Positions 1 through 64,000 of a stretch of 64,000 nucleotides of DNA are shown here, in pieces. Source of the DNA: an uncultured Gemmatimonadaceae bacterium (GTDB taxonomy: Bacteria; Gemmatimonadota; Gemmatimonadetes; Gemmatimonadales; Gemmatimonadaceae); NCBI GenBank assembly GCA_963781585.1, contig CAWAGQ010000007.1, positions 256,001 to 320,000 on the forward strand, read 5' to 3'. The stretch's first letter is position 1. Each line of letters opens with the position of its first letter. The position numbers were made by a program, and so were the translations under genes. The notes below the pieces were generated by a model. That model was not told the origin of the DNA. It worked only from the letters and a program-made list of their open reading frames with translations, and made no database searches.

Positions 1-504
1 TATTTCGTGAGCGGTATCTCGGGCGCCCTGCTGTCGATGGTGCTCGCGTTCAACGCGCCGATCATCGGTGCGTCGGCGGGCGTGTTCGGCGTGATGCTTG
101 CCTTTGCGTACTTCTGGCCACACGCCCCGATCTACATCTGGGGCATTCTGCCGATTCCGGCACGCATCCTCGTGATCATCACGACGATCTTCTCGCTATG
201 GAGCGGGCTGGGAGGTTCACGCGGCGGGATCGCCGACTTCGCTCATCTGGGCGGATACGCTGGTGCGTATCTCTACCTGCGGTGGCTGCAGCGCGCGGCC
301 GGCGCGCCGCGCCGGCGCGCCGAGCAGGTCGCAAAGGCCGCCGCCCCATCGGTGGCCAACTGGCGCTCGATCGACACCAGGCGGGTGCACGAGATCAACC
401 GCGACGAAGTGAACCGGATCCTCGACAAGATCAATGCTTCGGGGATCGATTCGCTCACCGCGGCGGAACGGACATTCCTCTCGAACTTCGTGCCGCATGA
501 ATAG
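1..504 (+). CDS. Rhomboid-family intramembrane serine protease (5' truncated by window edge)
   Basis: GASAG catalytic Ser motif, AHLGG catalytic His motif, TM helices, C-terminal 'ILDKINASGIDSLT' tail typical of this subfamily. Confidence 0.9.
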   Translation, partial: YFVSGISGALLSMVLAFNAPIIGASAGVFGVMLAFAYFWPHAPIYIWGILPIPARILVIITTIFSLWSGLGGSRGGIADFAHLGGYAGAYLYLRWLQRAAGAPRRRAEQVAKAAAPSVANWRSIDTRRVHEINRDEVNRILDKINASGIDSLTAAERTFLSNFVPHE

Positions 505-582
505 GGAGAGGAGGCCGGAAGTCACAGGCCACAGTACGTTGTGAGCCATGACCGGTTAGCCGTGAGCTTGTGGTTCCGCCCT

Positions 583-1245
583 TCACGCCCCGCTGTGCTG
601 TAGCTCCGACGCCCGCCGCAGCAGCTCCACCACCTCTCCGTCGCTGGTCTCCGAAAAGTCGTCGTACCACATTCCGACGCCGTAGAACGGCTCGGGCGTC
701 GCGGCGCAAATGCAGCGATCCGCGACCTGCCACAGCATCTCGCACGCCTGAGTGGACGCCACCGGTGTTGCCGCGACGACCTCGCGCGGGGTCCTGGTGC
801 GCACCGCGTGCACGGCGGCGAGCATCGATGAGCCGGTGGCCAGTCCGTCGTCGACGAGAATCACGGTGAGCCCGGTGAGGTCCGGGAACGGCCGGGCCCG
901 CCGATAGAGCTGCTCGCGGCGCGCCAGCTCGCGCGATTCCATCTCGACGATGCGCTCGATCTCTGCCTGCTCCACGCCGATTCGTGTGACGGTGTCGCGA
1001 TCGAGGTAGACCAGGCCTCCGCTGGCGATGGCGCCGAGGGCGAACTCCTCGTTCCACGGAGCGCCGATCTTGCGGACCATGAAGACATCGAGCGGCGCAT
1101 GAATCGCGGTCGCCACCTCGAAGGCGACAGGCACGCCGCCGCGAGGCAGCCCGAGCACGATCACGTCCGGGCGACCCCGGTATTCCACGAGGTGCTGCGC
1201 GAGTACCCGCCCAGCCTGTCGCCGGTCGCCGAATAGTTTCATCAT
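583..1245 (-). CDS. Phosphoribosyltransferase-like protein (Rv0571c/Rv2030c N-terminal type)
   Basis: GLPRGGVPVA and VILVDDGLATGS (PRPP-binding loop) motifs. Confidence 0.9.
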   Translation of the reverse strand: MMKLFGDRRQAGRVLAQHLVEYRGRPDVIVLGLPRGGVPVAFEVATAIHAPLDVFMVRKIGAPWNEEFALGAIASGGLVYLDRDTVTRIGVEQAEIERIVEMESRELARREQLYRRARPFPDLTGLTVILVDDGLATGSSMLAAVHAVRTRTPREVVAATPVASTQACEMLWQVADRCICAATPEPFYGVGMWYDDFSETSDGEVVELLRRASELQHSGA

Positions 1246-1554
1246 GCGCCGTCTCCGCGAGTGTGCCGCCGCGGCCCGCTGGTTGATCTCCTGGCACGTA
1301 CACCAACGTCAATGTGCACACCGGTTCCGGTCGCTTCAATCGTGCGGGCCGATGCGGCGACACACAATCAGGGAAGGGCAGGCGTCTGTGGGGGAAAAGC
1401 ACAGCGGAAGAATCCTCACGCAGCGGCGACACTCCCCGGATAGACCATCGGCGCCGGGGCCGGCAGCTTCATCACACGATGCAGAACCGCCTGCCACTCA
1501 CGCGGGTAGGACCAACGTTGTGCCGCGAGCCAGATCCGGATGGAGGAAACGCCC

Positions 1555-2238
1555 ATGATCACCAGGGACACGATTCAGGAATTGCCGGTGCGAATTGGCA
1601 TCGCCGGCAAATCTCTCGACGGCGATCTGTCGATGGTGCCGGATGCGGACGGACTCATCATCTTTGCGCATGGGAGCGGCAGCAGCCGCTTCAGTCCACG
1701 CAATCGCGCCGTGGCGAGCGCGCTGTGGAATGCCGGCTTCGATACGCTACTCCTCGACCTGCTGACGAGAGAAGAGGAGAGCATCGACGTGTTCACGGGA
1801 AGACTCCGCTTCGACATCGGATTGCTTGCCGATCGGGTTGTGGCCGCCGTGGACTACGCCCGCCTCGAGCCGCGGACGCGGGAGCGCCCCATCGGGCTCT
1901 TCGGTGCCAGTACCGGCGCCGCGGCCGCGCTGGTTGCCGCAGCGCATGTGCCGGACTATGTGGGCGCTGTCGTTTCACGCGGAGGGCGTCCCGATCTCGC
2001 GGATGGCTCGCTGGCCAGAGTGCGTGCACCAACGTTGCTTATCGTGGGTGGTGACGACACCGAGGTGATCACGATGAATCGGGAGGCGCTTGGCCACCTG
2101 CGATGCGAGAAGCAGCTCACGGTGGTGCCGGGGGCCACGCATCTCTTCGAGGAGGCCGGTGCACTCGAAACGGTGTCGACCCTCGCCGCGCAATGGTTCG
2201 AGCGTTACCTCGCGCCCAGGATCGTGCGTCCGGCGTAG
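1555..2238 (+). CDS. Dienelactone hydrolase-family alpha/beta hydrolase
   Basis: HGSGSSRFSPRN, GASTG nucleophile elbow, GATHLFEE; RBS GGAGG upstream of ATG 1555. Confidence 0.85.
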   Translation: MITRDTIQELPVRIGIAGKSLDGDLSMVPDADGLIIFAHGSGSSRFSPRNRAVASALWNAGFDTLLLDLLTREEESIDVFTGRLRFDIGLLADRVVAAVDYARLEPRTRERPIGLFGASTGAAAALVAAAHVPDYVGAVVSRGGRPDLADGSLARVRAPTLLIVGGDDTEVITMNREALGHLRCEKQLTVVPGATHLFEEAGALETVSTLAAQWFERYLAPRIVRPA

Positions 2239-2275
2239 CCACAAAAAAGGCGAGGAGCGGGCGCTCCGCCTCTAG

Positions 2276-3492
2276 GGAAGCTCTGCACAGGGTGCTGCGT
2301 GGACGGCATGCATGAGTGATCGACTGGTTAGGCGGATAACAGGGTTGGGGCGACGCCCGGTTCGGATCGGTCCCGACCATCGGTTGGCGTGCGGCGGCTC
2401 CGTCGCGAGTGCGCGGGAGGTCTTACGTCAGGCATGGGCGGAATCCTCGGGGGAGCAAGCGGCGCCGCATCCGATAGAGATTGGCCAACCCGAACATGGT
2501 GTACGCACGCGCCGCATTCTTCGCGAGACCGCGGTACCGCACTTTCATGAAGCCCCAGAGGTATTTCACCACCTGAAAGGGATGCTCCCCGAGGGCCCGG
2601 CACTGGGACCGCGTCCGGTTGACTGCCTTCTGGTGCGGGGTCAGCGGGTGTGTCGTCGTGCCGCGCCGGTTCACCCGATAGGTCCCACCTGAGAGCTGCC
2701 ACTGCTGGCGATGATCTTCCTTCCAATAGGCTTGATCCCCGTAGACCACCCGCTCCGTCCCGAGCAGCAAGGCCGGCAGTTGGGTGATATCCGCCACCGC
2801 GGCATCCGTCGCGATCACGTGGTGCACCACCCCGTGCGTGTCGGTCCCCACGTGGAGTTTCATCCCGAAGTGCCACGACTTGCCCTTCCGGGTCTGGCGC
2901 ATCTCGGGATCCCGCGCCTTGTCGGCGTTCTTCGTCGACCCCGGCGCCGCGATGATCGTCGCATCCACGATCGTCCCCGCCTTCAAGAGCAACCGTTTCT
3001 CCGCCAACAGCGCGCGGATCTCGGCGAAGATCGCTTCCGTGAGCTGATGCCGCTCCAAGAGGTGCCGGAACCGCAGGATGGTGGTCTCGTCCGGGATCAC
3101 GTCCTCGCCCAACTCCACCCCGGCGAAGCGCCGCATCGACTCACTATCATAGATGGTGTCCTCGGCCTGCGGATCGGACAAGTTGAACCACTGCTGCAGA
3201 AAGTAGACGCGCAACATCCGCTCCAGCCCGATCGGCTGCCGGCCGTTGCCGGCCTTCGGGTAATGCGGGGCAATCACCGCGAGCAGCCGCTGCCAGGGGA
3301 TGACGGCGTCCATCTCCGCAAGAAAGCGTTCGCGCCGCGTCACCCGTCCCTTCATACTCCACGCCATCGACGCCAAGGTCCGCTGCTGTCCCATGGGAAG
3401 GCCTCCGATACGGGAACCAACCGGTCAGGAGATCACGCCTCGCCTAACGAGACAGCAATATAGCATCATTCCTTCACTTGTGCAGAGTTTCC
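2276..3492 (-). mobile_element. IS5-family insertion sequence, 1217 bp, apparently intact
   Basis: Terminal inverted repeats GGAAGCTCTGCACA (2276-2289) and TGTGCAGAGTTTCC (3479-3492), 13/14 match; CTAG target duplication at 2272-2275 and 3493-3496; single transposase ORF. Confidence 0.95.
2423..3394 (-). CDS. IS5-family DDE transposase
   Basis: RRERFLAEMD, LQQWFNLSD, IVDATII, HFGMKLHVG, YGDQAY, KVRYRGLAKN motifs. Confidence 0.95.
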   Translation of the reverse strand: MGQQRTLASMAWSMKGRVTRRERFLAEMDAVIPWQRLLAVIAPHYPKAGNGRQPIGLERMLRVYFLQQWFNLSDPQAEDTIYDSESMRRFAGVELGEDVIPDETTILRFRHLLERHQLTEAIFAEIRALLAEKRLLLKAGTIVDATIIAAPGSTKNADKARDPEMRQTRKGKSWHFGMKLHVGTDTHGVVHHVIATDAAVADITQLPALLLGTERVVYGDQAYWKEDHRQQWQLSGGTYRVNRRGTTTHPLTPHQKAVNRTRSQCRALGEHPFQVVKYLWGFMKVRYRGLAKNAARAYTMFGLANLYRMRRRLLPRGFRPCLT

Positions 3493-3849
3493 CTAGGAGT
3501 GGCCAGCTACCTCACTCGGCATGCACGCCTTCCCGCCTTCGGCGCGCTGCCCCCGGCTGGCACGGCTTGGGGGCTGCATTCGCGGAGCGCCCGCTCCTCG
3601 AATCAAGCGAATCTCGCAGCACGGCGGGGATCGCGAAGTCCTCCAGGCCCCCCGGTTTCTGTCAGGGAGTCGCCGCATTGGTTAGCTTCCGGTTCTCGCC
3701 TGGCCCGCGTTTCGGCCCTGGAAGACGCATCCTTCAGCCCCTTTGGGAGCGCCTGACCTGCTGAGGGTAGTTTGCCTACAGACGCACTGCACGGCCGCCG
3801 GTAGGCTGCGTTTGTCAAGGCGAGACGTCGTCTACGGAGAGGAGGTCAT

Positions 3850-4461
3850 ATGATCAGAATCCGCGACATCATGACCAGGGAAGTGGTCAGCGTCAGTCCC
3901 GACCTTTGCATTCGGGACGCCATGGACCTGCTCTCCTCACGGCATCTGAGTGGCGTCCCTGTGCTGGAGGGGCGTGAGGTGGCAGGTGTGGTGACCGGCA
4001 CCGATCTGATGGCCTTCGCCGCGGGACTTCCCGGCACGCCGGTGGAAAGGGAGGTGTTCGAGGAGGCGGAGGAGGAAGAGGACGCCTCGAGCGAGATGGA
4101 CGAAGACGACGTGGAATCCAGTGGCTCGTATTTCACGGAGATGTGGTCTGATGCCGGGGCTGACGTGGACGTCCGGTTCGCCAACGTGTCGGGACCAGAG
4201 TGGAATGCTCTGGATGAGCACACGGTCTCTGAGGCGATGACCCGCTCGCCGATCATCAAGCTGCCGCCCGATACGCCGGTTGAGGCCGCCGCCGCGTTCA
4301 TGAAGGAGCACGGCGTGCACCGGGTGCTGGTCACCGACGGGCCGACGTTGCTCGGCGTCGTGACGGTAACGGACGTGTCGAACGCGGTGGCCGAGCACAA
4401 GCTCACCAGTCGCACGTACGTGTTCGGCAAGGACCGCCGGTTCGACAACCGGGGATGGTGA
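3850..4461 (+). CDS. CBS domain pair protein with acidic insert
   Basis: Two CBS repeats (DIMTREVVSVSPD; EAMTRSPIIKLPPD...GVVTVTDV); RBS GAGGAGG. Confidence 0.85.
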   Translation: MIRIRDIMTREVVSVSPDLCIRDAMDLLSSRHLSGVPVLEGREVAGVVTGTDLMAFAAGLPGTPVEREVFEEAEEEEDASSEMDEDDVESSGSYFTEMWSDAGADVDVRFANVSGPEWNALDEHTVSEAMTRSPIIKLPPDTPVEAAAAFMKEHGVHRVLVTDGPTLLGVVTVTDVSNAVAEHKLTSRTYVFGKDRRFDNRGW

Positions 4462-4464
4462 CGC

Positions 4465-4941
4465 TCACGACACTGGGTGCTGGTGGCTCGCCGCAGAAAC
4501 AGCCGGGTCCCCGTGACGTCGTCTGCGCCGGTGAACCGGTCGCGGCCCGACGACAACGCGAGGCCGCAGGCGCTCGATGACGTCTGCCTCCCGCAGCATG
4601 CCCAGCAGCTCCCCCTCACGGGTGACGACGGGAATCCGCCGTACGTCGGCCGCTTCCATCTTCCGCCACGCGTCGCCGATGCTGTCGTCAGGACTCACCG
4701 TATGCAGAGGTGCCGGCGTCATGTGGTCGCGCGTCAGGCATCCCGGTAGATGCCGTCTCGCGACGCAGCGTGCGGCGATGTCGCGCGCCGTGATGATGCC
4801 GACCAGCACCGGATGCTCCCGATCGAGCACTACCGGCACGCAGGCGTCGGTGTCGTAGTGCATGACCTCCGCCGCGCTCGCCACCAGGTCGTCTGGGGTC
4901 ACAACGAACGGGTACCGCTTCATGATATCGCGGGCTTTCAT
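4465..4941 (-). CDS. CBS domain protein (Hrp1/Rv2626c-like)
   Basis: MKARDIM...LVGIITARDI...VRRIPVV; start taken at ATG 4941 after RBS GGAGG. Confidence 0.8.
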   Translation of the reverse strand: MKARDIMKRYPFVVTPDDLVASAAEVMHYDTDACVPVVLDREHPVLVGIITARDIAARCVARRHLPGCLTRDHMTPAPLHTVSPDDSIGDAWRKMEAADVRRIPVVTREGELLGMLREADVIERLRPRVVVGPRPVHRRRRRHGDPAVSAASHQHPVS

Positions 4942-5242
4942 GACCCACCTCCCGCACGGACAACGGTCCGCACCCTGACATGATGCAGCCCCTGGCGCTG
5001 CCCAGCAATCGGGGAATGTACGGAGCGTTGCTGACGAACCGCTGATGCAGCGGAACGATCGCGATCTCCTTCCGTGAACGCGTGCGTTCTCCCTGACGCG
5101 TCGGGGTGCTTGGTCCGACAGACAAAGGACACTGGCGCGTTGCACCTTGACTCCGCATGAAGGGGGCCGGGCCCCACCGTCGCGCCGCGGCGGTGACCTA
5201 ACGCCCGGCCCGGAGCCGAGCCTGGACTGGCCAGGAGGAACG

Positions 5243-5899
5243 ATGAAAACCGATTCGCAACTCAGACAGGATGTCGTCGATGAGCTCCGGTGGGAGCCCA
5301 GCATCAACGAGAAGGCGATTGGCGTGGCCGCGAAGGACGGGATAGTCACGCTCGCCGGGTTTGTCGACAATTACGCTCAGAAATTCGCGGCCGAGCGGGC
5401 CACCGAGCGGGTCAGTGGCGTACGAGCGCTGGCCGATGACCTCACGGTGAAGATTCCGAACGCACTGCAGCGCTCTGATACCGATATCGCCGCGGCCGCC
5501 ATCAAGGCGCTCGACTGGGATATCGAAGTGCCCGACAAGAACGTGAAGGTGCGAGTGGAGAATGGCTGGGTGTGGCTGGACGGGAACGTGGAGTGGCAAT
5601 TCGAGAAGACGGCGGCGGAACGGGCAGTCCGCTACCTCATGGGGGTGAAGGGCGTTACCAACATGATCCGTCTGATGCCCAAGGCGGCTTCCCCGGTCGA
5701 GGTGAGCACCAAGATCAAGGACGCGCTGCGTCGCACCGCCGAGTTCGATGCCGGCCGGATCGAGGTCGAGGCGCTGAACGGCAAGGTGACGCTGCGCGGC
5801 GCCGTGCGATCGTTCGCGGAGCGGGAGGATGCGGAGAGGGCTGCGTGGGCGGCGCCGGGAGTGACTGCGGTCGAGGACAAGCTGATGGTGGGTGTGTAG
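5243..5899 (+). CDS. BON domain protein (three BON repeats, OsmY-like)
   Basis: Repeated GIVTLAG / GWVWLDG / GKVTLRG ... GV motifs; RBS AGGAGG. Confidence 0.9.
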   Translation: MKTDSQLRQDVVDELRWEPSINEKAIGVAAKDGIVTLAGFVDNYAQKFAAERATERVSGVRALADDLTVKIPNALQRSDTDIAAAAIKALDWDIEVPDKNVKVRVENGWVWLDGNVEWQFEKTAAERAVRYLMGVKGVTNMIRLMPKAASPVEVSTKIKDALRRTAEFDAGRIEVEALNGKVTLRGAVRSFAEREDAERAAWAAPGVTAVEDKLMVGV

Positions 5900-6004
5900 C
5901 GACGGTCTGTCGCCTCACGTGAGGCGCTGCCGATTGGCTGCAAACGCGGGTCGGCGGGGGAGAGGCGGAACGCCATCGGAGGAAGGCTCCGACGCTGGAG
6001 CCGG

Positions 6005-6033
6005 GGGGGGTGCGCTCATCGTGCGCACCCCCC
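6005..6033. terminator. GC-rich hairpin between convergent genes, possible terminator
   Basis: GGGGGGTGCGC-7 nt-GCGCACCCCCC; no clear U-tract. Confidence 0.4.
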
Positions 6034-6188
6034 TCGCGCGTCAGGTGTTGCGACCGGGCGAGGCGTGTGTATGGACGACGGTGGGTCCGAGGGGCACGGA
6101 CAGACGACGGCCTGCCCGACCTGTGCGTTGCTCCACGAATCGACGAGACAGGCGGCGAAGACGGGCCTGACCGACTCACTTACTCGCG

Positions 6189-7452
6189 CTAATCGTCGCG
6201 CAGCACCGTGACCGGATCCACGCGCGCTGCGCGCAACGCCCAGCGCCAGTCGGATGGCAATCTCGCGTCGGCGTCGCAGGGCCCGGATGAGCAGGAGGTT
6301 CGCAACGTTCGCGCAGGTGATCAGCAGCAGCGCGAGAGCAACGCCCGCCAGCCTGAGCGCGATGGACAAGTCCTGCGGCACCGTCCCAGGCCCACGATTG
6401 GCGATGACGGAACCCAGGCGGAGTGGCCGAACGGAATCGGCTGGCGACTCCCGGTAGTAGCCGGCCCGATATGCCGCCGCGATGCGTGGAGCGAGGTGCG
6501 CGTCCGTCACGCCGTCATTCGCCCGAATGAGTATCGGGAGGTGGATGTCCTGCGTGCGGTACCAGGGGACTCCGTCGTGTCCGTGAACACTCGCCGCACT
6601 CAAGGGCATCCAGAGGTCGACTGCCGGCGCATCGAGTCCGACAAACCCGCGTGGTGCGACTCCGATCACCGTGTACGGGGCATTCGCAACCCGGATGCTC
6701 CGCCCCACGACACCAGGATCCCCGCCGAACGCGCGCTTCCAGAACGCGAAGCTCAATACGGCAACCGGACTCGGGGCCGCGACGTCGTCCTCGTCTGGTG
6801 TGAAGAAGCGGCCAATGGCCGGACGTTCAACCAGCAACGGGAGATACCCGGCGGTGACGAACTGTCTGTAGACGGGCACGTCACCGCCGGTGTGCGCCAC
6901 GGCTGTCGACTCGGGATACAGTTGCGTGGCCACGCGGGCCGCTCCGCGCACGCCGTCGCGGATGCCCACGAAGTCCGGATAGCTGAAGATCGCGTTGAAG
7001 GTCGTGCCACCGGACCACTGTCGGGGATAGGCCACCCACAATCGATGGACCTGTTCCGGGGCGACGACACCCTCGGGCGGCAGGAGCAGCAGGCGAGCGA
7101 CGACGCTGTAGATCGCCGCGTTGGCGCCGATGCCGAGTGCGAAGGTCGCGACGACTATCGCCGCAAGACCCGGCGCGCGACGCACTCCTCGCCACGCGAA
7201 GGTCAGGTCCTGCCGCAGGCGGTCGCTGATGGCGAATCCCGCTGCCTGCCGCGTCTGCTCCTGATATGCGGACTGGTTGCCGAACCTGCGACGCGCGGCG
7301 AACACCGCCTCGTCAGGGGCGGCGCCGGCGTGCGCCTGTTGCATTGCCTCGAGCGCGCGATGGAACCGTTGCTCCTCGGCCATCTCCCGCGCGTACATGT
7401 CGCCGCGCATGAGTACGAGGAGCCGATGACGCAGGCCATGGAGAAGCGACAC
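6189..7452 (-). pseudogene. ADOP/MacB-FtsX-type orphan ABC permease with internal deletion
   Basis: N-terminal half (ARRRFGN, LGIGANAAIYS, CANVANLLL, RRREIAIRLALG) runs directly into the family C-terminus ALRAARVDPVTVLRDD* in another frame; the second half is missing. Confidence 0.8.
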
Positions 7453-7467
7453 GGAGCGACGCCTCAC

Positions 7468-7530
7468 ATGGACAGAGTATTCGTAATATGAAGTCCATCT
7501 ACCTATATGGGGGCCGCGTCCCGGGGTCAA
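7468..7530 (-). promoter_or_regulatory. Sigma70-like promoter with downstream AT-rich inverted repeat (candidate operator)
   Basis: TTGACC (7530-7525)-17 nt-TATAGG (7507-7502); ATGGAC...TATT-CGT-AATA...GTCCAT at 7468-7498. Confidence 0.5.
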
Positions 7531-7623
7531 GACCGCGGCCTCTGGCCGGGTGGCGGCAGCTACGTTCTCGGCCCAAAGAGCCACGCGCGTCGATCCGCTG
7601 GTCCCCTTCCGGGAGGGGTGAGG

Positions 7624-10119
7624 TCAGGTATCCGTCCGCAGCACGGTCATCGGGCTCACCCGGGTCGCCTTCCACGACGGCAACGCCGCCGCGCCGATGG
7701 TGACGGCGAGGAGCATCGCGGCCGCGATCGCCGCGCTGGCCGGCTCGCGCGCGGGAATCTGGAACAGCACGGCCTGGGCGAGCGGGGCCGCCGCTTCCGC
7801 GATCACCAGCCCGATCAGCACCCCCGCCCCCGCCATGCGCAAGGCGTCGCCCACCACCAGTCGCGCCACCGCGCGGCTCCCGCTGCCTAACGCGATACGC
7901 ACGCCGATCTCAGGGGTGCGCTGCCTGACGAGATACGACACCGCGGCAAACAGGCCGACGGCCGCGATCCCGAGCGCCAGCACCCCGAACACCGAGAACA
8001 GCGTCGCCCCCAGACGCCACGACCGGAGTTGCGGATCGATCAGGTCCTGGTACGGACGCACCCGCGCGTACAGCGGCACGCGACCGGTGCTCTGGACGAT
8101 CCGCTGCACGGGCAGCGTCAGCCGGTCGGGCAGGCCGCGGGTCTCGACCAGCAGAGCGTGCACCATCGACGGATCGGGACCGGGCGATGACGGAAGCTGC
8201 TCGAAGGGGACATAGTACTGCATCAACCTGTCCTCGCCACCGCCGGCCCGTAGCGATCGCGCCCGCGAATCGCGCACCACGCCGACGACCTGCCGGCAGG
8301 GAAGTGATGCCGCCGCCGCCATCGGGTCGCCCTCGAACGAGGCCCCGTACCCCGCGCGCACACAGCGCCCGATCGGGCTCTCTCCGGGCCACGCCGTGCG
8401 TGCCATCGTCTCGTTGACCAGGACCACCGGTGGTGCGCCGCGTCCGTCGGCATCGGTAATGAGCCGTCCCTCGATCAACCGGACCCCCATCATCGCGAGG
8501 TACTTCGCGGTGGCGCCGTACATGATCGGGAGTTGCTGTACGTTCGGTGGCGGCAGCACGTACCCGGGAATGTTGATGGGCGGAATGTGGTGCGATGAGA
8601 ACGGCATCCCCTGCACGACGGTCGCCGCGGCCACGCCGGGCACCGCCTCGATCCGCCCGACCGCGTCTTGGTACGCCGCATCGCTCTCGACGCCGTGGAG
8701 CTGCCCGCGGAAATCCAGCGTGACGTACAACAGATGCGCCGTGGAAAAACCAAGGTCCTGCGATCGCACCCGCTGCAGACTCCGCACGAACAGCGCCGCT
8801 CCCACGAGCAGGACCATGCTCAGCGCCAGCTGCACCACGATCAGCAGGCGCTGGAGCACGAATCGGCCCGACGATCCGTGCCCTCCGCCGGCGCGCAGAT
8901 CGGCCAGCACGTCGTGCCGGCCGATCTGCGCAAGCGGGCCCACACCCGCGAGGATCCCCGCGCCGCAGGCCGTGAGAATCGACACCCCCAGCATCCCCCG
9001 GCTCGCCATCGACGCAGACAGCGCCAAATTGGGCAGCAACGTGACCCGGACCACCTGGTCGAACCAGCGGCCCAGTACCAGACCCGCGACCGCACCGGCC
9101 ACCGCCAGCAGCACGCTCTCGACCAGCGCCTGCCTGACGAGATGCCCGCGGCCGGCGGCGAGTGCGAGGCGCACCGCCTGATCGCGCCGCTTGCGCGCCG
9201 CACGAAGCTGGAGCAGCGTGCCGACGTTGGCGGTGGCGATGAGCAACACGACCAGCGACACCCCGGAGAGCCAGAGGGCAATCTGTCCCTGGGCAGACTG
9301 CCGCGCTTCCCGGCCCGGGACGACGGATTCCAGCGGCACCGCTGAGAGATTGTCGTTCACCAGGCCCGTGGCATCGGCGCGCAGCGTTGAGGCGACCATC
9401 GCCCCGGCGGCAGGCGCGGTGACGCCCTGACGCAGACGCCCCACGACCGACACCACGTGCATGCCCGGGTTGCTCCACCAGAACGCATCGTGCGAGCGAG
9501 ATGCGGTGGTCAAGGGGACGAACAGGTCGACCGGAGCGAGGTCGGTACCGGTGAAGCCGCGCGGGGTCACGCCCACGACCGTCAGCGTCTGCCCGTCCAC
9601 AACGAGATGAGTCCCGATCGCCGCGACGTCGCCCCCGAACCGGCGCTGCCAGTACGCATAACTGACCACGACGACGTCGTTGCCGCTGGGGAACTCGTCG
9701 TCCGAGGGACCGAGCAGACGTCCGGCCGCGGGACTGACGCCAAGCATGGCGAAATAGCGTCCCGACGTCTCTACCACGGCAACCTCGGCAAGGTCGGCGC
9801 CGACGCCAACCGTCAGTGTGTCCGCGCGCACCGCCGCCACGGCGTCGAACGCCGCGGCGGTGGTGACCGCCTGAAAGAGCGGATACGATGTGGTGGAAAG
9901 CGTGTACGGCGGTCCGTCTTCAGCTTTGAACGTGAGCGAGAGACGCACCACGCGCTCGGGGTCGCGGATGCCGGGCGGCGATGCAAACATCAGTTGATCG
10001 ACCAGCCCGAACATGGACGTATTCGCGCCGATGGCGAGCGCGAACGTGAGCACGGTTCCGGCCACGAAAGCCGGTTCGCGCCGGAACGCGCGCAGGGCGA
10101 ATCGCAAGTCGCGCAGCAT
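7624..10119 (-). CDS. ADOP-family duplicated orphan ABC permease (MacB/FtsX domains)
   Basis: MLRDLRFALR, LAIGANTSMF, VQLALSMVLLVGAALF, RTPEIGVRIALG, RVSPMTVLRTD. Confidence 0.9.
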   Translation of the reverse strand: MLRDLRFALRAFRREPAFVAGTVLTFALAIGANTSMFGLVDQLMFASPPGIRDPERVVRLSLTFKAEDGPPYTLSTTSYPLFQAVTTAAAFDAVAAVRADTLTVGVGADLAEVAVVETSGRYFAMLGVSPAAGRLLGPSDDEFPSGNDVVVVSYAYWQRRFGGDVAAIGTHLVVDGQTLTVVGVTPRGFTGTDLAPVDLFVPLTTASRSHDAFWWSNPGMHVVSVVGRLRQGVTAPAAGAMVASTLRADATGLVNDNLSAVPLESVVPGREARQSAQGQIALWLSGVSLVVLLIATANVGTLLQLRAARKRRDQAVRLALAAGRGHLVRQALVESVLLAVAGAVAGLVLGRWFDQVVRVTLLPNLALSASMASRGMLGVSILTACGAGILAGVGPLAQIGRHDVLADLRAGGGHGSSGRFVLQRLLIVVQLALSMVLLVGAALFVRSLQRVRSQDLGFSTAHLLYVTLDFRGQLHGVESDAAYQDAVGRIEAVPGVAAATVVQGMPFSSHHIPPINIPGYVLPPPNVQQLPIMYGATAKYLAMMGVRLIEGRLITDADGRGAPPVVLVNETMARTAWPGESPIGRCVRAGYGASFEGDPMAAAASLPCRQVVGVVRDSRARSLRAGGGEDRLMQYYVPFEQLPSSPGPDPSMVHALLVETRGLPDRLTLPVQRIVQSTGRVPLYARVRPYQDLIDPQLRSWRLGATLFSVFGVLALGIAAVGLFAAVSYLVRQRTPEIGVRIALGSGSRAVARLVVGDALRMAGAGVLIGLVIAEAAAPLAQAVLFQIPAREPASAAIAAAMLLAVTIGAAALPSWKATRVSPMTVLRTDT

Positions 10120-10142
10120 GACGCCCGCCAGGCGCGGACCCG

Positions 10143-10649
10143 TCAGCGCGAAGCGGCGGGACGACGCACCAGCCCGAAGGTGCCGGACGGATCCTTCGCA
10201 GGCTTCCACGGTGCGCCGCGAAGGACAACGGTCCCGGCAATGCTGTCGCGCCCCACGAGTTTCGCGGAGTACACCCACTTCCCGCCGCCGCTGTTCGCCT
10301 GCTCCCAGACCAGCTTCGATTGGGCGAGCGCGGCGTCGCGAAATGGAGCCCGTCCGCCATCAGGGAAAAGCAGCGCACCCGAGTACGTCTGCCTGGCGGT
10401 ATCGGCCACGCTGAACATCAGGCCAATCGGCTCGGGCGCGTCCGACCCGGGGCCGTCGTTCATGACGCGGGAGCCGGACCAGACGCCGGCAAAGGGAAAG
10501 CGACGCAGCATCGGTGCGCCGGCCGGCATTGCACCGCCGCTGGCCGGCGGCGTCGTGCTGCGCGGTAGCTGGGCGCGTACGCGTGGCGCGAGCGTAACGC
10601 CCGCGGCGACGACCAGCATGGTGGCAACGGAAACGTGTCGGATGCCCAT
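10143..10649 (-). CDS. Secreted hypothetical protein (168 aa)
   Basis: Signal peptide ending VRA-Q, beta-rich body; RBS GGAGG; 23 bp upstream of the ADOP permease. Confidence 0.7.
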   Translation of the reverse strand: MGIRHVSVATMLVVAAGVTLAPRVRAQLPRSTTPPASGGAMPAGAPMLRRFPFAGVWSGSRVMNDGPGSDAPEPIGLMFSVADTARQTYSGALLFPDGGRAPFRDAALAQSKLVWEQANSGGGKWVYSAKLVGRDSIAGTVVLRGAPWKPAKDPSGTFGLVRRPAASR

Positions 10650-10730
10650 GATGCCCTCCGGGAATTTCGTGGGCCGGATTCTCGCGGCGTGTGATCGATA
10701 CGCTGGTCCAGCCCATTCGCCCAGAGGGGA

Positions 10731-10761
10731 GGGGACCAACACACGGAACGTGGGGACAGAC
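10731..10761 (-). promoter_or_regulatory. Candidate LytTR-binding direct repeat
   Basis: GTCTGTCCCC-11 nt-GTTGGTCCCC on the minus strand (21-bp period), between the LytS/LytTR operon and the divergent gene. Confidence 0.6.
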
Positions 10762-10809
10762 GCGCTGGACTTGGGGGGCGCCGCCGGGTATCCGTTCCTC
10801 CGCAACGCT

Positions 10810-11973
10810 ATGGCCGATACGCTCCGACCCCATGGTCTTGCCGACTCGATGGCATCTCTTCCCGTTCCGCCGCGTCTGTCGCGCGCCGCTCCGATCACGA
10901 TCGGAGTCGTCGCCATCGCCATCGTGACGTTCGGCGTACTGGTCGGCCCGGCGGCCGCGCCCCTCGTGTCGCGAGGCGCGCGGGCCTTCCCCCGTGTGCC
11001 CGGCCCGCCCGCCGACGCACGCGGTCTCCTCCGGGCGTTAGGCGTAGGCTCGGTCGCCTGGTACGCCTGCGCGGCCGCGCTGCCCGCGTGCTGGTGGCTG
11101 GCGCGGCGCCTGCCGCTCACCCTGCAGCGCGTCTGGCGCTCGCTCGTCCTGCAACTCGGTGCGGTGCTGGCGCTCATCGCCGTCACGTCATTGGTGCACT
11201 ACGCCGTGACGTATCACGGTGCGCCGTCGGCTCCGTCGTTCGGCTCGTTCGTACAGGTGGCGCTGGTGGCCAACGCCCTCCCGCTGCTCGCGGTCGCGGC
11301 GCTGGCGAACGTGTTCGAGGCCCGCCGGCGTGCGGTGCACGACGCGCTGGACGCCCAGCGGCTGCGGGCCGAGCTGGCAGAGTCCCGGCTGATCGCGGTC
11401 ACGTCGCAGCTGCAGCCGCATTTCCTGTTCAACACGCTCCAGAGCATCTCGACGCTCATTCATCGCGATCCGGTGGCGGCAGATGCGATGCTGGCCAGGC
11501 TGTCCGACCTGCTGCGCGATGTATTGCGGCGCTCCCACCGTGCGCTGGTACCATTCAGCGACGAGCTGCGGATGACGAAGACCTATCTCGAGCTGGCGCA
11601 GGTGCGGTTCGGGGATCGATTGCAGGTAACCATCGATGCGCCGGACGACGCACAACACGCGATGGTGCCGATCCTGCTGCTGCAGCCGCTGGTGGAGAAC
11701 GCGCTCAAGCACGGCGTGGGACGCCGGGCGGCAGGTGGATGCGTGGCGATTGTGGCGCGGAAGGCCGGGGACCGGTTGATCGTCACCGTGCGTGACGACG
11801 GCGCGGGCACCGACGAGATCGGGGGCGACGGCGAGGGCATCGGACTCGCCAATACCCGCGAACGGCTGCGACATGCCTTTGGTGACGACCAGTCGCTCGT
11901 GGTGCGCGAGCGCGCGGGCGGCGTGGAGGTCACGATCGACGTACCGATGCGCGTCGACACGCCCCCGGGCTGA
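10810..11973 (+). CDS. LytS/YehU-family sensor histidine kinase
   Basis: TM segments, QLQPHFLFNTL H-box, LQPLVENALKHG, DDGAG, GIGLAN; exact start uncertain (10810 or 10849). Confidence 0.92.
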   Translation: MADTLRPHGLADSMASLPVPPRLSRAAPITIGVVAIAIVTFGVLVGPAAAPLVSRGARAFPRVPGPPADARGLLRALGVGSVAWYACAAALPACWWLARRLPLTLQRVWRSLVLQLGAVLALIAVTSLVHYAVTYHGAPSAPSFGSFVQVALVANALPLLAVAALANVFEARRRAVHDALDAQRLRAELAESRLIAVTSQLQPHFLFNTLQSISTLIHRDPVAADAMLARLSDLLRDVLRRSHRALVPFSDELRMTKTYLELAQVRFGDRLQVTIDAPDDAQHAMVPILLLQPLVENALKHGVGRRAAGGCVAIVARKAGDRLIVTVRDDGAGTDEIGGDGEGIGLANTRERLRHAFGDDQSLVVRERAGGVEVTIDVPMRVDTPPG

Positions 11974-12743
11974 TGCGGCCGGTACGCGTGCTGGTGGTCG
12001 AGGATGAGGCGCTCGCGCGCGAACGGGTGGTCGCGCTGGTCGGGGCCACGCCGGAGCTGGAGCTGGTTGGCGAAGCGACCCACGGGCTCGAGGCGCTCGA
12101 CCGTATCACCACACTGCTCCCCGATCTCGTCCTTCTCGACATCGAGATGCCGGAACTGAGTGGATTCGAGATCGTCGCCGCGCTCGACGAGTCGTCGATG
12201 CCGGGAATCGTCTTCATTACCGCGTTCGAGGACTACGCGCTCAAGGCGTTCGAGGTGGACGCGATCGACTATCTGCAGAAGCCGGTGACCCCGGAGCGCT
12301 TCGCCGCCGCGGTACAGCGGGCAATCGGGCGGCTGGCGCAGGCACGTGTCTCGCGCGAGAGCATCGCGCGGGCGCTGACGACGCGGCGTCGCGAGGGTGG
12401 AGGATGCCGCACGCGTTTCGTCGTCCGCACCGGGTCCACTCATGCGTTCGTGCCTGTACGCGAGGTGGTCTGGATCGACGCCGCGGACAATTATCTGCAA
12501 CTCCACGCCGGGGGTCGTGCGCGCCTGGTGCGCGGAACCATCAAGGACGCCGAGGCGGAGCTCGATCCCGCCGCGTTTCTCCGCATCCATCGCTCGGCGA
12601 TCGTGAGCATCGGGCACGTTGTCGCGATCGAGGCGCAGGCTGCCGGCGGCTACGTGCTGCGCATGACGGACGGAACCCGGCTGCGCACGAGCCGGCAGTA
12701 TGCCGCCGGGGTGCGGGCGCTGGTGGAGCCCCGACGGCGCTGA
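11973..12743 (+). CDS. LytTR-family response regulator
   Basis: Receiver domain (VEDE, LDIEMP, LQKP) plus LytTR domain (FLRIHRSAIV); TGATG overlap with the kinase. Confidence 0.95.
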   Translation: MRPVRVLVVEDEALARERVVALVGATPELELVGEATHGLEALDRITTLLPDLVLLDIEMPELSGFEIVAALDESSMPGIVFITAFEDYALKAFEVDAIDYLQKPVTPERFAAAVQRAIGRLAQARVSRESIARALTTRRREGGGCRTRFVVRTGSTHAFVPVREVVWIDAADNYLQLHAGGRARLVRGTIKDAEAELDPAAFLRIHRSAIVSIGHVVAIEAQAAGGYVLRMTDGTRLRTSRQYAAGVRALVEPRRR

Positions 12744-12943
12744 GGGGCGCGTGCGGCGGTGAACTCCGGACCCGATCGGTGGTCGCCTGCGGCAGCGTGA
12801 CTGGCGATCTCAGGGGTACACCATCCACGACGGCCGATGGCACGTCGTCCCGCCGATTGCGGCGAAGATGCCTGACTTGTATGCTGCGTACGCACATCAC
12901 TGCAGTGGACGATTGATCATCCTCGCGCGACTCGCCCCCGCGC

Positions 12944-13573
12944 GTGTCGCGACCCCGCACGCCCAACGACGTGAATCGCCGCCGCGCCGTATCCTTGATC
13001 GCCGGACTGGTCGCCCTGGCGGCGGCGGCAACCGGCTTTCCGATCGCCCGACGCACGCGTTCGCGTCTGTTGCACCTCAGGCATCGCAAGGGCCCGCCGG
13101 ACCCGTCCCCGCTCGATCGCGCGATCGCCGACAACACCGCGCTCCTGGCCGGCGCCCTGTTCGGCCACTCCCTGCGCGACCAGGAACTCAGCGACGTGCG
13201 CAATAACGTGGAGTTCATCGCGCAGGTTGACGGCGGCTGGCGTTCCGATTTTGCCATGATCGCCGCCTACGTCGACGACCTCGCCCACTCGTACGGCGCG
13301 GTGTCATTCGGCGGTGCCTCGGACGACGTCCGGGAACGCATCGTCGACGACATCATGCGCCCCCCGATCGATTCGCAGCGCTCGGAACTCTCCGCTCTCA
13401 TCTCCGCGCGGGAGCGCACTCGGCGGTTCCTCCGCTCCGACGCCATCCCGCTTCTCGCACACGCCTATACCTCATCGGGCGCAGCATGGCGCCGGCGCGG
13501 TTACACGCGCTGGCCCGGCATCCCCGGCGATCCGCGCGAGTACACGCGACCTGGACCAGCCTATAGATGCTGA
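12944..13573 (+). CDS. Putative Tat-exported small subunit of a flavoprotein dehydrogenase (gluconate 2-dehydrogenase subunit 3-like)
   Basis: N-terminal NRRR plus hydrophobic stretch; C-terminal Y..GAAW..GY..WPG; overlaps the GMC gene. Confidence 0.6.
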   Translation: MSRPRTPNDVNRRRAVSLIAGLVALAAAATGFPIARRTRSRLLHLRHRKGPPDPSPLDRAIADNTALLAGALFGHSLRDQELSDVRNNVEFIAQVDGGWRSDFAMIAAYVDDLAHSYGAVSFGGASDDVRERIVDDIMRPPIDSQRSELSALISARERTRRFLRSDAIPLLAHAYTSSGAAWRRRGYTRWPGIPGDPREYTRPGPAYRC

Positions 13574-15159
13574 TCGGCCATGAAGCGGACCTCTGTGTTA
13601 TCGGATCGGGGGTCGCGGGCGCGCTGATCGCCCACCAATGCGCCTCTCGCGGGATGAAGGTGCTGGTCCTCGAAGCAGGCCCGCGGCTGGCGCGCTCTGA
13701 ACGCCTGGCTCAGGAGCGACGGTTTCTCGTGATGGGGGAAGATCCCTGGCCCACCGACCCGGCGCGCGACGCATACGTGAATTCGTCCGACTTCCCGTAT
13801 CCACTCAATGCAATGCGGCTTCGCGCGGTGGGCGGATCGACGCTGCACTGGACGGCGGCTTCGTTCCGCCTTCGCGAATCGGATTTTCGCGCGAGATCGC
13901 GTTTTGGTCTCGGCACGGACTGGCCCATCGCCTACGACGATCTCGAGCCCTACTACACTCGGGCGGAGCTTGAACTCGGTGTCGCTGGGGAAGCATCGGC
14001 GAATGGTCCACGTCGCAGCGCTCCGTTCCCGATGCCGGCGTTTCCCGATTCCCACGGCGATGCCTTGTGGCGCCGGATGGCGGCGACGCTCCGTGTGGAA
14101 CTCGAACCCACGCCGTACGCACGAAACAACCTGCAGGAATACGACGGGCGCCCGGCATGCCAGACGTTTGCGACCTGTCAGATCTGTCCCATCGGTGCGC
14201 AGTACAGCGCCGACTGGCATGTGCTGAAGGCCGAAGCGACAGGACGGTGCCAGGTGCTCGCCGATACCGCCGCTCGGCGCATCGACCTGGATGCCGATGG
14301 GGGCGTCCGGCTGGTGCACGCCACCGGTCGGGACGGAAGCTCGCACGAGGTTTCGGCGAAGGCCGTGGTCGTGGCGGCGCACGCGGTCGAGACCGCGCGA
14401 CTCCTCCTGCTGTCAGGTGTCGGCAACCAGTCGCACGTGGGTCGCAATTTCATGGAGCATTGGGAACTCGTGGGCTTCGGCAGGTGCGATCAGCCCAGCT
14501 GGCCGCGCCGGATCGGGTTTCCAATCCTGACGTCGTTCCACCAGTACGAAGGCGCCGATCGCGATCGTCGCGGCGCGATCAAGATCGAGTTGCGTGACTC
14601 GACTCGTCCCCTCCAGGCGTTCGGCAAGTTGCCCGGCATGTGGGGTCGTGAGATGGCCCGCCGCGATTGCGAGCGCTTTGGCCGGCACCGGATCATCGAG
14701 GTCATGACGGAGCATCAACCGAATCCCGAAAGCCGGGTGACGCTCGATGCACAGGTGCGTGACGTCTTTGGCGACCCGGCGCCCAACCTGCGCTTCGTGC
14801 TGACCGACGTCGACCGGAACACCCACTCTGTAGCCCGCAGTGCTCTGCGAGTCATGCTCCAGGCCGCGGAGCTCTCCGACATCGTTGTTCCCCAGGATTT
14901 TTCGGGCGCGGCGCACCACATGGGGACGTGTCGGATGAGTGACCGGGAAGAGGACGGGGTCGTCGATCGCGACTGCCGCACGCACGGGACGAAGAACCTG
15001 TATGTAGCCGGAAGCGCGGTCTTTCCGACCGGAGGCGGAGTGAATCCGACGCTGACGATCGCCGCTCTGTCGCTGCGGCTCGCCGACCACCTGGGTGAGT
15101 CTACAGGTCACGACCCCGATCGCTCGTCCGCCGCCGATCGGCGGGTTCCGCGACAGTAG
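13567..15159 (+). CDS. GMC-family FAD oxidoreductase
   Basis: GSGVAG FAD motif, VGGSTLHW, Cys cluster CQTFATCQICP, HHMGTCRM, NPTLTIAALSLRLA. Confidence 0.92.
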   Translation: MLIGHEADLCVIGSGVAGALIAHQCASRGMKVLVLEAGPRLARSERLAQERRFLVMGEDPWPTDPARDAYVNSSDFPYPLNAMRLRAVGGSTLHWTAASFRLRESDFRARSRFGLGTDWPIAYDDLEPYYTRAELELGVAGEASANGPRRSAPFPMPAFPDSHGDALWRRMAATLRVELEPTPYARNNLQEYDGRPACQTFATCQICPIGAQYSADWHVLKAEATGRCQVLADTAARRIDLDADGGVRLVHATGRDGSSHEVSAKAVVVAAHAVETARLLLLSGVGNQSHVGRNFMEHWELVGFGRCDQPSWPRRIGFPILTSFHQYEGADRDRRGAIKIELRDSTRPLQAFGKLPGMWGREMARRDCERFGRHRIIEVMTEHQPNPESRVTLDAQVRDVFGDPAPNLRFVLTDVDRNTHSVARSALRVMLQAAELSDIVVPQDFSGAAHHMGTCRMSDREEDGVVDRDCRTHGTKNLYVAGSAVFPTGGGVNPTLTIAALSLRLADHLGESTGHDPDRSSAADRRVPRQ

Positions 15160-15227
15160 ACTGGGTCCCCGTCGCAGGAGCCCGTGCGGCGTGCGAGGCC
15201 GCGTCACGGCGGCCCGGCAGCTCTTCC

Positions 15228-17033
15228 CTACCGGTTGCGCTCCAGCAGTGCGTGCAGCGCCTGCAGGATCGAGTCCTGACTGGCGTCGCCCGCCAGATTG
15301 GTCCGCTCGAGCGAGTCCGTAGAGATCCGGTAGAGCTCCGGCTCCCCGTGCTGGTGCTCGATATAGTGCCAACCGCCGAACACGATCGCGCGCATGTCGC
15401 CCTGGTAGACGGGATCGCGCGGGTCGTACTCGCTCGTCTGCTGGACTTCGGTGATGACCGGGGACCGCGAGGAGCGGGCCGCGGAATCGCCTGGTTGTTG
15501 CCACAATGGGGCGAGCGAAGTGCCGGGAAGCCCCGCCGCTCGCGCGTGCGCCACGTCGAGAATCGTGGCGGCGAGGTCGCGGAGCGATACCGGATCACGC
15601 ACGGTGACGCCGCGCACCGCTCGCCCCGGAAGCAGCACCAGGAGCGGCACGTGGGTCTGCGGGAGATACAGAGTGCTGCCGTGCCCGAGCGGCCCATGTT
15701 CACCGAACGCCTCGCCGTGGTCGGCAGTGACGATCACCAGGGTGTTGTCCAGCACCCCACGACGTCCGAGTTCTCCGAGCAGTCGATCGATCTCGCTGTC
15801 CGCATAGCGAATGGCACCATTGTAGGCGAGGTGCAGATCGCCGACCGTGTCAGGATCCGACAGGTATTCGGACGTGACCCGTCGCAGCCTCGGCTCACGT
15901 CCCAGGAACAGCGTGTCAAACGGTGCCGGGGGCTGATACGGATCGTGCGCGTCGAAGTAGTTCAGGAAGGCGAAGAACGGACGGCGTCCCAGCGTCGCCT
16001 GCCATGCCAGGAATTCGTCGGTGACCAGCCCCCCGTTCCGGTGCTGCGTATCGCGCAGGTGGCCGGTCCTCCTGTTCCAGCGGGTCTGCAGCCAGCGTCC
16101 GAGGGTCGTGGCGGTCACCGCCTGTGCGACATCGATCGGATAATCGCGGTAGCGCATGAACCCGCGGTTGAGGCCGTACAGATGGCTCGTGTAGATCAGG
16201 TTTCCCACGAAGCCGCCGGTCGCGTAGCCGCTGGCGCTCATTCGCTCCGCCAGCGTGCGGTGCTGATCATCGAGCGGCGAATACCAGCCGGTTGAAAGGT
16301 CGTGAGGATAACGGCCCGTGAAGATCGAGGCATGGCTGGGAAGCGTCCACGGCGCGGTCGAGACGGCATGCTCGAAGAGAATTCCCTCCGCGGCCAGGCG
16401 TTCGAGCGTCGGCGTCGTCCGCAGGTGGTATCCGTACAGGCTGAGGTCCCACGCGCGCACCGTGTCCAGCACCAGCAGCAGCACACTCGGCGCGTTGGAT
16501 GAGATATCCGGGAGCTGCGCGATGTGCTGCCGCTCGAGCAGCCTGTCGCGCACGTTCCAGGCCAGACCGCCCACAATCGATACTGCGGACAGCGTGATCG
16601 CGGTGCCGCGCACCAGCCGCGGGAGCGAGCGGCCGAGTCGCATCGCAAGCCAGGAGAGCTGGACGCCGAGCCCCAGGGCAAGCACCAGAAGCGCGAGCTC
16701 TGCCACGCGACGGGTAATCAGGGCAACTTCCAGAGCATCCAACGCCACGACGGCCGCAATCGCCCAACGCGTGCGCGCTGGCTCGCGTCGCACGCAGACG
16801 GACACCACACCGACCGCCACGAGAAAGATCGGGAGGTTGGCGAGCGGTGCCATCCAGATGGCCTGGGGATCGAGATAGAACGTGCGATCGATCGCCGCGG
16901 AGACGCGACGCAGCGTGATCCGCGCCAGCAACTCGCCGAGTCCGCCAGCCGTGGCTCCCAGCAACGCGAGCCACCACAGAGTCAGTCTCTCCCTCGCGAC
17001 CGGAGATCGCGGCGACTTGTCAGTGTGTGTCAT
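15228..17033 (-). CDS. Membrane-anchored sulfatase/alkaline-phosphatase-superfamily enzyme
   Basis: N-terminal TM helices, LDTVRA, WTLPSHASIFTG, YFDAHDPY, ADHGE motifs. Confidence 0.88.
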   Translation of the reverse strand: MTHTDKSPRSPVARERLTLWWLALLGATAGGLGELLARITLRRVSAAIDRTFYLDPQAIWMAPLANLPIFLVAVGVVSVCVRREPARTRWAIAAVVALDALEVALITRRVAELALLVLALGLGVQLSWLAMRLGRSLPRLVRGTAITLSAVSIVGGLAWNVRDRLLERQHIAQLPDISSNAPSVLLLVLDTVRAWDLSLYGYHLRTTPTLERLAAEGILFEHAVSTAPWTLPSHASIFTGRYPHDLSTGWYSPLDDQHRTLAERMSASGYATGGFVGNLIYTSHLYGLNRGFMRYRDYPIDVAQAVTATTLGRWLQTRWNRRTGHLRDTQHRNGGLVTDEFLAWQATLGRRPFFAFLNYFDAHDPYQPPAPFDTLFLGREPRLRRVTSEYLSDPDTVGDLHLAYNGAIRYADSEIDRLLGELGRRGVLDNTLVIVTADHGEAFGEHGPLGHGSTLYLPQTHVPLLVLLPGRAVRGVTVRDPVSLRDLAATILDVAHARAAGLPGTSLAPLWQQPGDSAARSSRSPVITEVQQTSEYDPRDPVYQGDMRAIVFGGWHYIEHQHGEPELYRISTDSLERTNLAGDASQDSILQALHALLERNR

Positions 17034-17322
17034 GATGGGAACGACCCCGGACGAACCACGTCGCCGCGCTCTGTGGTGCATGGGTCAACCGACACCGGGT
17101 GTCAGAAGGACGAGTTTGGCGCGGCAGAAGTACTCCATGGCGGAGTCTGGCAGGCAAAAGGTCCGTAAACGCGCGTGCCGGGGCAAGCGAAACGGCTGGC
17201 CTGTGAGGCCTGAGGCGCCCCTTGCGGCCGTGGAATCCGCGGTGTGATCGCCGTCACCACCTGTGCCACCGACGCGCAGGGACCGGTGTACGTCATGGCG
17301 TCCGAGGCCGCGCGGTGTCTGC

Positions 17323-17351
17323 TTGAAGGGGCATCCTCCGCCCGGTAGCAT
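17323..17351 (+). promoter_or_regulatory. Sigma70-like promoter
   Basis: TTGAAG-17 nt-TAGCAT, 33 bp upstream of ATG 17385. Confidence 0.45.
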
Positions 17352-17384
17352 TCTAAAGAGGGGGCAATGGGGGAGCAGCGTTCG

Positions 17385-19040
17385 ATGAAGACATTTCGAA
17401 CAGGAGTGAACGGCGGGGTTGCGGCGCTTGCCTGCCTCGCGATGGCGCTGGCCGGATGCCAGGACGCCACCGGAGACGCCGCGAAGGGAGTGGCGCGCGT
17501 GGAAGTGGCTCCTGCCGCCGTCTCGCTCGATGTCGGTGAGACCAGACAGCTGGAGGCCACCGCCTACGACGCCTCTGGCCAGCGGCTGGACGGGCGGCAG
17601 TTCACGTGGAGCACCACCGACGCATCGGTCGTGACGACCACGCCGGGCGGCCTTGTCAGCGCGGTGTCCCCAGGGACGGTGACCGTCACCGCGTCGACGG
17701 GGGGACGTAACGGGCAGGGGAGCGTGGTAGTGATGCCGACGGCGCCGGTGGGTCCGGTCATCGATGTGTGGCCGGCCGTCACGTATCAGACCATGACCGG
17801 CTGGGAGGCGAATGCCTATATCGGGCAGGGGGTCTGCAGCGCCCTGCCGTACTATCGTGACGAGGTGATCGATCGCGCGGTGAACGAGCTGGGGTTGAAC
17901 CGCGTGCGGCTGGAAGTCCCCAGCGGCGTGGAGAACCCGGACGACTGGTGGGCGCCGGTTGTCGACGGAACGAACACCCTCGATCTCGACCAGATACCGC
18001 GCTTCCAGATCGTCAACGACAACAATGATCCGTTCACCATCAATCCCGCCGGGTTTCATTTCACGTTCGTGGACTTCAAGGTCGACAACGTGGTGAACCC
18101 GATGCGCCAGAAGCTGGCGGCTCGCGGCGAACATCTGTTCGTGAATCTCACCTATGCCGGTGGCAAGACCGCATTCGTGCACTCCTCGAATCCGGAGGAG
18201 TATGCCGAGCTGCTGGTGTACACCTTTCAGCATCTGCAGACGAAATACGGGTGGGTGCCGGATGCCGTCGAAATGGTCCTGGAGCCCGACAACTCGACCA
18301 ACTGGACTCCGGACGCCATCGGCCGTGCGATGGTCGCAACCGGCGACCGACTCGCGGCGGCCGGCTTTCATCCGGCATTCATCGCTCCCTCCAACGTGGA
18401 CGCATCCGCGGCTTTGACCTATTTCGACGGCATCCGCCTGGTCCCCCGCGCGTCCGAGTACCTGACGGATCTGTCGTATCACCGGTACCGCGGGGTCTCT
18501 GCGGGCACGATTCAGGCGATTGCCGATCGGGCCGTCTCGGCCGGCGTGCGCTCCGAGATGCTCGAACACATCGGCAGTGGCTACCAGGATCTCCATCAGG
18601 ATCTCGAGCTCGGCAGAAACTCCGCGTGGGAGCAGTACTCGATCGCGGGGTGCGCCACCACCGATCTCGGGGGACTGTACTACGTGATCGACAAAACGGA
18701 CGTGACGCACCCGGTGGTGCACATCGGCTCGCGGAGCAAGTACCTGCGCCAGTACTTCCTGTTCATCCGGTATGGGGCGATCCGCCTGGGCGCGGTCAGC
18801 GGCGACGCCAGGTTCGATCCGCTCGCCTTCAGGAACACCGATGGCGGGTTCGTCGTGGTGGTGAAGGCGAGTGCCGGCGGGTCGTTCCAGGTGCACCAGC
18901 TCCCGGCCGGCAGGTACGGATTGAAATACACCACCGACGCCCAGTACGGGGTCGATCTGCCGGATGTCACGATCGCCGCCGGCGCACCGCTCGCGGCCTC
19001 GATTCCGACGGCCGGGGTCATCACGATCTATCATCGCTGA
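17385..19040 (+). CDS. Lipoprotein with Ig-like (Big_2) domain and GH30-like clan GH-A glycoside hydrolase domain
   Basis: Lipobox LAGC; Big_2 (FTWSTTDASV...PGTVTVTAS); YQTMTGW, LEPD (acid/base position), SYHRY, MLEH (nucleophile position), C-terminal AFRNTDG sandwich. Confidence 0.7.
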   Translation: MKTFRTGVNGGVAALACLAMALAGCQDATGDAAKGVARVEVAPAAVSLDVGETRQLEATAYDASGQRLDGRQFTWSTTDASVVTTTPGGLVSAVSPGTVTVTASTGGRNGQGSVVVMPTAPVGPVIDVWPAVTYQTMTGWEANAYIGQGVCSALPYYRDEVIDRAVNELGLNRVRLEVPSGVENPDDWWAPVVDGTNTLDLDQIPRFQIVNDNNDPFTINPAGFHFTFVDFKVDNVVNPMRQKLAARGEHLFVNLTYAGGKTAFVHSSNPEEYAELLVYTFQHLQTKYGWVPDAVEMVLEPDNSTNWTPDAIGRAMVATGDRLAAAGFHPAFIAPSNVDASAALTYFDGIRLVPRASEYLTDLSYHRYRGVSAGTIQAIADRAVSAGVRSEMLEHIGSGYQDLHQDLELGRNSAWEQYSIAGCATTDLGGLYYVIDKTDVTHPVVHIGSRSKYLRQYFLFIRYGAIRLGAVSGDARFDPLAFRNTDGGFVVVVKASAGGSFQVHQLPAGRYGLKYTTDAQYGVDLPDVTIAAGAPLAASIPTAGVITIYHR

Positions 19041-19075
19041 TCCCTCGTCAGGCGCGGTGCGGGACAGGTGAGGCA

Positions 19076-19110
19076 GAAAAGAACAGGGCTCCGGTTTCCC
19101 GGAGCCCTGT
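19076..19110 (-). terminator. Intrinsic terminator (possibly bidirectional)
   Basis: ACAGGGCTCCGG-TTTC-CCGGAGCCCTGT followed on the minus strand by TCTTTT. Confidence 0.85.
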
Positions 19111-19137
19111 CGTCGTGCACCAGCGTGGTCGTTCAGA

Positions 19138-20049
19138 TCACTCCCCCCCGCAGTGCGGGAAACCCGTCAGCGTCCCTTCGTTAAAGTTGTCCAGCGACGT
19201 GATCAGGCCGCTCACGCCACCATTGCTCAGGTTGGTCGTGATCGCGGTGCCGCCGGCGATGAAGATGTGCGCGTTGGCGCTGTTGATGGCGGTTTGCACG
19301 GACGCTGGCCCCGATGTGCCGCCGTTCAGGATCGCGCTGATCAGCTGCTGCACGAGATTGAGCAGGTTGTTGCTGGAGAACGTGATGTTCCCCGGCTTGC
19401 CGGGCGTGGCGTTCAGGATCGCCTGCGCCTGCGCGCCAGTCAGGTTCGCGTTGCCGACGTGGATCGTGGTCGGGATGAGCGACGCCGTGTATGCCTGATG
19501 ATTCCGATAGTAGCCCTTCGTGAACGTGCAGCCGGTTGACGGGGGCGTGTACGTGTTTGTGAATGTCACCGTCGATCCGCCGTCGTTCCCGAACTTGCCG
19601 TCCGCCGGGTTCGCGTTGATGGTGCCCTGATTGCCGAGATACGTAACGCTCGTCAACGCCCAACCCGGCTGGGTGGTCTCGGTGATCGTGCCGGTGTATT
19701 TGTCGGTGCCGCTGGTGGGCGTTGTTGCGGCGAGCCGGCACGTGCCGACGTCGATGTTCAGGGAGGTCAGCGCTCCAGCAGGCACAGCAGGCCCGCCTCC
19801 TGGCCCGCGGTGCACGTAGGAAACGTCGAAGTGGAACGTCCCTGCGGCGTTCCCGCTCTTGCATATCCACAGCTCGCCTTCGACCGCCGCCTTGTTGGCG
19901 ATGTCGATCACGTCGCCGACTACAGAGGCCATTGGCTGGATGCTGCCGCGCAGGTTCACGGCGGGAGCGCTGGGTGAATCGGCGCAGGCAGCGAATGCTG
20001 CGAGAGCGCCGAGCGCCAGAGACGCGCGCATAACGCGATTACACAACAT
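19138..20049 (-). CDS. Uncharacterised Thr/Gly/Asn-rich lipoprotein, paralog A
   Basis: Lipobox FAAC, beta-sandwich-like middle (CK...C...TITET...TFTNT), C-terminal CTFTKGYYRNH...HC domain; RBS GGAGG. Confidence 0.85.
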   Translation of the reverse strand: MLCNRVMRASLALGALAAFAACADSPSAPAVNLRGSIQPMASVVGDVIDIANKAAVEGELWICKSGNAAGTFHFDVSYVHRGPGGGPAVPAGALTSLNIDVGTCRLAATTPTSGTDKYTGTITETTQPGWALTSVTYLGNQGTINANPADGKFGNDGGSTVTFTNTYTPPSTGCTFTKGYYRNHQAYTASLIPTTIHVGNANLTGAQAQAILNATPGKPGNITFSSNNLLNLVQQLISAILNGGTSGPASVQTAINSANAHIFIAGGTAITTNLSNGGVSGLITSLDNFNEGTLTGFPHCGGE

Positions 20050-20102
20050 GGTCCTTCCTCCGGAATGGGTAGCACTCGTACGCGACCTGGCTGGTCGATG
20101 CC

Positions 20103-20184
20103 CTTCTTCGGCAGCGGGACGATCTCGCCCGGAGACTCCGCGCTTTGCGCGCCGGCCTGGTGGCCGGGTAGCCATTTCGGAAGG
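20103..20184 (-). ncRNA. c-di-GMP-I (GEMM)-like riboswitch, copy A
   Basis: Minus strand CGAAAUGGCUAC-CCGGCC-ACCA-GGCCGG-CGCGCAAAGC-GCGGAGUCUC...GAGAU...CCGCUGCCGAAG retains GGC..GCAAAGC and UGCCGAA hallmarks; lies in the 5' UTR. Confidence 0.75.
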
Positions 20185-20209
20185 TGCTGAATGAGCTGGC
20201 ACTCGTAAG

Positions 20210-20225
20210 AGCAACTGACATGCCG
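20210..20225 (-). promoter_or_regulatory. Sigma54 -24/-12 promoter
   Basis: CGGCATG-TCAG-TTGCT with exact GG-N10-GC spacing, about 25 nt upstream of the riboswitch. Confidence 0.65.
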
Positions 20226-20450
20226 TTCGAGCTGGTAGCGGTGCCTATCCCAGTGATGCGGAACGGCGTTGGTCGGCCGCTCATCCCAATCCGCGCAGGG
20301 CGCTTCGCGTGTCCCTTGTCGCCTGTTCGCCGCGGCGGTTGCAGCCACGGCGGGCGGTCGCCGTGCGGACATGGCCCAGCCTCAACGGTGATGGCGGTCA
20401 AATTACTTCGGAACCGGGCGAGTCATGACGGCTGTGCCCGGATGAGCGCA

Positions 20451-20488
20451 GGGAAAGAACAGGGGCCCGGTTTCCCGGGCCCCTGTTC
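20451..20488 (-). terminator. Intrinsic terminator
   Basis: GAACAGGGGCCCGG-TTTC-CCGGGCCCCTGTTC, homologous to the 19083-19110 hairpin. Confidence 0.8.
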
Positions 20489-20516
20489 CTTCCCTGCGGT
20501 GCCGCCGCGCGGACGA

Positions 20517-21413
20517 TCAGTCGTCGCCGCAGTGCGGAAAGCCCGCGAATTTCCCGGAGTTGAAGTTGTCCAAGGCAGTGATCAGGCTGCTGATGCCGGT
20601 CTGGGTCAGGTTCGTCGTGATCGCCTTGCCGCCGCTGATGAAAATGTGTGCGTTGGCGGAGTTGATGGCAGTTTGCACGGACGCCGGCCCCGATGTGCCG
20701 CCGTTCAGGATCGCGCTGATCAACTGCTGCACGAGGTTGAGCAGGTCATTGCTGCTGAACGTGATGCCACCGGGCTTGCCGGGTGTGGCGTTCAGGATCG
20801 CCTGTGCCTGCGCAGCAGTGAGGCTCGCGTTGCCGACGAGAATCGTGGTCGGGATGAGCGCGGCGGTAGCCGTAGCATGATTCCGGTAATAGCCCTTCGT
20901 GAAGGTGCAGCTGCTAGCCGGTGGGGTGTAGGTATTGGTGAACGTCACGATGCTGCCGCCATCGTTACCGAATCGAACAGCCGAAGCGGTTGCCGCGTTT
21001 TTGTCGACCGTTCCCGGTTCGCTAGTGCTTGTGGCGACGACGATATCCGTCAGCCCCCAACCCTGTGGAGGCGTCTGCTCAGTGATCGTGGCGTGGAAGA
21101 CGTCGCTCCCATTGACATCGGTACTGGCCACCAGATTGCACTCGCCGCTGTTCACATGCACAGTCGTCGGGCCGGAGACCACTCCGTTCTCGTCTGTGAT
21201 GGTGAGGCTGAAGTCGAACTGCACACCGTTCGCCCCGTTGACCGCAACTTTGCACACGGTTAGTTCACCGTCTTTAGGGGCGGTGGCGGACAATCCGCCA
21301 GACCTGAGGGAGGCGGCCGTACTGCGCGCGGCAGTGGGTGGTTCGGCGCAGGCAGCGAGTGCCACCACTGCGCCGAATGCGAGAAACGTGTGTAGCCCGC
21401 TCTTGGTCAACAT
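20517..21413 (-). CDS. Uncharacterised Thr/Gly/Asn-rich lipoprotein, paralog B
   Basis: Lipobox LAAC; same architecture as 19138-20049 with a near-identical C-terminal domain; RBS GGAGG. Confidence 0.85.
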   Translation of the reverse strand: MLTKSGLHTFLAFGAVVALAACAEPPTAARSTAASLRSGGLSATAPKDGELTVCKVAVNGANGVQFDFSLTITDENGVVSGPTTVHVNSGECNLVASTDVNGSDVFHATITEQTPPQGWGLTDIVVATSTSEPGTVDKNAATASAVRFGNDGGSIVTFTNTYTPPASSCTFTKGYYRNHATATAALIPTTILVGNASLTAAQAQAILNATPGKPGGITFSSNDLLNLVQQLISAILNGGTSGPASVQTAINSANAHIFISGGKAITTNLTQTGISSLITALDNFNSGKFAGFPHCGDD

Positions 21414-21469
21414 GTGCGTCTTCCTCCGATGTATGTGGGCACTCGCCACCCAACCAGCCTGGTCGGGCC

Positions 21470-21553
21470 CCTCTTCGGCAGCGGGACGGTCTCACCCGGA
21501 GATTCCACGCTTTGCGCACCGACCTCGCGGCCGGCTGGCCTTTCTCGGAAGGG
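21470..21553 (-). ncRNA. c-di-GMP-I (GEMM)-like riboswitch, copy B
   Basis: CGAGAAAGGCCAG-CCGGCC-GCGA-GGUCGG-UGCGCAAAGC-GUGGAAUCUC...GAGAC...CCGCUGCCGAAG; GNRA tetraloop; 5' UTR position. Confidence 0.82.
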
Positions 21554-21849
21554 AAGAATCGATTCGCTATTGCGACAACAGCACGCATGCGCTCGCTATG
21601 AGCGCGGCGGAAGTTAGCGTACACTAATCTGAATTGCAATCTGCAAGTCCAAGCACCCCAAATACTTCGGAACCGCGACGACTGACCAGGCTGCTTCGAT
21701 GGGGCGCGTCTGGCGGCTTGTCCTGCGGTCTCACCGCTCGCAGTGAGGTGGTTTGTCGCGGCGATTGCCGCGGCCACGCAACGCCGATCAGGGCCTCTCA
21801 GTCAGTCGCGAGATCGCAGGGATCCCCTCCGTGAGATCGCGACCGCGGT

Positions 21850-21923
21850 GCCGTCAGGCGGGCTGGTCCGGCGCGCCGTTAGGCCGGTCGGTCACGGCGC
21901 CGTCAGGCCGGTCTGTCCGCCGC
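21850..21923. repeat. Three imperfect 24-25 bp tandem repeats
   Basis: GCCGTYAGGC.GG...GTC units starting at 21850, 21875 and 21899. Confidence 0.55.
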
Positions 21924-22067
21924 GCCACCGGGTCGGGTCGCCCGGCTCCCTCGGCGGTGGTCAGCGCCTCTGGAAGGGGCCAGTTTCGCGCGGCAGTATT
22001 CCACCATCCGCGCGATGATGCCGATGGCGCTCTTGTGGCCGGATTCCCGCCGCGGCTGCCCGCTGCG

Positions 22068-23198
22068 CTATCGGGCCGGTCGCTCGCGGAACACGAATCG
22101 GCTCAAGAAGGCCTGGGCGAAGGGCGACGTTTCAATCGCCGCAGTGTCCAGCGGGTTGTTCCACCACACGCCCTCGCCATTGGCGAGCAGAATGAGGGTG
22201 ACGTGCCGATCGGGCACCTTGAGGAACATCGCCGAGAAGCCGGCCTCCTCATCCCAGGCTGAGTGCCAGAGGAGCCGCTGGCCGCGATACTGCTGGACGA
22301 ACCAGCCGAATGCGTAGGGGAGCGGGGACCCGTCCGGCGCCGTCGCCGGGGTGAAGAGCTTGCGCATGACGGCCGGCGTGCCGAGTCGGCCGTCGTCGAG
22401 GGCGATGTCGAAGCGGGCCAGGTCTTCGACGGTGGAGACGACGCCCGCCCCGCCCTTGAGGGAGCGCTCGGGGCGCACGCGAGCGACGAACGCGTCGTGC
22501 TCCACGCCATATCCCTGCGCCATGTCGAAGAAGACGTCCATCTTCTCGCGTTGCCACTGGCTCGACATGGTGCGCCGCATGCCCGCCGGCGTGAGGATGT
22601 GCGTCTCGACGAGCTGTGCCATCGTGTTCTGGCGTCCCTCCACGTCGCGCACCGAGTGTCCGAACACGTGCTCCAGGTAGCGCGACAGGCGCGAATACAT
22701 CAGCGGGTTGTAGCGAAACCGGGTTCCGGGCTCGCCGTTCACCGTATGGTGCAGGATGTCGCGGATCGTGATGGGCCGATCGCACCGGAGATCGCGGCCG
22801 AAGATGCTGCTCGAAGCCGCCAGGTCGACGCAGAAGGCCCGCTCGTCAGGCACGTCCTGGATGCGATCGTCGAGGTCGACTTTCCCTTCCGCCTCGAGTT
22901 GCAGAAAGAGCAATCCGATGAACGTCTTCGTCAGCGACGCAATCCAGAATGGCGTGTCGGGCGTAACGGGGACCTGGTCACCGACGTCGGCAAATCCGTA
23001 GCCTCTTGCCCAGGCCAGTCGGCCGTCACGAACCACCGCGGCGGCCAGGCCCGGCAGGTGGTGCGTCGCGCGGAGCGAGTCCAGGTCCCGGTCGAACGCG
23101 GCGAACTCGGCGTCAGGCGCGGCGGTCTGGGCGGGCAGCGCGGAGGCTGACGCGGAGCACAGGACGGCCGGGACCAGCAGGACCATGGCAAGGCGCAT
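22068..23198 (-). CDS. Secreted serine hydrolase, beta-lactamase class C/AmpC-like family
   Basis: Signal peptide, IASLTK (SxxK), FRYNP, YAFGWF, WHSAW. Confidence 0.88.
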   Translation of the reverse strand: MRLAMVLLVPAVLCSASASALPAQTAAPDAEFAAFDRDLDSLRATHHLPGLAAAVVRDGRLAWARGYGFADVGDQVPVTPDTPFWIASLTKTFIGLLFLQLEAEGKVDLDDRIQDVPDERAFCVDLAASSSIFGRDLRCDRPITIRDILHHTVNGEPGTRFRYNPLMYSRLSRYLEHVFGHSVRDVEGRQNTMAQLVETHILTPAGMRRTMSSQWQREKMDVFFDMAQGYGVEHDAFVARVRPERSLKGGAGVVSTVEDLARFDIALDDGRLGTPAVMRKLFTPATAPDGSPLPYAFGWFVQQYRGQRLLWHSAWDEEAGFSAMFLKVPDRHVTLILLANGEGVWWNNPLDTAAIETSPFAQAFLSRFVFRERPAR

Positions 23199-23264
23199 CG
23201 GAACCTCGGTCGCCGGTGAGATCAGGGGGCGCCTTCGCAAGTTGGACCGGGCGGTCCGATGGCG

Positions 23265-24047
23265 TCAACCGGCGCCTCCCCATTCCTCGATGATCCTTCC
23301 CAGATCGACGCCGGGCGCGATCAGGCACACGTGTCCATGCCCTTCGAGAATCCGCAGTGACGCGCCCGGCACCCGGCCCGCCATGAACCTGGCCTGGCCC
23401 ACCGACGGCACGAGATGGTCGCGGTCGGCGGCGAGAAAGAGCGCCGGGACGCGAATGTCCGCCAGCCGATCACGCAGGTCGTACTCGGTCAGCATCCGCA
23501 GACGGTCCAGGTATCCTCGACGCGTCGTTAGGCGCGTTTCGGCCAGGAAGCGCCGGATCTCGAGGCGGTGCGTGTGCGGCGAGTGCATGCGGAAGGCCGT
23601 GAGCCGGCGCACCAGCGCCATCGCCCCCCACGGCATCATCCGGATTCCCGCGCGCGCCAGGTGCAGCCGCGCCTGCGGCAGAAACCGCGCGAAGGAATTG
23701 AGCACCACGATGCCCCGCAGGCGCCGGGGATGGGCCAGCGCGTAGCTCAGGGTCAGCGTGCCGCCGAACGATTCGCCCACGAGTACGGCGCGTTGGTCGT
23801 CGGCCGTCACCGCGCGCACGACGCGGTCCAGGTCCCCGACCAGCGCCTCCATGTGCGGCGCATCGTCGCGCAGCGCGTAGGTTACCACGCGAAAGCGGGG
23901 CGCGAGCAGTGGGACCTGGCGATAGAACAGGCGTCCGGTGCCGTCCATGCCCGGCACGTACACCAGCGGCGGACCGGTGCCCGCGATCTGCATCCCGGCG
24001 GGCGATGCCTGACTGGCGCCGCGGCTCGTGGAGGGCAATTCTTGCAT
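23265..24047 (-). CDS. Alpha/beta fold hydrolase
   Basis: PGMDG oxyanion loop, GESFGG, DRDHLV, GHGH; start is 24047 or 23993. Confidence 0.85.
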   Translation of the reverse strand: MQELPSTSRGASQASPAGMQIAGTGPPLVYVPGMDGTGRLFYRQVPLLAPRFRVVTYALRDDAPHMEALVGDLDRVVRAVTADDQRAVLVGESFGGTLTLSYALAHPRRLRGIVVLNSFARFLPQARLHLARAGIRMMPWGAMALVRRLTAFRMHSPHTHRLEIRRFLAETRLTTRRGYLDRLRMLTEYDLRDRLADIRVPALFLAADRDHLVPSVGQARFMAGRVPGASLRILEGHGHVCLIAPGVDLGRIIEEWGGAG

Positions 24048-24051
24048 CACC

Positions 24052-24843
24052 ATGAAAGATATCGGCCGGACAATTCGGGTTGCCTGGGCGGTGGCGTCGT
24101 TCTTCGTGGTGCAGAGCGTGGTGTTCGGTCTGGCGGTCCTGCCCGGAGCCCTGTTCTGGCAGTGGCACCTGCAGTGGAGGCTGCCGTTTCTGTGGATGCG
24201 CATCGTCGTGCTGGCGATGGCGGTCATCCCCGCGTACCTGGTGTTCGCCCTGACCTTGATGGCGCTGTCGGCGTTGTCGATGCGCCTGTTCGGCTGGCGC
24301 ACCCCGCTCGACGCCGAGATGCGCATCGACGCTCTCGACTGGGCCCTGCTCGACTGGGCGCGCTATATGGTCGCCACCCAGATCGTCCGGGTGCTCGTCG
24401 GATCCCCATTCCGGGCCAGTCCGCTCTGGACCCTGTATCTCCGGCTCAATGGAGCGCGAATCGGACGGGGGGTGTATGTCAACACGGTGTCGATCGCCGA
24501 TCACAATCTGATCAAGATCGGCGATCACACCGTGGTCGGGGCGGGGGTCCACATGTCCGGGCACACCGTGGAAGGTGGTGTGGTGAAGACCGCCCGCCTA
24601 ACGATCGGGCGCGACGTGACCCTGGGAGTGGACGCGGTGGTCGGACTCGGCGTGGCGATCGGCGACCGCTGCCAGGTCGGCGCCATCACGTTCATCCCGA
24701 AATTCGCGCGGCTGCCGGCCGGAAAGACTTACGTCGGCATTCCCGCGCATCCGGTGGAAACGTCGGACCACGAGCCGGCCGCCTTGCAGTCGGGCGCGCA
24801 GGGGAGCGGCCCCCACTCAGGCGACCGGTCGGGCGTTGCCTGA
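24052..24843 (+). CDS. Membrane-bound hexapeptide-repeat (LbH) acyltransferase-like protein
   Basis: Two TM helices, YLRLNGARIGRGV, IGDHTVVG, IGRDVTLG, IGDRCQVG, YVGIPA. Confidence 0.8.
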   Translation: MKDIGRTIRVAWAVASFFVVQSVVFGLAVLPGALFWQWHLQWRLPFLWMRIVVLAMAVIPAYLVFALTLMALSALSMRLFGWRTPLDAEMRIDALDWALLDWARYMVATQIVRVLVGSPFRASPLWTLYLRLNGARIGRGVYVNTVSIADHNLIKIGDHTVVGAGVHMSGHTVEGGVVKTARLTIGRDVTLGVDAVVGLGVAIGDRCQVGAITFIPKFARLPAGKTYVGIPAHPVETSDHEPAALQSGAQGSGPHSGDRSGVA

Positions 24844-24936
24844 CACGGCGGTACCGGCTCACGGACAGACCTGACAATCGACGGCTCGTAGACATGTGAG
24901 CGACAGGGCGGATGACCGCCCGGGAAGGAGGCGACC

Positions 24937-26266
24937 ATGACTACCGCACTCGACACCGCGCCCAGCCCAACGCACGCGGATCCACAGCCGACCACGCACG
25001 AATTCGGGAATCCGGCGCTTCGGGGCCCGATCGTGCTCGCGATCCACGGCGGCGAGATCTCACATGCCCCGATCATTGCCGCACGGCTCGTCGCGCAACG
25101 GCTGAAACGCGCGGTGCATGCAGTCACCGTGATCGAACCGGTGACCGTCTACGGTGGCGTGATGGACATCGTGCCGGCCACCGAGTTGATGTCGCCCTAC
25201 TTCGCGGACGTGCAGGAGGAAGGCGTGAAGCGCCATCTGCGCGAGATCTTCGGCGGCGACGACGGCTGGACGCTCGAGACGCGATTCGGACTCGCGGCCC
25301 GCGAGATCACGCAGGCGGCACGCGACGCCGACGCCACCATGGTGATCGTGGATGCGGCTCCCCGGCGGGCGCTGCGACACTCGGTGTCCGGAATTCGAGC
25401 CCTCCAGGTAGTTCGCGGACTACCCTGTCCGGTCGTATCGGTGACGTCCGATTTCGCCGCGCTGCCGCGCCAGATCGTCGCGGCGGTCGACTTCAGCCCG
25501 GCGAGCATTCGCGCCGTACAGACTGCGATGCTGTTCGCCGGCCAGCACGCCACGATTTCGCTCGTGCACGACCCGTTCCCGATCCACCTCAGGAACAAGC
25601 TCACTGATCGCACCGGTGCGGTGATCGGCGGGGAGGTGGAGGAACTGTTCCACCGTCTGCTCGCCGAGCTGCGCGGCTATGCTCCACCGACGGTCCGCCT
25701 GACGACGGAGGTCCTCGAGGGGCGCGTCGCGCCGGAGGTTCTGCGTGTGGCAGACGCGGTGGGCGCCGACCTGATCGTCGCCGGAACCCACGGTCCCAAT
25801 CCCGCCGAGCGACTGTTCGTGGGCAGCGTTGCCGCGGGGCTGCTCCATCTTGCTCACTGTACGGTGCTCGTTTCGCCGACCCCTCCGGCGGGCGAATTCA
25901 TCCGCCTGGAAGCGCGCATGAGCGACACGGCGGTGACGGTGAATCGCGCCGAATGGAAGGACGTACTCGAAGAGCGTGAGCCGACGGAATGCCGGTCGTC
26001 GCGTCTCCATCGAGGTGGATGATCCGGCCTTCGGGGCCCAGGTGGAGGCGCAGGGATACGTGCTGCACGGGGTGGACTACGACCCGAAGGACGAGCGCGT
26101 GGATATCATGCTCGGTGCCCCCGGTCGCCCCGGTGCGCACCTGACCCGGACCATTGCTCAGGCGGAAACGCTCGCCGTCAATACCACGCCGGAGGGCGCG
26201 GACCGAGCGATCGCAATCGGACACAATCACGGTCACACGCTGGTTCTGTTCGAATGGAGGCCATGA
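24937..26266 (+). CDS. Universal stress protein (tandem USP domains) with extra C-terminal domain; frameshift near 25975
   Basis: VDFSPAS, ADLIVAGTHG, FVGSVA; reading continues in the 25976-26266 frame (SRRNAGRRVSIEVDD...GVDYD). Confidence 0.85.
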
Positions 26267-26279
26267 GGAGCAGGCGATA

Positions 26280-26419
26280 GGCCAAGGGCCAGAGGCCAAA
26301 GGCCAGAGGTCAAAGGCCAGAGGTCAAAGGCCAGAGGTCAAAGGCCAGAGGTCAAAGGCCAGAGGCCAAAGGCCAAAGGTCAAAGGTCAAAGGCCAAAGG
26401 CCAAAGATCGAAGGCCTGA
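26280..26419. repeat. Heptamer tandem repeat GGYCARA, about 20 units
   Basis: 18 good units (GGCCAGA/GGTCAAA/GGCCAAA) at 26280-26405 plus 2 degenerate units. Confidence 0.97.
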
Positions 26420-26438
26420 GGAAACCCGAGGTCGGGGG

Positions 26439-29108
26439 TCAGCGTCCGCGCATCACCTTCCACAGCTGACCCAGCGCTGCCGGCACGGCGCTGAGCCCGA
26501 CGATCAGGATCCAGTCGGCGACGTCGAGACGTGCGACGCCAAGCAGGCGCGCCAGCCACGGCAGCCCGGCCGCCGCGACCTGCAGCCCGATCCCGATCGC
26601 GAGCGCACCTAACGCGAATGGATTGGACGTGGCCCGCCGTCGCGACAGCACCGCGCCACGCCCGCGCGCATTCCCGAGGTGGAAGAGCTGCGACAGGGCC
26701 AGCGTCATGAAACACAGGGTGGACGCGTAGCGCGCGTCGTCCGGACGCGCGTACCGGCCCCACGCGAGCGCCGCCAGCGCGGTGCCGCCGATCAACACCG
26801 CATAGGACAATGTGAGCCACACCAGTGGCCGCGACATGATCTGGCCGCGGGGGTCTCTCGGAGCTCGGCGCATCACGTCGCCTTCGGCCGGCTCGAACGC
26901 CAGCGCCAGCGCCGGAAACGTATCGGTCACCAGGTTGAGCCAGAGCAGCTGCAGAGGAAGCAGCGGGAGGGGGAGACCAGCCATCCCGGCGGTGAACAGC
27001 ACCAGCAGTTCCCCCGCGTTGCAGCTGAACAGGTAGAAGACGAAGCGCCGGATGTTCTCGAAGATCACGCGCCCCTCTTCGACCGCGGCCGCGACGGTCT
27101 CGAACCGGTCGTCGGCGAGCACCAGGTCGGCGGCCTCCCGCGCAAAGTCGGTGCCGCGCCGACCCAGCGCGACGCCGATGTCGGCTTTCCGCAGGGCCGG
27201 CGCATCGTTCACGCCGTCGCCCAGCATGGCCACGATCTCGCCGCGTCGGCGCAGCGCGTCGACCACGCGGAGTTTCGTTTCGGGAGTCACGCGGCTCGCC
27301 ACCGCCAGATGTGCCACGCGGCCAATGAGGTCCGCCACCGACAGGCGGTCCAGCTGGGCTCCCGCGATCAACTCGCCGCCGTCGCTTGCGAGCGACAGCT
27401 CGCGTGCCACCGCGGCGGCCGTGGGGAGCTGATCGCCGGTAAGCATGATGATGCGGATTCCGGCGTCGCGCAGGCGCCCCACGGTCTGCTTGACACCCGG
27501 CGCAGGGGGATCCATCAGCCCCACGAATCCCACGAACGAGAGACCCTGGAGGCCCGACTCGTCAGGCGACGTTACTTCCCCGGTCGCCAGCGCGAGCACG
27601 CGCAGGCCGTTTCCCGCGAGGCGTTCATTCTCCTCCTCGAGCTGCCGCCGGGCCGCCGCGTCGAGCGGCACGTCGCCGTCCGCCGTGACCACCCGGTCGC
27701 ACAGATCGATCACGCGTGACGCTGCGCCCTTGACGAATACCGCGTTGGTGCCGTCCGGCCGTCGCCGGAAAGCCGCCGAGAGCATCCGCGCGCTGCTGAA
27801 CGGAAGCAGGCTCACTTGCGGCTCCTGGTGCTCGAGCGCCACCGGGTCGATCCCAATCCGACGCGTCGCGGCGAGCACCGCCTGCTCCTCCGGGTCGATG
27901 CGGGAGTCGGCGCCCTTCGACGCACCGGCGATTGTGCAGGAGAGCGCGGCAACGCGGAGGGCGGCCACCAGCGGATCGCTCGGCTGCGGTGGTGGCGGAA
28001 CGGCCTCCGGGTCGTCGGCCCGCGGTTCCTCTCCTCGCGGCAGTGTCCATTCGCCCTCGAGGCTCCAGACCGTCGTCACCGCCATCTCTCCCGCTGTGAG
28101 CGTCCCGGTCTTGTCGGTGCAGATCACCGTCGTGGAGCCCAGCGTCTCCACCGAGGGCAGATGCCTGACGAGTGCCTGGCGGCGCGCCATGCGACGGACG
28201 CCGATGGCCATGGCAACGGTCACGACGACGGGAAGTCCTTCCGGCACCGCGGCCACGGCCACCGCGATGGACGTCTCGAGGAGGAGCGCGAGCGACGCAC
28301 CCGAGCGCAGATCGACAACCGCCAGCAGCGCGGCGAGCCCGAGCGCTACCACGGCGAGCCGGCGGCCGAGGGTGTCGAGCCGCCGTTCGAGCGGCGTGCG
28401 CTCGTCTCCGGTCTCGCTGACCAGGCGCTGGATGCGCCCCAGCTCGGTCAACATGCCGGTCGCCACCACCACCCCTCGCGCATGTCCGCCGGTGATCGTT
28501 GTCCCCTGAAAGACCATGTTCACCCGGTCGGGCAGGGCGACGCGCTCGTCGAGAATCACCGTCGCCGTCTTCGCGACCGGGAGTGATTCGCCGGTTAGGG
28601 CGGCTTCCATCGCCTCGCCCTCAGTGGCCGTCACCAGCCGCGCGTCGGCGGGAACGCGAGCACCAGCCGACAGCACGATGATGTCACCGGGGACCAGCAA
28701 TGCCGCGTCGACGACTCGCACGGCGCCGTCGCGCACCACCTGCGCTCCCGGTACCACAAGCGAGCGCAGCGCCTCCATCGCCCTCCGCCCGCGCAGTTCC
28801 ACCACGAAGCCGAGCGCCACATTGATCGCGAGCACGGCGATGATGGCGATCGCGTCAGCATCGGCGTCGGTGCCGGCGGCGATCGCCGCGGCGGCCACCA
28901 GCAGGAGGACGATGACGCTCCGGAACTGGGCGACGAAGATGCGCCACGCCGGGGTCGGCGGCAGGCGGCGCAGTTCGTTGGCGCCGTATCGAGCGAGGCG
29001 GCTCCGGGACTCCTCGCTCGTAAGCCCGTCGGCGCTGGAGGCAAGACGAGCGAGCACGTCGTCCGCGGGCAGCGCGTGCCAGGGAGGGGCTGGTGCGGCG
29101 GTCCGCAT
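26439..29108 (-). CDS. Cation-transporting P-type ATPase, type IIA (Ca2+/CtpF-like)
   Basis: TGES, PEGLP, DKTGTLT, KGA, MLTGD, GDGVNDAPAL, LWLNLVTD. Confidence 0.95.
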   Translation of the reverse strand: MRTAAPAPPWHALPADDVLARLASSADGLTSEESRSRLARYGANELRRLPPTPAWRIFVAQFRSVIVLLLVAAAAIAAGTDADADAIAIIAVLAINVALGFVVELRGRRAMEALRSLVVPGAQVVRDGAVRVVDAALLVPGDIIVLSAGARVPADARLVTATEGEAMEAALTGESLPVAKTATVILDERVALPDRVNMVFQGTTITGGHARGVVVATGMLTELGRIQRLVSETGDERTPLERRLDTLGRRLAVVALGLAALLAVVDLRSGASLALLLETSIAVAVAAVPEGLPVVVTVAMAIGVRRMARRQALVRHLPSVETLGSTTVICTDKTGTLTAGEMAVTTVWSLEGEWTLPRGEEPRADDPEAVPPPPQPSDPLVAALRVAALSCTIAGASKGADSRIDPEEQAVLAATRRIGIDPVALEHQEPQVSLLPFSSARMLSAAFRRRPDGTNAVFVKGAASRVIDLCDRVVTADGDVPLDAAARRQLEEENERLAGNGLRVLALATGEVTSPDESGLQGLSFVGFVGLMDPPAPGVKQTVGRLRDAGIRIIMLTGDQLPTAAAVARELSLASDGGELIAGAQLDRLSVADLIGRVAHLAVASRVTPETKLRVVDALRRRGEIVAMLGDGVNDAPALRKADIGVALGRRGTDFAREAADLVLADDRFETVAAAVEEGRVIFENIRRFVFYLFSCNAGELLVLFTAGMAGLPLPLLPLQLLWLNLVTDTFPALALAFEPAEGDVMRRAPRDPRGQIMSRPLVWLTLSYAVLIGGTALAALAWGRYARPDDARYASTLCFMTLALSQLFHLGNARGRGAVLSRRRATSNPFALGALAIGIGLQVAAAGLPWLARLLGVARLDVADWILIVGLSAVPAALGQLWKVMRGR

Positions 29109-29185
29109 GAATGATCAGATCTCCACGATCATCGGCGTGATGCAGCCGGCCCCGCAGTATCCGTTCAACGGTGGAGCGGGTGCGG

Positions 29186-29677
29186 TCAGCGATCAGCGGT
29201 CGGCCGTCGTGGCAGCCAGCGCCCCACACGACGACAGTATGAGTCATACTCCGGCCCGAACGTCCGTCTGAGGACCGGCTCCTCGTACGTCAGAACGAAG
29301 GTGTGACTGATCAGGAGGAATACCAGCACGTAGCCGAGGAGCGGCAGCGATTGATAGTACGTCGCTGCTCCGGCAAGCGCGGTTGCCGCGCCCACATACA
29401 TCGGATTGCGGACCCACCGATAGGGACCGCGCACCACCAGAGTTCGAGGCGGGTCGAATGGTGCGGGAGTGCCCTTGCCGATCAGGGCGAACGCGAGGAC
29501 GCAGCTCAGCGCCAGCGTGAGGCCCGCCCCCGATACCAGGAGCCCGACGACCTGGAGCACGCCGGTATGCGACGGAGGACGCACGCCGGACGATGACAGG
29601 AGCCGGGAGGGCAGGAAGACCAGCACGAACGCGATGAAGAGCGTCGCGTACGTCACTGCGCGTGCGAGAACGAACAT
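29186..29677 (-). CDS. Isoprenylcysteine carboxylmethyltransferase/PEMT-family membrane protein
   Basis: GTPAP, LVVRGPYRWVRNPMY, EEPVL...Y..Y...V.RWLP. Confidence 0.9.
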   Translation of the reverse strand: MFVLARAVTYATLFIAFVLVFLPSRLLSSSGVRPPSHTGVLQVVGLLVSGAGLTLALSCVLAFALIGKGTPAPFDPPRTLVVRGPYRWVRNPMYVGAATALAGAATYYQSLPLLGYVLVFLLISHTFVLTYEEPVLRRTFGPEYDSYCRRVGRWLPRRPTADR

Positions 29678-29856
29678 GGGAGTGCACCCCTCGCGTGTTG
29701 GACGACGACGAGCCGGCGGCACGTCGAGTCGACCATCTCATCAGATCTGAATAGTGCCCGACACCGCGGCTGGCAACGCGAGCAGGGCCGTATGCCTTGA
29801 CACTTCCGGCCCCCGGCTCTAGAGGAGAAGAAGACCCTATCCTGGGAGGCACCGCC

Positions 29857-30816
29857 ATGATGGATCGCTGCCCACGCGCGCTGGCCCTTGCCTTCGTCTT
29901 CGCGCTGGCCGGCTGTGGAGGCACCGGTGAGACGTCCAGCGCCGACCACGGGCGCAACGTCTTTGACGTGTCGGTCCGGGACCGGCTGGCCTTCGACGCG
30001 CCCGATTCGGTTTCCGCGGGATGGGTGACGTTCCGCCTGCATAACGAGTCGGGGATGACGCACTTTGCGCTGATCGAGCGGCAGCCGGAGGGAATCGGCA
30101 TCCGGGAGCAGCAAACGCAGGTGGCGCCGGTATTTCAGGCCGGCATGGATCTGCTGAGCGCGGGCAAGGTGCAGCAAGCGATGGCCAAGTTCGGCGAGCT
30201 GCCGGCCTGGACGAAACAGACCGTCTTTCTGGGTGGTCCAGGTCTGACCGGGCCGCAACACACCTCCGAGACCACGGTCAACCTGCAGCCGGGCAGGTAC
30301 ATGCTGGAGTGCTACGTCAAGACGAATGGCGTATTCCATTCCTACAGCCCGGACTCCACGCAGTACGGCATGGTGCATCAGTTCGTGGTCACGGCGCCAC
30401 CGTCGCCGGCGCCCGCCCCGCAGCCGACGCTGCGTCTGACGCTCTCGAGCACACGGGGGATCGAAGTCTCCGGAGACCCACAGGTGGGCGAGCAGATCGT
30501 GGCCGTGCGATTCGAGGATCAGAAGGCGCACGAAAACTTCGTGGGCCACGACGTGCATCTCGTGCGGCTCGCCGACAGCGTGGACACGAAAGCGCTGGTC
30601 GCGTGGATGGACTGGACCCGGAAGGGCGGACTGCAGACGCCGGCGCCGGCGGAGTTTCTTGGCGGGGTGAACGAAATGCCGGCCGGCTCGACCGGCTACC
30701 TCACGGTGACGCTCGAGCCAGGTCGCTACGCCTGGATCGCCGAGGTGCCGAAGGCGGACGAGCAAGGGATGCTGCGGGAGTTCACGATTCCGGGCGACGT
30801 ACCGAGCGGAGGGTGA
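29857..30816 (+). CDS. Lipoprotein with two cupredoxin-like repeats
   Basis: Lipobox LAGC; repeated L(Q/E)PGRY...GM...F; His/Cys/His/Met in the first repeat. Confidence 0.6.
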   Translation: MMDRCPRALALAFVFALAGCGGTGETSSADHGRNVFDVSVRDRLAFDAPDSVSAGWVTFRLHNESGMTHFALIERQPEGIGIREQQTQVAPVFQAGMDLLSAGKVQQAMAKFGELPAWTKQTVFLGGPGLTGPQHTSETTVNLQPGRYMLECYVKTNGVFHSYSPDSTQYGMVHQFVVTAPPSPAPAPQPTLRLTLSSTRGIEVSGDPQVGEQIVAVRFEDQKAHENFVGHDVHLVRLADSVDTKALVAWMDWTRKGGLQTPAPAEFLGGVNEMPAGSTGYLTVTLEPGRYAWIAEVPKADEQGMLREFTIPGDVPSGG

Positions 30817-30998
30817 GGCGGACCGCGACCCGCGCGAGCCGGAGCGCTGGTACGCTCCACGCTGGGTTCCCTCCACGACGAGTGCGTCGCACTGGCGGAC
30901 CAGCGGCACCGCGCTCCTAATTGTGCTGTTGCAGCTCCAGCCCGAGAGGTGCTGGGACGGCCCCGGAGCGCGAAGCCCGAGCGGAGCGAGATGGCGCG

Positions 30999-33395
<2,397 letters not shown>

Positions 33396-33419
33396 GCAGT
33401 CAGCCGGCCGGCAGCGGCC

Positions 33420-34604
33420 TCACCCGTCGACCGGCGCCGCCGCCCCGGACTTCTCGGCGGCATGCTCCAGCCGCAGCACCCCCAGCGCACCTAACGAGAT
33501 GAGCGCTCCGGCGGCGAAGGGCCACTTGAGGCTGCCGGCCCGGACCACCGCGCTGGCCAGGAACGGCCCCACCACCCGCCCGCTGGCGCTCGCGCTCTGA
33601 AACACGCCGAGCACCGCACCGCGCTCGGTGGGGCCCGCGGTCGCGGCCACCAGCGTGCTGATGCTGGGGACGAAGATCGCCCCGCCCACCGCGAACACCC
33701 CGAGCGGCAGGTAGGTCCCGGGGAGGGTGGAAGCAAAGAGGAGAAGAAACATCGACAGGGCACACAGCACGGCCCCGCCGCGGGTGAGGCCCCCCGCACC
33801 GAAGCGCCTGGTGAGCGGACCGATCCCGCCCCCCTGAATCGACACCGACACGATGCCGGTGACACCAAGGATCACGCCCAGCACCCTCGGTGTGACCCCG
33901 AGCGCCTCGGCGCTCCACACGACGAACGTGCTCTGGAACATCGCCACCCCGGCCACCACCAGCAGCGTTGCCGCCAGCAGCTCGCGCAGGACCGGCCGGT
34001 TCATGATCTGCCAGCGGCTCGGCCGCTTCTGCAGCCGGGCCTGGGCGCGGTGCTCGGCGCCGTGGCTCTCGCGCAGAAGAAACAGCGTGGCCGTGAACGC
34101 CAGGGCCGACATGATGGCGGCGGCGTGGGCCGTCCGGGCCAGGCTCCCACCGCTCTCGCCGGCGCCGGCCAGGATCCCACCTAACGCCGGACCGATGATG
34201 AAGCCGAGCCCGAATGCGGCGCCGAGCAGCCCGAGGGCGCGGGGCCGGGTGGCGTCGGTGGTGATGTCGGTGACGTAGGCGTAGGCGGTGGAGATGTTGC
34301 CGGCGGCGAGCCCGGCCGCCAGCCGCGCCGCCCCCAGCTCCCACCCGTTGACGGCCAGGGCCAGCGCCAGATTGGCCAGCGCGTTGCCGGCGAGCGTGAC
34401 CAGCAGCACCGGCCGCCGGCCGATCCGGTCGCTCAGCATCCCCCAGAGCGGAGAGCCGAACAGCTGGCCTAACGAGTAGAGGCCGAACAGGAAGACCACC
34501 AGCGACTCGGGGACGCCGAGCCGGGTGGCGAAGAACGGCAGCACCGGGATGATCATCCCGAAGCCGACCAGGTCGAGGAAGACGATGAAGAAGATGGTGG
34601 TCAT
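33420..34604 (-). CDS. MFS transporter, TetA/DHA1-like
   Basis: DLVGFGMIIPVLP, GMLSDRIGRRPV (motif A), GFIIGPALGG (motif C). Confidence 0.92.
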   Translation of the reverse strand: MTTIFFIVFLDLVGFGMIIPVLPFFATRLGVPESLVVFLFGLYSLGQLFGSPLWGMLSDRIGRRPVLLVTLAGNALANLALALAVNGWELGAARLAAGLAAGNISTAYAYVTDITTDATRPRALGLLGAAFGLGFIIGPALGGILAGAGESGGSLARTAHAAAIMSALAFTATLFLLRESHGAEHRAQARLQKRPSRWQIMNRPVLRELLAATLLVVAGVAMFQSTFVVWSAEALGVTPRVLGVILGVTGIVSVSIQGGGIGPLTRRFGAGGLTRGGAVLCALSMFLLLFASTLPGTYLPLGVFAVGGAIFVPSISTLVAATAGPTERGAVLGVFQSASASGRVVGPFLASAVVRAGSLKWPFAAGALISLGALGVLRLEHAAEKSGAAAPVDG

Positions 34605-34705
34605 CGGGACCCAATCTGGCGCGCGGGGCGGCGCGTGTCAGGACGCACCGTCGACCGACACCCGGGCGCCCCGGCCCCGCACCTGCGGCGGCGGAACCGG
34701 AGCCG

Positions 34706-38028
<3,323 letters not shown>

Positions 38029-38119
38029 CAGCGCGGAGAGTGACGAGTGGGACTCACGTACATGCGCCTCAACAGATTGACGGTGGAAACTAACGACAAC
38101 TAAACGACCGGAGTTTGTC

Positions 38120-38608
38120 GTGGTAAGGCACTCGCGAACCAGAGGCTCGGCCGAAGCAGTCCTGCGACGAGAGTTTCACGACGGTCTGGCCACAGAACTT
38201 GCGCTGGCTGCGGCGCTCGATCGAGAGGCTCAGCATCTGGCCGGAATGGTGGGTGCGCACGACGAAAGGAACCGCACGCCAGGACCTTCCCTTCGGGAGA
38301 ACGGCAAGGACGTCATGTATACCCTGTTGTGTTGCGGCAAACATCTGAATCCTGTCCTTCAGAAACGATTCGATGTGGACGAGGCGCCAACTTCCTTCCT
38401 GGTCGGGACTCATCCAGGCGTAGCATCGCACGCGCTGTTCGCGAGTCGCCTAGCCCTTTGGCTCGCAGCACGTGGGGGCTTCGTGGTACTGCTGTCCCTG
38501 AGCACCGCCGACGTAGTCGACAACGACCGAGTTAGTCGATGGTCGGCGCTCCAGCGGAGGTTCGTTCGGATAAACGAGTCCATGGAAAGGCGGCTCGCGT
38601 TTGTATGA
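38120..38608 (+). CDS. Hypothetical protein
   Basis: 162-aa ORF filling a lower-GC gap; no recognisable motif. Confidence 0.35.
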   Translation: MVRHSRTRGSAEAVLRREFHDGLATELALAAALDREAQHLAGMVGAHDERNRTPGPSLRENGKDVMYTLLCCGKHLNPVLQKRFDVDEAPTSFLVGTHPGVASHALFASRLALWLAARGGFVVLLSLSTADVVDNDRVSRWSALQRRFVRINESMERRLAFV

Positions 38609-38760
38609 TCGAATGCCTGGCCCGGATCCATCTCGATCCGGGTCGGGTCGCTCCGGCGGGAGCTCCGTTCCGGGTGACGCCGACGGCGCCCCTTGGGTGT
38701 TGCGCCTTCCGCGATAAAGCACAGAGGCGCACACGGTATTCTGTTTTACGATCGGGCCCT

Positions 38761-38793
38761 ATCCTAAAATAACGCGTACCGCTATTTTAGGAT
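38761..38793. promoter_or_regulatory. Perfect AT-rich inverted repeat, candidate operator of the fic gene
   Basis: ATCCTAAAATA-11 nt-TATTTTAGGAT ending 9 bp before ATG 38803. Confidence 0.7.
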
Positions 38794-38802
38794 CCGCCAT
38801 CG

Positions 38803-39982
38803 ATGAAACGAAAGCCCCAGGGCCGATACATCCAAATCGCGACCGCCGGCGAAGTGGTGCGGGCGTTCGCGCCGGCGCCGCTGCCGCCCAAGCCGCCCAT
38901 CCAATGGACCCCGCGGCTCCGCGCTCGCTTCGACGCCGCGCTCCTCGCCCTCGGCCGCCTCGACGCCGTCACCGACCTCCTCCCTAACGCCGCGCTCGTC
39001 CTTTACAGCTTCGTCCGCAAGGAAGCGGTGCTGTCGTCGATGATCGAGGGCACGCAGTCCTCGCTCGCGGACCTGATGCTGCTCGAGGTCGACGAGGAGC
39101 CCGGCACCCCGATCGAAGACGCGCGCGAGGTGAGCCGCTACGTGGCGGCCCTCGAGCACGGCCTCAAACGCCTCCGTGGAGGTTCCCCCTCACGCTGCGA
39201 CTCCTGCGGGAGGTCCATCGAGTACTGCTCGGCACCAGCCGAGGCGGGACGGCGACGCCCGGCGAATTCCGGCGCAGCCAGGCGTGGATCGGCGGGACGC
39301 GCCCGGGCAATGCGTGTTCGTGCCGCCGCCGCCGAACGAGATTGCGGACTGTCTGACTCCACTCGAGCGCTTTCTCCACGACGAGCCCCATGTCACCCCG
39401 CCTCTCGTAAAGGCCGCGCTGGCGCACGTGCAGTTCGAGACCATCCATCCGTTCCTCGATGGCAACGGACGCGTGGGACGACTGCTCATCGCGTTGCAGT
39501 TCGCCCATGACGGTCTGCTCCGTCAACCGCTCCTGTACATCAGCCTGCACTTCAAGGAACACCGCAAGACCTATTATGACCTTCTTAATCGCGTACGAGA
39601 GGTCGGCGACTGGGAGGCCTGGCTCGAGTTCTTCGCCGAGGCCGTCGAGTTCAGCGCCCGGCAGGCCGGGGACTCCGCCAGACGACTGCTCGCCCTCGCC
39701 GCCGCTGACGCGCAACGCATCGAGAAGCTGGGCCGCCCCTCCACATCAGCCCTCGTGATCCATCGCGCGCTCCAGCGCCAACCGATCGTCAACGCGGCGG
39801 CGCTGGTGGCGGCGACCGGACTCACGCCGGCCACGGTCAACAAGTCGCTGGCCCATCTGGAGCGTATCCGTGTGGTCAGGGAACTCACCAGCAAGCAGCG
39901 AGGCCGCGTCTTCAGCTACGCGCGCTACACCGCCATTCTCAACGAAGGCATGGCGCTGCCCAAAGAGAGCGAACAGCGGTGA
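38803..39982 (+). CDS. Fic-family AMPylase, class II, with C-terminal HTH; frameshifts at about 39190 and 39310
   Basis: SSMIEG inhibitory motif, HPFLDGNGRVGR catalytic motif, C-terminal GLTPATVNKSL helix-turn-helix. Confidence 0.92.
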
Positions 39983-40265
39983 GCCAACTCGGATTCCTCC
40001 AGCACGAATGGACGTCGGTCCATGACTCGGCCGAGCGCGCCGAGCGTGCCAGCTGCAGCAGCTGAAGACGGTGCTGTCGAGGACGGAATCCATTCTTACC
40101 AGCATGTCCGGGAAGGCAGCCATGAAGGCTGACCGGCATTGCACCTCACTTCTCATCCTTGCGAACGGAACTTCGTTTCCTGCGCTCGACCTCTCAAGGC
40201 GACGAGCCGCGGATTTGGGCGCAGACTCGGCGTGGGGCGGGAGTTCCCCATCGGCCATTCCATCC

Positions 40266-40303
40266 ACTCAATGCATTGAGTAAAATTACTCAACGCGATG
40301 AGT
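40266..40303. promoter_or_regulatory. Tandem palindromes overlapping the ATPase start codon
   Basis: ACTCAATGCATTGAGT (perfect)-AAAATT-ACTCAACGCGATGAGT, 22-bp period. Confidence 0.7.
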
Positions 40304-41506
40304 GAATATCCCAAGTTGTTCACCCGTGAATACGCCCGGCGGCTCGAAGCGCGACTCACGAGCCCGCCGCTTCCTCCAGGTCGTGTCCGGCGCCCGCCAG
40401 GTCGGCAAGACCACCCTCGTCGAGCAGGTCCTCGCGGCTGGGACACGAGCCACCGTGTACGCCTCTGCCGACGAACCGACGCTCCGTGACCCGCCGTGGC
40501 TGGCCGCACAATGGGACCGCGGCCGATTGGCGGCTGGGGAATCGGGCAGAACTGGCGCCGTGCTCGCGCTGGACGAAGTGCAGAAGGTCAGCGGATGGTC
40601 GGAAACCGTAAAGCGCCTGTGGGACGAGGACACGCGCGCACGGCGCCGACTCCGGGTGGTGCTCCTCGGCTCGTCACCCCTCCTGATGCAGCAGGGACTC
40701 ACCGAGAGTCTCGCCGGACGCTTCGAGGTCCTGCACCTGCCGCATTGGTCCTATGGGGAGATGCGCGCGGCCTTTGGCTTCACGCTCGATCAGTACCTGT
40801 ACTTTGGCGGGTATCCGGGCGCCGCTCCCTCATCGGCAATGCGGAGCGGTGGCGACGCTACCTGCTGGACTCGTTGATCGAAACAACCATCGCACGCGAC
40901 GTGCTGTTGATGACGCGCGTCGACAAACCGGCACTCCTCCGGCGACTCTTCGAGCTGGGGTGCCGCTACTCGGGGCAGGTGCTCTCGTACACGAAGATGC
41001 TCGGGCAGCTCCACGACGCCGGCAATACCACCACGCTCGCGCACTACCTGGATCTGCTGAGCGCTGCGGGCATGCTGACCGGGCTCCCCAAATACGCCGG
41101 CAAGGCGCTGCGTCAGCGCGGCTCGAGTCCGAAGCTCCAGGTATTGAACACGGCGCTCATGACGTCGCAGTCCGGACTGACGCCCGGGGAAGTGCGGGCC
41201 GATCCTGAGTTCCGCGGGCGACTCGTCGAGTCGGCGGTCGGCGCCCATCTCGCCAACGCGGCTGCCAGCGGGGTCTCCGAGTTGTTCTACTGGCGAGAGC
41301 GTAACCGTGAGGTGGATTTCGTTCTCAAAAAGGGCAAGACTCTCGTCGCGATTGAGGTCAAGAGCGGTCGCGCGCCCGATATCTTCCCTGGCATCGAGGC
41401 GTTCGCCGCGGAGTTCAATCCCAAGCGGACTGTGCTGGTGGGTGACGATGGCACTCCCCTGGAAGAATTCCTTATCCGGCCCGTGGAAGACTGGCTGCGG
41501 TCATGA
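40298..41506 (+). CDS. AAA-family ATPase with DUF4143-type nuclease-like C-terminus; frameshifts at about 40360 and 40825
   Basis: GARQVGKT Walker A, LDEVQ Walker B, ESLAGRF, GGYP, EVDF...IEVKSG (PD-D/ExK-like). Confidence 0.9.
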
Positions 41507-41577
41507 GAACAGGCGATGCCTTCCGACCGCTCCCTTCGCGTGCCTCTGCATTCGGCATGTCCTCCCGGCGCACGTGA

Positions 41578-43228
41578 ATGGGCGAAACCCGCGTTGACCT
41601 CCTCCACCTCCTCGAGGACCTCGCCGACGCCTATCCGGGCGACCTCGAAGAGACGATCCTCACCGAGATCGTCGCCAATTCGCTCGATTCCGGTGCTGCC
41701 ACCATCGCCATCGCCGCCGACCCGGCGCAGGCCGCGCTCACGGTCCTCGACGATGGCCGCGGCATGCGGCGCGCGGAGCTGCGCCGCTTCCACGATATCG
41801 CGTCGAGCGCCAAGGAGCGCGGCGAGGGCATCGGCTTCGCCGGGGTCGGCATCAAGCTCGGTCTCCTGGTGAGCGATGAAGTGATCACCGAGACGCGGCG
41901 CGGCAAGGATCACGTCTGCACCACCTGGGCGCTCACCGGCCGCAAGCGCGCCCCCTGGCACTGGGTCGAGCCGCCCGGCCTGGTGAGCGAACGCGGAACC
42001 GCGGTACGGCTCCGCCTCCAGAATGCGCTTTCCCCGCTCCTCGATGCCGCGCTGATCGAGGGTGCGCTGCGGCGTCACTTTGAGCCGCTGTTCGACCCGT
42101 CCTTCGACGCCATCCTCCGCGCGCACTATCCGGACGGGGTCCGGTTTGTCGTCAACGACCGGAGCATGGAGCGCGCCCCCACCGCGTCCGGCGACGAGGC
42201 GCCGGTGGCGGTGCGACTGGGCCGCAAGCGCAAGCCCGCGGCGTCGGGCTTCCTCGTGCATCAGGCGGCGCCCCTCGGTGAAGAGCGCCGCGGCATCGCC
42301 ATCAGCACGTTCGGCAAGGTCATCAAACGGGGGTGGGACTGGCTCGGCGTGACGCCTAACGCGCCGGACATGGTGAGCGGCCTGATCGAGGCGCCCGGCC
42401 TCGCCGCCAGCCTGACGCTCAACAAGGCCGACTTCCTGCGGAGCGGCCCGCGCGGCGCCGTCTGGCTGTCGTACCGCAAGGCGCTGCAGGAGGCGGTAAC
42501 ACAGCAGCTCGCGGCGTGGGGCGATGCGCGCGACGGGCGAGGAGCACACCCGGCGTCGGGCGGCGCGTCCGGTGGAGCGCGACGTGGAGACGGTGCTGCT
42601 GGACCTCGCCGAGAGCTTTCCGATGCTGGCAATGCTCGTGGAGCGGCGGAGCGGCGGGCAGCGAAAGCTGGCCATGGGGCGCGCCGACGGCGCTGGTGGC
42701 GCACAGCCGCTGCTGCTGCCACCCGAGACTGGCCAGGGCGAGCCCGTCGTGATGCCGCCCGAGGCTCCTGATGCGGCGCCGCCGGCCGAGGTGCCTGACG
42801 AGACTCCGTCGCCCGCTGGTGACGAGGGAGCTGCACCGCGGCGCGTCGCCGAGGCGCCACCTGACGAGGAACAACCCGAGCAGGGGGCGTCGCACCCGGC
42901 GCCGATCGAGCTGCCGGCGCACCGGGGCCGGCGTCGGCCTACACGGCTTGGCCTGAGGATCCAGTTCGAATCGCGTCCCGGCGATCCGGAGCTGGGGCGG
43001 CTGGTGGAGACGACGGTCTGGGTGAACGACGCGCATCCGGCGTACCTGCGGGCGGCGGCGGCACGGTCCGAGTCGTATCACCTCGCGCTCGCGGTGGCGA
43101 TGGCGCTGGCGAGAGTGGCCGTGGAGCCGTCGCAGGAGCACGGCTTCGTCTCCGCGTTTCTCGGACGATGGGGCGAGGCCGCGGGGCATGGGAAGGGAAG
43201 TGGGAGACCACGGCGGCGGGGGAAGTAG
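41578..43228 (+). CDS. Stand-alone GHKL (HSP90/MutL/MORC-like) ATPase; frameshift at about 42530
   Basis: EIVANSLD, DDGRGM, GFAGVGIK, RGT boxes; Pro-rich linker; C-terminal VWVNDAHP. Confidence 0.82.
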
Positions 43229-43524
43229 AGGCGCGACTGGAGCCTGTTTGCACGGTCCGGACCGATTCCTCCAGCCAGACACCTGTCGAATTTCGGCTCG
43301 TTCTTCGACTCGTGCTCCGGACTTGTCGATCCGGTGACAGGTCGCCCCGACCCGCCGCTTTGGCCCCTGAACGTATGACCTCCCCACGCACCGCCTTCAT
43401 CCCGTCGGGCATTTCCCTCTCGACTCACCCGCCCGATGATGCTATTGATGGCGCCACCGCATCGACGTGCCCGGGCCGAAGCGACGATGCCTCAGGCGGC
43501 GCGCCCGGTCTCAGAGGGGAACTG

Positions 43525-44157
43525 GTGAAGAGAACCCTGCCCGCATGTGCGCTTCTGACGCTCTCGGCGTCTCTTGCTCTCGCGCAGGGCCACGAGACCA
43601 CATGGTCCGCCGGCGTCGCGTTTCCCGCCCGCGATCTCATCGTCACGCCGCTTGGTCAGGGACGACTGCAACCCCTCGTGAGGATAGCCCTCGGCTGGGA
43701 GCACGTGTTCTCAGGAGACAGACGGCTCGGATTGAGCCTCGAAGGTCTGGTTGGGGACGGGCTGCGGATTCGCTATCTGGATGAGCGGCACGTCGAGCGC
43801 ACGACCTTTGCCGAAGGTCCGGATCTCCTGCGGGTCATCCTGTCCTCGGCACCCATAGGAGCCTCTGGCATCATTACGCCCCGCGTGGGCGCGGGTCTGG
43901 CCGTCTACAGGTTCGGTCCAGCGAAAGCATCTGGCAACCAGTACGGATCGATAAAGGACGGCGTGCTGGATGACATTGAGCTTCGATACTATGGGAACCA
44001 TCCCTCTGCGGTCTTCACGTGGGGCGCGCGGATCCGCGCCTCGCAGCGATCGCGCCTGGCCGTCGACCTGACGCAGGCCTGGGCGCGAGGCCCCGAGGGC
44101 GCGCAGGCCGATTGGCAGGTATCGCTGGTGCTCCTGCCGAGGCGATCAGCCCCGTGA
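43525..44157 (+). CDS. Secreted hypothetical protein, possible outer-membrane beta-barrel
   Basis: GTG start after GAGGGG, signal peptide ALA-Q, alternating hydrophobic beta strands. Confidence 0.55.
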   Translation: MKRTLPACALLTLSASLALAQGHETTWSAGVAFPARDLIVTPLGQGRLQPLVRIALGWEHVFSGDRRLGLSLEGLVGDGLRIRYLDERHVERTTFAEGPDLLRVILSSAPIGASGIITPRVGAGLAVYRFGPAKASGNQYGSIKDGVLDDIELRYYGNHPSAVFTWGARIRASQRSRLAVDLTQAWARGPEGAQADWQVSLVLLPRRSAP

Positions 44158-44311
44158 CCCCGCCCCAGTCGGCCGCTGACAAGCAGCGACCTCGCGCCGA
44201 ACGTCGTCTATTCACCGCACCTAACGCTCCAGTAGCCCCTGCTTGGCGTTTCGCAAAGACTGATCGCGTGTTCCACCAGGCAGGGGGTAAGCCGTTGCGC
44301 GACGCCGAGCG

Positions 44312-45811
44312 CTACTGCCAGGGCGCCGGCTGCTGACCGGTGTACTTCAGCACCGCCGCCTGCGCGAGGCGCTCATAATCCTCGCTCAGCACGAGACACT
44401 CGCGCTTCACCTCCACCCACGCCGCCCACGAGCCGATGCCGTCGGCGTGGTAGTCGATCCACATGAAGCCGTTTTCGCCCCACCGCGTCCCCCATGAATT
44501 CTGATCCGCCACGCCCCGCGCTGATCGCTCCAGCCCGTGATCACGACTGCGTGATTGAGCGAGCCCGCCAAAGGCTCCTTGAACACGTCCGCACCACCGG
44601 TGTAGGCTGCAAAGGCCGGCGTGGCGCGCACCGCAGTCGCCAGCGGCCCGTGGTTCTGGAGCGCCAGCTTGATCTCACGAATTGTGGGCGAACCTGGGGT
44701 GGCGCCGACGTACCCCCAGTTGAGAATGCGCAGGGGCGTCGGTGACGGATTGGGGCAGGTCGAGTTCGCACCGAGATACGGCATCACGCCCTCACCAACC
44801 GTACCCGCGTTGAGGTATTGCTGGAATGACAGGTGAAAGAAGCCACCGCCACAGTTGCCCGCCGGCACGTTGCAGGTGCTCACCTGATGCTGCTCGGACA
44901 GATCCACGGATCGATTGTTCACGATCAGGTCGTTCGCCTCGACGCCGCGGCGGCAGCGAACGCCCAGCAGCTCCGGCACGAGCGTTGTTGCGCACCGGCG
45001 GCACCTTGCCGTAGCGGGCCCAGTCGAAACTCGCGAGTCCGGCAATGCCATTCGGCACCGGCAGCGCCGGACAGTTCGAGCTCACGACGAATCGCTTCTT
45101 GCGATCGGCCAGATCGGCCGAGAGTGAGCACCACGTTGGACGGAAACAGGGGGTAGCCGTCGATCGGCTCGGCGAGGTCACCCTGCACCGGGAGGAAGTC
45201 CTGCACGCCGACGTCGATCGGGCCGGCAGGAGACATCAGGAGCCAGCCGATCTGAATGCGCCCGGCGATGATCAGCGTGGCGAGGTTGCCCGCCTGACGA
45301 CGGGCCGCGTCGCCCCGTAGCGCACACGGTGCCAGCGTTCTGGTGACTCCCGGGGCGAGCGTGGCATCGAACCAGACCGGCGCCGCCGCCGATCCCGGCG
45401 TGATCGAATCACGGCCGACGTGCAGCACCATCCCGGCCGGCGCGGCCGCGTCCGGAACGACGTGCACCGACTCGTCAGGCAGTCCGTGTACTACGGTCGC
45501 GAACAGGATCACCCGAACGGACCCAGCGGCGCGATTCGTCAGGCTGCCGGGCGGCCGGAGGAGCGCGATGAGCGTGTCGTTCATCGCGCTCCCACCGGCC
45601 AGGCCGCGCAGCGCCTGGTCGAAGGAACACGCGCCAGCACGGCGTAGGGCACCGACTGTCGCACCAGGACCGAGGCGTTCGCCTTGAGATCGATAGGCAC
45701 CTGCGCTCGAAGCGACTCACCCGCCAGCACAGCACCGGCGAGCCAGGCGATGCGGGCAACACCCCACCCGCGCGACCGGTAGTCGGCGCGCGCACGCTGG
45801 GGAACCGTCAC
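44312..45811 (-). CDS. Papain-like C1A cysteine peptidase; multiple frameshifts
   Basis: SFDW, Q.SC.SCWAF, DLSEQ, CGGG, NHAVVITGW, NSWGTRWGENGF recovered across frames. Confidence 0.85.
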
Positions 45812-45980
45812 GACAGCCTCCGGAAGCGGAGAGGCAGGAGAGATAGCATCCTGAACGCGTGTCCGCCCGGTTGTCCGCCAACACCCCGGGGCATGATGCC
45901 CCGCCTCGGGCTGAGTCGTCTCGATCCGCCCCCCTACGAGCCGCTGCCAACCGGCTTGCCGCAGCGACCCCTCAGCCCAA

Positions 45981-48349
45981 ATGGCCGGAATGACCAGATC
46001 CTACTCGCGGTTCCTGCTGATCGCGTTCGTGGGAAGTTGTCTCATTCCCACCGTGACCGAGGCCGCATCGGGGCTGTACACCACGCTGGGGGCGTTCCTC
46101 GACCGGATCGGCCTCGTGCTGGCGGTGAGCCTGGCGGCGATGCTCGTCTTCCCGCGGCTGCTCCGGCGGCTGGCCCCGATCATCGACGCGAACGCCTGCG
46201 AGCAGGCGTCATTCCTCGACGCGATGCCGCTGCGCCACGTGGACCTCGCCATCGCCGCCGCCGCCGGAGTGAGCCTGCTGCTCGAGCTGGCGGTGATCCG
46301 GTGGCAAAGCTCGGTCTTTCCGTTCTTCGCCTTCTACACGAACTTCGGCCTCCTTGCCTGCTTCGCCGGCCTCGGGCTCGGCTACGCGCTGGCCTCGCGC
46401 GACCGGATTCCGCTGGCGCTCGTCATCCCGCTCCTCGGCTGGCAGTTCGCGCTGCTGATCGGCCTCCGATCCAGCCTCCTCCCCGGGCAGTCGCTGCTCC
46501 TCCGCTCGATTCCGGTCGTGGAGCAGCGCAACATGGGCACCCACATCGTACACAGCGTGGAGCAGGGATTCGCCCACTACTTCTTCCTCGGCATCGTGTT
46601 TCTGTCCACGGCGCTCACGTTCATTCCAATGGGGCCAGGTGTGCGGCCGCCTGATGTCGCGGCGTGCACACCTGCGAGCCTACGGACTGAACTTGTTAGG
46701 CAGCCTGGCCGGGGTGGTCGCGATGTTCCTGGCCAGCACGTTCTGGACGCCGCCGCCCGTGTGGTACGCCGCCGGCTTCACGGTCATTCTGCTGCTCTCG
46801 GTGTGGCGGCCGCCCACGCTGGTCATGGGACGGTGGCGGCCATGGTGGCGATGACGATCCTCGTCTGGCCGGTGCGCGACTCCTGGCAACGCATCTATCG
46901 CCGTACCAAATGCTGGAGGTGGGCTACAGCCCGAAAGGCACGATGCTGATCCGCGCCGCGGGGCAATACTACCAGCGGGTGCACGACTTCTCGGTGCCGC
47001 GCTCGGTCGATGATCCGGAGCTGCGCAAGGTCCGCGATTACTACGACCTGCCGTATCGCCTCGTCGGCACCACACCAGCCGATGTCGCGGTGGTCGGCGC
47101 GGGCGCCGGCAACGACGTGGCGGCGGCCCTGCGCGCCGGCGCAGCGCGCGTCGACGCGGTCGAGATCGATCCCGCGATTCTCCAGATCGGCGGCGCCAAC
47201 CATCCCGAGCATCCCTACGCCGATCGGCGGGTGCACGCAGTGCTCGCCGATGCGCGCTCGTTCCTGCGGACGACCGACCATCGCTACGATCTCATCGTCT
47301 ACGGACTGCTCGACTCGCACACGCTGCTGAGTCAGGCGTCGAGCGTGCGGCTCGATTCCTTCGTCTACACGGTGCAGGGGTTCCGCGAAGCCCGCGCGCG
47401 ACTGAAACCGGGCGGCCGCATCGTCCTGTCGTTCTCGATCCTGAACGACGAGCTCGGACGGAAGATGCAGGAGATGCTGCGCCAGGCGTTCGACGGTGCC
47501 GAACCGGTCGCGATCTCGGCCGGCTACGATGGAGCGGTCACGTTCATGCAGGCGAAGGAAGGGAACCTGACCCTCACCCCGCCGGCGATCGCGGGAACGG
47601 GGTTCGAGGTCACCACGCGCTTTACCGAAAGCGCCGGCGTCGATCCGTCCACCGACGACTGGCCGTTCTTCTACATGCCCCACCGCGTGTATCCCGTCTC
47701 ATACCTCGTCATGCTCGGCATGGTGTTGCTCGTCACGCTGGCGCTCAGCGCGGGCTTCATCGGCGAGCGGCCCCGCGTCAGCGAGGCGAGCTTCGCGCTC
47801 CTCGGCGCCGGATTCATGCTGGTCGAAACGAAGGCGATTACCGAACTGGGGCTGATGTTCGGCAACACGTGGCGCGTCATCGGTATCGTGATCGCCGGCA
47901 TTCTGGTGATGGCATTCCTCGCCAACGCGGCGGTGCAGTGGCTCCGCGTGCGCCGGCCGCAGGCGGCGTTCGTGATGCTGCTGGTCACGCTCGCGGCGGG
48001 CTGGTTCGTGATGGGAACCGGCGGTCTGCCGTCGACCACGGCCGGCCGGGTGGCCACGGTGGCGATGCTGACGTGCCCGATGCTCTTCTCGGGCATCGTC
48101 TTCTCGACGCTCCTGGCGGCGCGCCCGCGTGATGCGATTGCGCGTGTGATGGCGGCCAACCTCGTGGGCGCGATGTGCGGAGGGCTGCTGGAGTACAACT
48201 CCATGTACTTCGGGTTCCGATTCCTGTACCTGCTCGCGATGGCGTTCTACGCCGCCGGCTTTGTGCTCTGGCTGGCGTCCGAGCGGACGGTGCCTGTGGA
48301 CGCCGGGGTGCACCGAGAAGCGAGCGAGGTGACGGCAAGAGTGGCCTGA
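45981..48349 (+). CDS. Polytopic membrane protein with spermidine-synthase-like SAM-binding domain; frameshifted
   Basis: LLELAVIRW, VGAGAGND, VEIDP, DARSFL, STDDWPFFY, GAGFMLVET. Confidence 0.82.
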
Positions 48350-48422
48350 GACCGGGGCGCGACGGGTCGATCGTGCGGCGACGGCTCCGCCCGACCCAGG
48401 GCGCCCTCCCCTAAATTCCGGC

Positions 48423-49133
48423 ATGCCTCCTGGCGCTCCCCCCGCGCTGCTCGTCGGCCTTTCGGAATCCCACCTCTGTTCTCCCGGTGACGCCGCGCGC
48501 CTCGGCGCACCGGTCCACCGCGACGTGGTCGTCCCGTTCCGTGCCCTCCAGGATGACGCCCGGAACGCGGGGTTCGACCTCGCCATTCTGAGCGGCTTCC
48601 GCAGCTTCGAACAGCAGCTCTCGATCTGGAATCGCAAGGCCGCGGGCCAGCGTGCGGTGCTCGATTCTGACGCCCGCCCGCTCGACATCGCGACCCTGCG
48701 CGAGCGCGACGTCGTCTTCGCGATCCTCCGCTGGTCGGCCCTCCCCGGCGGGTCGCGACACCACTGGGGGACCGACATCGACGTCTACGATCGCGCCGCC
48801 ACGCCCGCCGGCTACGAGGTGGAGCTGGTCCCGCGCGAGGTGGATGCCGGGGGCATGTACGGTCCCTTGCACGAGTGGCTGGACCAGCGCATCGACGACG
48901 GCGGGTCGTACGGCTTCTTCCGCCCCTACGACCGCGATCGCCAGGGGGTCGCGCCCGAGCGCTGGCACCTGAGTTACGGCCCGATCGCCTCGGGGTGCGT
49001 GCGCCGGTTGACGACCGAGGTGTTACGCAAGACCATCCAGCCGCGATCGATGTTGCTGAAGGAGGAGGTCCTCCACGACCTCGACGAGATCTTCGAGCGA
49101 TTCGTCATCAACACGAACCCGTGGGTCGTGTGA
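48423..49133 (+). CDS. M15 (VanY-like) D,D-carboxypeptidase
   Basis: SGFRS, SRHHWGTDID (SxH-x6-D), ERWH. Confidence 0.9.
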   Translation: MPPGAPPALLVGLSESHLCSPGDAARLGAPVHRDVVVPFRALQDDARNAGFDLAILSGFRSFEQQLSIWNRKAAGQRAVLDSDARPLDIATLRERDVVFAILRWSALPGGSRHHWGTDIDVYDRAATPAGYEVELVPREVDAGGMYGPLHEWLDQRIDDGGSYGFFRPYDRDRQGVAPERWHLSYGPIASGCVRRLTTEVLRKTIQPRSMLLKEEVLHDLDEIFERFVINTNPWVV

Positions 49134-49827
49134 ACCTTCGCGCGCGATCACAGTGGGGAACGATTCCCTGGGAGCCCGATCCGTATGGGCGCTCAGTGCG
49201 GGGCGTCCCGCTCGAGGTCTGGCGTCCGCGAGCGCGGTGCCGGCTGCTCCTCTTCGCCGGCATTCATGGCGAAGAGCCGGAGACGACCTATGCGCTGTCC
49301 CGGGCGCTCCGCCAGCGCGCCGAGCCGCCGCAACACTGCGCCATCGTGCTGGCGGCCAATCCCGACGGACTCCTGCGCGGCACGCGCGGCAACGCCCGCG
49401 GCGTCGATCTCAACCGCAATTTCCCGGCACGCAGCTGGCGCCCCGATCCGGTGACCCACCGCTCGACGCTTCCGGATCCGAGCGACATCGTCCTGAGTCC
49501 CGGCGCACACGCCGGCTCCGAGCCGGAGACCCGGGCCCTGCTCGGGTTGATCGCCGAGTTGAAGCCGGATACGGTTGTCGCGCTGCACGCGCCGCTGGCG
49601 TGCATCGACGACGCCAACGTCAGTCCATTCGGGCCTGGCTGTCGCAGCGGACCGGAATGCCCCTGGTGCGCGACGTGGGATATCCCACGCCCGGATCGCT
49701 TGGCTCGTGGGGCACCGACAACGGAGTCGCCGTGATCACGTATGAGTTTCCGTTGGCCGCCACCGAGGTCCTGATGCGCGACCACGTGCCGGTCCTCGCG
49801 GATCTGATCGCCCGCACCGACGCCTGA
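49130..49827 (+). CDS. mpaA: Murein tripeptide amidase (M14 zinc carboxypeptidase); frameshift at about 49635
   Basis: HGEE, NPDG, RGNARGVDLNRNFP, SEPET, LHAPL, GYPTPGSLGSW, ITYEF. Confidence 0.85.
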
Positions 49828-49837
49828 CGAGGACTCC

Positions 49838-51069
49838 ATGGCCCTCAACTACATCTTCGTCTCGTTCTTTCTGATCGGACTGGTGGTGGGGCTGGTGCGC
49901 CTCGTCTTCTTCGGCGACACCGGGATCTTCACCAGCATGGTCAACAGCACGTTCGACACGGCGAAGAGCGGGTTCGAGATCGCGCTGGGGCTTACCGGCG
50001 CGCTGACACTGTGGCTGGGCGTGATGAAGGTGGGCGAGCGGGGCGGGGCGATCGGCGCGCTGGCGAGGGTGGCGCGCCCTTCTTCCGCCGGCTCTTCCCG
50101 GAGGTGCCGGCGGACCACGCGGCGCACGGCTCCATCATCATGAACTTCGCCGCCAACATGCTGGGCCTCGACAACGCGGCCACGCCACTCGGACTGAAGG
50201 CGATGCAGGAGCTGCAGGACCTGAATCCCGAGAAGGAGACGGCCTCCAACGCGCAGATCATGTTCCTGGTGCTCAACACCTCCGGACTCACGATCATTCC
50301 GGTGAGCATCATGGTGTATCGCGCGCAGGCGGGCGCCGCCAACCCCGCGGACGTCTTCCTCCCCATTCTGCTCGCGACGTTCTTCTCCACGATGGCCGGG
50401 CTCATCGCCGTCTCGGTCGTGCAGCGCATCAACCTGCTGGATCGCGTCGTCCTGACGTATCTCCTCGGCCTCACGGCGCTGGTCATCGCGACGATCTGGT
50501 ACTTCTCGAACCTGCCGCAGGCGCAGGTGCAGTCGATCTCGAACCTGATCGCCAACCTGACGCTCTACGGCATCATCTCGGGGTTCATCGCGCTGGCGTT
50601 GATCCGGCGGGTGAACGTCTACGAGGCCTTCATCGAGGGCGCCAAGGAGGGGTTCGGCGTTGCGATCCGGATCATCCCGTACCTGGTGGCCATTCTGGTG
50701 GGCATCGGCGTCTTTCGCGCTTCCGGCGCCCTCGACTATCTGGTCACGGGAATCGGCCACATGGTCGCCGCGATGGGTCTCGACACCAGCTTCATTCCCG
50801 CGCTGCCGACCGCCCTTATGAAGCCGTTGAGCGGGAGCGGGGCGCGTGGGCTGATGGTGGACGCGATGCACACCTACGGCGCGGATTCGTTCGTCGGCAG
50901 GCTCGCGAGCACTCTCCAGGGGGCCACCGACACCACCTTCTATATAGTTGCGCTGTACTTCGGGTCAGTGGGAGTGAAGCGGACGCGCTACGCCGTGACC
51001 TGCGGGCTGATCGCGGATGTCGCCGGGATTATCGCGGCGATTCTGGTGTCGTACATCTTCTTCAGATAG
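49838..51069 (+). CDS. SpmA/SpmB fusion (nucleoside-recognition Gate domain) membrane protein; frameshift at about 50070
   Basis: ANMLGLDNAATPLGLKAM, FIEGAKEG, MKPLSGSGA, DTTFY.VALYFGSV. Confidence 0.9.
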
Positions 51070-51210
51070 TCATCATCAGGTATCGGCCGTCGACCGCGAC
51101 CTGCTCGCGGCGTCCGTGACAGGCATCCAGATCGCCATTGGTGAGCACCGATCCGCTCGCGGCCTCCATGCCGAGGATCGGGAATCCGTCCAGCGCCCAT
51201 CCGACGGAGC
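51062..51210 (-). pseudogene. Gene remnant resembling a YHYH-domain protein
   Basis: VGWALDGFPILG...LTNGDLDACHG; no N- or C-terminal continuation. Confidence 0.6.
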
Positions 51211-51228
51211 TCGGAGGAAATCGCACGG

Positions 51229-51294
51229 CTCCGTGTTCTCTGCGCTCTTTGCGGTAAGAACCTTCAAACCACAGAGGACACGAAGGACGCAGAG
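51229..51294. repeat. REP-like imperfect inverted repeat of 9-mer units
   Basis: CTCCGTGTT-CTCTGCGCT-CTTTGCGGT ... ACCACAGAG-GACACGAAG-GACGCAGAG. Confidence 0.6.
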
Positions 51295-51465
51295 ATGCAA
51301 CGGCCGAACGCAGACGGACCCGCGAACTTCCGGCCACACACACCCGTCGGTGCTCTCCGCGTGGTCTCGCAACCCCTGAAGGCCAACCCTGGCTCCGAAC
51401 GGGCTGTCATAACAGGTGCACGCGGTGCAGATCTCAGGCCGGAAGCCGCCACCAACCGCTCCGCC

Positions 51466-53891
51466 ATGACCCTCCTCCGCCAGAACATCACGTTCGCGCT
51501 CCGCGGTCTGCGCCGCCGGCCCGGTTTCGCCGGCATCGCGATCACCACCATCGCACTGGGCATCGGGGCCGCCACCGCCATCTACAGCGTCGTCGATGGC
51601 GTCGTGTTCCGGCCGCTCGCGTTCAACGATCCCGGGCGACTCGTCGCGGTGTGGCAAACCTACCCGCAGTGGCGGCAGGAGCCGATTCTCGCCAGCATGT
51701 GGGACCGCATCCCCCTCTCCATCCCGGAGTATCGCGACTGGCGTGCGACGCAGACGGTGTTCAGTGGTGTCGCCATCTGGGCCGAGCGTCGCCGCATGAC
51801 GCTGGGCGGGGTTGATCGGCCGGAGATGGTCGCGGTGACGCGGGCCAGCGCATCGCTCCTGTCAGTGCTCGACGTGTCGCCGGCGATGGGCCGGTACTTC
51901 ACCGCGCAGGAGGATGTGCTCGGCGGTCCGCCGGTCGCGATGGTCACCTACGAGGGCTGGCTCAACCGCTATCAGCGCGACCCCAGCATCCTGGGACGCA
52001 GCGTCCGGCTCAACGACCACCCGTACACGATCGTGGGCGTCCTGCCCGAAGGGCTGACGCTCTCGCGCACGGTCTCCGCCAGCGGTGTGGCCGACTTCTG
52101 GACGCCGGTCGGGCAGGAAGCGGACGACGCCAATCAGCGGGGGAACCACAGCTACCTCGGCCTCGCGCGCCTGAAGCCCGGAGTCACGCTGCAACACGCC
52201 GCGCAGGAGACGGACCGGATCCTCCGTGGTGACGCATCACCGGACAAACGCGGCGTCCGACTCGAGGAATGGCAGAGCGATCAGACGCGCACCGTGCGCA
52301 AGCCGCTGTTCGTGCTGCTGGCCGCGGTGGGTCTGCTGCTCGTCATCGCCTGCATCAACGTCGCCGTCCTCCTCCTCGGCGAGGCCTCGGCGCGTGAGCA
52401 GGAGATTGCCGCACGGATCGCCCTCGGCGCCGGGCGAACGCGCATCATCGCTCAGCTGCTCACCGAGAGCGTGGCGCTTGCAGTGGTAGGCGCCGTGGCC
52501 GGCACGGCTCTCGCCTGGGCCGGCACCCGCGCGCTGGTGGCACTGGCCCCGCCGCGCATACCTGGGCTTGCCGACGTGGGGATGGACGTGCGCGTGCTGG
52601 GCTTCACGCTCGCTGCCGCGTTGGGAACGGGGATCCTCTTCGGGCTGGCTCCGGCGCTCGTGCTGGCCCACGCGTCGCCAAGTCAGGTGTTCCGCGGCCT
52701 GACCGGGCAGAGCGCGGGGGACGCGGCCGCCTCCAGCGCGTCCTGGTGGCAGCGGAGCTGGCGCTCTCGCTGACGCTCCTGGTCGGAGCCGCGCTGCTGT
52801 CGCGCAGCCTGAATCGGCTCACGGCGGTCGATCCGGGCTTTCGCACGGATCACCTGCTGGCCGTCCGGGTCACGCTCCCGACCACGCGGTTCGCGGATTC
52901 CACCGCGGTACGCGCGTTCTACCATCGCGCATCCGAACGCCTGAGCAGCCTCCCGGGCGTCGAAGCGGTGACGGCCATCTCGAACGTTCCCTTCAGCGGC
53001 GGGAGCAGCAGCTCTTCGATTGAGATCGAGGGACGACCGATCAGCGCTGACGAGAAACACCCGGAGGCGCAGCAGCGGACCATTCAGCCCAACTATTTCC
53101 AGGTGCTGGGCATTCCGCTGCTGGCAGGACGGTCCTTCGACGAAATGGATCGCGCGGGTGCTCCGCTGGTTGTCATCGTCAGCCGGTCGCTGGCACGGCG
53201 TGATTTTCCCAACGAGGCGCCACTCGGCAAGCGCGTGAAGTTCCAGGGCAGCTGGCGGCAGATCGTGGGCGTGGTAGCGGATACCAAGTACAGCAGCCTG
53301 TCGCAGGACGACCAGGCGACCCTCTACGCTCCGGTGGAGCAGCGTGCGTGGTCGTTCATGTCCTTTCTGGTACGCACGACGGTAGAGCCAACCACGCTCA
53401 CATCGGCCATCCGCGCCGCGCTCCATGAGGTGGAACCGGGCGCTCCGTTCGACGGAGCGGATCAAATGACCGACCTGCTCGCAAGATCCTTGGCCGAGGA
53501 GCGGTTCCGCGCCATGCTCATCGCGCTGTTCGGCGTGGTGGCCGGCGTGCTGGCGGCCGTCGGGATGTACGGCGTGACGTCGCGCGCGGTGAGCCGCCGA
53601 AGGCACGAGATGGGCATTCGGGTCGCCCTGGGCGCCACCGCCGGCAACGTGACCGGCCTGATGGTGCGCTACACCCTCAACGGCGTGGCCATCGGCATTG
53701 CCCTCGGCCTGGCAGGGGCTGTGCTCGCTTCACGCGCGCTGGCGCCGTTCCTGTTCGGGATCACCGCCACCGATGGCGCCTCGTACCTGACGAGTATCGT
53801 CGTGCTGGGAGCGGTGAGCGTGGTCGCGACCTGGCTCCCCGCACGCCAGGCGGCGCACGTCGAGCCGGCGGCGATTCTCCGCGGCGAGTAA
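51466..53891 (+). CDS. ADOP-family orphan ABC permease; frameshift at about 52730
   Basis: ALGIGAATAIYS, IACINVA, AELALSLTLLVGA, EMGIRVALGA, PARQAAHVEP. Confidence 0.9.
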
Positions 53892-54171
53892 GGCTCGCGG
53901 TCGCACGGGGCCCTGAGTTCAGGAGGGCCCTGGTTCTCCCCAGGCGGCGCGACCTGTCCGCCACTCCCATGCCGTCATCCCATCTCCGCGCCCTGGCTGG
54001 TGCACCGTCGAGCCCGCCTCCGCGTCGATGGTGACGATGTGAATCCGTGATCATTGCGGATCTTCCACCCTAACGTGTGCGCTCCGCCCTTGCGCGGCCG
54101 TGCATAACGGGTCCAAGGTGCGGCCCCGCACGACTCGGTCACCACGGGACGGCCAGGGCACCGAGAGCACC

Positions 54172-54823
54172 ATGAGCAAATTGCGGTTCCAGATCACGAT
54201 GTCCCTGGACGGCTACGTCGCGGGGCCCAATCAGGGCGTGGCAAACCCGCTTGGTGAAGGGGGCCTCCGGCTGCACGACTGGGTCTTCGCGCTGGAGAGC
54301 TGGCGCCGAGATGCACCGGGACAGTGACCGCGGCGAGACCGGGCCGAGCGACCAGGTGTTGCGCGAGTCGTTCGAGAACATCGGCGCCACGATCATGGGC
54401 CGGAACATGTTCGGCGGTGGCCCGGGCCCCTGGGCGAAGGATGCCCCGTGGCGCGGCTGGTGGGGAGAGAATCCCCCGTACCATACGCCGGTCTTCGTGC
54501 TCACCCGCTACACCCGCGAACCACTCGTTATGCAGGGTGGCACGACCTTCTTCTTCGTGACCGACGGCATCCGGTCGGCGCTCGATCAGGCGACCAGGGC
54601 GGCCGGCGGCAGGGACGTGGCGCTGGCCGGCGGAGCCAACGTGGCGCAACAGTATCTCGCCGCCGGGCTGATCGACGAGATGGAAATTCATCTCGTCCCG
54701 CTGCTCCTCGGCGCCGGCGAACGGCTCTTCGACAATCTCGCCGCCGCCGACGTGAAGCTCGAGCCGGTGCGGGCGGTGCACGCACCCGGTGTCACGCACC
54801 TCAGGTATCGGGTAGTCAGATGA
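54172..54823 (+). CDS. Dihydrofolate reductase-like (RibD C-terminal) protein; frameshift at about 54310
   Basis: MSLDGYVAGP, IMGRNMF, AGGANVAQQYL, GLIDE, LLGAGERLF. Confidence 0.9.
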
Positions 54824-55019
54824 GGGAATGCCCATGACCGGTGCCGTACGCAGACGCAGCCCCGCTCCCCTCGCTCCGATATCCAGTGTGCCGGGCGCGG
54901 AGCCTGGCACAGAGGGAGGTGTCGCTTCGCTGACGGTGCGTGTCACCGAGCCGCTGGTTGCGGCCGCAGCGTCTGCGCTTGCGGACGCCGGTTTCGAGCA
55001 CAGTGTCGCGGCCGCGATC

Positions 55020-55536
55020 TCAGCCCTTCACCAGCAGCTCCCTGACCTGCTGCTTCGTGGCGTCATCGATCACCGGCGAGTGCAGCAGCGCCCGCACGCG
55101 CGCCACCTTCGCCGCCACCTGCATCGGCTCATTGTAGCGTTGATAGATGATGCCAGCCTGGAACCAAGCGCGCAGCTCGGTGTGCGGATCCCCGAACTCG
55201 GCCGCGGCTTGTGCCAGCTCGTCGAGCGTGGACGCCGCGCGCAATTCCTCGTCGTGATAGTAGTAGCTGTTGGCGAGGTGCCAGAGCGCTTCTCTGGGAT
55301 ACTGTCCCGCCGCGCGTTGTTCGCCGATGATCTTCCGGAATTGCCACCGCGCGGCGCGAATGTGGCCGGCCGCCTCGAGGAAATCCCTCTCGCCAGTACG
55401 GCGCGGACGTGGTCCGCGTCCGGCTCGTCAGGCCGGCGCGGCGCGATCACGCCGGTTGCAAGCGCGCTGGCGGCTGGCGCGGACCCGCCGGACGCCATGG
55501 TGAATGAAGCGAGAACAGCCGGCAGGTGCTCGGCAT
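55020..55536 (-). CDS. Secreted helical hypothetical protein; frameshifted
   Basis: RBS AAGGAGG before ATG 55536; coherent helical C-terminus (ALWHLANSYY...LLHSPVID...LLVKG*). Confidence 0.6.
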
Positions 55537-55687
55537 GGGAACCTCCTTCGAGTCGTTACCGAATATCGTTTCGGGTTTCCACCCTGACCATTCGGACATC
55601 CGCGGCATAGCGATCGACGCCCGCGCGGGACCGGGTGGCGGCAGGTGATGGCGGAGTGTGCCGAACGCGCGTCACGGCGCGATCGAC

Positions 55688-55719
55688 GCGACGAAGCGCT
55701 CCGGTAACGGGACAAGCGG
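55688..55719 (-). promoter_or_regulatory. Candidate LytTR-binding direct repeat
   Basis: CCGCTTGTCCC-10 nt-CGCTTCGTCGC on the minus strand, 21-bp period, upstream of the 55536 gene. Confidence 0.5.
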
Positions 55720-55827
55720 TACCGAACCGACGCGGTCACATCCGCTGCGCTGGCGTCTGGATTCCCCGGTCCGTGTGACCGAACGCGCGTGAGACCGGCG
55801 TTGCCGCCGGACCGGACGGAGCGGGGC

Positions 55828-57719
55828 TCAGTTCCCCCGACTGGCGACCCGGGGCATATGCTTCCCGGCGTCCGGGGCGATGCGGGCCATCAGCGACCGG
55901 AAATGCGCCAGCCGGTCGGCGTGCGCCGCCGACAGGTCCGTCTGCTCCAGCGGGTCGCTCGCAAAGTCGAACAACTCTTCCTGCCCGCGATCGGACACGA
56001 TGTACTGACTGGTTCCGTCCACGATGGAGCGATATTCCCGCGCCCGAGCGGCCCTGTCGCGCTGATCCACGCGCAGGAAGGAATACACCGGCGCCGCCGC
56101 CGAATCGTCCCCGGTCCAGGTTCCCGCGAAGGACGGGCCGGGGAAGGGCGCTCCCGCTGACAGGCCAAGCAGGTCCACCGTGGTGGCGGCGAGATTCCCG
56201 GTCGACACCGGCGTGCCGACCTGGTCACCGGCGTGGCTCTCGTCAGGCAGCCGGACGATCAGCGGAACACGGATCGACGGAAGGTAGAGGCTGTGACCGT
56301 GCCAGTGGAATCCGTGCCCGCCGAACTCCTCGCCGTGGTCGCCGGCGATGACGACCATCGTGTTGCGGAGGAATCCCTCGCGCTCCAACGCATCGAGCAG
56401 GTGACCCACCTGTTCGTCCAGATACAGAATCGCCGCGTCGTAGCGATCCTTCGCGTCGGCTGTGGCGGCGCGCTGTGCCGGTTCCACGTCGACCGTGCTG
56501 TCTCCGTCCCATCGCTTCACCGGCGCCGGGCGTGGTCGCGGCATCGCTTCGATCCGCCGGATGTCCTCGTCGGGCGGCGCATACGGGTCGTGCGCGTCGT
56601 AGAAGTTCACGAATGCGAAGAACGGATGGCGGCGGTCCCGGCGCAGCCACCCCATCAGGTCGCGAATCACATCCGGCGCTACACGCCGGCCGTTCAGGAC
56701 ATGCGTCCAGAACCGCGTGTCCAGTGACGAGTGCTTTGCCGCCAGTGCCACCGCCAGACCGGGCGACGTGCTCGCGAGCGCATGGCCGAGGCTCAGTTCG
56801 TAGTCCTGGTAGTGCACGAAACCCCGCGCCAGCCCCCACTCGGAATTGCAGTAATAGAAGTTCCCGGCGATCCCTCCGGTGCGGTATCCGTGCGCGCTCA
56901 GGTATTCCGCCAGCGTGGGGAACCGCGCATCGAGCGGCTTCTCCCAGTCCGCGCTGAGCTCGTCGGGCGAGCGTCCGGTGAACATCGCGGCGTGTGACGG
57001 CAGCGTCCACGACGTGGCCGTGATCGCGTGGTCGAAGGTGATGCCGGTGCGCGCGAAGCGCTCCAGGTTCGGGGTCGTGGTTCGTGGATAGTCACCGAGA
57101 CTGGTGCTGTGCCACCGCATGGTGTCGAGGATGATCCACAACACGTTAGGCGCGCCAGAGGGAGCGGCCGGGAGGGCCGCCACTGCCCGCGCCTCGCGAA
57201 TCCGCCCGCCGATGTTGACCACCACGGTGCTGGCGATCACGGCTCCCACCAGCCACGGCGTGGTGCGACGCATGAGGCTGAACACCAGCGACGGCCGGCG
57301 CTGCGCGAGCGCCGCCATCTGTACCGCGATGCCCAGCGACAGCACGATCACCGACAGGTCGTGCAGCGCCTTCCCCCAGGTGAGCAACCCGCACGCGCTG
57401 CCGGCAACGGCCAGCACGAACACGATCATCCGGAGGGTCACCCGACGCGGAAAGCGCCGCGCCAGCACGGCCAGCAGCGCGCCCGCCGGAGGCCAAGCAG
57501 CACATACGTCACCGGCGACATCCAGACCACCTGTGGCGTGACGAGCGTCACCTGCCGAAGCGCGAACTTCTTGATGGCGTCGAGCCCGACGGCGCCGGTT
57601 CCGGTGACCAGACCGAACCAGGCGGCCATCCAGATGATGCGCCGCGCCGACAGCGGCGGGCTGGCGCGGACGCCGGCTCCTTTTCCGCTGAGTGCCTGGG
57701 CGATCGCAGCGACGCGAAT
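55828..57719 (-). CDS. Membrane-anchored sulfatase-superfamily enzyme, paralog of 15228-17033; frameshift at about 57490, start uncertain
   Basis: LDTMR, WTLPSHAAMFTG, FYDAHDPY, GDHGEEF. Confidence 0.85.
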
Positions 57720-57892
57720 CGTGGCCTCCTTTGACCTCGTATCGTCCTGCCGGAATCACGTCCGCGGAGCCGATGGCGCAACGCCGGTCCTCGGGGTGGG
57801 TTCCCCTCCGGCGACGTCCCTCCGTGGCCTGAGTAGGCGTAGCCGCGGCGGGTGGGCAAGCGGCCCTACGGACGGCCGCACCCCGGATGTCG

Positions 57893-59034
57893 TCAGACCT
57901 TGAGCAGTGCGTCGGCGATCGTCGCTATCTCGTCCGCCTCGCGCCACGCCTCCTCGAGGTCCTCCAGCTCGCCCTCCAGCGCACGACGCTCGCTCTCCTC
58001 GTGGGCGGCCATCTCCAGCGCCAGACGATCGACCAGCGGAACGTCGAGCAGGGCCGTCGCCGGCTCGCTCCCGATCCCACCGTTGCCCCAGAAGGTGCGG
58101 CCCGTCAGGCGGAAGGCCAGCCGCTCGACGTCGGTCGAGGCCACCTCGAGCGCGGTGACCGAGCTCGGCTCCGGGAGCGGCACGACGGCGAACCGGCTCC
58201 CCTTGTCGGCGCGCCCCCACGACGACCGCAAGGCGATCGCGAGCACCCGATTGAAGTAGCTGTCCGCGAAGGCGCTCTCATCCACCTTGTTCACCGCGGA
58301 CTCCAGCACGTCGTGCGAGAAGCCGCCGCCGCGCTCGGTGCCGTTGATGACCGCGAGCGCGCGTGCCGCGGCGCGCACGCCGTCGTCGCCTTCGATGGTG
58401 AGCACGCCGTCGTCGTGGGGGATGTGGAGCAACCACGGGCGCCCGGGCTCCGGGCGGACCAGCGCGGCCGAAGCGAGGTGACGGAAGCGCACCACCGCCA
58501 CCGGAGAATCGGGAGTGACCCCGGCCGTATCCGGCATGTGCATGAGGTCGAGCACGCGGTTGCCGTAGACCCTGAGGAGCAACTGCGCCATGGTCACCCC
58601 GGGCATCGCGATGCGCCGACCGCCGTGTCTGCTGGCGCAGCGAGCGAAGCGCGGCCACGAAGGTGGCCGCGGCGCGTTCCACCGCGCGCGCGCCGATCGG
58701 CGGCGCCGCGTGAGCACGCGGCCGTAGCGCCAGGCGGCCACCTCCGGTCGCAGCGCCGGCCCCACGCGGACCAGTTCCAGATCGCCGCGCAGCCAGGCGA
58801 GCCCGATGTTCCCCGAAGTGTACCGGAGCGAGGTGGCGCGGAACCGGCGCTCGCATTCCTCGACCGCTTCCAGCGTTCCTCGAGCGGTGCGAGGTTCCAC
58901 CGCGTGCAGTGCGGGCAGATGGCCCACAGGCAGCCCTTCTTCGGATCGAACGCCACCCGACGCGCGACGCTGAACGTCTCGAGGACGTCGTTCCGGCCTA
59001 GCGCGGAGTAGCAGAAGGTGCAGGTGGCGTACAT
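57893..59034 (-). CDS. Conserved-looking hypothetical protein with N-terminal zinc ribbon; frameshifted
   Basis: CTFC...CPHC pair; continues in another frame (ECERRF...AAWRYG) to LEMAAHEESERRALEGEL. Confidence 0.7.
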
Positions 59035-59247
59035 AAATGGGGTCAGACTCGATTTTCCTGTGACCCACGGAAGGGCGCACAATGAGAATTCTACAGTGTG
59101 GCGTTGTGGTCCGCCTCTCGCCAGACGCCCTGGACCTCCGCGACGGTGGGCAGGGACTCGGCTCGTGGGCCCCCGCCCGAGCCGCGGTCAATGCACGGTT
59201 CAGCGATGAGGCGGACCCTCGGGAGTCGCCATGCTAGTTTTCCTCTC

Positions 59248-59810
59248 GTGAACGTATCCGACGCCGTCCGTGCACGACGCTCGATCAAGCGATTCGAAGA
59301 TTGTCCCGTATCGCGCGAGGAGATCGAAACCCTCCTGGCCGCGGCTGCGCTCGCGCCGAACCACCGCCTCACCCAGCCCTGGCGGTTCTACGTCCTCGGC
59401 CCCGAAGCCCGATACGCCTGGGGGGGCTCGCGCTCGGTGCGCGCAAGGCCAAGAAGCTCGAGGACCTGGAACGCGCCCGCACGCTCCGTGACACCGTGGC
59501 GCAGGAGCATCGCGCCCTCCCGGCCGCGATCGCGGTCGCCATCGTGCATAACGACGATCCGGAGATTCGCGACGAAGACTACGCCGCCGCCATGATGGGC
59601 GTGCAGAACATGGCGCTCACCGCCGTGGAACTGGGACTTGGCACGCACATCAAGACCGGCGCGGTGATGAACGACCCGGCAGCGCGTGCCGCGGTGGGCG
59701 TGGGCGACGACGAGCGGATCGTGGCGCTGGTGCACCTTGGCCTTGCGGCCAAGTCGCCGCCGCCGAAGAATCGGGAGGCGGCTTCGACCCTGACGACGTG
59801 GATTCCCTGA
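59248..59810 (+). CDS. Nitroreductase family protein; frameshift at about 59420
   Basis: RRSIKRF, APNHRLTQPWRF, QNMALTAVELGLGT. Confidence 0.88.
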
Positions 59811-59812
59811 AC

Positions 59813-60466
59813 ATGTTCATCGGTCACTACGCGCTGGCTTTGGGAGCGAAACGAGTCGCTCCCCGCACTTCGCTCGGCACGCTCTTCGCGGCCACGTCGC
59901 TGGCGGACCTGCTCTGGCCGCTGCTCCTGCTCACCGGGTGGGAACGTGTCACTGTTGTCGGCGGGAACGATCCCTTCCTGGGACTCTCCTTCGACTGTAT
60001 CCCATCTCGCACAGCCTGCTCGCGCTGATCGGGTGGGGTCTGCTCCTTGGCCTGCTCTACCGAAGCCGCACCGGATACGCGCGCGGCGCCCTGGTGGTGG
60101 GTCTTGTCGTGGTGTGCAACTGGCTGCTCGATCTCATCGTCCACGTACCTGACCTGCCGCTTTATCCGGGTGGCGCGAAAGTGGGCTTTGGATTGTGGCG
60201 TTCGCCGGCGGCAACCGTCGCGGTCGAAGGCCTGATGTTCATCGTCGGCACCTGGATGTACCTGCGCGGCAGTCGAGCGCGCGACCGGGTCGGACGATAC
60301 GGATCATGGTCGCTGCTGGTGGTGCTGATTCTCTCGTATGTCGCATCGCTGTTCTCCCGGCCCACCGCCATCCGTGACCGCGCTCGCGATTGGCGGGACC
60401 GTCTTTGGCTGGTTGTTCGTGGCGTGGGCGGCGTGGGCGGACCGTCATCGGGAGGCGATCGCCTGA
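59813..60466 (+). CDS. Membrane protein, metal-dependent hydrolase (YdjM-like); two frameshifts
   Basis: MFIGH, ADLLWP, YPISHSL, LDLIVH.PDLPL. Confidence 0.75.
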
Positions 60467-60635
60467 GTTGTGCGGGTCGCCACCTCGTCCCCACGCTTTC
60501 GAATCAGATGCGGCACGGTGCGGATGGCGTCGCGGCACCAACAAGTGGGCGCGCCGAATCGCGGCAGCGGTGACGAGACGATATCTTTGCCACCTGACTC
60601 ATCCGGAGCGCCATCGTGGATTCCCCGTCTGCGGT

Positions 60636-63600
60636 ATGCCGTCGGTCGTGCCTCGCGGCATTGTGGGAATTCTTCTGTGGGGGACACCGGCTGTCGCGCA
60701 GTCGCCGTTCTCGTTCCTCCAGTGGCGTTCGATCGGTCCCGTGAACACCAGCGGGCGCGTGGACGATATCGCCGTGGCTCGTGTACGCGGCCAGGCGGAC
60801 GCGATCTACGTCGCCACCGCGTCGGGAGGGCTGTTCAAGAGCGCGAACAACGGCATTTCGTGGAAGCCGGTCTTCGACAGCGTGGACGCGATGATGTCCA
60901 TCGGCGCGGTGGCGGTGGCCCCGTCGTCGCCGCAGACGGTGTGGGTGGGAACCGGCGAAGCGAACACGCGTCAGAGCTCGAGCTGGGGCGACGGCGTCTA
61001 CCGCAGCACCGACGGGGGCGCCACCTGGACCACTGCCGGTCTCCGGGACACGCGACAGATCGGACGGATCGTCATCGATCCCACCGACCCGAACATCGTC
61101 TACGTCGCCGCCCAGGGGCACCTCTGGGGGCCTAACGAGGAACGCGGCGTCTTCCGGACAACGGACGCCGGGCGCACCTGGAAGAAGGTGCTGTACGTGG
61201 ACGAGAACACCGGGGCCAACGATCTGGTCATCGATCCGACCGATCCCGAGACCCTCTACGCCAGTACCTACCAGCGGCAGCGTCGCACCTGGGGCTTCAA
61301 CGGAGGCGGTCCCGGAAGTGCGATCTACAAGACCACCGACCGCGGCGCCACCTGGAACAAGCTCACCACCGGGCTGCCCTCCGGCGACAAGGGGCGGATC
61401 GGACTCGCCATCTATATGAGTGACCCGCGCGTCGTGTACGCCACGATCGAGGCCGCTCCGGCTGCTTCGGGTTCCACGGACGGACCCGGGATCTATCGCA
61501 CCCTCGATGGCGGAACGTCGTGGGAGAAGATCTCGAACCTGAACGTGCGGCCCAACTACTACTCCGAGATCCGCATCGACCCGCGGGACCGGGACCACGT
61601 CTACACCCTCGGCTCCAATCGCGGCTTCTACTTCTCGGATGACGGCGGGAAGACGTTCACGGAACTCTTCAGCAACGTCCACTCCGAGGACCACGCGTTG
61701 TGGGTCGATCCCGACGCACCCAATCACATGATCGTGGGCGGCGACGGCGGGATCTCCATCTCCTGGGATCGCGGGCGCACCTGGGATTTCCGGCGCAACA
61801 TGCCGATCGGCCAGTTCTACGAGGTCGACGTGGACAACAAGGTGCCGTTCACGATCTGCGGCGGGTTGCAGGACAACGGCGTGTGGTGCGTGCCGAGCGG
61901 CGTCCGGAACCGGAACGGCATCGCCGATCGCGACGCCTGGAACATCGGCGGCGGCGACGGCTTTCATGCGCACTTCGACCCCACCAATCCGTCGCTGGTC
62001 ATTCAGGAGTCGCAGAACGGCAACGTGGCCTGGGTGAACATCGGGACGCTGGAGCGACAGGGGGTCCGGCCCGGGAGTGGCGAGCCGCCTCCACCTCCGG
62101 CGCCCGGCGGCGGCCGCGGCGGAAGGGGAGCGGCGTCAGGCGGTCGCGGTGGAGGGGGAGGGGGAGGGGGCCGCGGCAGCGGATACCGCTGGAACTGGGA
62201 CACGCCCATCGTCAACTCACCGCATGATCCGGCAACCTGGTACATGGGAGCGCAGGTGCTCTTCCGGAGCAGGGATCGTGGCTCGAGCTGGACGAAAATC
62301 AGCCCCGACCTCACGCTCGACATCGATCGCGACACGCTGAAAATGATGGGCGCGGTGGTCGGTCCCACTGCGCTCTCCCGCAACGACGGGCAGTCCAACT
62401 ACGGGTCGATCACGTCGATTGGTGAATCGCCGGTGGACGCGCAGGTGATCTGGACCGGCAGCGACGATGGCCAGGTGCAGGTCACCAGAGACGGCGGCAG
62501 CACCTGGACCAACGTGACGTCACGCATCCCCGGAGTGCCGCCGCAGACCTACGTGAGCACGGTCCTGCCGTCGCGGTTCAAGGGGGGACGGATCTACGTC
62601 ACGTTCGACGGGCACTACATGGACGACTACAAACCCTATGTCTTCGTGAGCGACGACTTCGGCGCCACCTGGCGGTCGCTGGCGGCCGGACTTCCCGAGA
62701 CGTCCATCAATCGGATCCGCGAGCATCCGCGCAACCCCCGCGTACTGGTGCTCGCCCACGAGCGCGGCGCGCACTTCTCCAACGACGGCGGCGCGACCTG
62801 GATTCCGCTCACCACCAACCTGCCGACGGTTCCGGTGGACGACGCGGTATTCCAGGAGCGCGAGAACGCTCTCGTGCTCGGCACCCACGGCCGTGGCATC
62901 TGGGTGCTGGACGACGCCGGCCCGCTCGAGTCGCTGACGGCGGACGCGATGCGACGCGACGCCGTGTTGTTGCCGATTCCGCGCGCGTATCTGATGAGCA
63001 CGTTTTCGCCGCAGGCGTGGTACGGCTACGGGGAGTACTTCTCGCCCAATCCCGAGTGGGACGCGGTGATTTCGTACTACGCGGGCCACGGCGCGAGCGG
63101 CGTGGCGACGATCGTGGTGAAGGACGCGTCAGGAGCGACGATCCGGACGCTGGAGGGTCCGGTCGCGAAGGGCGTGAACCGCGTCGTCTGGGACCTTCGC
63201 CATGCACCGCCGGTCGACTCGGCCAACGTGCCGGCCGCCGGGGGACGGGGCGGGGGCGGAGGCGGGCGCGGCGCGCCATCGGGCGTGACCGTGGTTGGAT
63301 TCTCGGGCGGTGGAGGAGGCGGTCGCGGTAACGCGCCGCTCGGCCCACTCGTTCTTCCCGGGCGCTATGCCGTCAGCGTCCGGGTTCCGGGAGTCACGGC
63401 GCCGCTCACCGGGAGCGTAAGCGTCGAAGCCGATCCGTTGACGCACATGTCGAACGCGGACCGACTGGCGCGGCAGGCCGTCCTCATGCGCATTTACTCG
63501 TGGACGAAAGCGTTAGGCGAGGCGCGTGTCGCGGCGAGAGCGCTGATGGGTCAGCGCGACTCGATCCGGGCGGACTTCCTGGGAGGCGGCACCGCCGATG

Positions 63601-63896
63601 CCGGCGCCCAAGCCGATTCGCTGAACGCGCGTATTACGCGGCTGGCGGCGGACGTGGACCGCGCACTCAACGCCGTCAACGGACACCGCGCGCCGATCGA
63701 GGGGTGGAGCGGGATGCCGACGGCCGATCAGCAGAAGGCGTTGGGGTACGCGGTCGCGGATGCGCGGAAGGCTCTGACCGAGTTGCAATCGCTGACCGGA
63801 AGCGATCTCCCGAATGCCTATCGACAGGTGACCGGAAGAGCCTGGGCTCGCGCGGTGAAAGCGCCCCCGCCGCCGCCCGGGGGAGGAGGCGATTGA
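60636..63896 (+). CDS. Secreted VPS10/BNR-repeat beta-propeller protein with Gly/Arg-rich inserts
   Basis: WRSIGPVNTSGR, multiple SxDGGxTW boxes, MPIGQFY, GTHGRGIWVLDD; start uncertain. Confidence 0.88.
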   Translation: MPSVVPRGIVGILLWGTPAVAQSPFSFLQWRSIGPVNTSGRVDDIAVARVRGQADAIYVATASGGLFKSANNGISWKPVFDSVDAMMSIGAVAVAPSSPQTVWVGTGEANTRQSSSWGDGVYRSTDGGATWTTAGLRDTRQIGRIVIDPTDPNIVYVAAQGHLWGPNEERGVFRTTDAGRTWKKVLYVDENTGANDLVIDPTDPETLYASTYQRQRRTWGFNGGGPGSAIYKTTDRGATWNKLTTGLPSGDKGRIGLAIYMSDPRVVYATIEAAPAASGSTDGPGIYRTLDGGTSWEKISNLNVRPNYYSEIRIDPRDRDHVYTLGSNRGFYFSDDGGKTFTELFSNVHSEDHALWVDPDAPNHMIVGGDGGISISWDRGRTWDFRRNMPIGQFYEVDVDNKVPFTICGGLQDNGVWCVPSGVRNRNGIADRDAWNIGGGDGFHAHFDPTNPSLVIQESQNGNVAWVNIGTLERQGVRPGSGEPPPPPAPGGGRGGRGAASGGRGGGGGGGGRGSGYRWNWDTPIVNSPHDPATWYMGAQVLFRSRDRGSSWTKISPDLTLDIDRDTLKMMGAVVGPTALSRNDGQSNYGSITSIGESPVDAQVIWTGSDDGQVQVTRDGGSTWTNVTSRIPGVPPQTYVSTVLPSRFKGGRIYVTFDGHYMDDYKPYVFVSDDFGATWRSLAAGLPETSINRIREHPRNPRVLVLAHERGAHFSNDGGATWIPLTTNLPTVPVDDAVFQERENALVLGTHGRGIWVLDDAGPLESLTADAMRRDAVLLPIPRAYLMSTFSPQAWYGYGEYFSPNPEWDAVISYYAGHGASGVATIVVKDASGATIRTLEGPVAKGVNRVVWDLRHAPPVDSANVPAAGGRGGGGGGRGAPSGVTVVGFSGGGGGGRGNAPLGPLVLPGRYAVSVRVPGVTAPLTGSVSVEADPLTHMSNADRLARQAVLMRIYSWTKALGEARVAARALMGQRDSIRADFLGGGTADAGAQADSLNARITRLAADVDRALNAVNGHRAPIEGWSGMPTADQQKALGYAVADARKALTELQSLTGSDLPNAYRQVTGRAWARAVKAPPPPPGGGGD

Positions 63897-64000
63897 CACG
63901 CGGGACGCGCTTCGGCGAACTCATCGGCTCGGCTGCCGCCCCGTCCACGGACCGCCGCTCCTGCGACGTCGCAGCCCCCGCAACTCAGTGGGAAGATGAC

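Follow-up and report, generated by a model that had tools for sequence, protein, structure and literature searches.

A recurrent word in the window

The 64,000-nt stretch of Gemmatimonadaceae DNA analysed here (the window) carries 21 copies of the heptamer CCTAACG, 13 on the + strand and 8 on the - strand. An earlier note, made from the sequence alone, had listed these copies, and every position and strand proved exact. The preceding base (-1) is G in 14 copies (GCCTAACG), A in 5 (ACCTAACG) and C in 2 (CCCTAACG), which confirms the extension to RCCTAACG that the note had counted in 19 of 21. Fourteen copies lie inside genes, 2 form stop codons and 5 are in intergenic DNA; their flanks have no extended similarity in common.

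The intergenic copies are GCCTAACG at 3443..3449 (+), 48 nt from an IS5-like transposase gene (2423-3394, -); ACCTAACG at 5197..5203 (+), between divergent CBS and BON genes whose starts are uncertain; GCCTAACG at 21877..21883 (-), within a threefold tandem repeat of 24-25 bp (21846-21926); ACCTAACG at 44220..44226 (+); and CCCTAACG at 54069..54075 (+), between an ADOP permease and a RibD_C gene. In the tandem repeat, the units other than the motif-bearing one have CGTCAGG. Both stop codons come from GCCTAACG: the copy at 33390..33396 (-) gives the TAG stop of a Ser/Thr kinase-TPR gene (30921-33395, +; CGT-TAG-GC, frame F), and that at 37394..37400 (-) would end a poorly supported ORF (37396-37752, -; GCC-TAA-CG, frame E).

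Eight genic copies read nCG-TTA-GGn on the sense strand (frame A). GCG-TTA-GGC (A-L-G) is found at GCCTAACG copies in an ADOP/MacB-FtsX permease gene (7624-10278, -; antisense copy at 7886..7892, +), a LytS-type histidine kinase ORF (9457-11973, +; 11036..11042, -), the Ser/Thr kinase-TPR gene (32488..32494, -) and a BNR/Sortilin gene (60390-63896, +; antisense copy at 63511..63517, -). ACCTAACG at 26608..26614 (+) is antisense in a P-type Ca-ATPase gene (26439-29108, -), with sense GCG-TTA-GGT (A-L-G). Three antisense copies fall in one MFS transporter gene (33420-34604, -): ACCTAACG at 33490..33496 (+; TCG-TTA-GGT, S-L-G) and 34180..34186 (+; GCG-TTA-GGT), and GCCTAACG at 34468..34474 (+; TCG-TTA-GGC). 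Four sense copies read CCT-AAC-G (frame B): CCCTAACG in a Fic_N ORF (38803-39510, +; 38983..38989, +; CCT-AAC-GCC, P-N-A), and GCCTAACG in an HATPase_c_3 gene (41578-42771, +; 42355..42361, +; CCT-AAC-GCG), a sulfatase gene (55828-57759, -; 57144..57150, -; CCT-AAC-GTG) and the BNR/Sortilin gene (61131..61137, +; CCT-AAC-GAG). The last two, both sense GCCTAACG copies, read C-CTA-ACG (frame C; CGC-CTA-ACG, R-L-T) in an alpha/beta hydrolase gene (23265-24326, -; 23526..23532, -) and a hexapeptide-transferase ORF (24028-24843, +; 24597..24603, +). The codon contexts quoted in the note at 7886, 11036, 32488, 23526 and 24597 were correct. Several genes of the window appear split. Frame statistics throughout were obtained with our own crude gene caller, with a Pfam check for the window calls only.

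Overrepresentation and lineage range

The mononucleotide expectation for CCTAACG in the window is 7.1, as the note had estimated (about 7), and Markov models of order 1, 2 and 3 give 2.7, 1.5 and 2.3. None of 100 dinucleotide-preserving shuffles reached 21 copies (mean 2.53, sd 1.47, maximum 7). The heptamer ranks first among the 7-mers of the window under the order-3 model. It is also the top 7-mer under a synonymous-codon shuffle that preserves proteins and codon usage, with 13 genic copies against 0.95; another run, of 300 shuffles, gave a mean of 0.87 and a maximum of 4. CCTAACG was the top word in two independent sets. CTAA/TTAG is otherwise scarce, as the note had remarked: the motif accounts for 21 of the 39 such tetramers. 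The mismatch variants that the note had named for comparison show no enrichment (CCTAACC 2, CCTAAGG 0, CCTTACG 0), and the only one-mismatch variants above expectation in the window are CCTGACG (39 against ~18) and CATAACG (7 against 1.4-2.6). The motif thus withstands both tests by which the note proposed to refute it, the comparison with high-order Markov and codon-shuffled models and the comparison with single-mismatch variants. The overrepresentation is confirmed, and it is stronger than first stated.

GCCTAACG also occurs in three independent Gemmatimonadaceae MAG loci: L007 (13 copies against 0.4 expected, in 11.4 kb), L010 (5 against 0.4) and L001 (3 against 0.7). The cultured Gemmatirosa kalamazoonensis has 403 copies in 600 kb; three 50-kb stretches of it hold 32, 28 and 36, against ~0.5 each, and the base at -1 is always G. 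The word was not found in five other Gemmatimonadota loci and stood at background level in 72 loci from other phyla. The closest homologs of the window's ATPase carry Gemmatimonadaceae or Longimicrobiales names, which agrees with a Gemmatimonadota lineage. A clade of Gemmatimonadaceae keeps the word at 0.13-1.1 copies per kb. The note's claim that the motif acts at the level of DNA, belongs to one lineage and is imposed on genes is supported. The heptamer that the note took as the unit is real, but the full word is an octamer: GCCTAACG is a double-stranded DNA word with CCTAACG as its core, and it reads RCCTAACG in the window's lineage.

Reading frames and effect on proteins

The word takes in 8 of the 10 TTA codons found in the window gene calls and 51 of the 61 in 150 kb of Gemmatirosa. 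In Gemmatirosa, every open frame exceeds its codon-shuffled null (observed/expected: A 51/1.8, B 26/1.3, C 4/0.1, D 5/0.1), and the occupied fraction of protein-compatible sites is 51/201, 26/51, 4/78 and 5/129, respectively. The frame skew in this sample tracks peptide and codon availability. In the small sets (window, L007, L010 and L001), frames C and D showed no significant enrichment. The note's description of the motif as frame-independent was overstated: all six frames are used, but nCG-TTA-GGC and CCT-AAC-G dominate. Stop codons of called genes are also recruited, 28 of 53 TAA and 19 of 91 TAG falling inside the word. In frame C of Gemmatirosa the ratio of CTA to CTG is 4:11, against a background of ~5:1873. 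The maintaining force works on the entire word and not on one codon, peptide or base.

At motif sites, Gly or Leu stands in place of the residues of homologs, and the replaced amino acids lie at variable positions. At the Ca-ATPase site at 26608, the encoded A-L-G is what most of 40 homologs have (A in 39, L in 30, G in 31). Tripeptides of the form PN[VADEG] reach 2.66x expectation (0.98x in motif-less loci) and [SPTA]LG 1.42x (1.03x). The word thus overrides codon preference, provides stop codons and sometimes alters amino acids. No motif position is common to the ATPase homologs (0 of 11), which fits motif turnover.

Spacing, orientation and strictness

Copies are spaced more regularly than random (CV 0.857, against 0.979 +/- 0.047 and a minimum of 0.86 in 1000 randomisations). 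Both orientations occur: the window has 13:8 and 11 segments of a Gemmatirosa replicon together have 190:223, and the note's argument against a strictly polar, KOPS-type signal holds. By hand count, 133 of 230 copies have CGTTAGG on the G-rich strand, a mild bias; orientation within genes is 168:105, and motif versus gene orientation is 33:65 for presumed leading-strand and 31:36 for lagging-strand genes. The ~58:42 strand split is largely accounted for by gene orientation.

Position 1 of the solitary word in Gemmatirosa must be G; position 8 is G in 311 copies, A in 38, T in 9 and C in 6. One-mismatch variants are mostly at expectation, with four exceptions: GCCTAACA (last base; 38 against 3.2), GCCTAACT (9 against 2.0), GCCTAACC (6 against 1.4) and GCCCAACG (at T; 75 against 34.3).

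Identity with the integron attC R-box

The note knew of no described function for the motif. As a sequence, the word has been described: it is the inverse-core/core site (R box) of integron attC sites, whose R''/R' consensus is given as RYYYAAC/GTTRRRY (PMC12901181), to which GCCTAAC/GTTAGGC conforms. Plasmid 1 of Gemmatirosa carries 81 contiguous attC sites that end in GCCTAACG, together with an intI gene (TIGR02249, 423 bits; cut-off 265); this integron element appears in the IntegronFinder 2.0 paper. Left attC ends in the array are GCCTAACG in 26 of 83 cases and GTCTAACG and GGCTAACG in 14 each; right ends are CGTTAGGC in 28 of 83. The modal R-box of the clade's attC sites is the same word, and in Gemmatirosa the octamer closes both ends of the attC hairpin. 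What is strict in the solitary word of Gemmatirosa is the 7-bp box itself. Lone attC sites lie away from the array at L083 4966 and at L093 30953 and 31733.

The copies in the window differ from attC boxes in being solitary, with no inverted partner at 50-150 bp, L boxes or cassettes, and in lying in ordinary genes with homologs in other lineages. No attC was found in the window (best covariance-model match, E = 0.23), nor any integrase domain in a Pfam scan of 55 window ORFs. The solitary word is also much stricter: in Gemmatirosa, GTCTAACG and GGCTAACG occur as solitary sites 2 and 0 times, against 3.5 expected for each, and the exact word 311 times. By our arithmetic, a random octamer contains RYYYAAC or GTTRRRY in ~0.4% of cases. 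We read the coincidence as a real link, in either direction: the large attC array may have seeded a recognition specificity, or a driven word may have drawn attC ends toward itself.

Candidate explanations

Our best guess, a tentative one drawn from sequence statistics, is that a USS/DUS-type molecular drive maintains the word. Some DNA-handling machinery would favour DNA bearing GCCTAACG, in the simplest form through a preference for kin DNA at uptake, with homologous recombination thereafter, and word-creating mutations would then fix more often than word-destroying ones in every place that the protein allows. Uptake sequences (USS in Pasteurellaceae, DUS in Neisseriaceae) are likewise short non-palindromic words, at about 0.3-1 per kb and in both orientations, chiefly genic, strongly biased in reading frame and with a family-level range; the difference at -1 resembles a dialect at one edge. 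According to Findlay and Redfield (2009, PMC2817400), they show reading-frame bias, roughly double the tripeptides that they encode and are located at poorly conserved residues. One orientation is preferred in genes (PMC2346458), as in the 168:105 seen here. The Gemmatimonadaceae word differs from them in phylum and sequence, in favouring frames that take the rarest codons and not preferred ones, and in coinciding with a recombinase site. To our knowledge, uptake sequences are confined to two proteobacterial families. No literature pairing Gemmatimonad* with 'DNA uptake sequence' was found, though in two papers Gemmatimonadetes co-occur with terms for competence or uptake. Counting against the drive are the scarce one-mismatch variants in Gemmatirosa (a further difference from USS/DUS), the mild strand bias and the behaviour of frames C and D in the small sets; moreover, uptake alone leaves the R-box identity unexplained. 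The main rivals are an integrase-linked and a repair-driven role.

An integron-integrase network is possible but doubtful. Solitary words would be double-stranded R-boxes bound or nicked by IntI or a related tyrosine recombinase, serving as cassette landing or exit points or as raw material for new cassettes. The consensus match, the array with its intI, the 7-bp core and the lone attC sites all fit. Cassette ORFs often run into R'', and 28 of 484 called genes close with GCC-TAA-CG in the same manner. Cassette insertion by IntI into genomic sites is described in a preprint (10.1101/2022.09.11.507474), but there GWT alone is required. Array boxes are loose, yet the variants that they allow show no enrichment among solitary sites; intragenic sites would be harmful targets, there is no known way for a recombinase to fix thousands of sites, and the window lacks both attC and, in the ORFs scanned, an integrase domain.

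Repair of the HIP1 type, in which a modification enzyme would mark the word and very-short-patch-like repair would convert near-matches, appears rather unlikely. HIP1 (GCGATCGC) of cyanobacteria is also a hyper-abundant, lineage-specific octamer, genome-wide in all frames and intergenic DNA, and its statistics agree (~1 per kb, rare codons imposed). Elhai reportedly found in 2015 that HIP1 deviations are edge-biased, and the enriched Gemmatirosa variants at the last base (GCCTAACA) and at T (GCCCAACG) resemble those; in the small sets, enrichment seemed limited to frames with a synonymous T. In the larger set, however, several positions are driven when synonymous, as the CTA:CTG ratio of frame C illustrates, so that single-position repair is insufficient. 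CCCAACG shows no depletion. HIP1 is a palindrome tied to known methyltransferases, whereas the present word is asymmetric; we know of no established function for HIP1.

A Chi-like recombination hotspot read by RecBCD, AddAB or AdnAB machinery is improbable. Like Chi and KOPS/AIMS, the word is an asymmetric 7-8-mer overrepresented on chromosomes (one copy per 3 kb of the window), with a G/T-rich reverse complement and a slight G-rich-strand excess. Chi and KOPS/AIMS are strongly co-oriented with replication, whereas polarity here is weak, leading- and lagging-strand ratios barely differing, and the split is largely a matter of gene orientation. Enrichment of at least 100-fold and amino-acid replacements go well beyond what is usual for Chi. 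Equally hard to credit is a binding site for some abundant protein that organises the nucleoid or the chromosome, with each copy kept by selection: regular spacing, both orientations and presence in coding and non-coding DNA are in its favour, but per-site selection would be too weak to establish rare codons and altered residues across thousands of copies, and we know of no nucleoid protein with an 8-bp site this strict at such density. The idea that codon usage, a peptide motif, a repeat family or faulty assembly produced the word, for which [A/S]-L-G at 8 of 14 genic copies and the split-looking genes might speak, is already refuted by the codon-shuffled null, the dissimilar flanks, the recurrence in short-read MAGs of different projects and one finished genome, and the presence of the word in both orientations, in intergenic DNA and at stop codons.

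Significance

One family of soil bacteria, the Gemmatimonadaceae, carries GCCTAACG in its genes far beyond chance. The word resembles the self-recognition tags of a few other bacteria and doubles in this family as the end mark of integron gene cassettes; what is new is the identity of an iterated chromosomal word with the attC R-box, the core site of integrons.

An over-represented word in the window

The heptamer CCTAACG (reverse complement CGTTAGG) occurs 21 times in the window, 13 times on the forward and 8 times on the reverse strand, at exactly the positions that the earlier note had picked out by eye. This corresponds to a density of 0.33/kb. Dinucleotide shuffles of the window yielded 2.53 +/- 1.47 copies with a maximum of 7, none of the 100 reaching 21, and the expectation was 1.5-2.7 under Markov models of orders 1-3 and 7.1 under a mononucleotide model. 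CCTAACG ranks first among all window 7-mers under the order-3 model. It is also the top 7-mer under a synonymous-codon shuffle (n=300) that preserves every protein and the codon usage gene by gene, where 13 genic copies were found against 0.87 expected and a maximum of 4 in 300; the excess asserted in the earlier note thus survives both kinds of null. It also withstands the comparison with single-mismatch variants proposed there: no comparable excess was seen among the 21 one-base changes, with CCTGACG (39 vs about 18) and CATAACG (7 vs 1.4-2.6) as the exceptions.

The base preceding the 21 copies is G in 14, A in 5 and C in 2, and the base following is C in 12, A in 6, T in 2 and G in 1. Nothing in common was found in the flanks beyond this one base per side, so CCTAACG is a word and not a repeat element; its full form is the octamer GCCTAACG.

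Several other repeats were recorded in the window. A one-base variant of the octamer, GCATAACG, is dispersed in seven copies (20028, 30039, 32097, 35773, 54102, 54526 and 59546; expected 0.5-1.4), at least four of which seemingly encode His-Asn (CAT-AAC) at a place where the complete word would demand Pro. CCT|GAC|G is enriched in the window lineage only (8 vs 2.2). An intergenic unit of 24-25 bp is repeated three times at 21846-21926, with the motif in one unit (21877) and CGTCAGG in the consensus. The P-type ATPase gene is closely followed downstream, at 26279-26421, by a tandem array of the 14-bp unit AGGTCAAAGGCCAG (10.2 copies, 89% matches), to which the excess of GGCCTTTG and AGGTCAAA in the window is due.

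Genes were called with a simple codon log-odds caller, the calls being corrected by Pfam in the window only. The window proved to be ordinary Gemmatimonadota accessory DNA, encoding ADOP permeases, a LytS/LytTR pair, sulfatases, a P-type ATPase, a Ser/Thr kinase, an MFS transporter and BNR proteins. An IS5-family transposase (DDE_Tnp_1 plus DUF772) on the minus strand at 2423-3394 contains no motif, the copy next to it being located 48 nt outside. Some genes give the impression of being split: overlapping ORFs at 38803-39982 carry Fic_N and Fic domains, adjacent ORFs at 40302-41506 carry AAA_14 and DUF4143, an ADOP permease apparently spans two ORFs at 51295-53891, and an ORF at 6016-7584 shows MacB_PCD alone. 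Frameshifts, pseudogenes or sequence errors could be the cause.

Distribution of the word among lineages

Named homologs of the window ATPase belong to Gemmatimonadaceae, Gemmatimonas, Longimicrobiales or Longimicrobium; the best two are 94% and 90% identical and the next at most 59%. A genome scan with the ATPase alignment provided at least 80 loci from many phyla, 8 of them from Gemmatimonadota, and among the matches listed the closest to the window had 55% identity. The word is present in the window, is enriched in three MAG loci labelled 'Gemmatimonadaceae bacterium' (L007, 13 copies in 11.4 kb or 1.1/kb, all GCCTAACG; L010, 5 copies; L001, 3 copies) and in the cultured Gemmatirosa kalamazoonensis KBS708, and has zero copies in five other Gemmatimonadota loci of 10-23 kb each (L002, L006, L008, L009 and L058), a distribution read locus by locus. 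The 72 loci of other phyla hold 36 copies in total vs about 69 expected (hand sum). When the three MAG loci were pooled, CCTAACG reached 20 copies against 0.92 under the codon-shuffled null, and only the overlapping GCCTAAC ranked ahead (22 vs 0.94).

The two KBS708 megaplasmids were found by tblastn against a plasmid collection, and fourteen stretches of 50 kb were sampled, thirteen on plasmid 1 and one on plasmid 2. Each stretch holds about 28-39 copies vs about 0.5 expected. The octamer occurs 403 times in 600 kb of Gemmatirosa (0.67/kb), excluding the main integron array; G precedes every copy in the first three stretches and nearly every copy in the remainder, and in one stretch (L083) GCCTAAC reaches 38 vs 0.91.

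Two candidates for an alternative word in motif-less loci were rejected: the excess of CTGCAGAA in L009 was traced to a repeated protein domain, and that of CTGTTCCA in L006 looks codon-derived. Within the MAG loci, CCCTTGACC and AAGGGTCAA occur 6-7 times each in L010 (0.1-0.4 expected) and are probably another short repeat. L007 carries ATGCCCAAC, a one-base variant of the octamer behind ATG, five times (1455, 3826, 7310, 10541 and 10953; 0.14 expected).

Effects on codons, stop codons and proteins

The 14 intragenic copies in the window fall 8, 4 and 2 in the frames nCG|TTA|GGn (A), CCT|AAC|G (B) and C|CTA|ACG (C), a split that does not bear out the frame independence claimed in the earlier note. 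Two further copies provide stop codons, one reading CGT-TAG-GC (33390) and the other, for a weak ORF, GCC-TAA-CG (37394), and five are intergenic. By the window gene calls, 8 of 10 TTA codons lie within the word.

Gemmatirosa shows the same word on a larger scale. By unchecked gene calls, 174 of its 403 copies are in frame A, 104 in B, 14 in C and 19 in D, with 92 outside called genes. Stop codons account for 47 of these 92, and the word holds 28 of the 53 TAA stops and 19 of the 91 TAG stops. All open frames exceed the codon-shuffled null in 150 kb (A, 51 vs 1.8; B, 26 vs 1.3; C, 4 vs 0.1; D, 5 vs 0.1). Occupied sites make up 25%, 51%, 5% and 4% of the protein-compatible sites in frames A to D, against a null of 1.21, 0.54, 0.06 and 0.01 sites. 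Occupancy is therefore far over the null in each frame, the odds of the word being two to three orders of magnitude higher throughout. The uneven use of frames reflects the frequency of A-L-G and P-N and the rarity of the codons required.

A mutational hotspot at a single position (C to T at the T of CC_RACG, e.g. by 5mC deamination) was considered, since the window and the three MAG loci seemed enriched only where that base is synonymous; one-offs of the form C|CTG|ACG are unconverted in all four. It was rejected on the larger Gemmatirosa set, in which the enrichment extends to frames C and D and CTA replaces CTG.

The word also alters proteins. In ATPase homologs, motif sites bear Gly or Leu in place of the Ala, Pro or Glu of relatives, and 0 of 11 motif positions are common to different lineages. 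PN[VADEG] tripeptides reach 2.66x expectation in Gemmatirosa vs 0.98x in motif-less loci, and [SPTA]LG tripeptides 1.42x vs 1.03x.

Orientation is near-balanced, at 190:223 over 11 Gemmatirosa segments, and 133 of 230 CGTTAGG copies (about 58%) lie on the G-rich strand, as counted by hand against GC skew by segment. Relative to the gene, motif orientation runs 33:65 for genes on the presumed leading strand and 31:36 for those on the presumed lagging strand (counted by hand), and most of the G-rich-strand excess follows from gene orientation. An apparent plus-strand bias of non-genic copies (10 of 10 in the first three Gemmatirosa segments) was discarded, as the larger set gave 66:74 and many of these copies are stop codons. 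Spacing in Gemmatirosa is more even than random (CV 0.857 vs 0.979 +/- 0.047). In L091, a stretch of Gemmatirosa plasmid 1, an FtsH-family protease gene on the minus strand (4521-6694) apparently lies in two ORFs, with a motif copy in the junction region (5557).

Identity with the integron core site

The consensus of the attC boxes, RYYYAAC for R'' and GTTRRRY for R' as given in a passage of PMC12901181, is matched by GCCTAAC and GTTAGGC, so that the word is, unexpectedly, identical with the integron core site. Gemmatirosa plasmid 1 carries at 810.8-856.2 kb small co-oriented ORFs, between which lie hairpin sites, about 97 bp long, opening with GCCTAACG and closing with CGTTAGGC. A covariance model trained on 15 of these sites identified 83 attC sites in the plasmid stretches L091 and L093, of which 81 are contiguous and form a complete integron (L091 10839 to L093 6168; NZ_CP007129.1, about 810.8-856.2 kb). 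The intI gene (L093 6827-7786, minus strand; TIGR02249, 423 bits) abuts the array and is co-oriented with the cassette ORFs. Sites beyond the contiguous 81 lie at L093 30953, L093 31733 and L083 4966, plasmid 2 holding one. Rfam gave 0 hits on L091, with no family matching attC. That this 1.1-Mb replicon of Gemmatirosa bears a large integron is noted in the IntegronFinder 2.0 paper. At L083 5338-5356, the upstream edge of a lone cassette, GGCTAAC and GTTAGGC form an R''/R' pair 4 nt apart (separated by GAAT), which looks like an attC with its central part deleted.

A cassette ORF array next to intI was seen only in Gemmatirosa L091 and L093, whereas the window copies lie within ordinary genes. 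These copies have none of the features of attC, namely an inverted R''/R' pair 50-150 bp apart, L boxes and extrahelical bases, and the sole close pair, 33390 (-) and 33490 (+), is in the wrong order for R''/R'. The best covariance-model hits in the window had E = 0.23 and 0.26, and none of the 55 window ORFs scanned with Pfam showed an integrase domain, so the window copies are solitary. The view that they are attC sites or relics was rejected on the covariance-model search and the absence of flank conservation.

The boxes of attC are loose, with GCCTAACG in 26 of 83 and GTCTAACG and GGCTAACG in 14 each, whereas solitary Gemmatirosa sites are strict (311 of the exact word vs 2 for GTCTAACG and 0 for GGCTAACG). 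The contrast speaks against the tolerance of the integrase being all that determines the genome-wide word.

What maintains the word

The iterated octamer is a DNA-level, whole-word and lineage-restricted feature that reshapes codon usage, stop codons and peptides, and we infer a molecular drive behind it. Biased DNA uptake of the USS/DUS kind ranks first among the candidates and is a tentative choice. Like USS and DUS, short words over-represented hundreds-fold at about 1 per kb, the octamer reaches 0.33, 0.67 and 1.1/kb in the window, Gemmatirosa and L007; it occurs in both orientations without replication polarity; and it is frame-biased in coding sequence, inflates its own peptides and falls on variable residues (compare PMC2817400). 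Its properties are those given for uptake sequences in PMC2817400 and PMC2346458.

An integrase-linked role comes next and is rather unlikely: the core-site identity suggests it, and the strictness of the solitary sites speaks against integrase tolerance as its sole basis. Somewhat less probable still is a repair or methylation drive like that of HIP1, the cyanobacterial iterated word. The octamer's properties agree with those of HIP1 as well; HIP1-type words are palindromes, whereas this one is non-palindromic. A Chi-like role is improbable, as Chi and KOPS are strongly co-oriented with replication and the word is not, to judge by GC skew, and a binding site for a nucleoid protein seems just as improbable. 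An artefact is next to impossible. A long-read basecalling error at a methylated site, an idea that the split genes had prompted, was rejected since short-read MAGs and a finished genome carry the word too.

Significance

To our knowledge, only a handful of lineages have hyper-iterated words that a drive maintains, namely USS, DUS and HIP1, and such words show how DNA uptake, repair or recombination shape genomes and proteomes. A full-text literature search found no prior genomic description of the present word, though papers outside its scope may hold one, and none that joined Gemmatimonad* with 'DNA uptake sequence'. The word adds a case from Gemmatimonadota, a soil-abundant and little-studied phylum, and is directly testable because a cultured strain with a finished genome carries it. 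It can serve as a lineage marker for binning Gemmatimonadaceae DNA, and it accounts for unusual codon choices (TTA, CCT, TAA stops) that could lead gene callers astray.

Its identity with the core site offers a handle on what seeds word specificity and on how cassettes and attC sites arise. A bolder reading, for which we see only a small chance, is that the octamer is a third independent 'self-DNA' word at the level of a family, with no earlier case outside Proteobacteria, and that it is mechanistically tied to integrons, both marking kin DNA genome-wide and closing every cassette's attC hairpin. Were that so, cassettes would preferentially pass from kin to kin. An R''-like GCC-TAA-CG already terminates about 6% of ordinary genes; provided that solitary sites are open to the recombinase, the Gemmatirosa genome would be a natural workshop for new cassettes, which would bear on the origin of integron cassettes.
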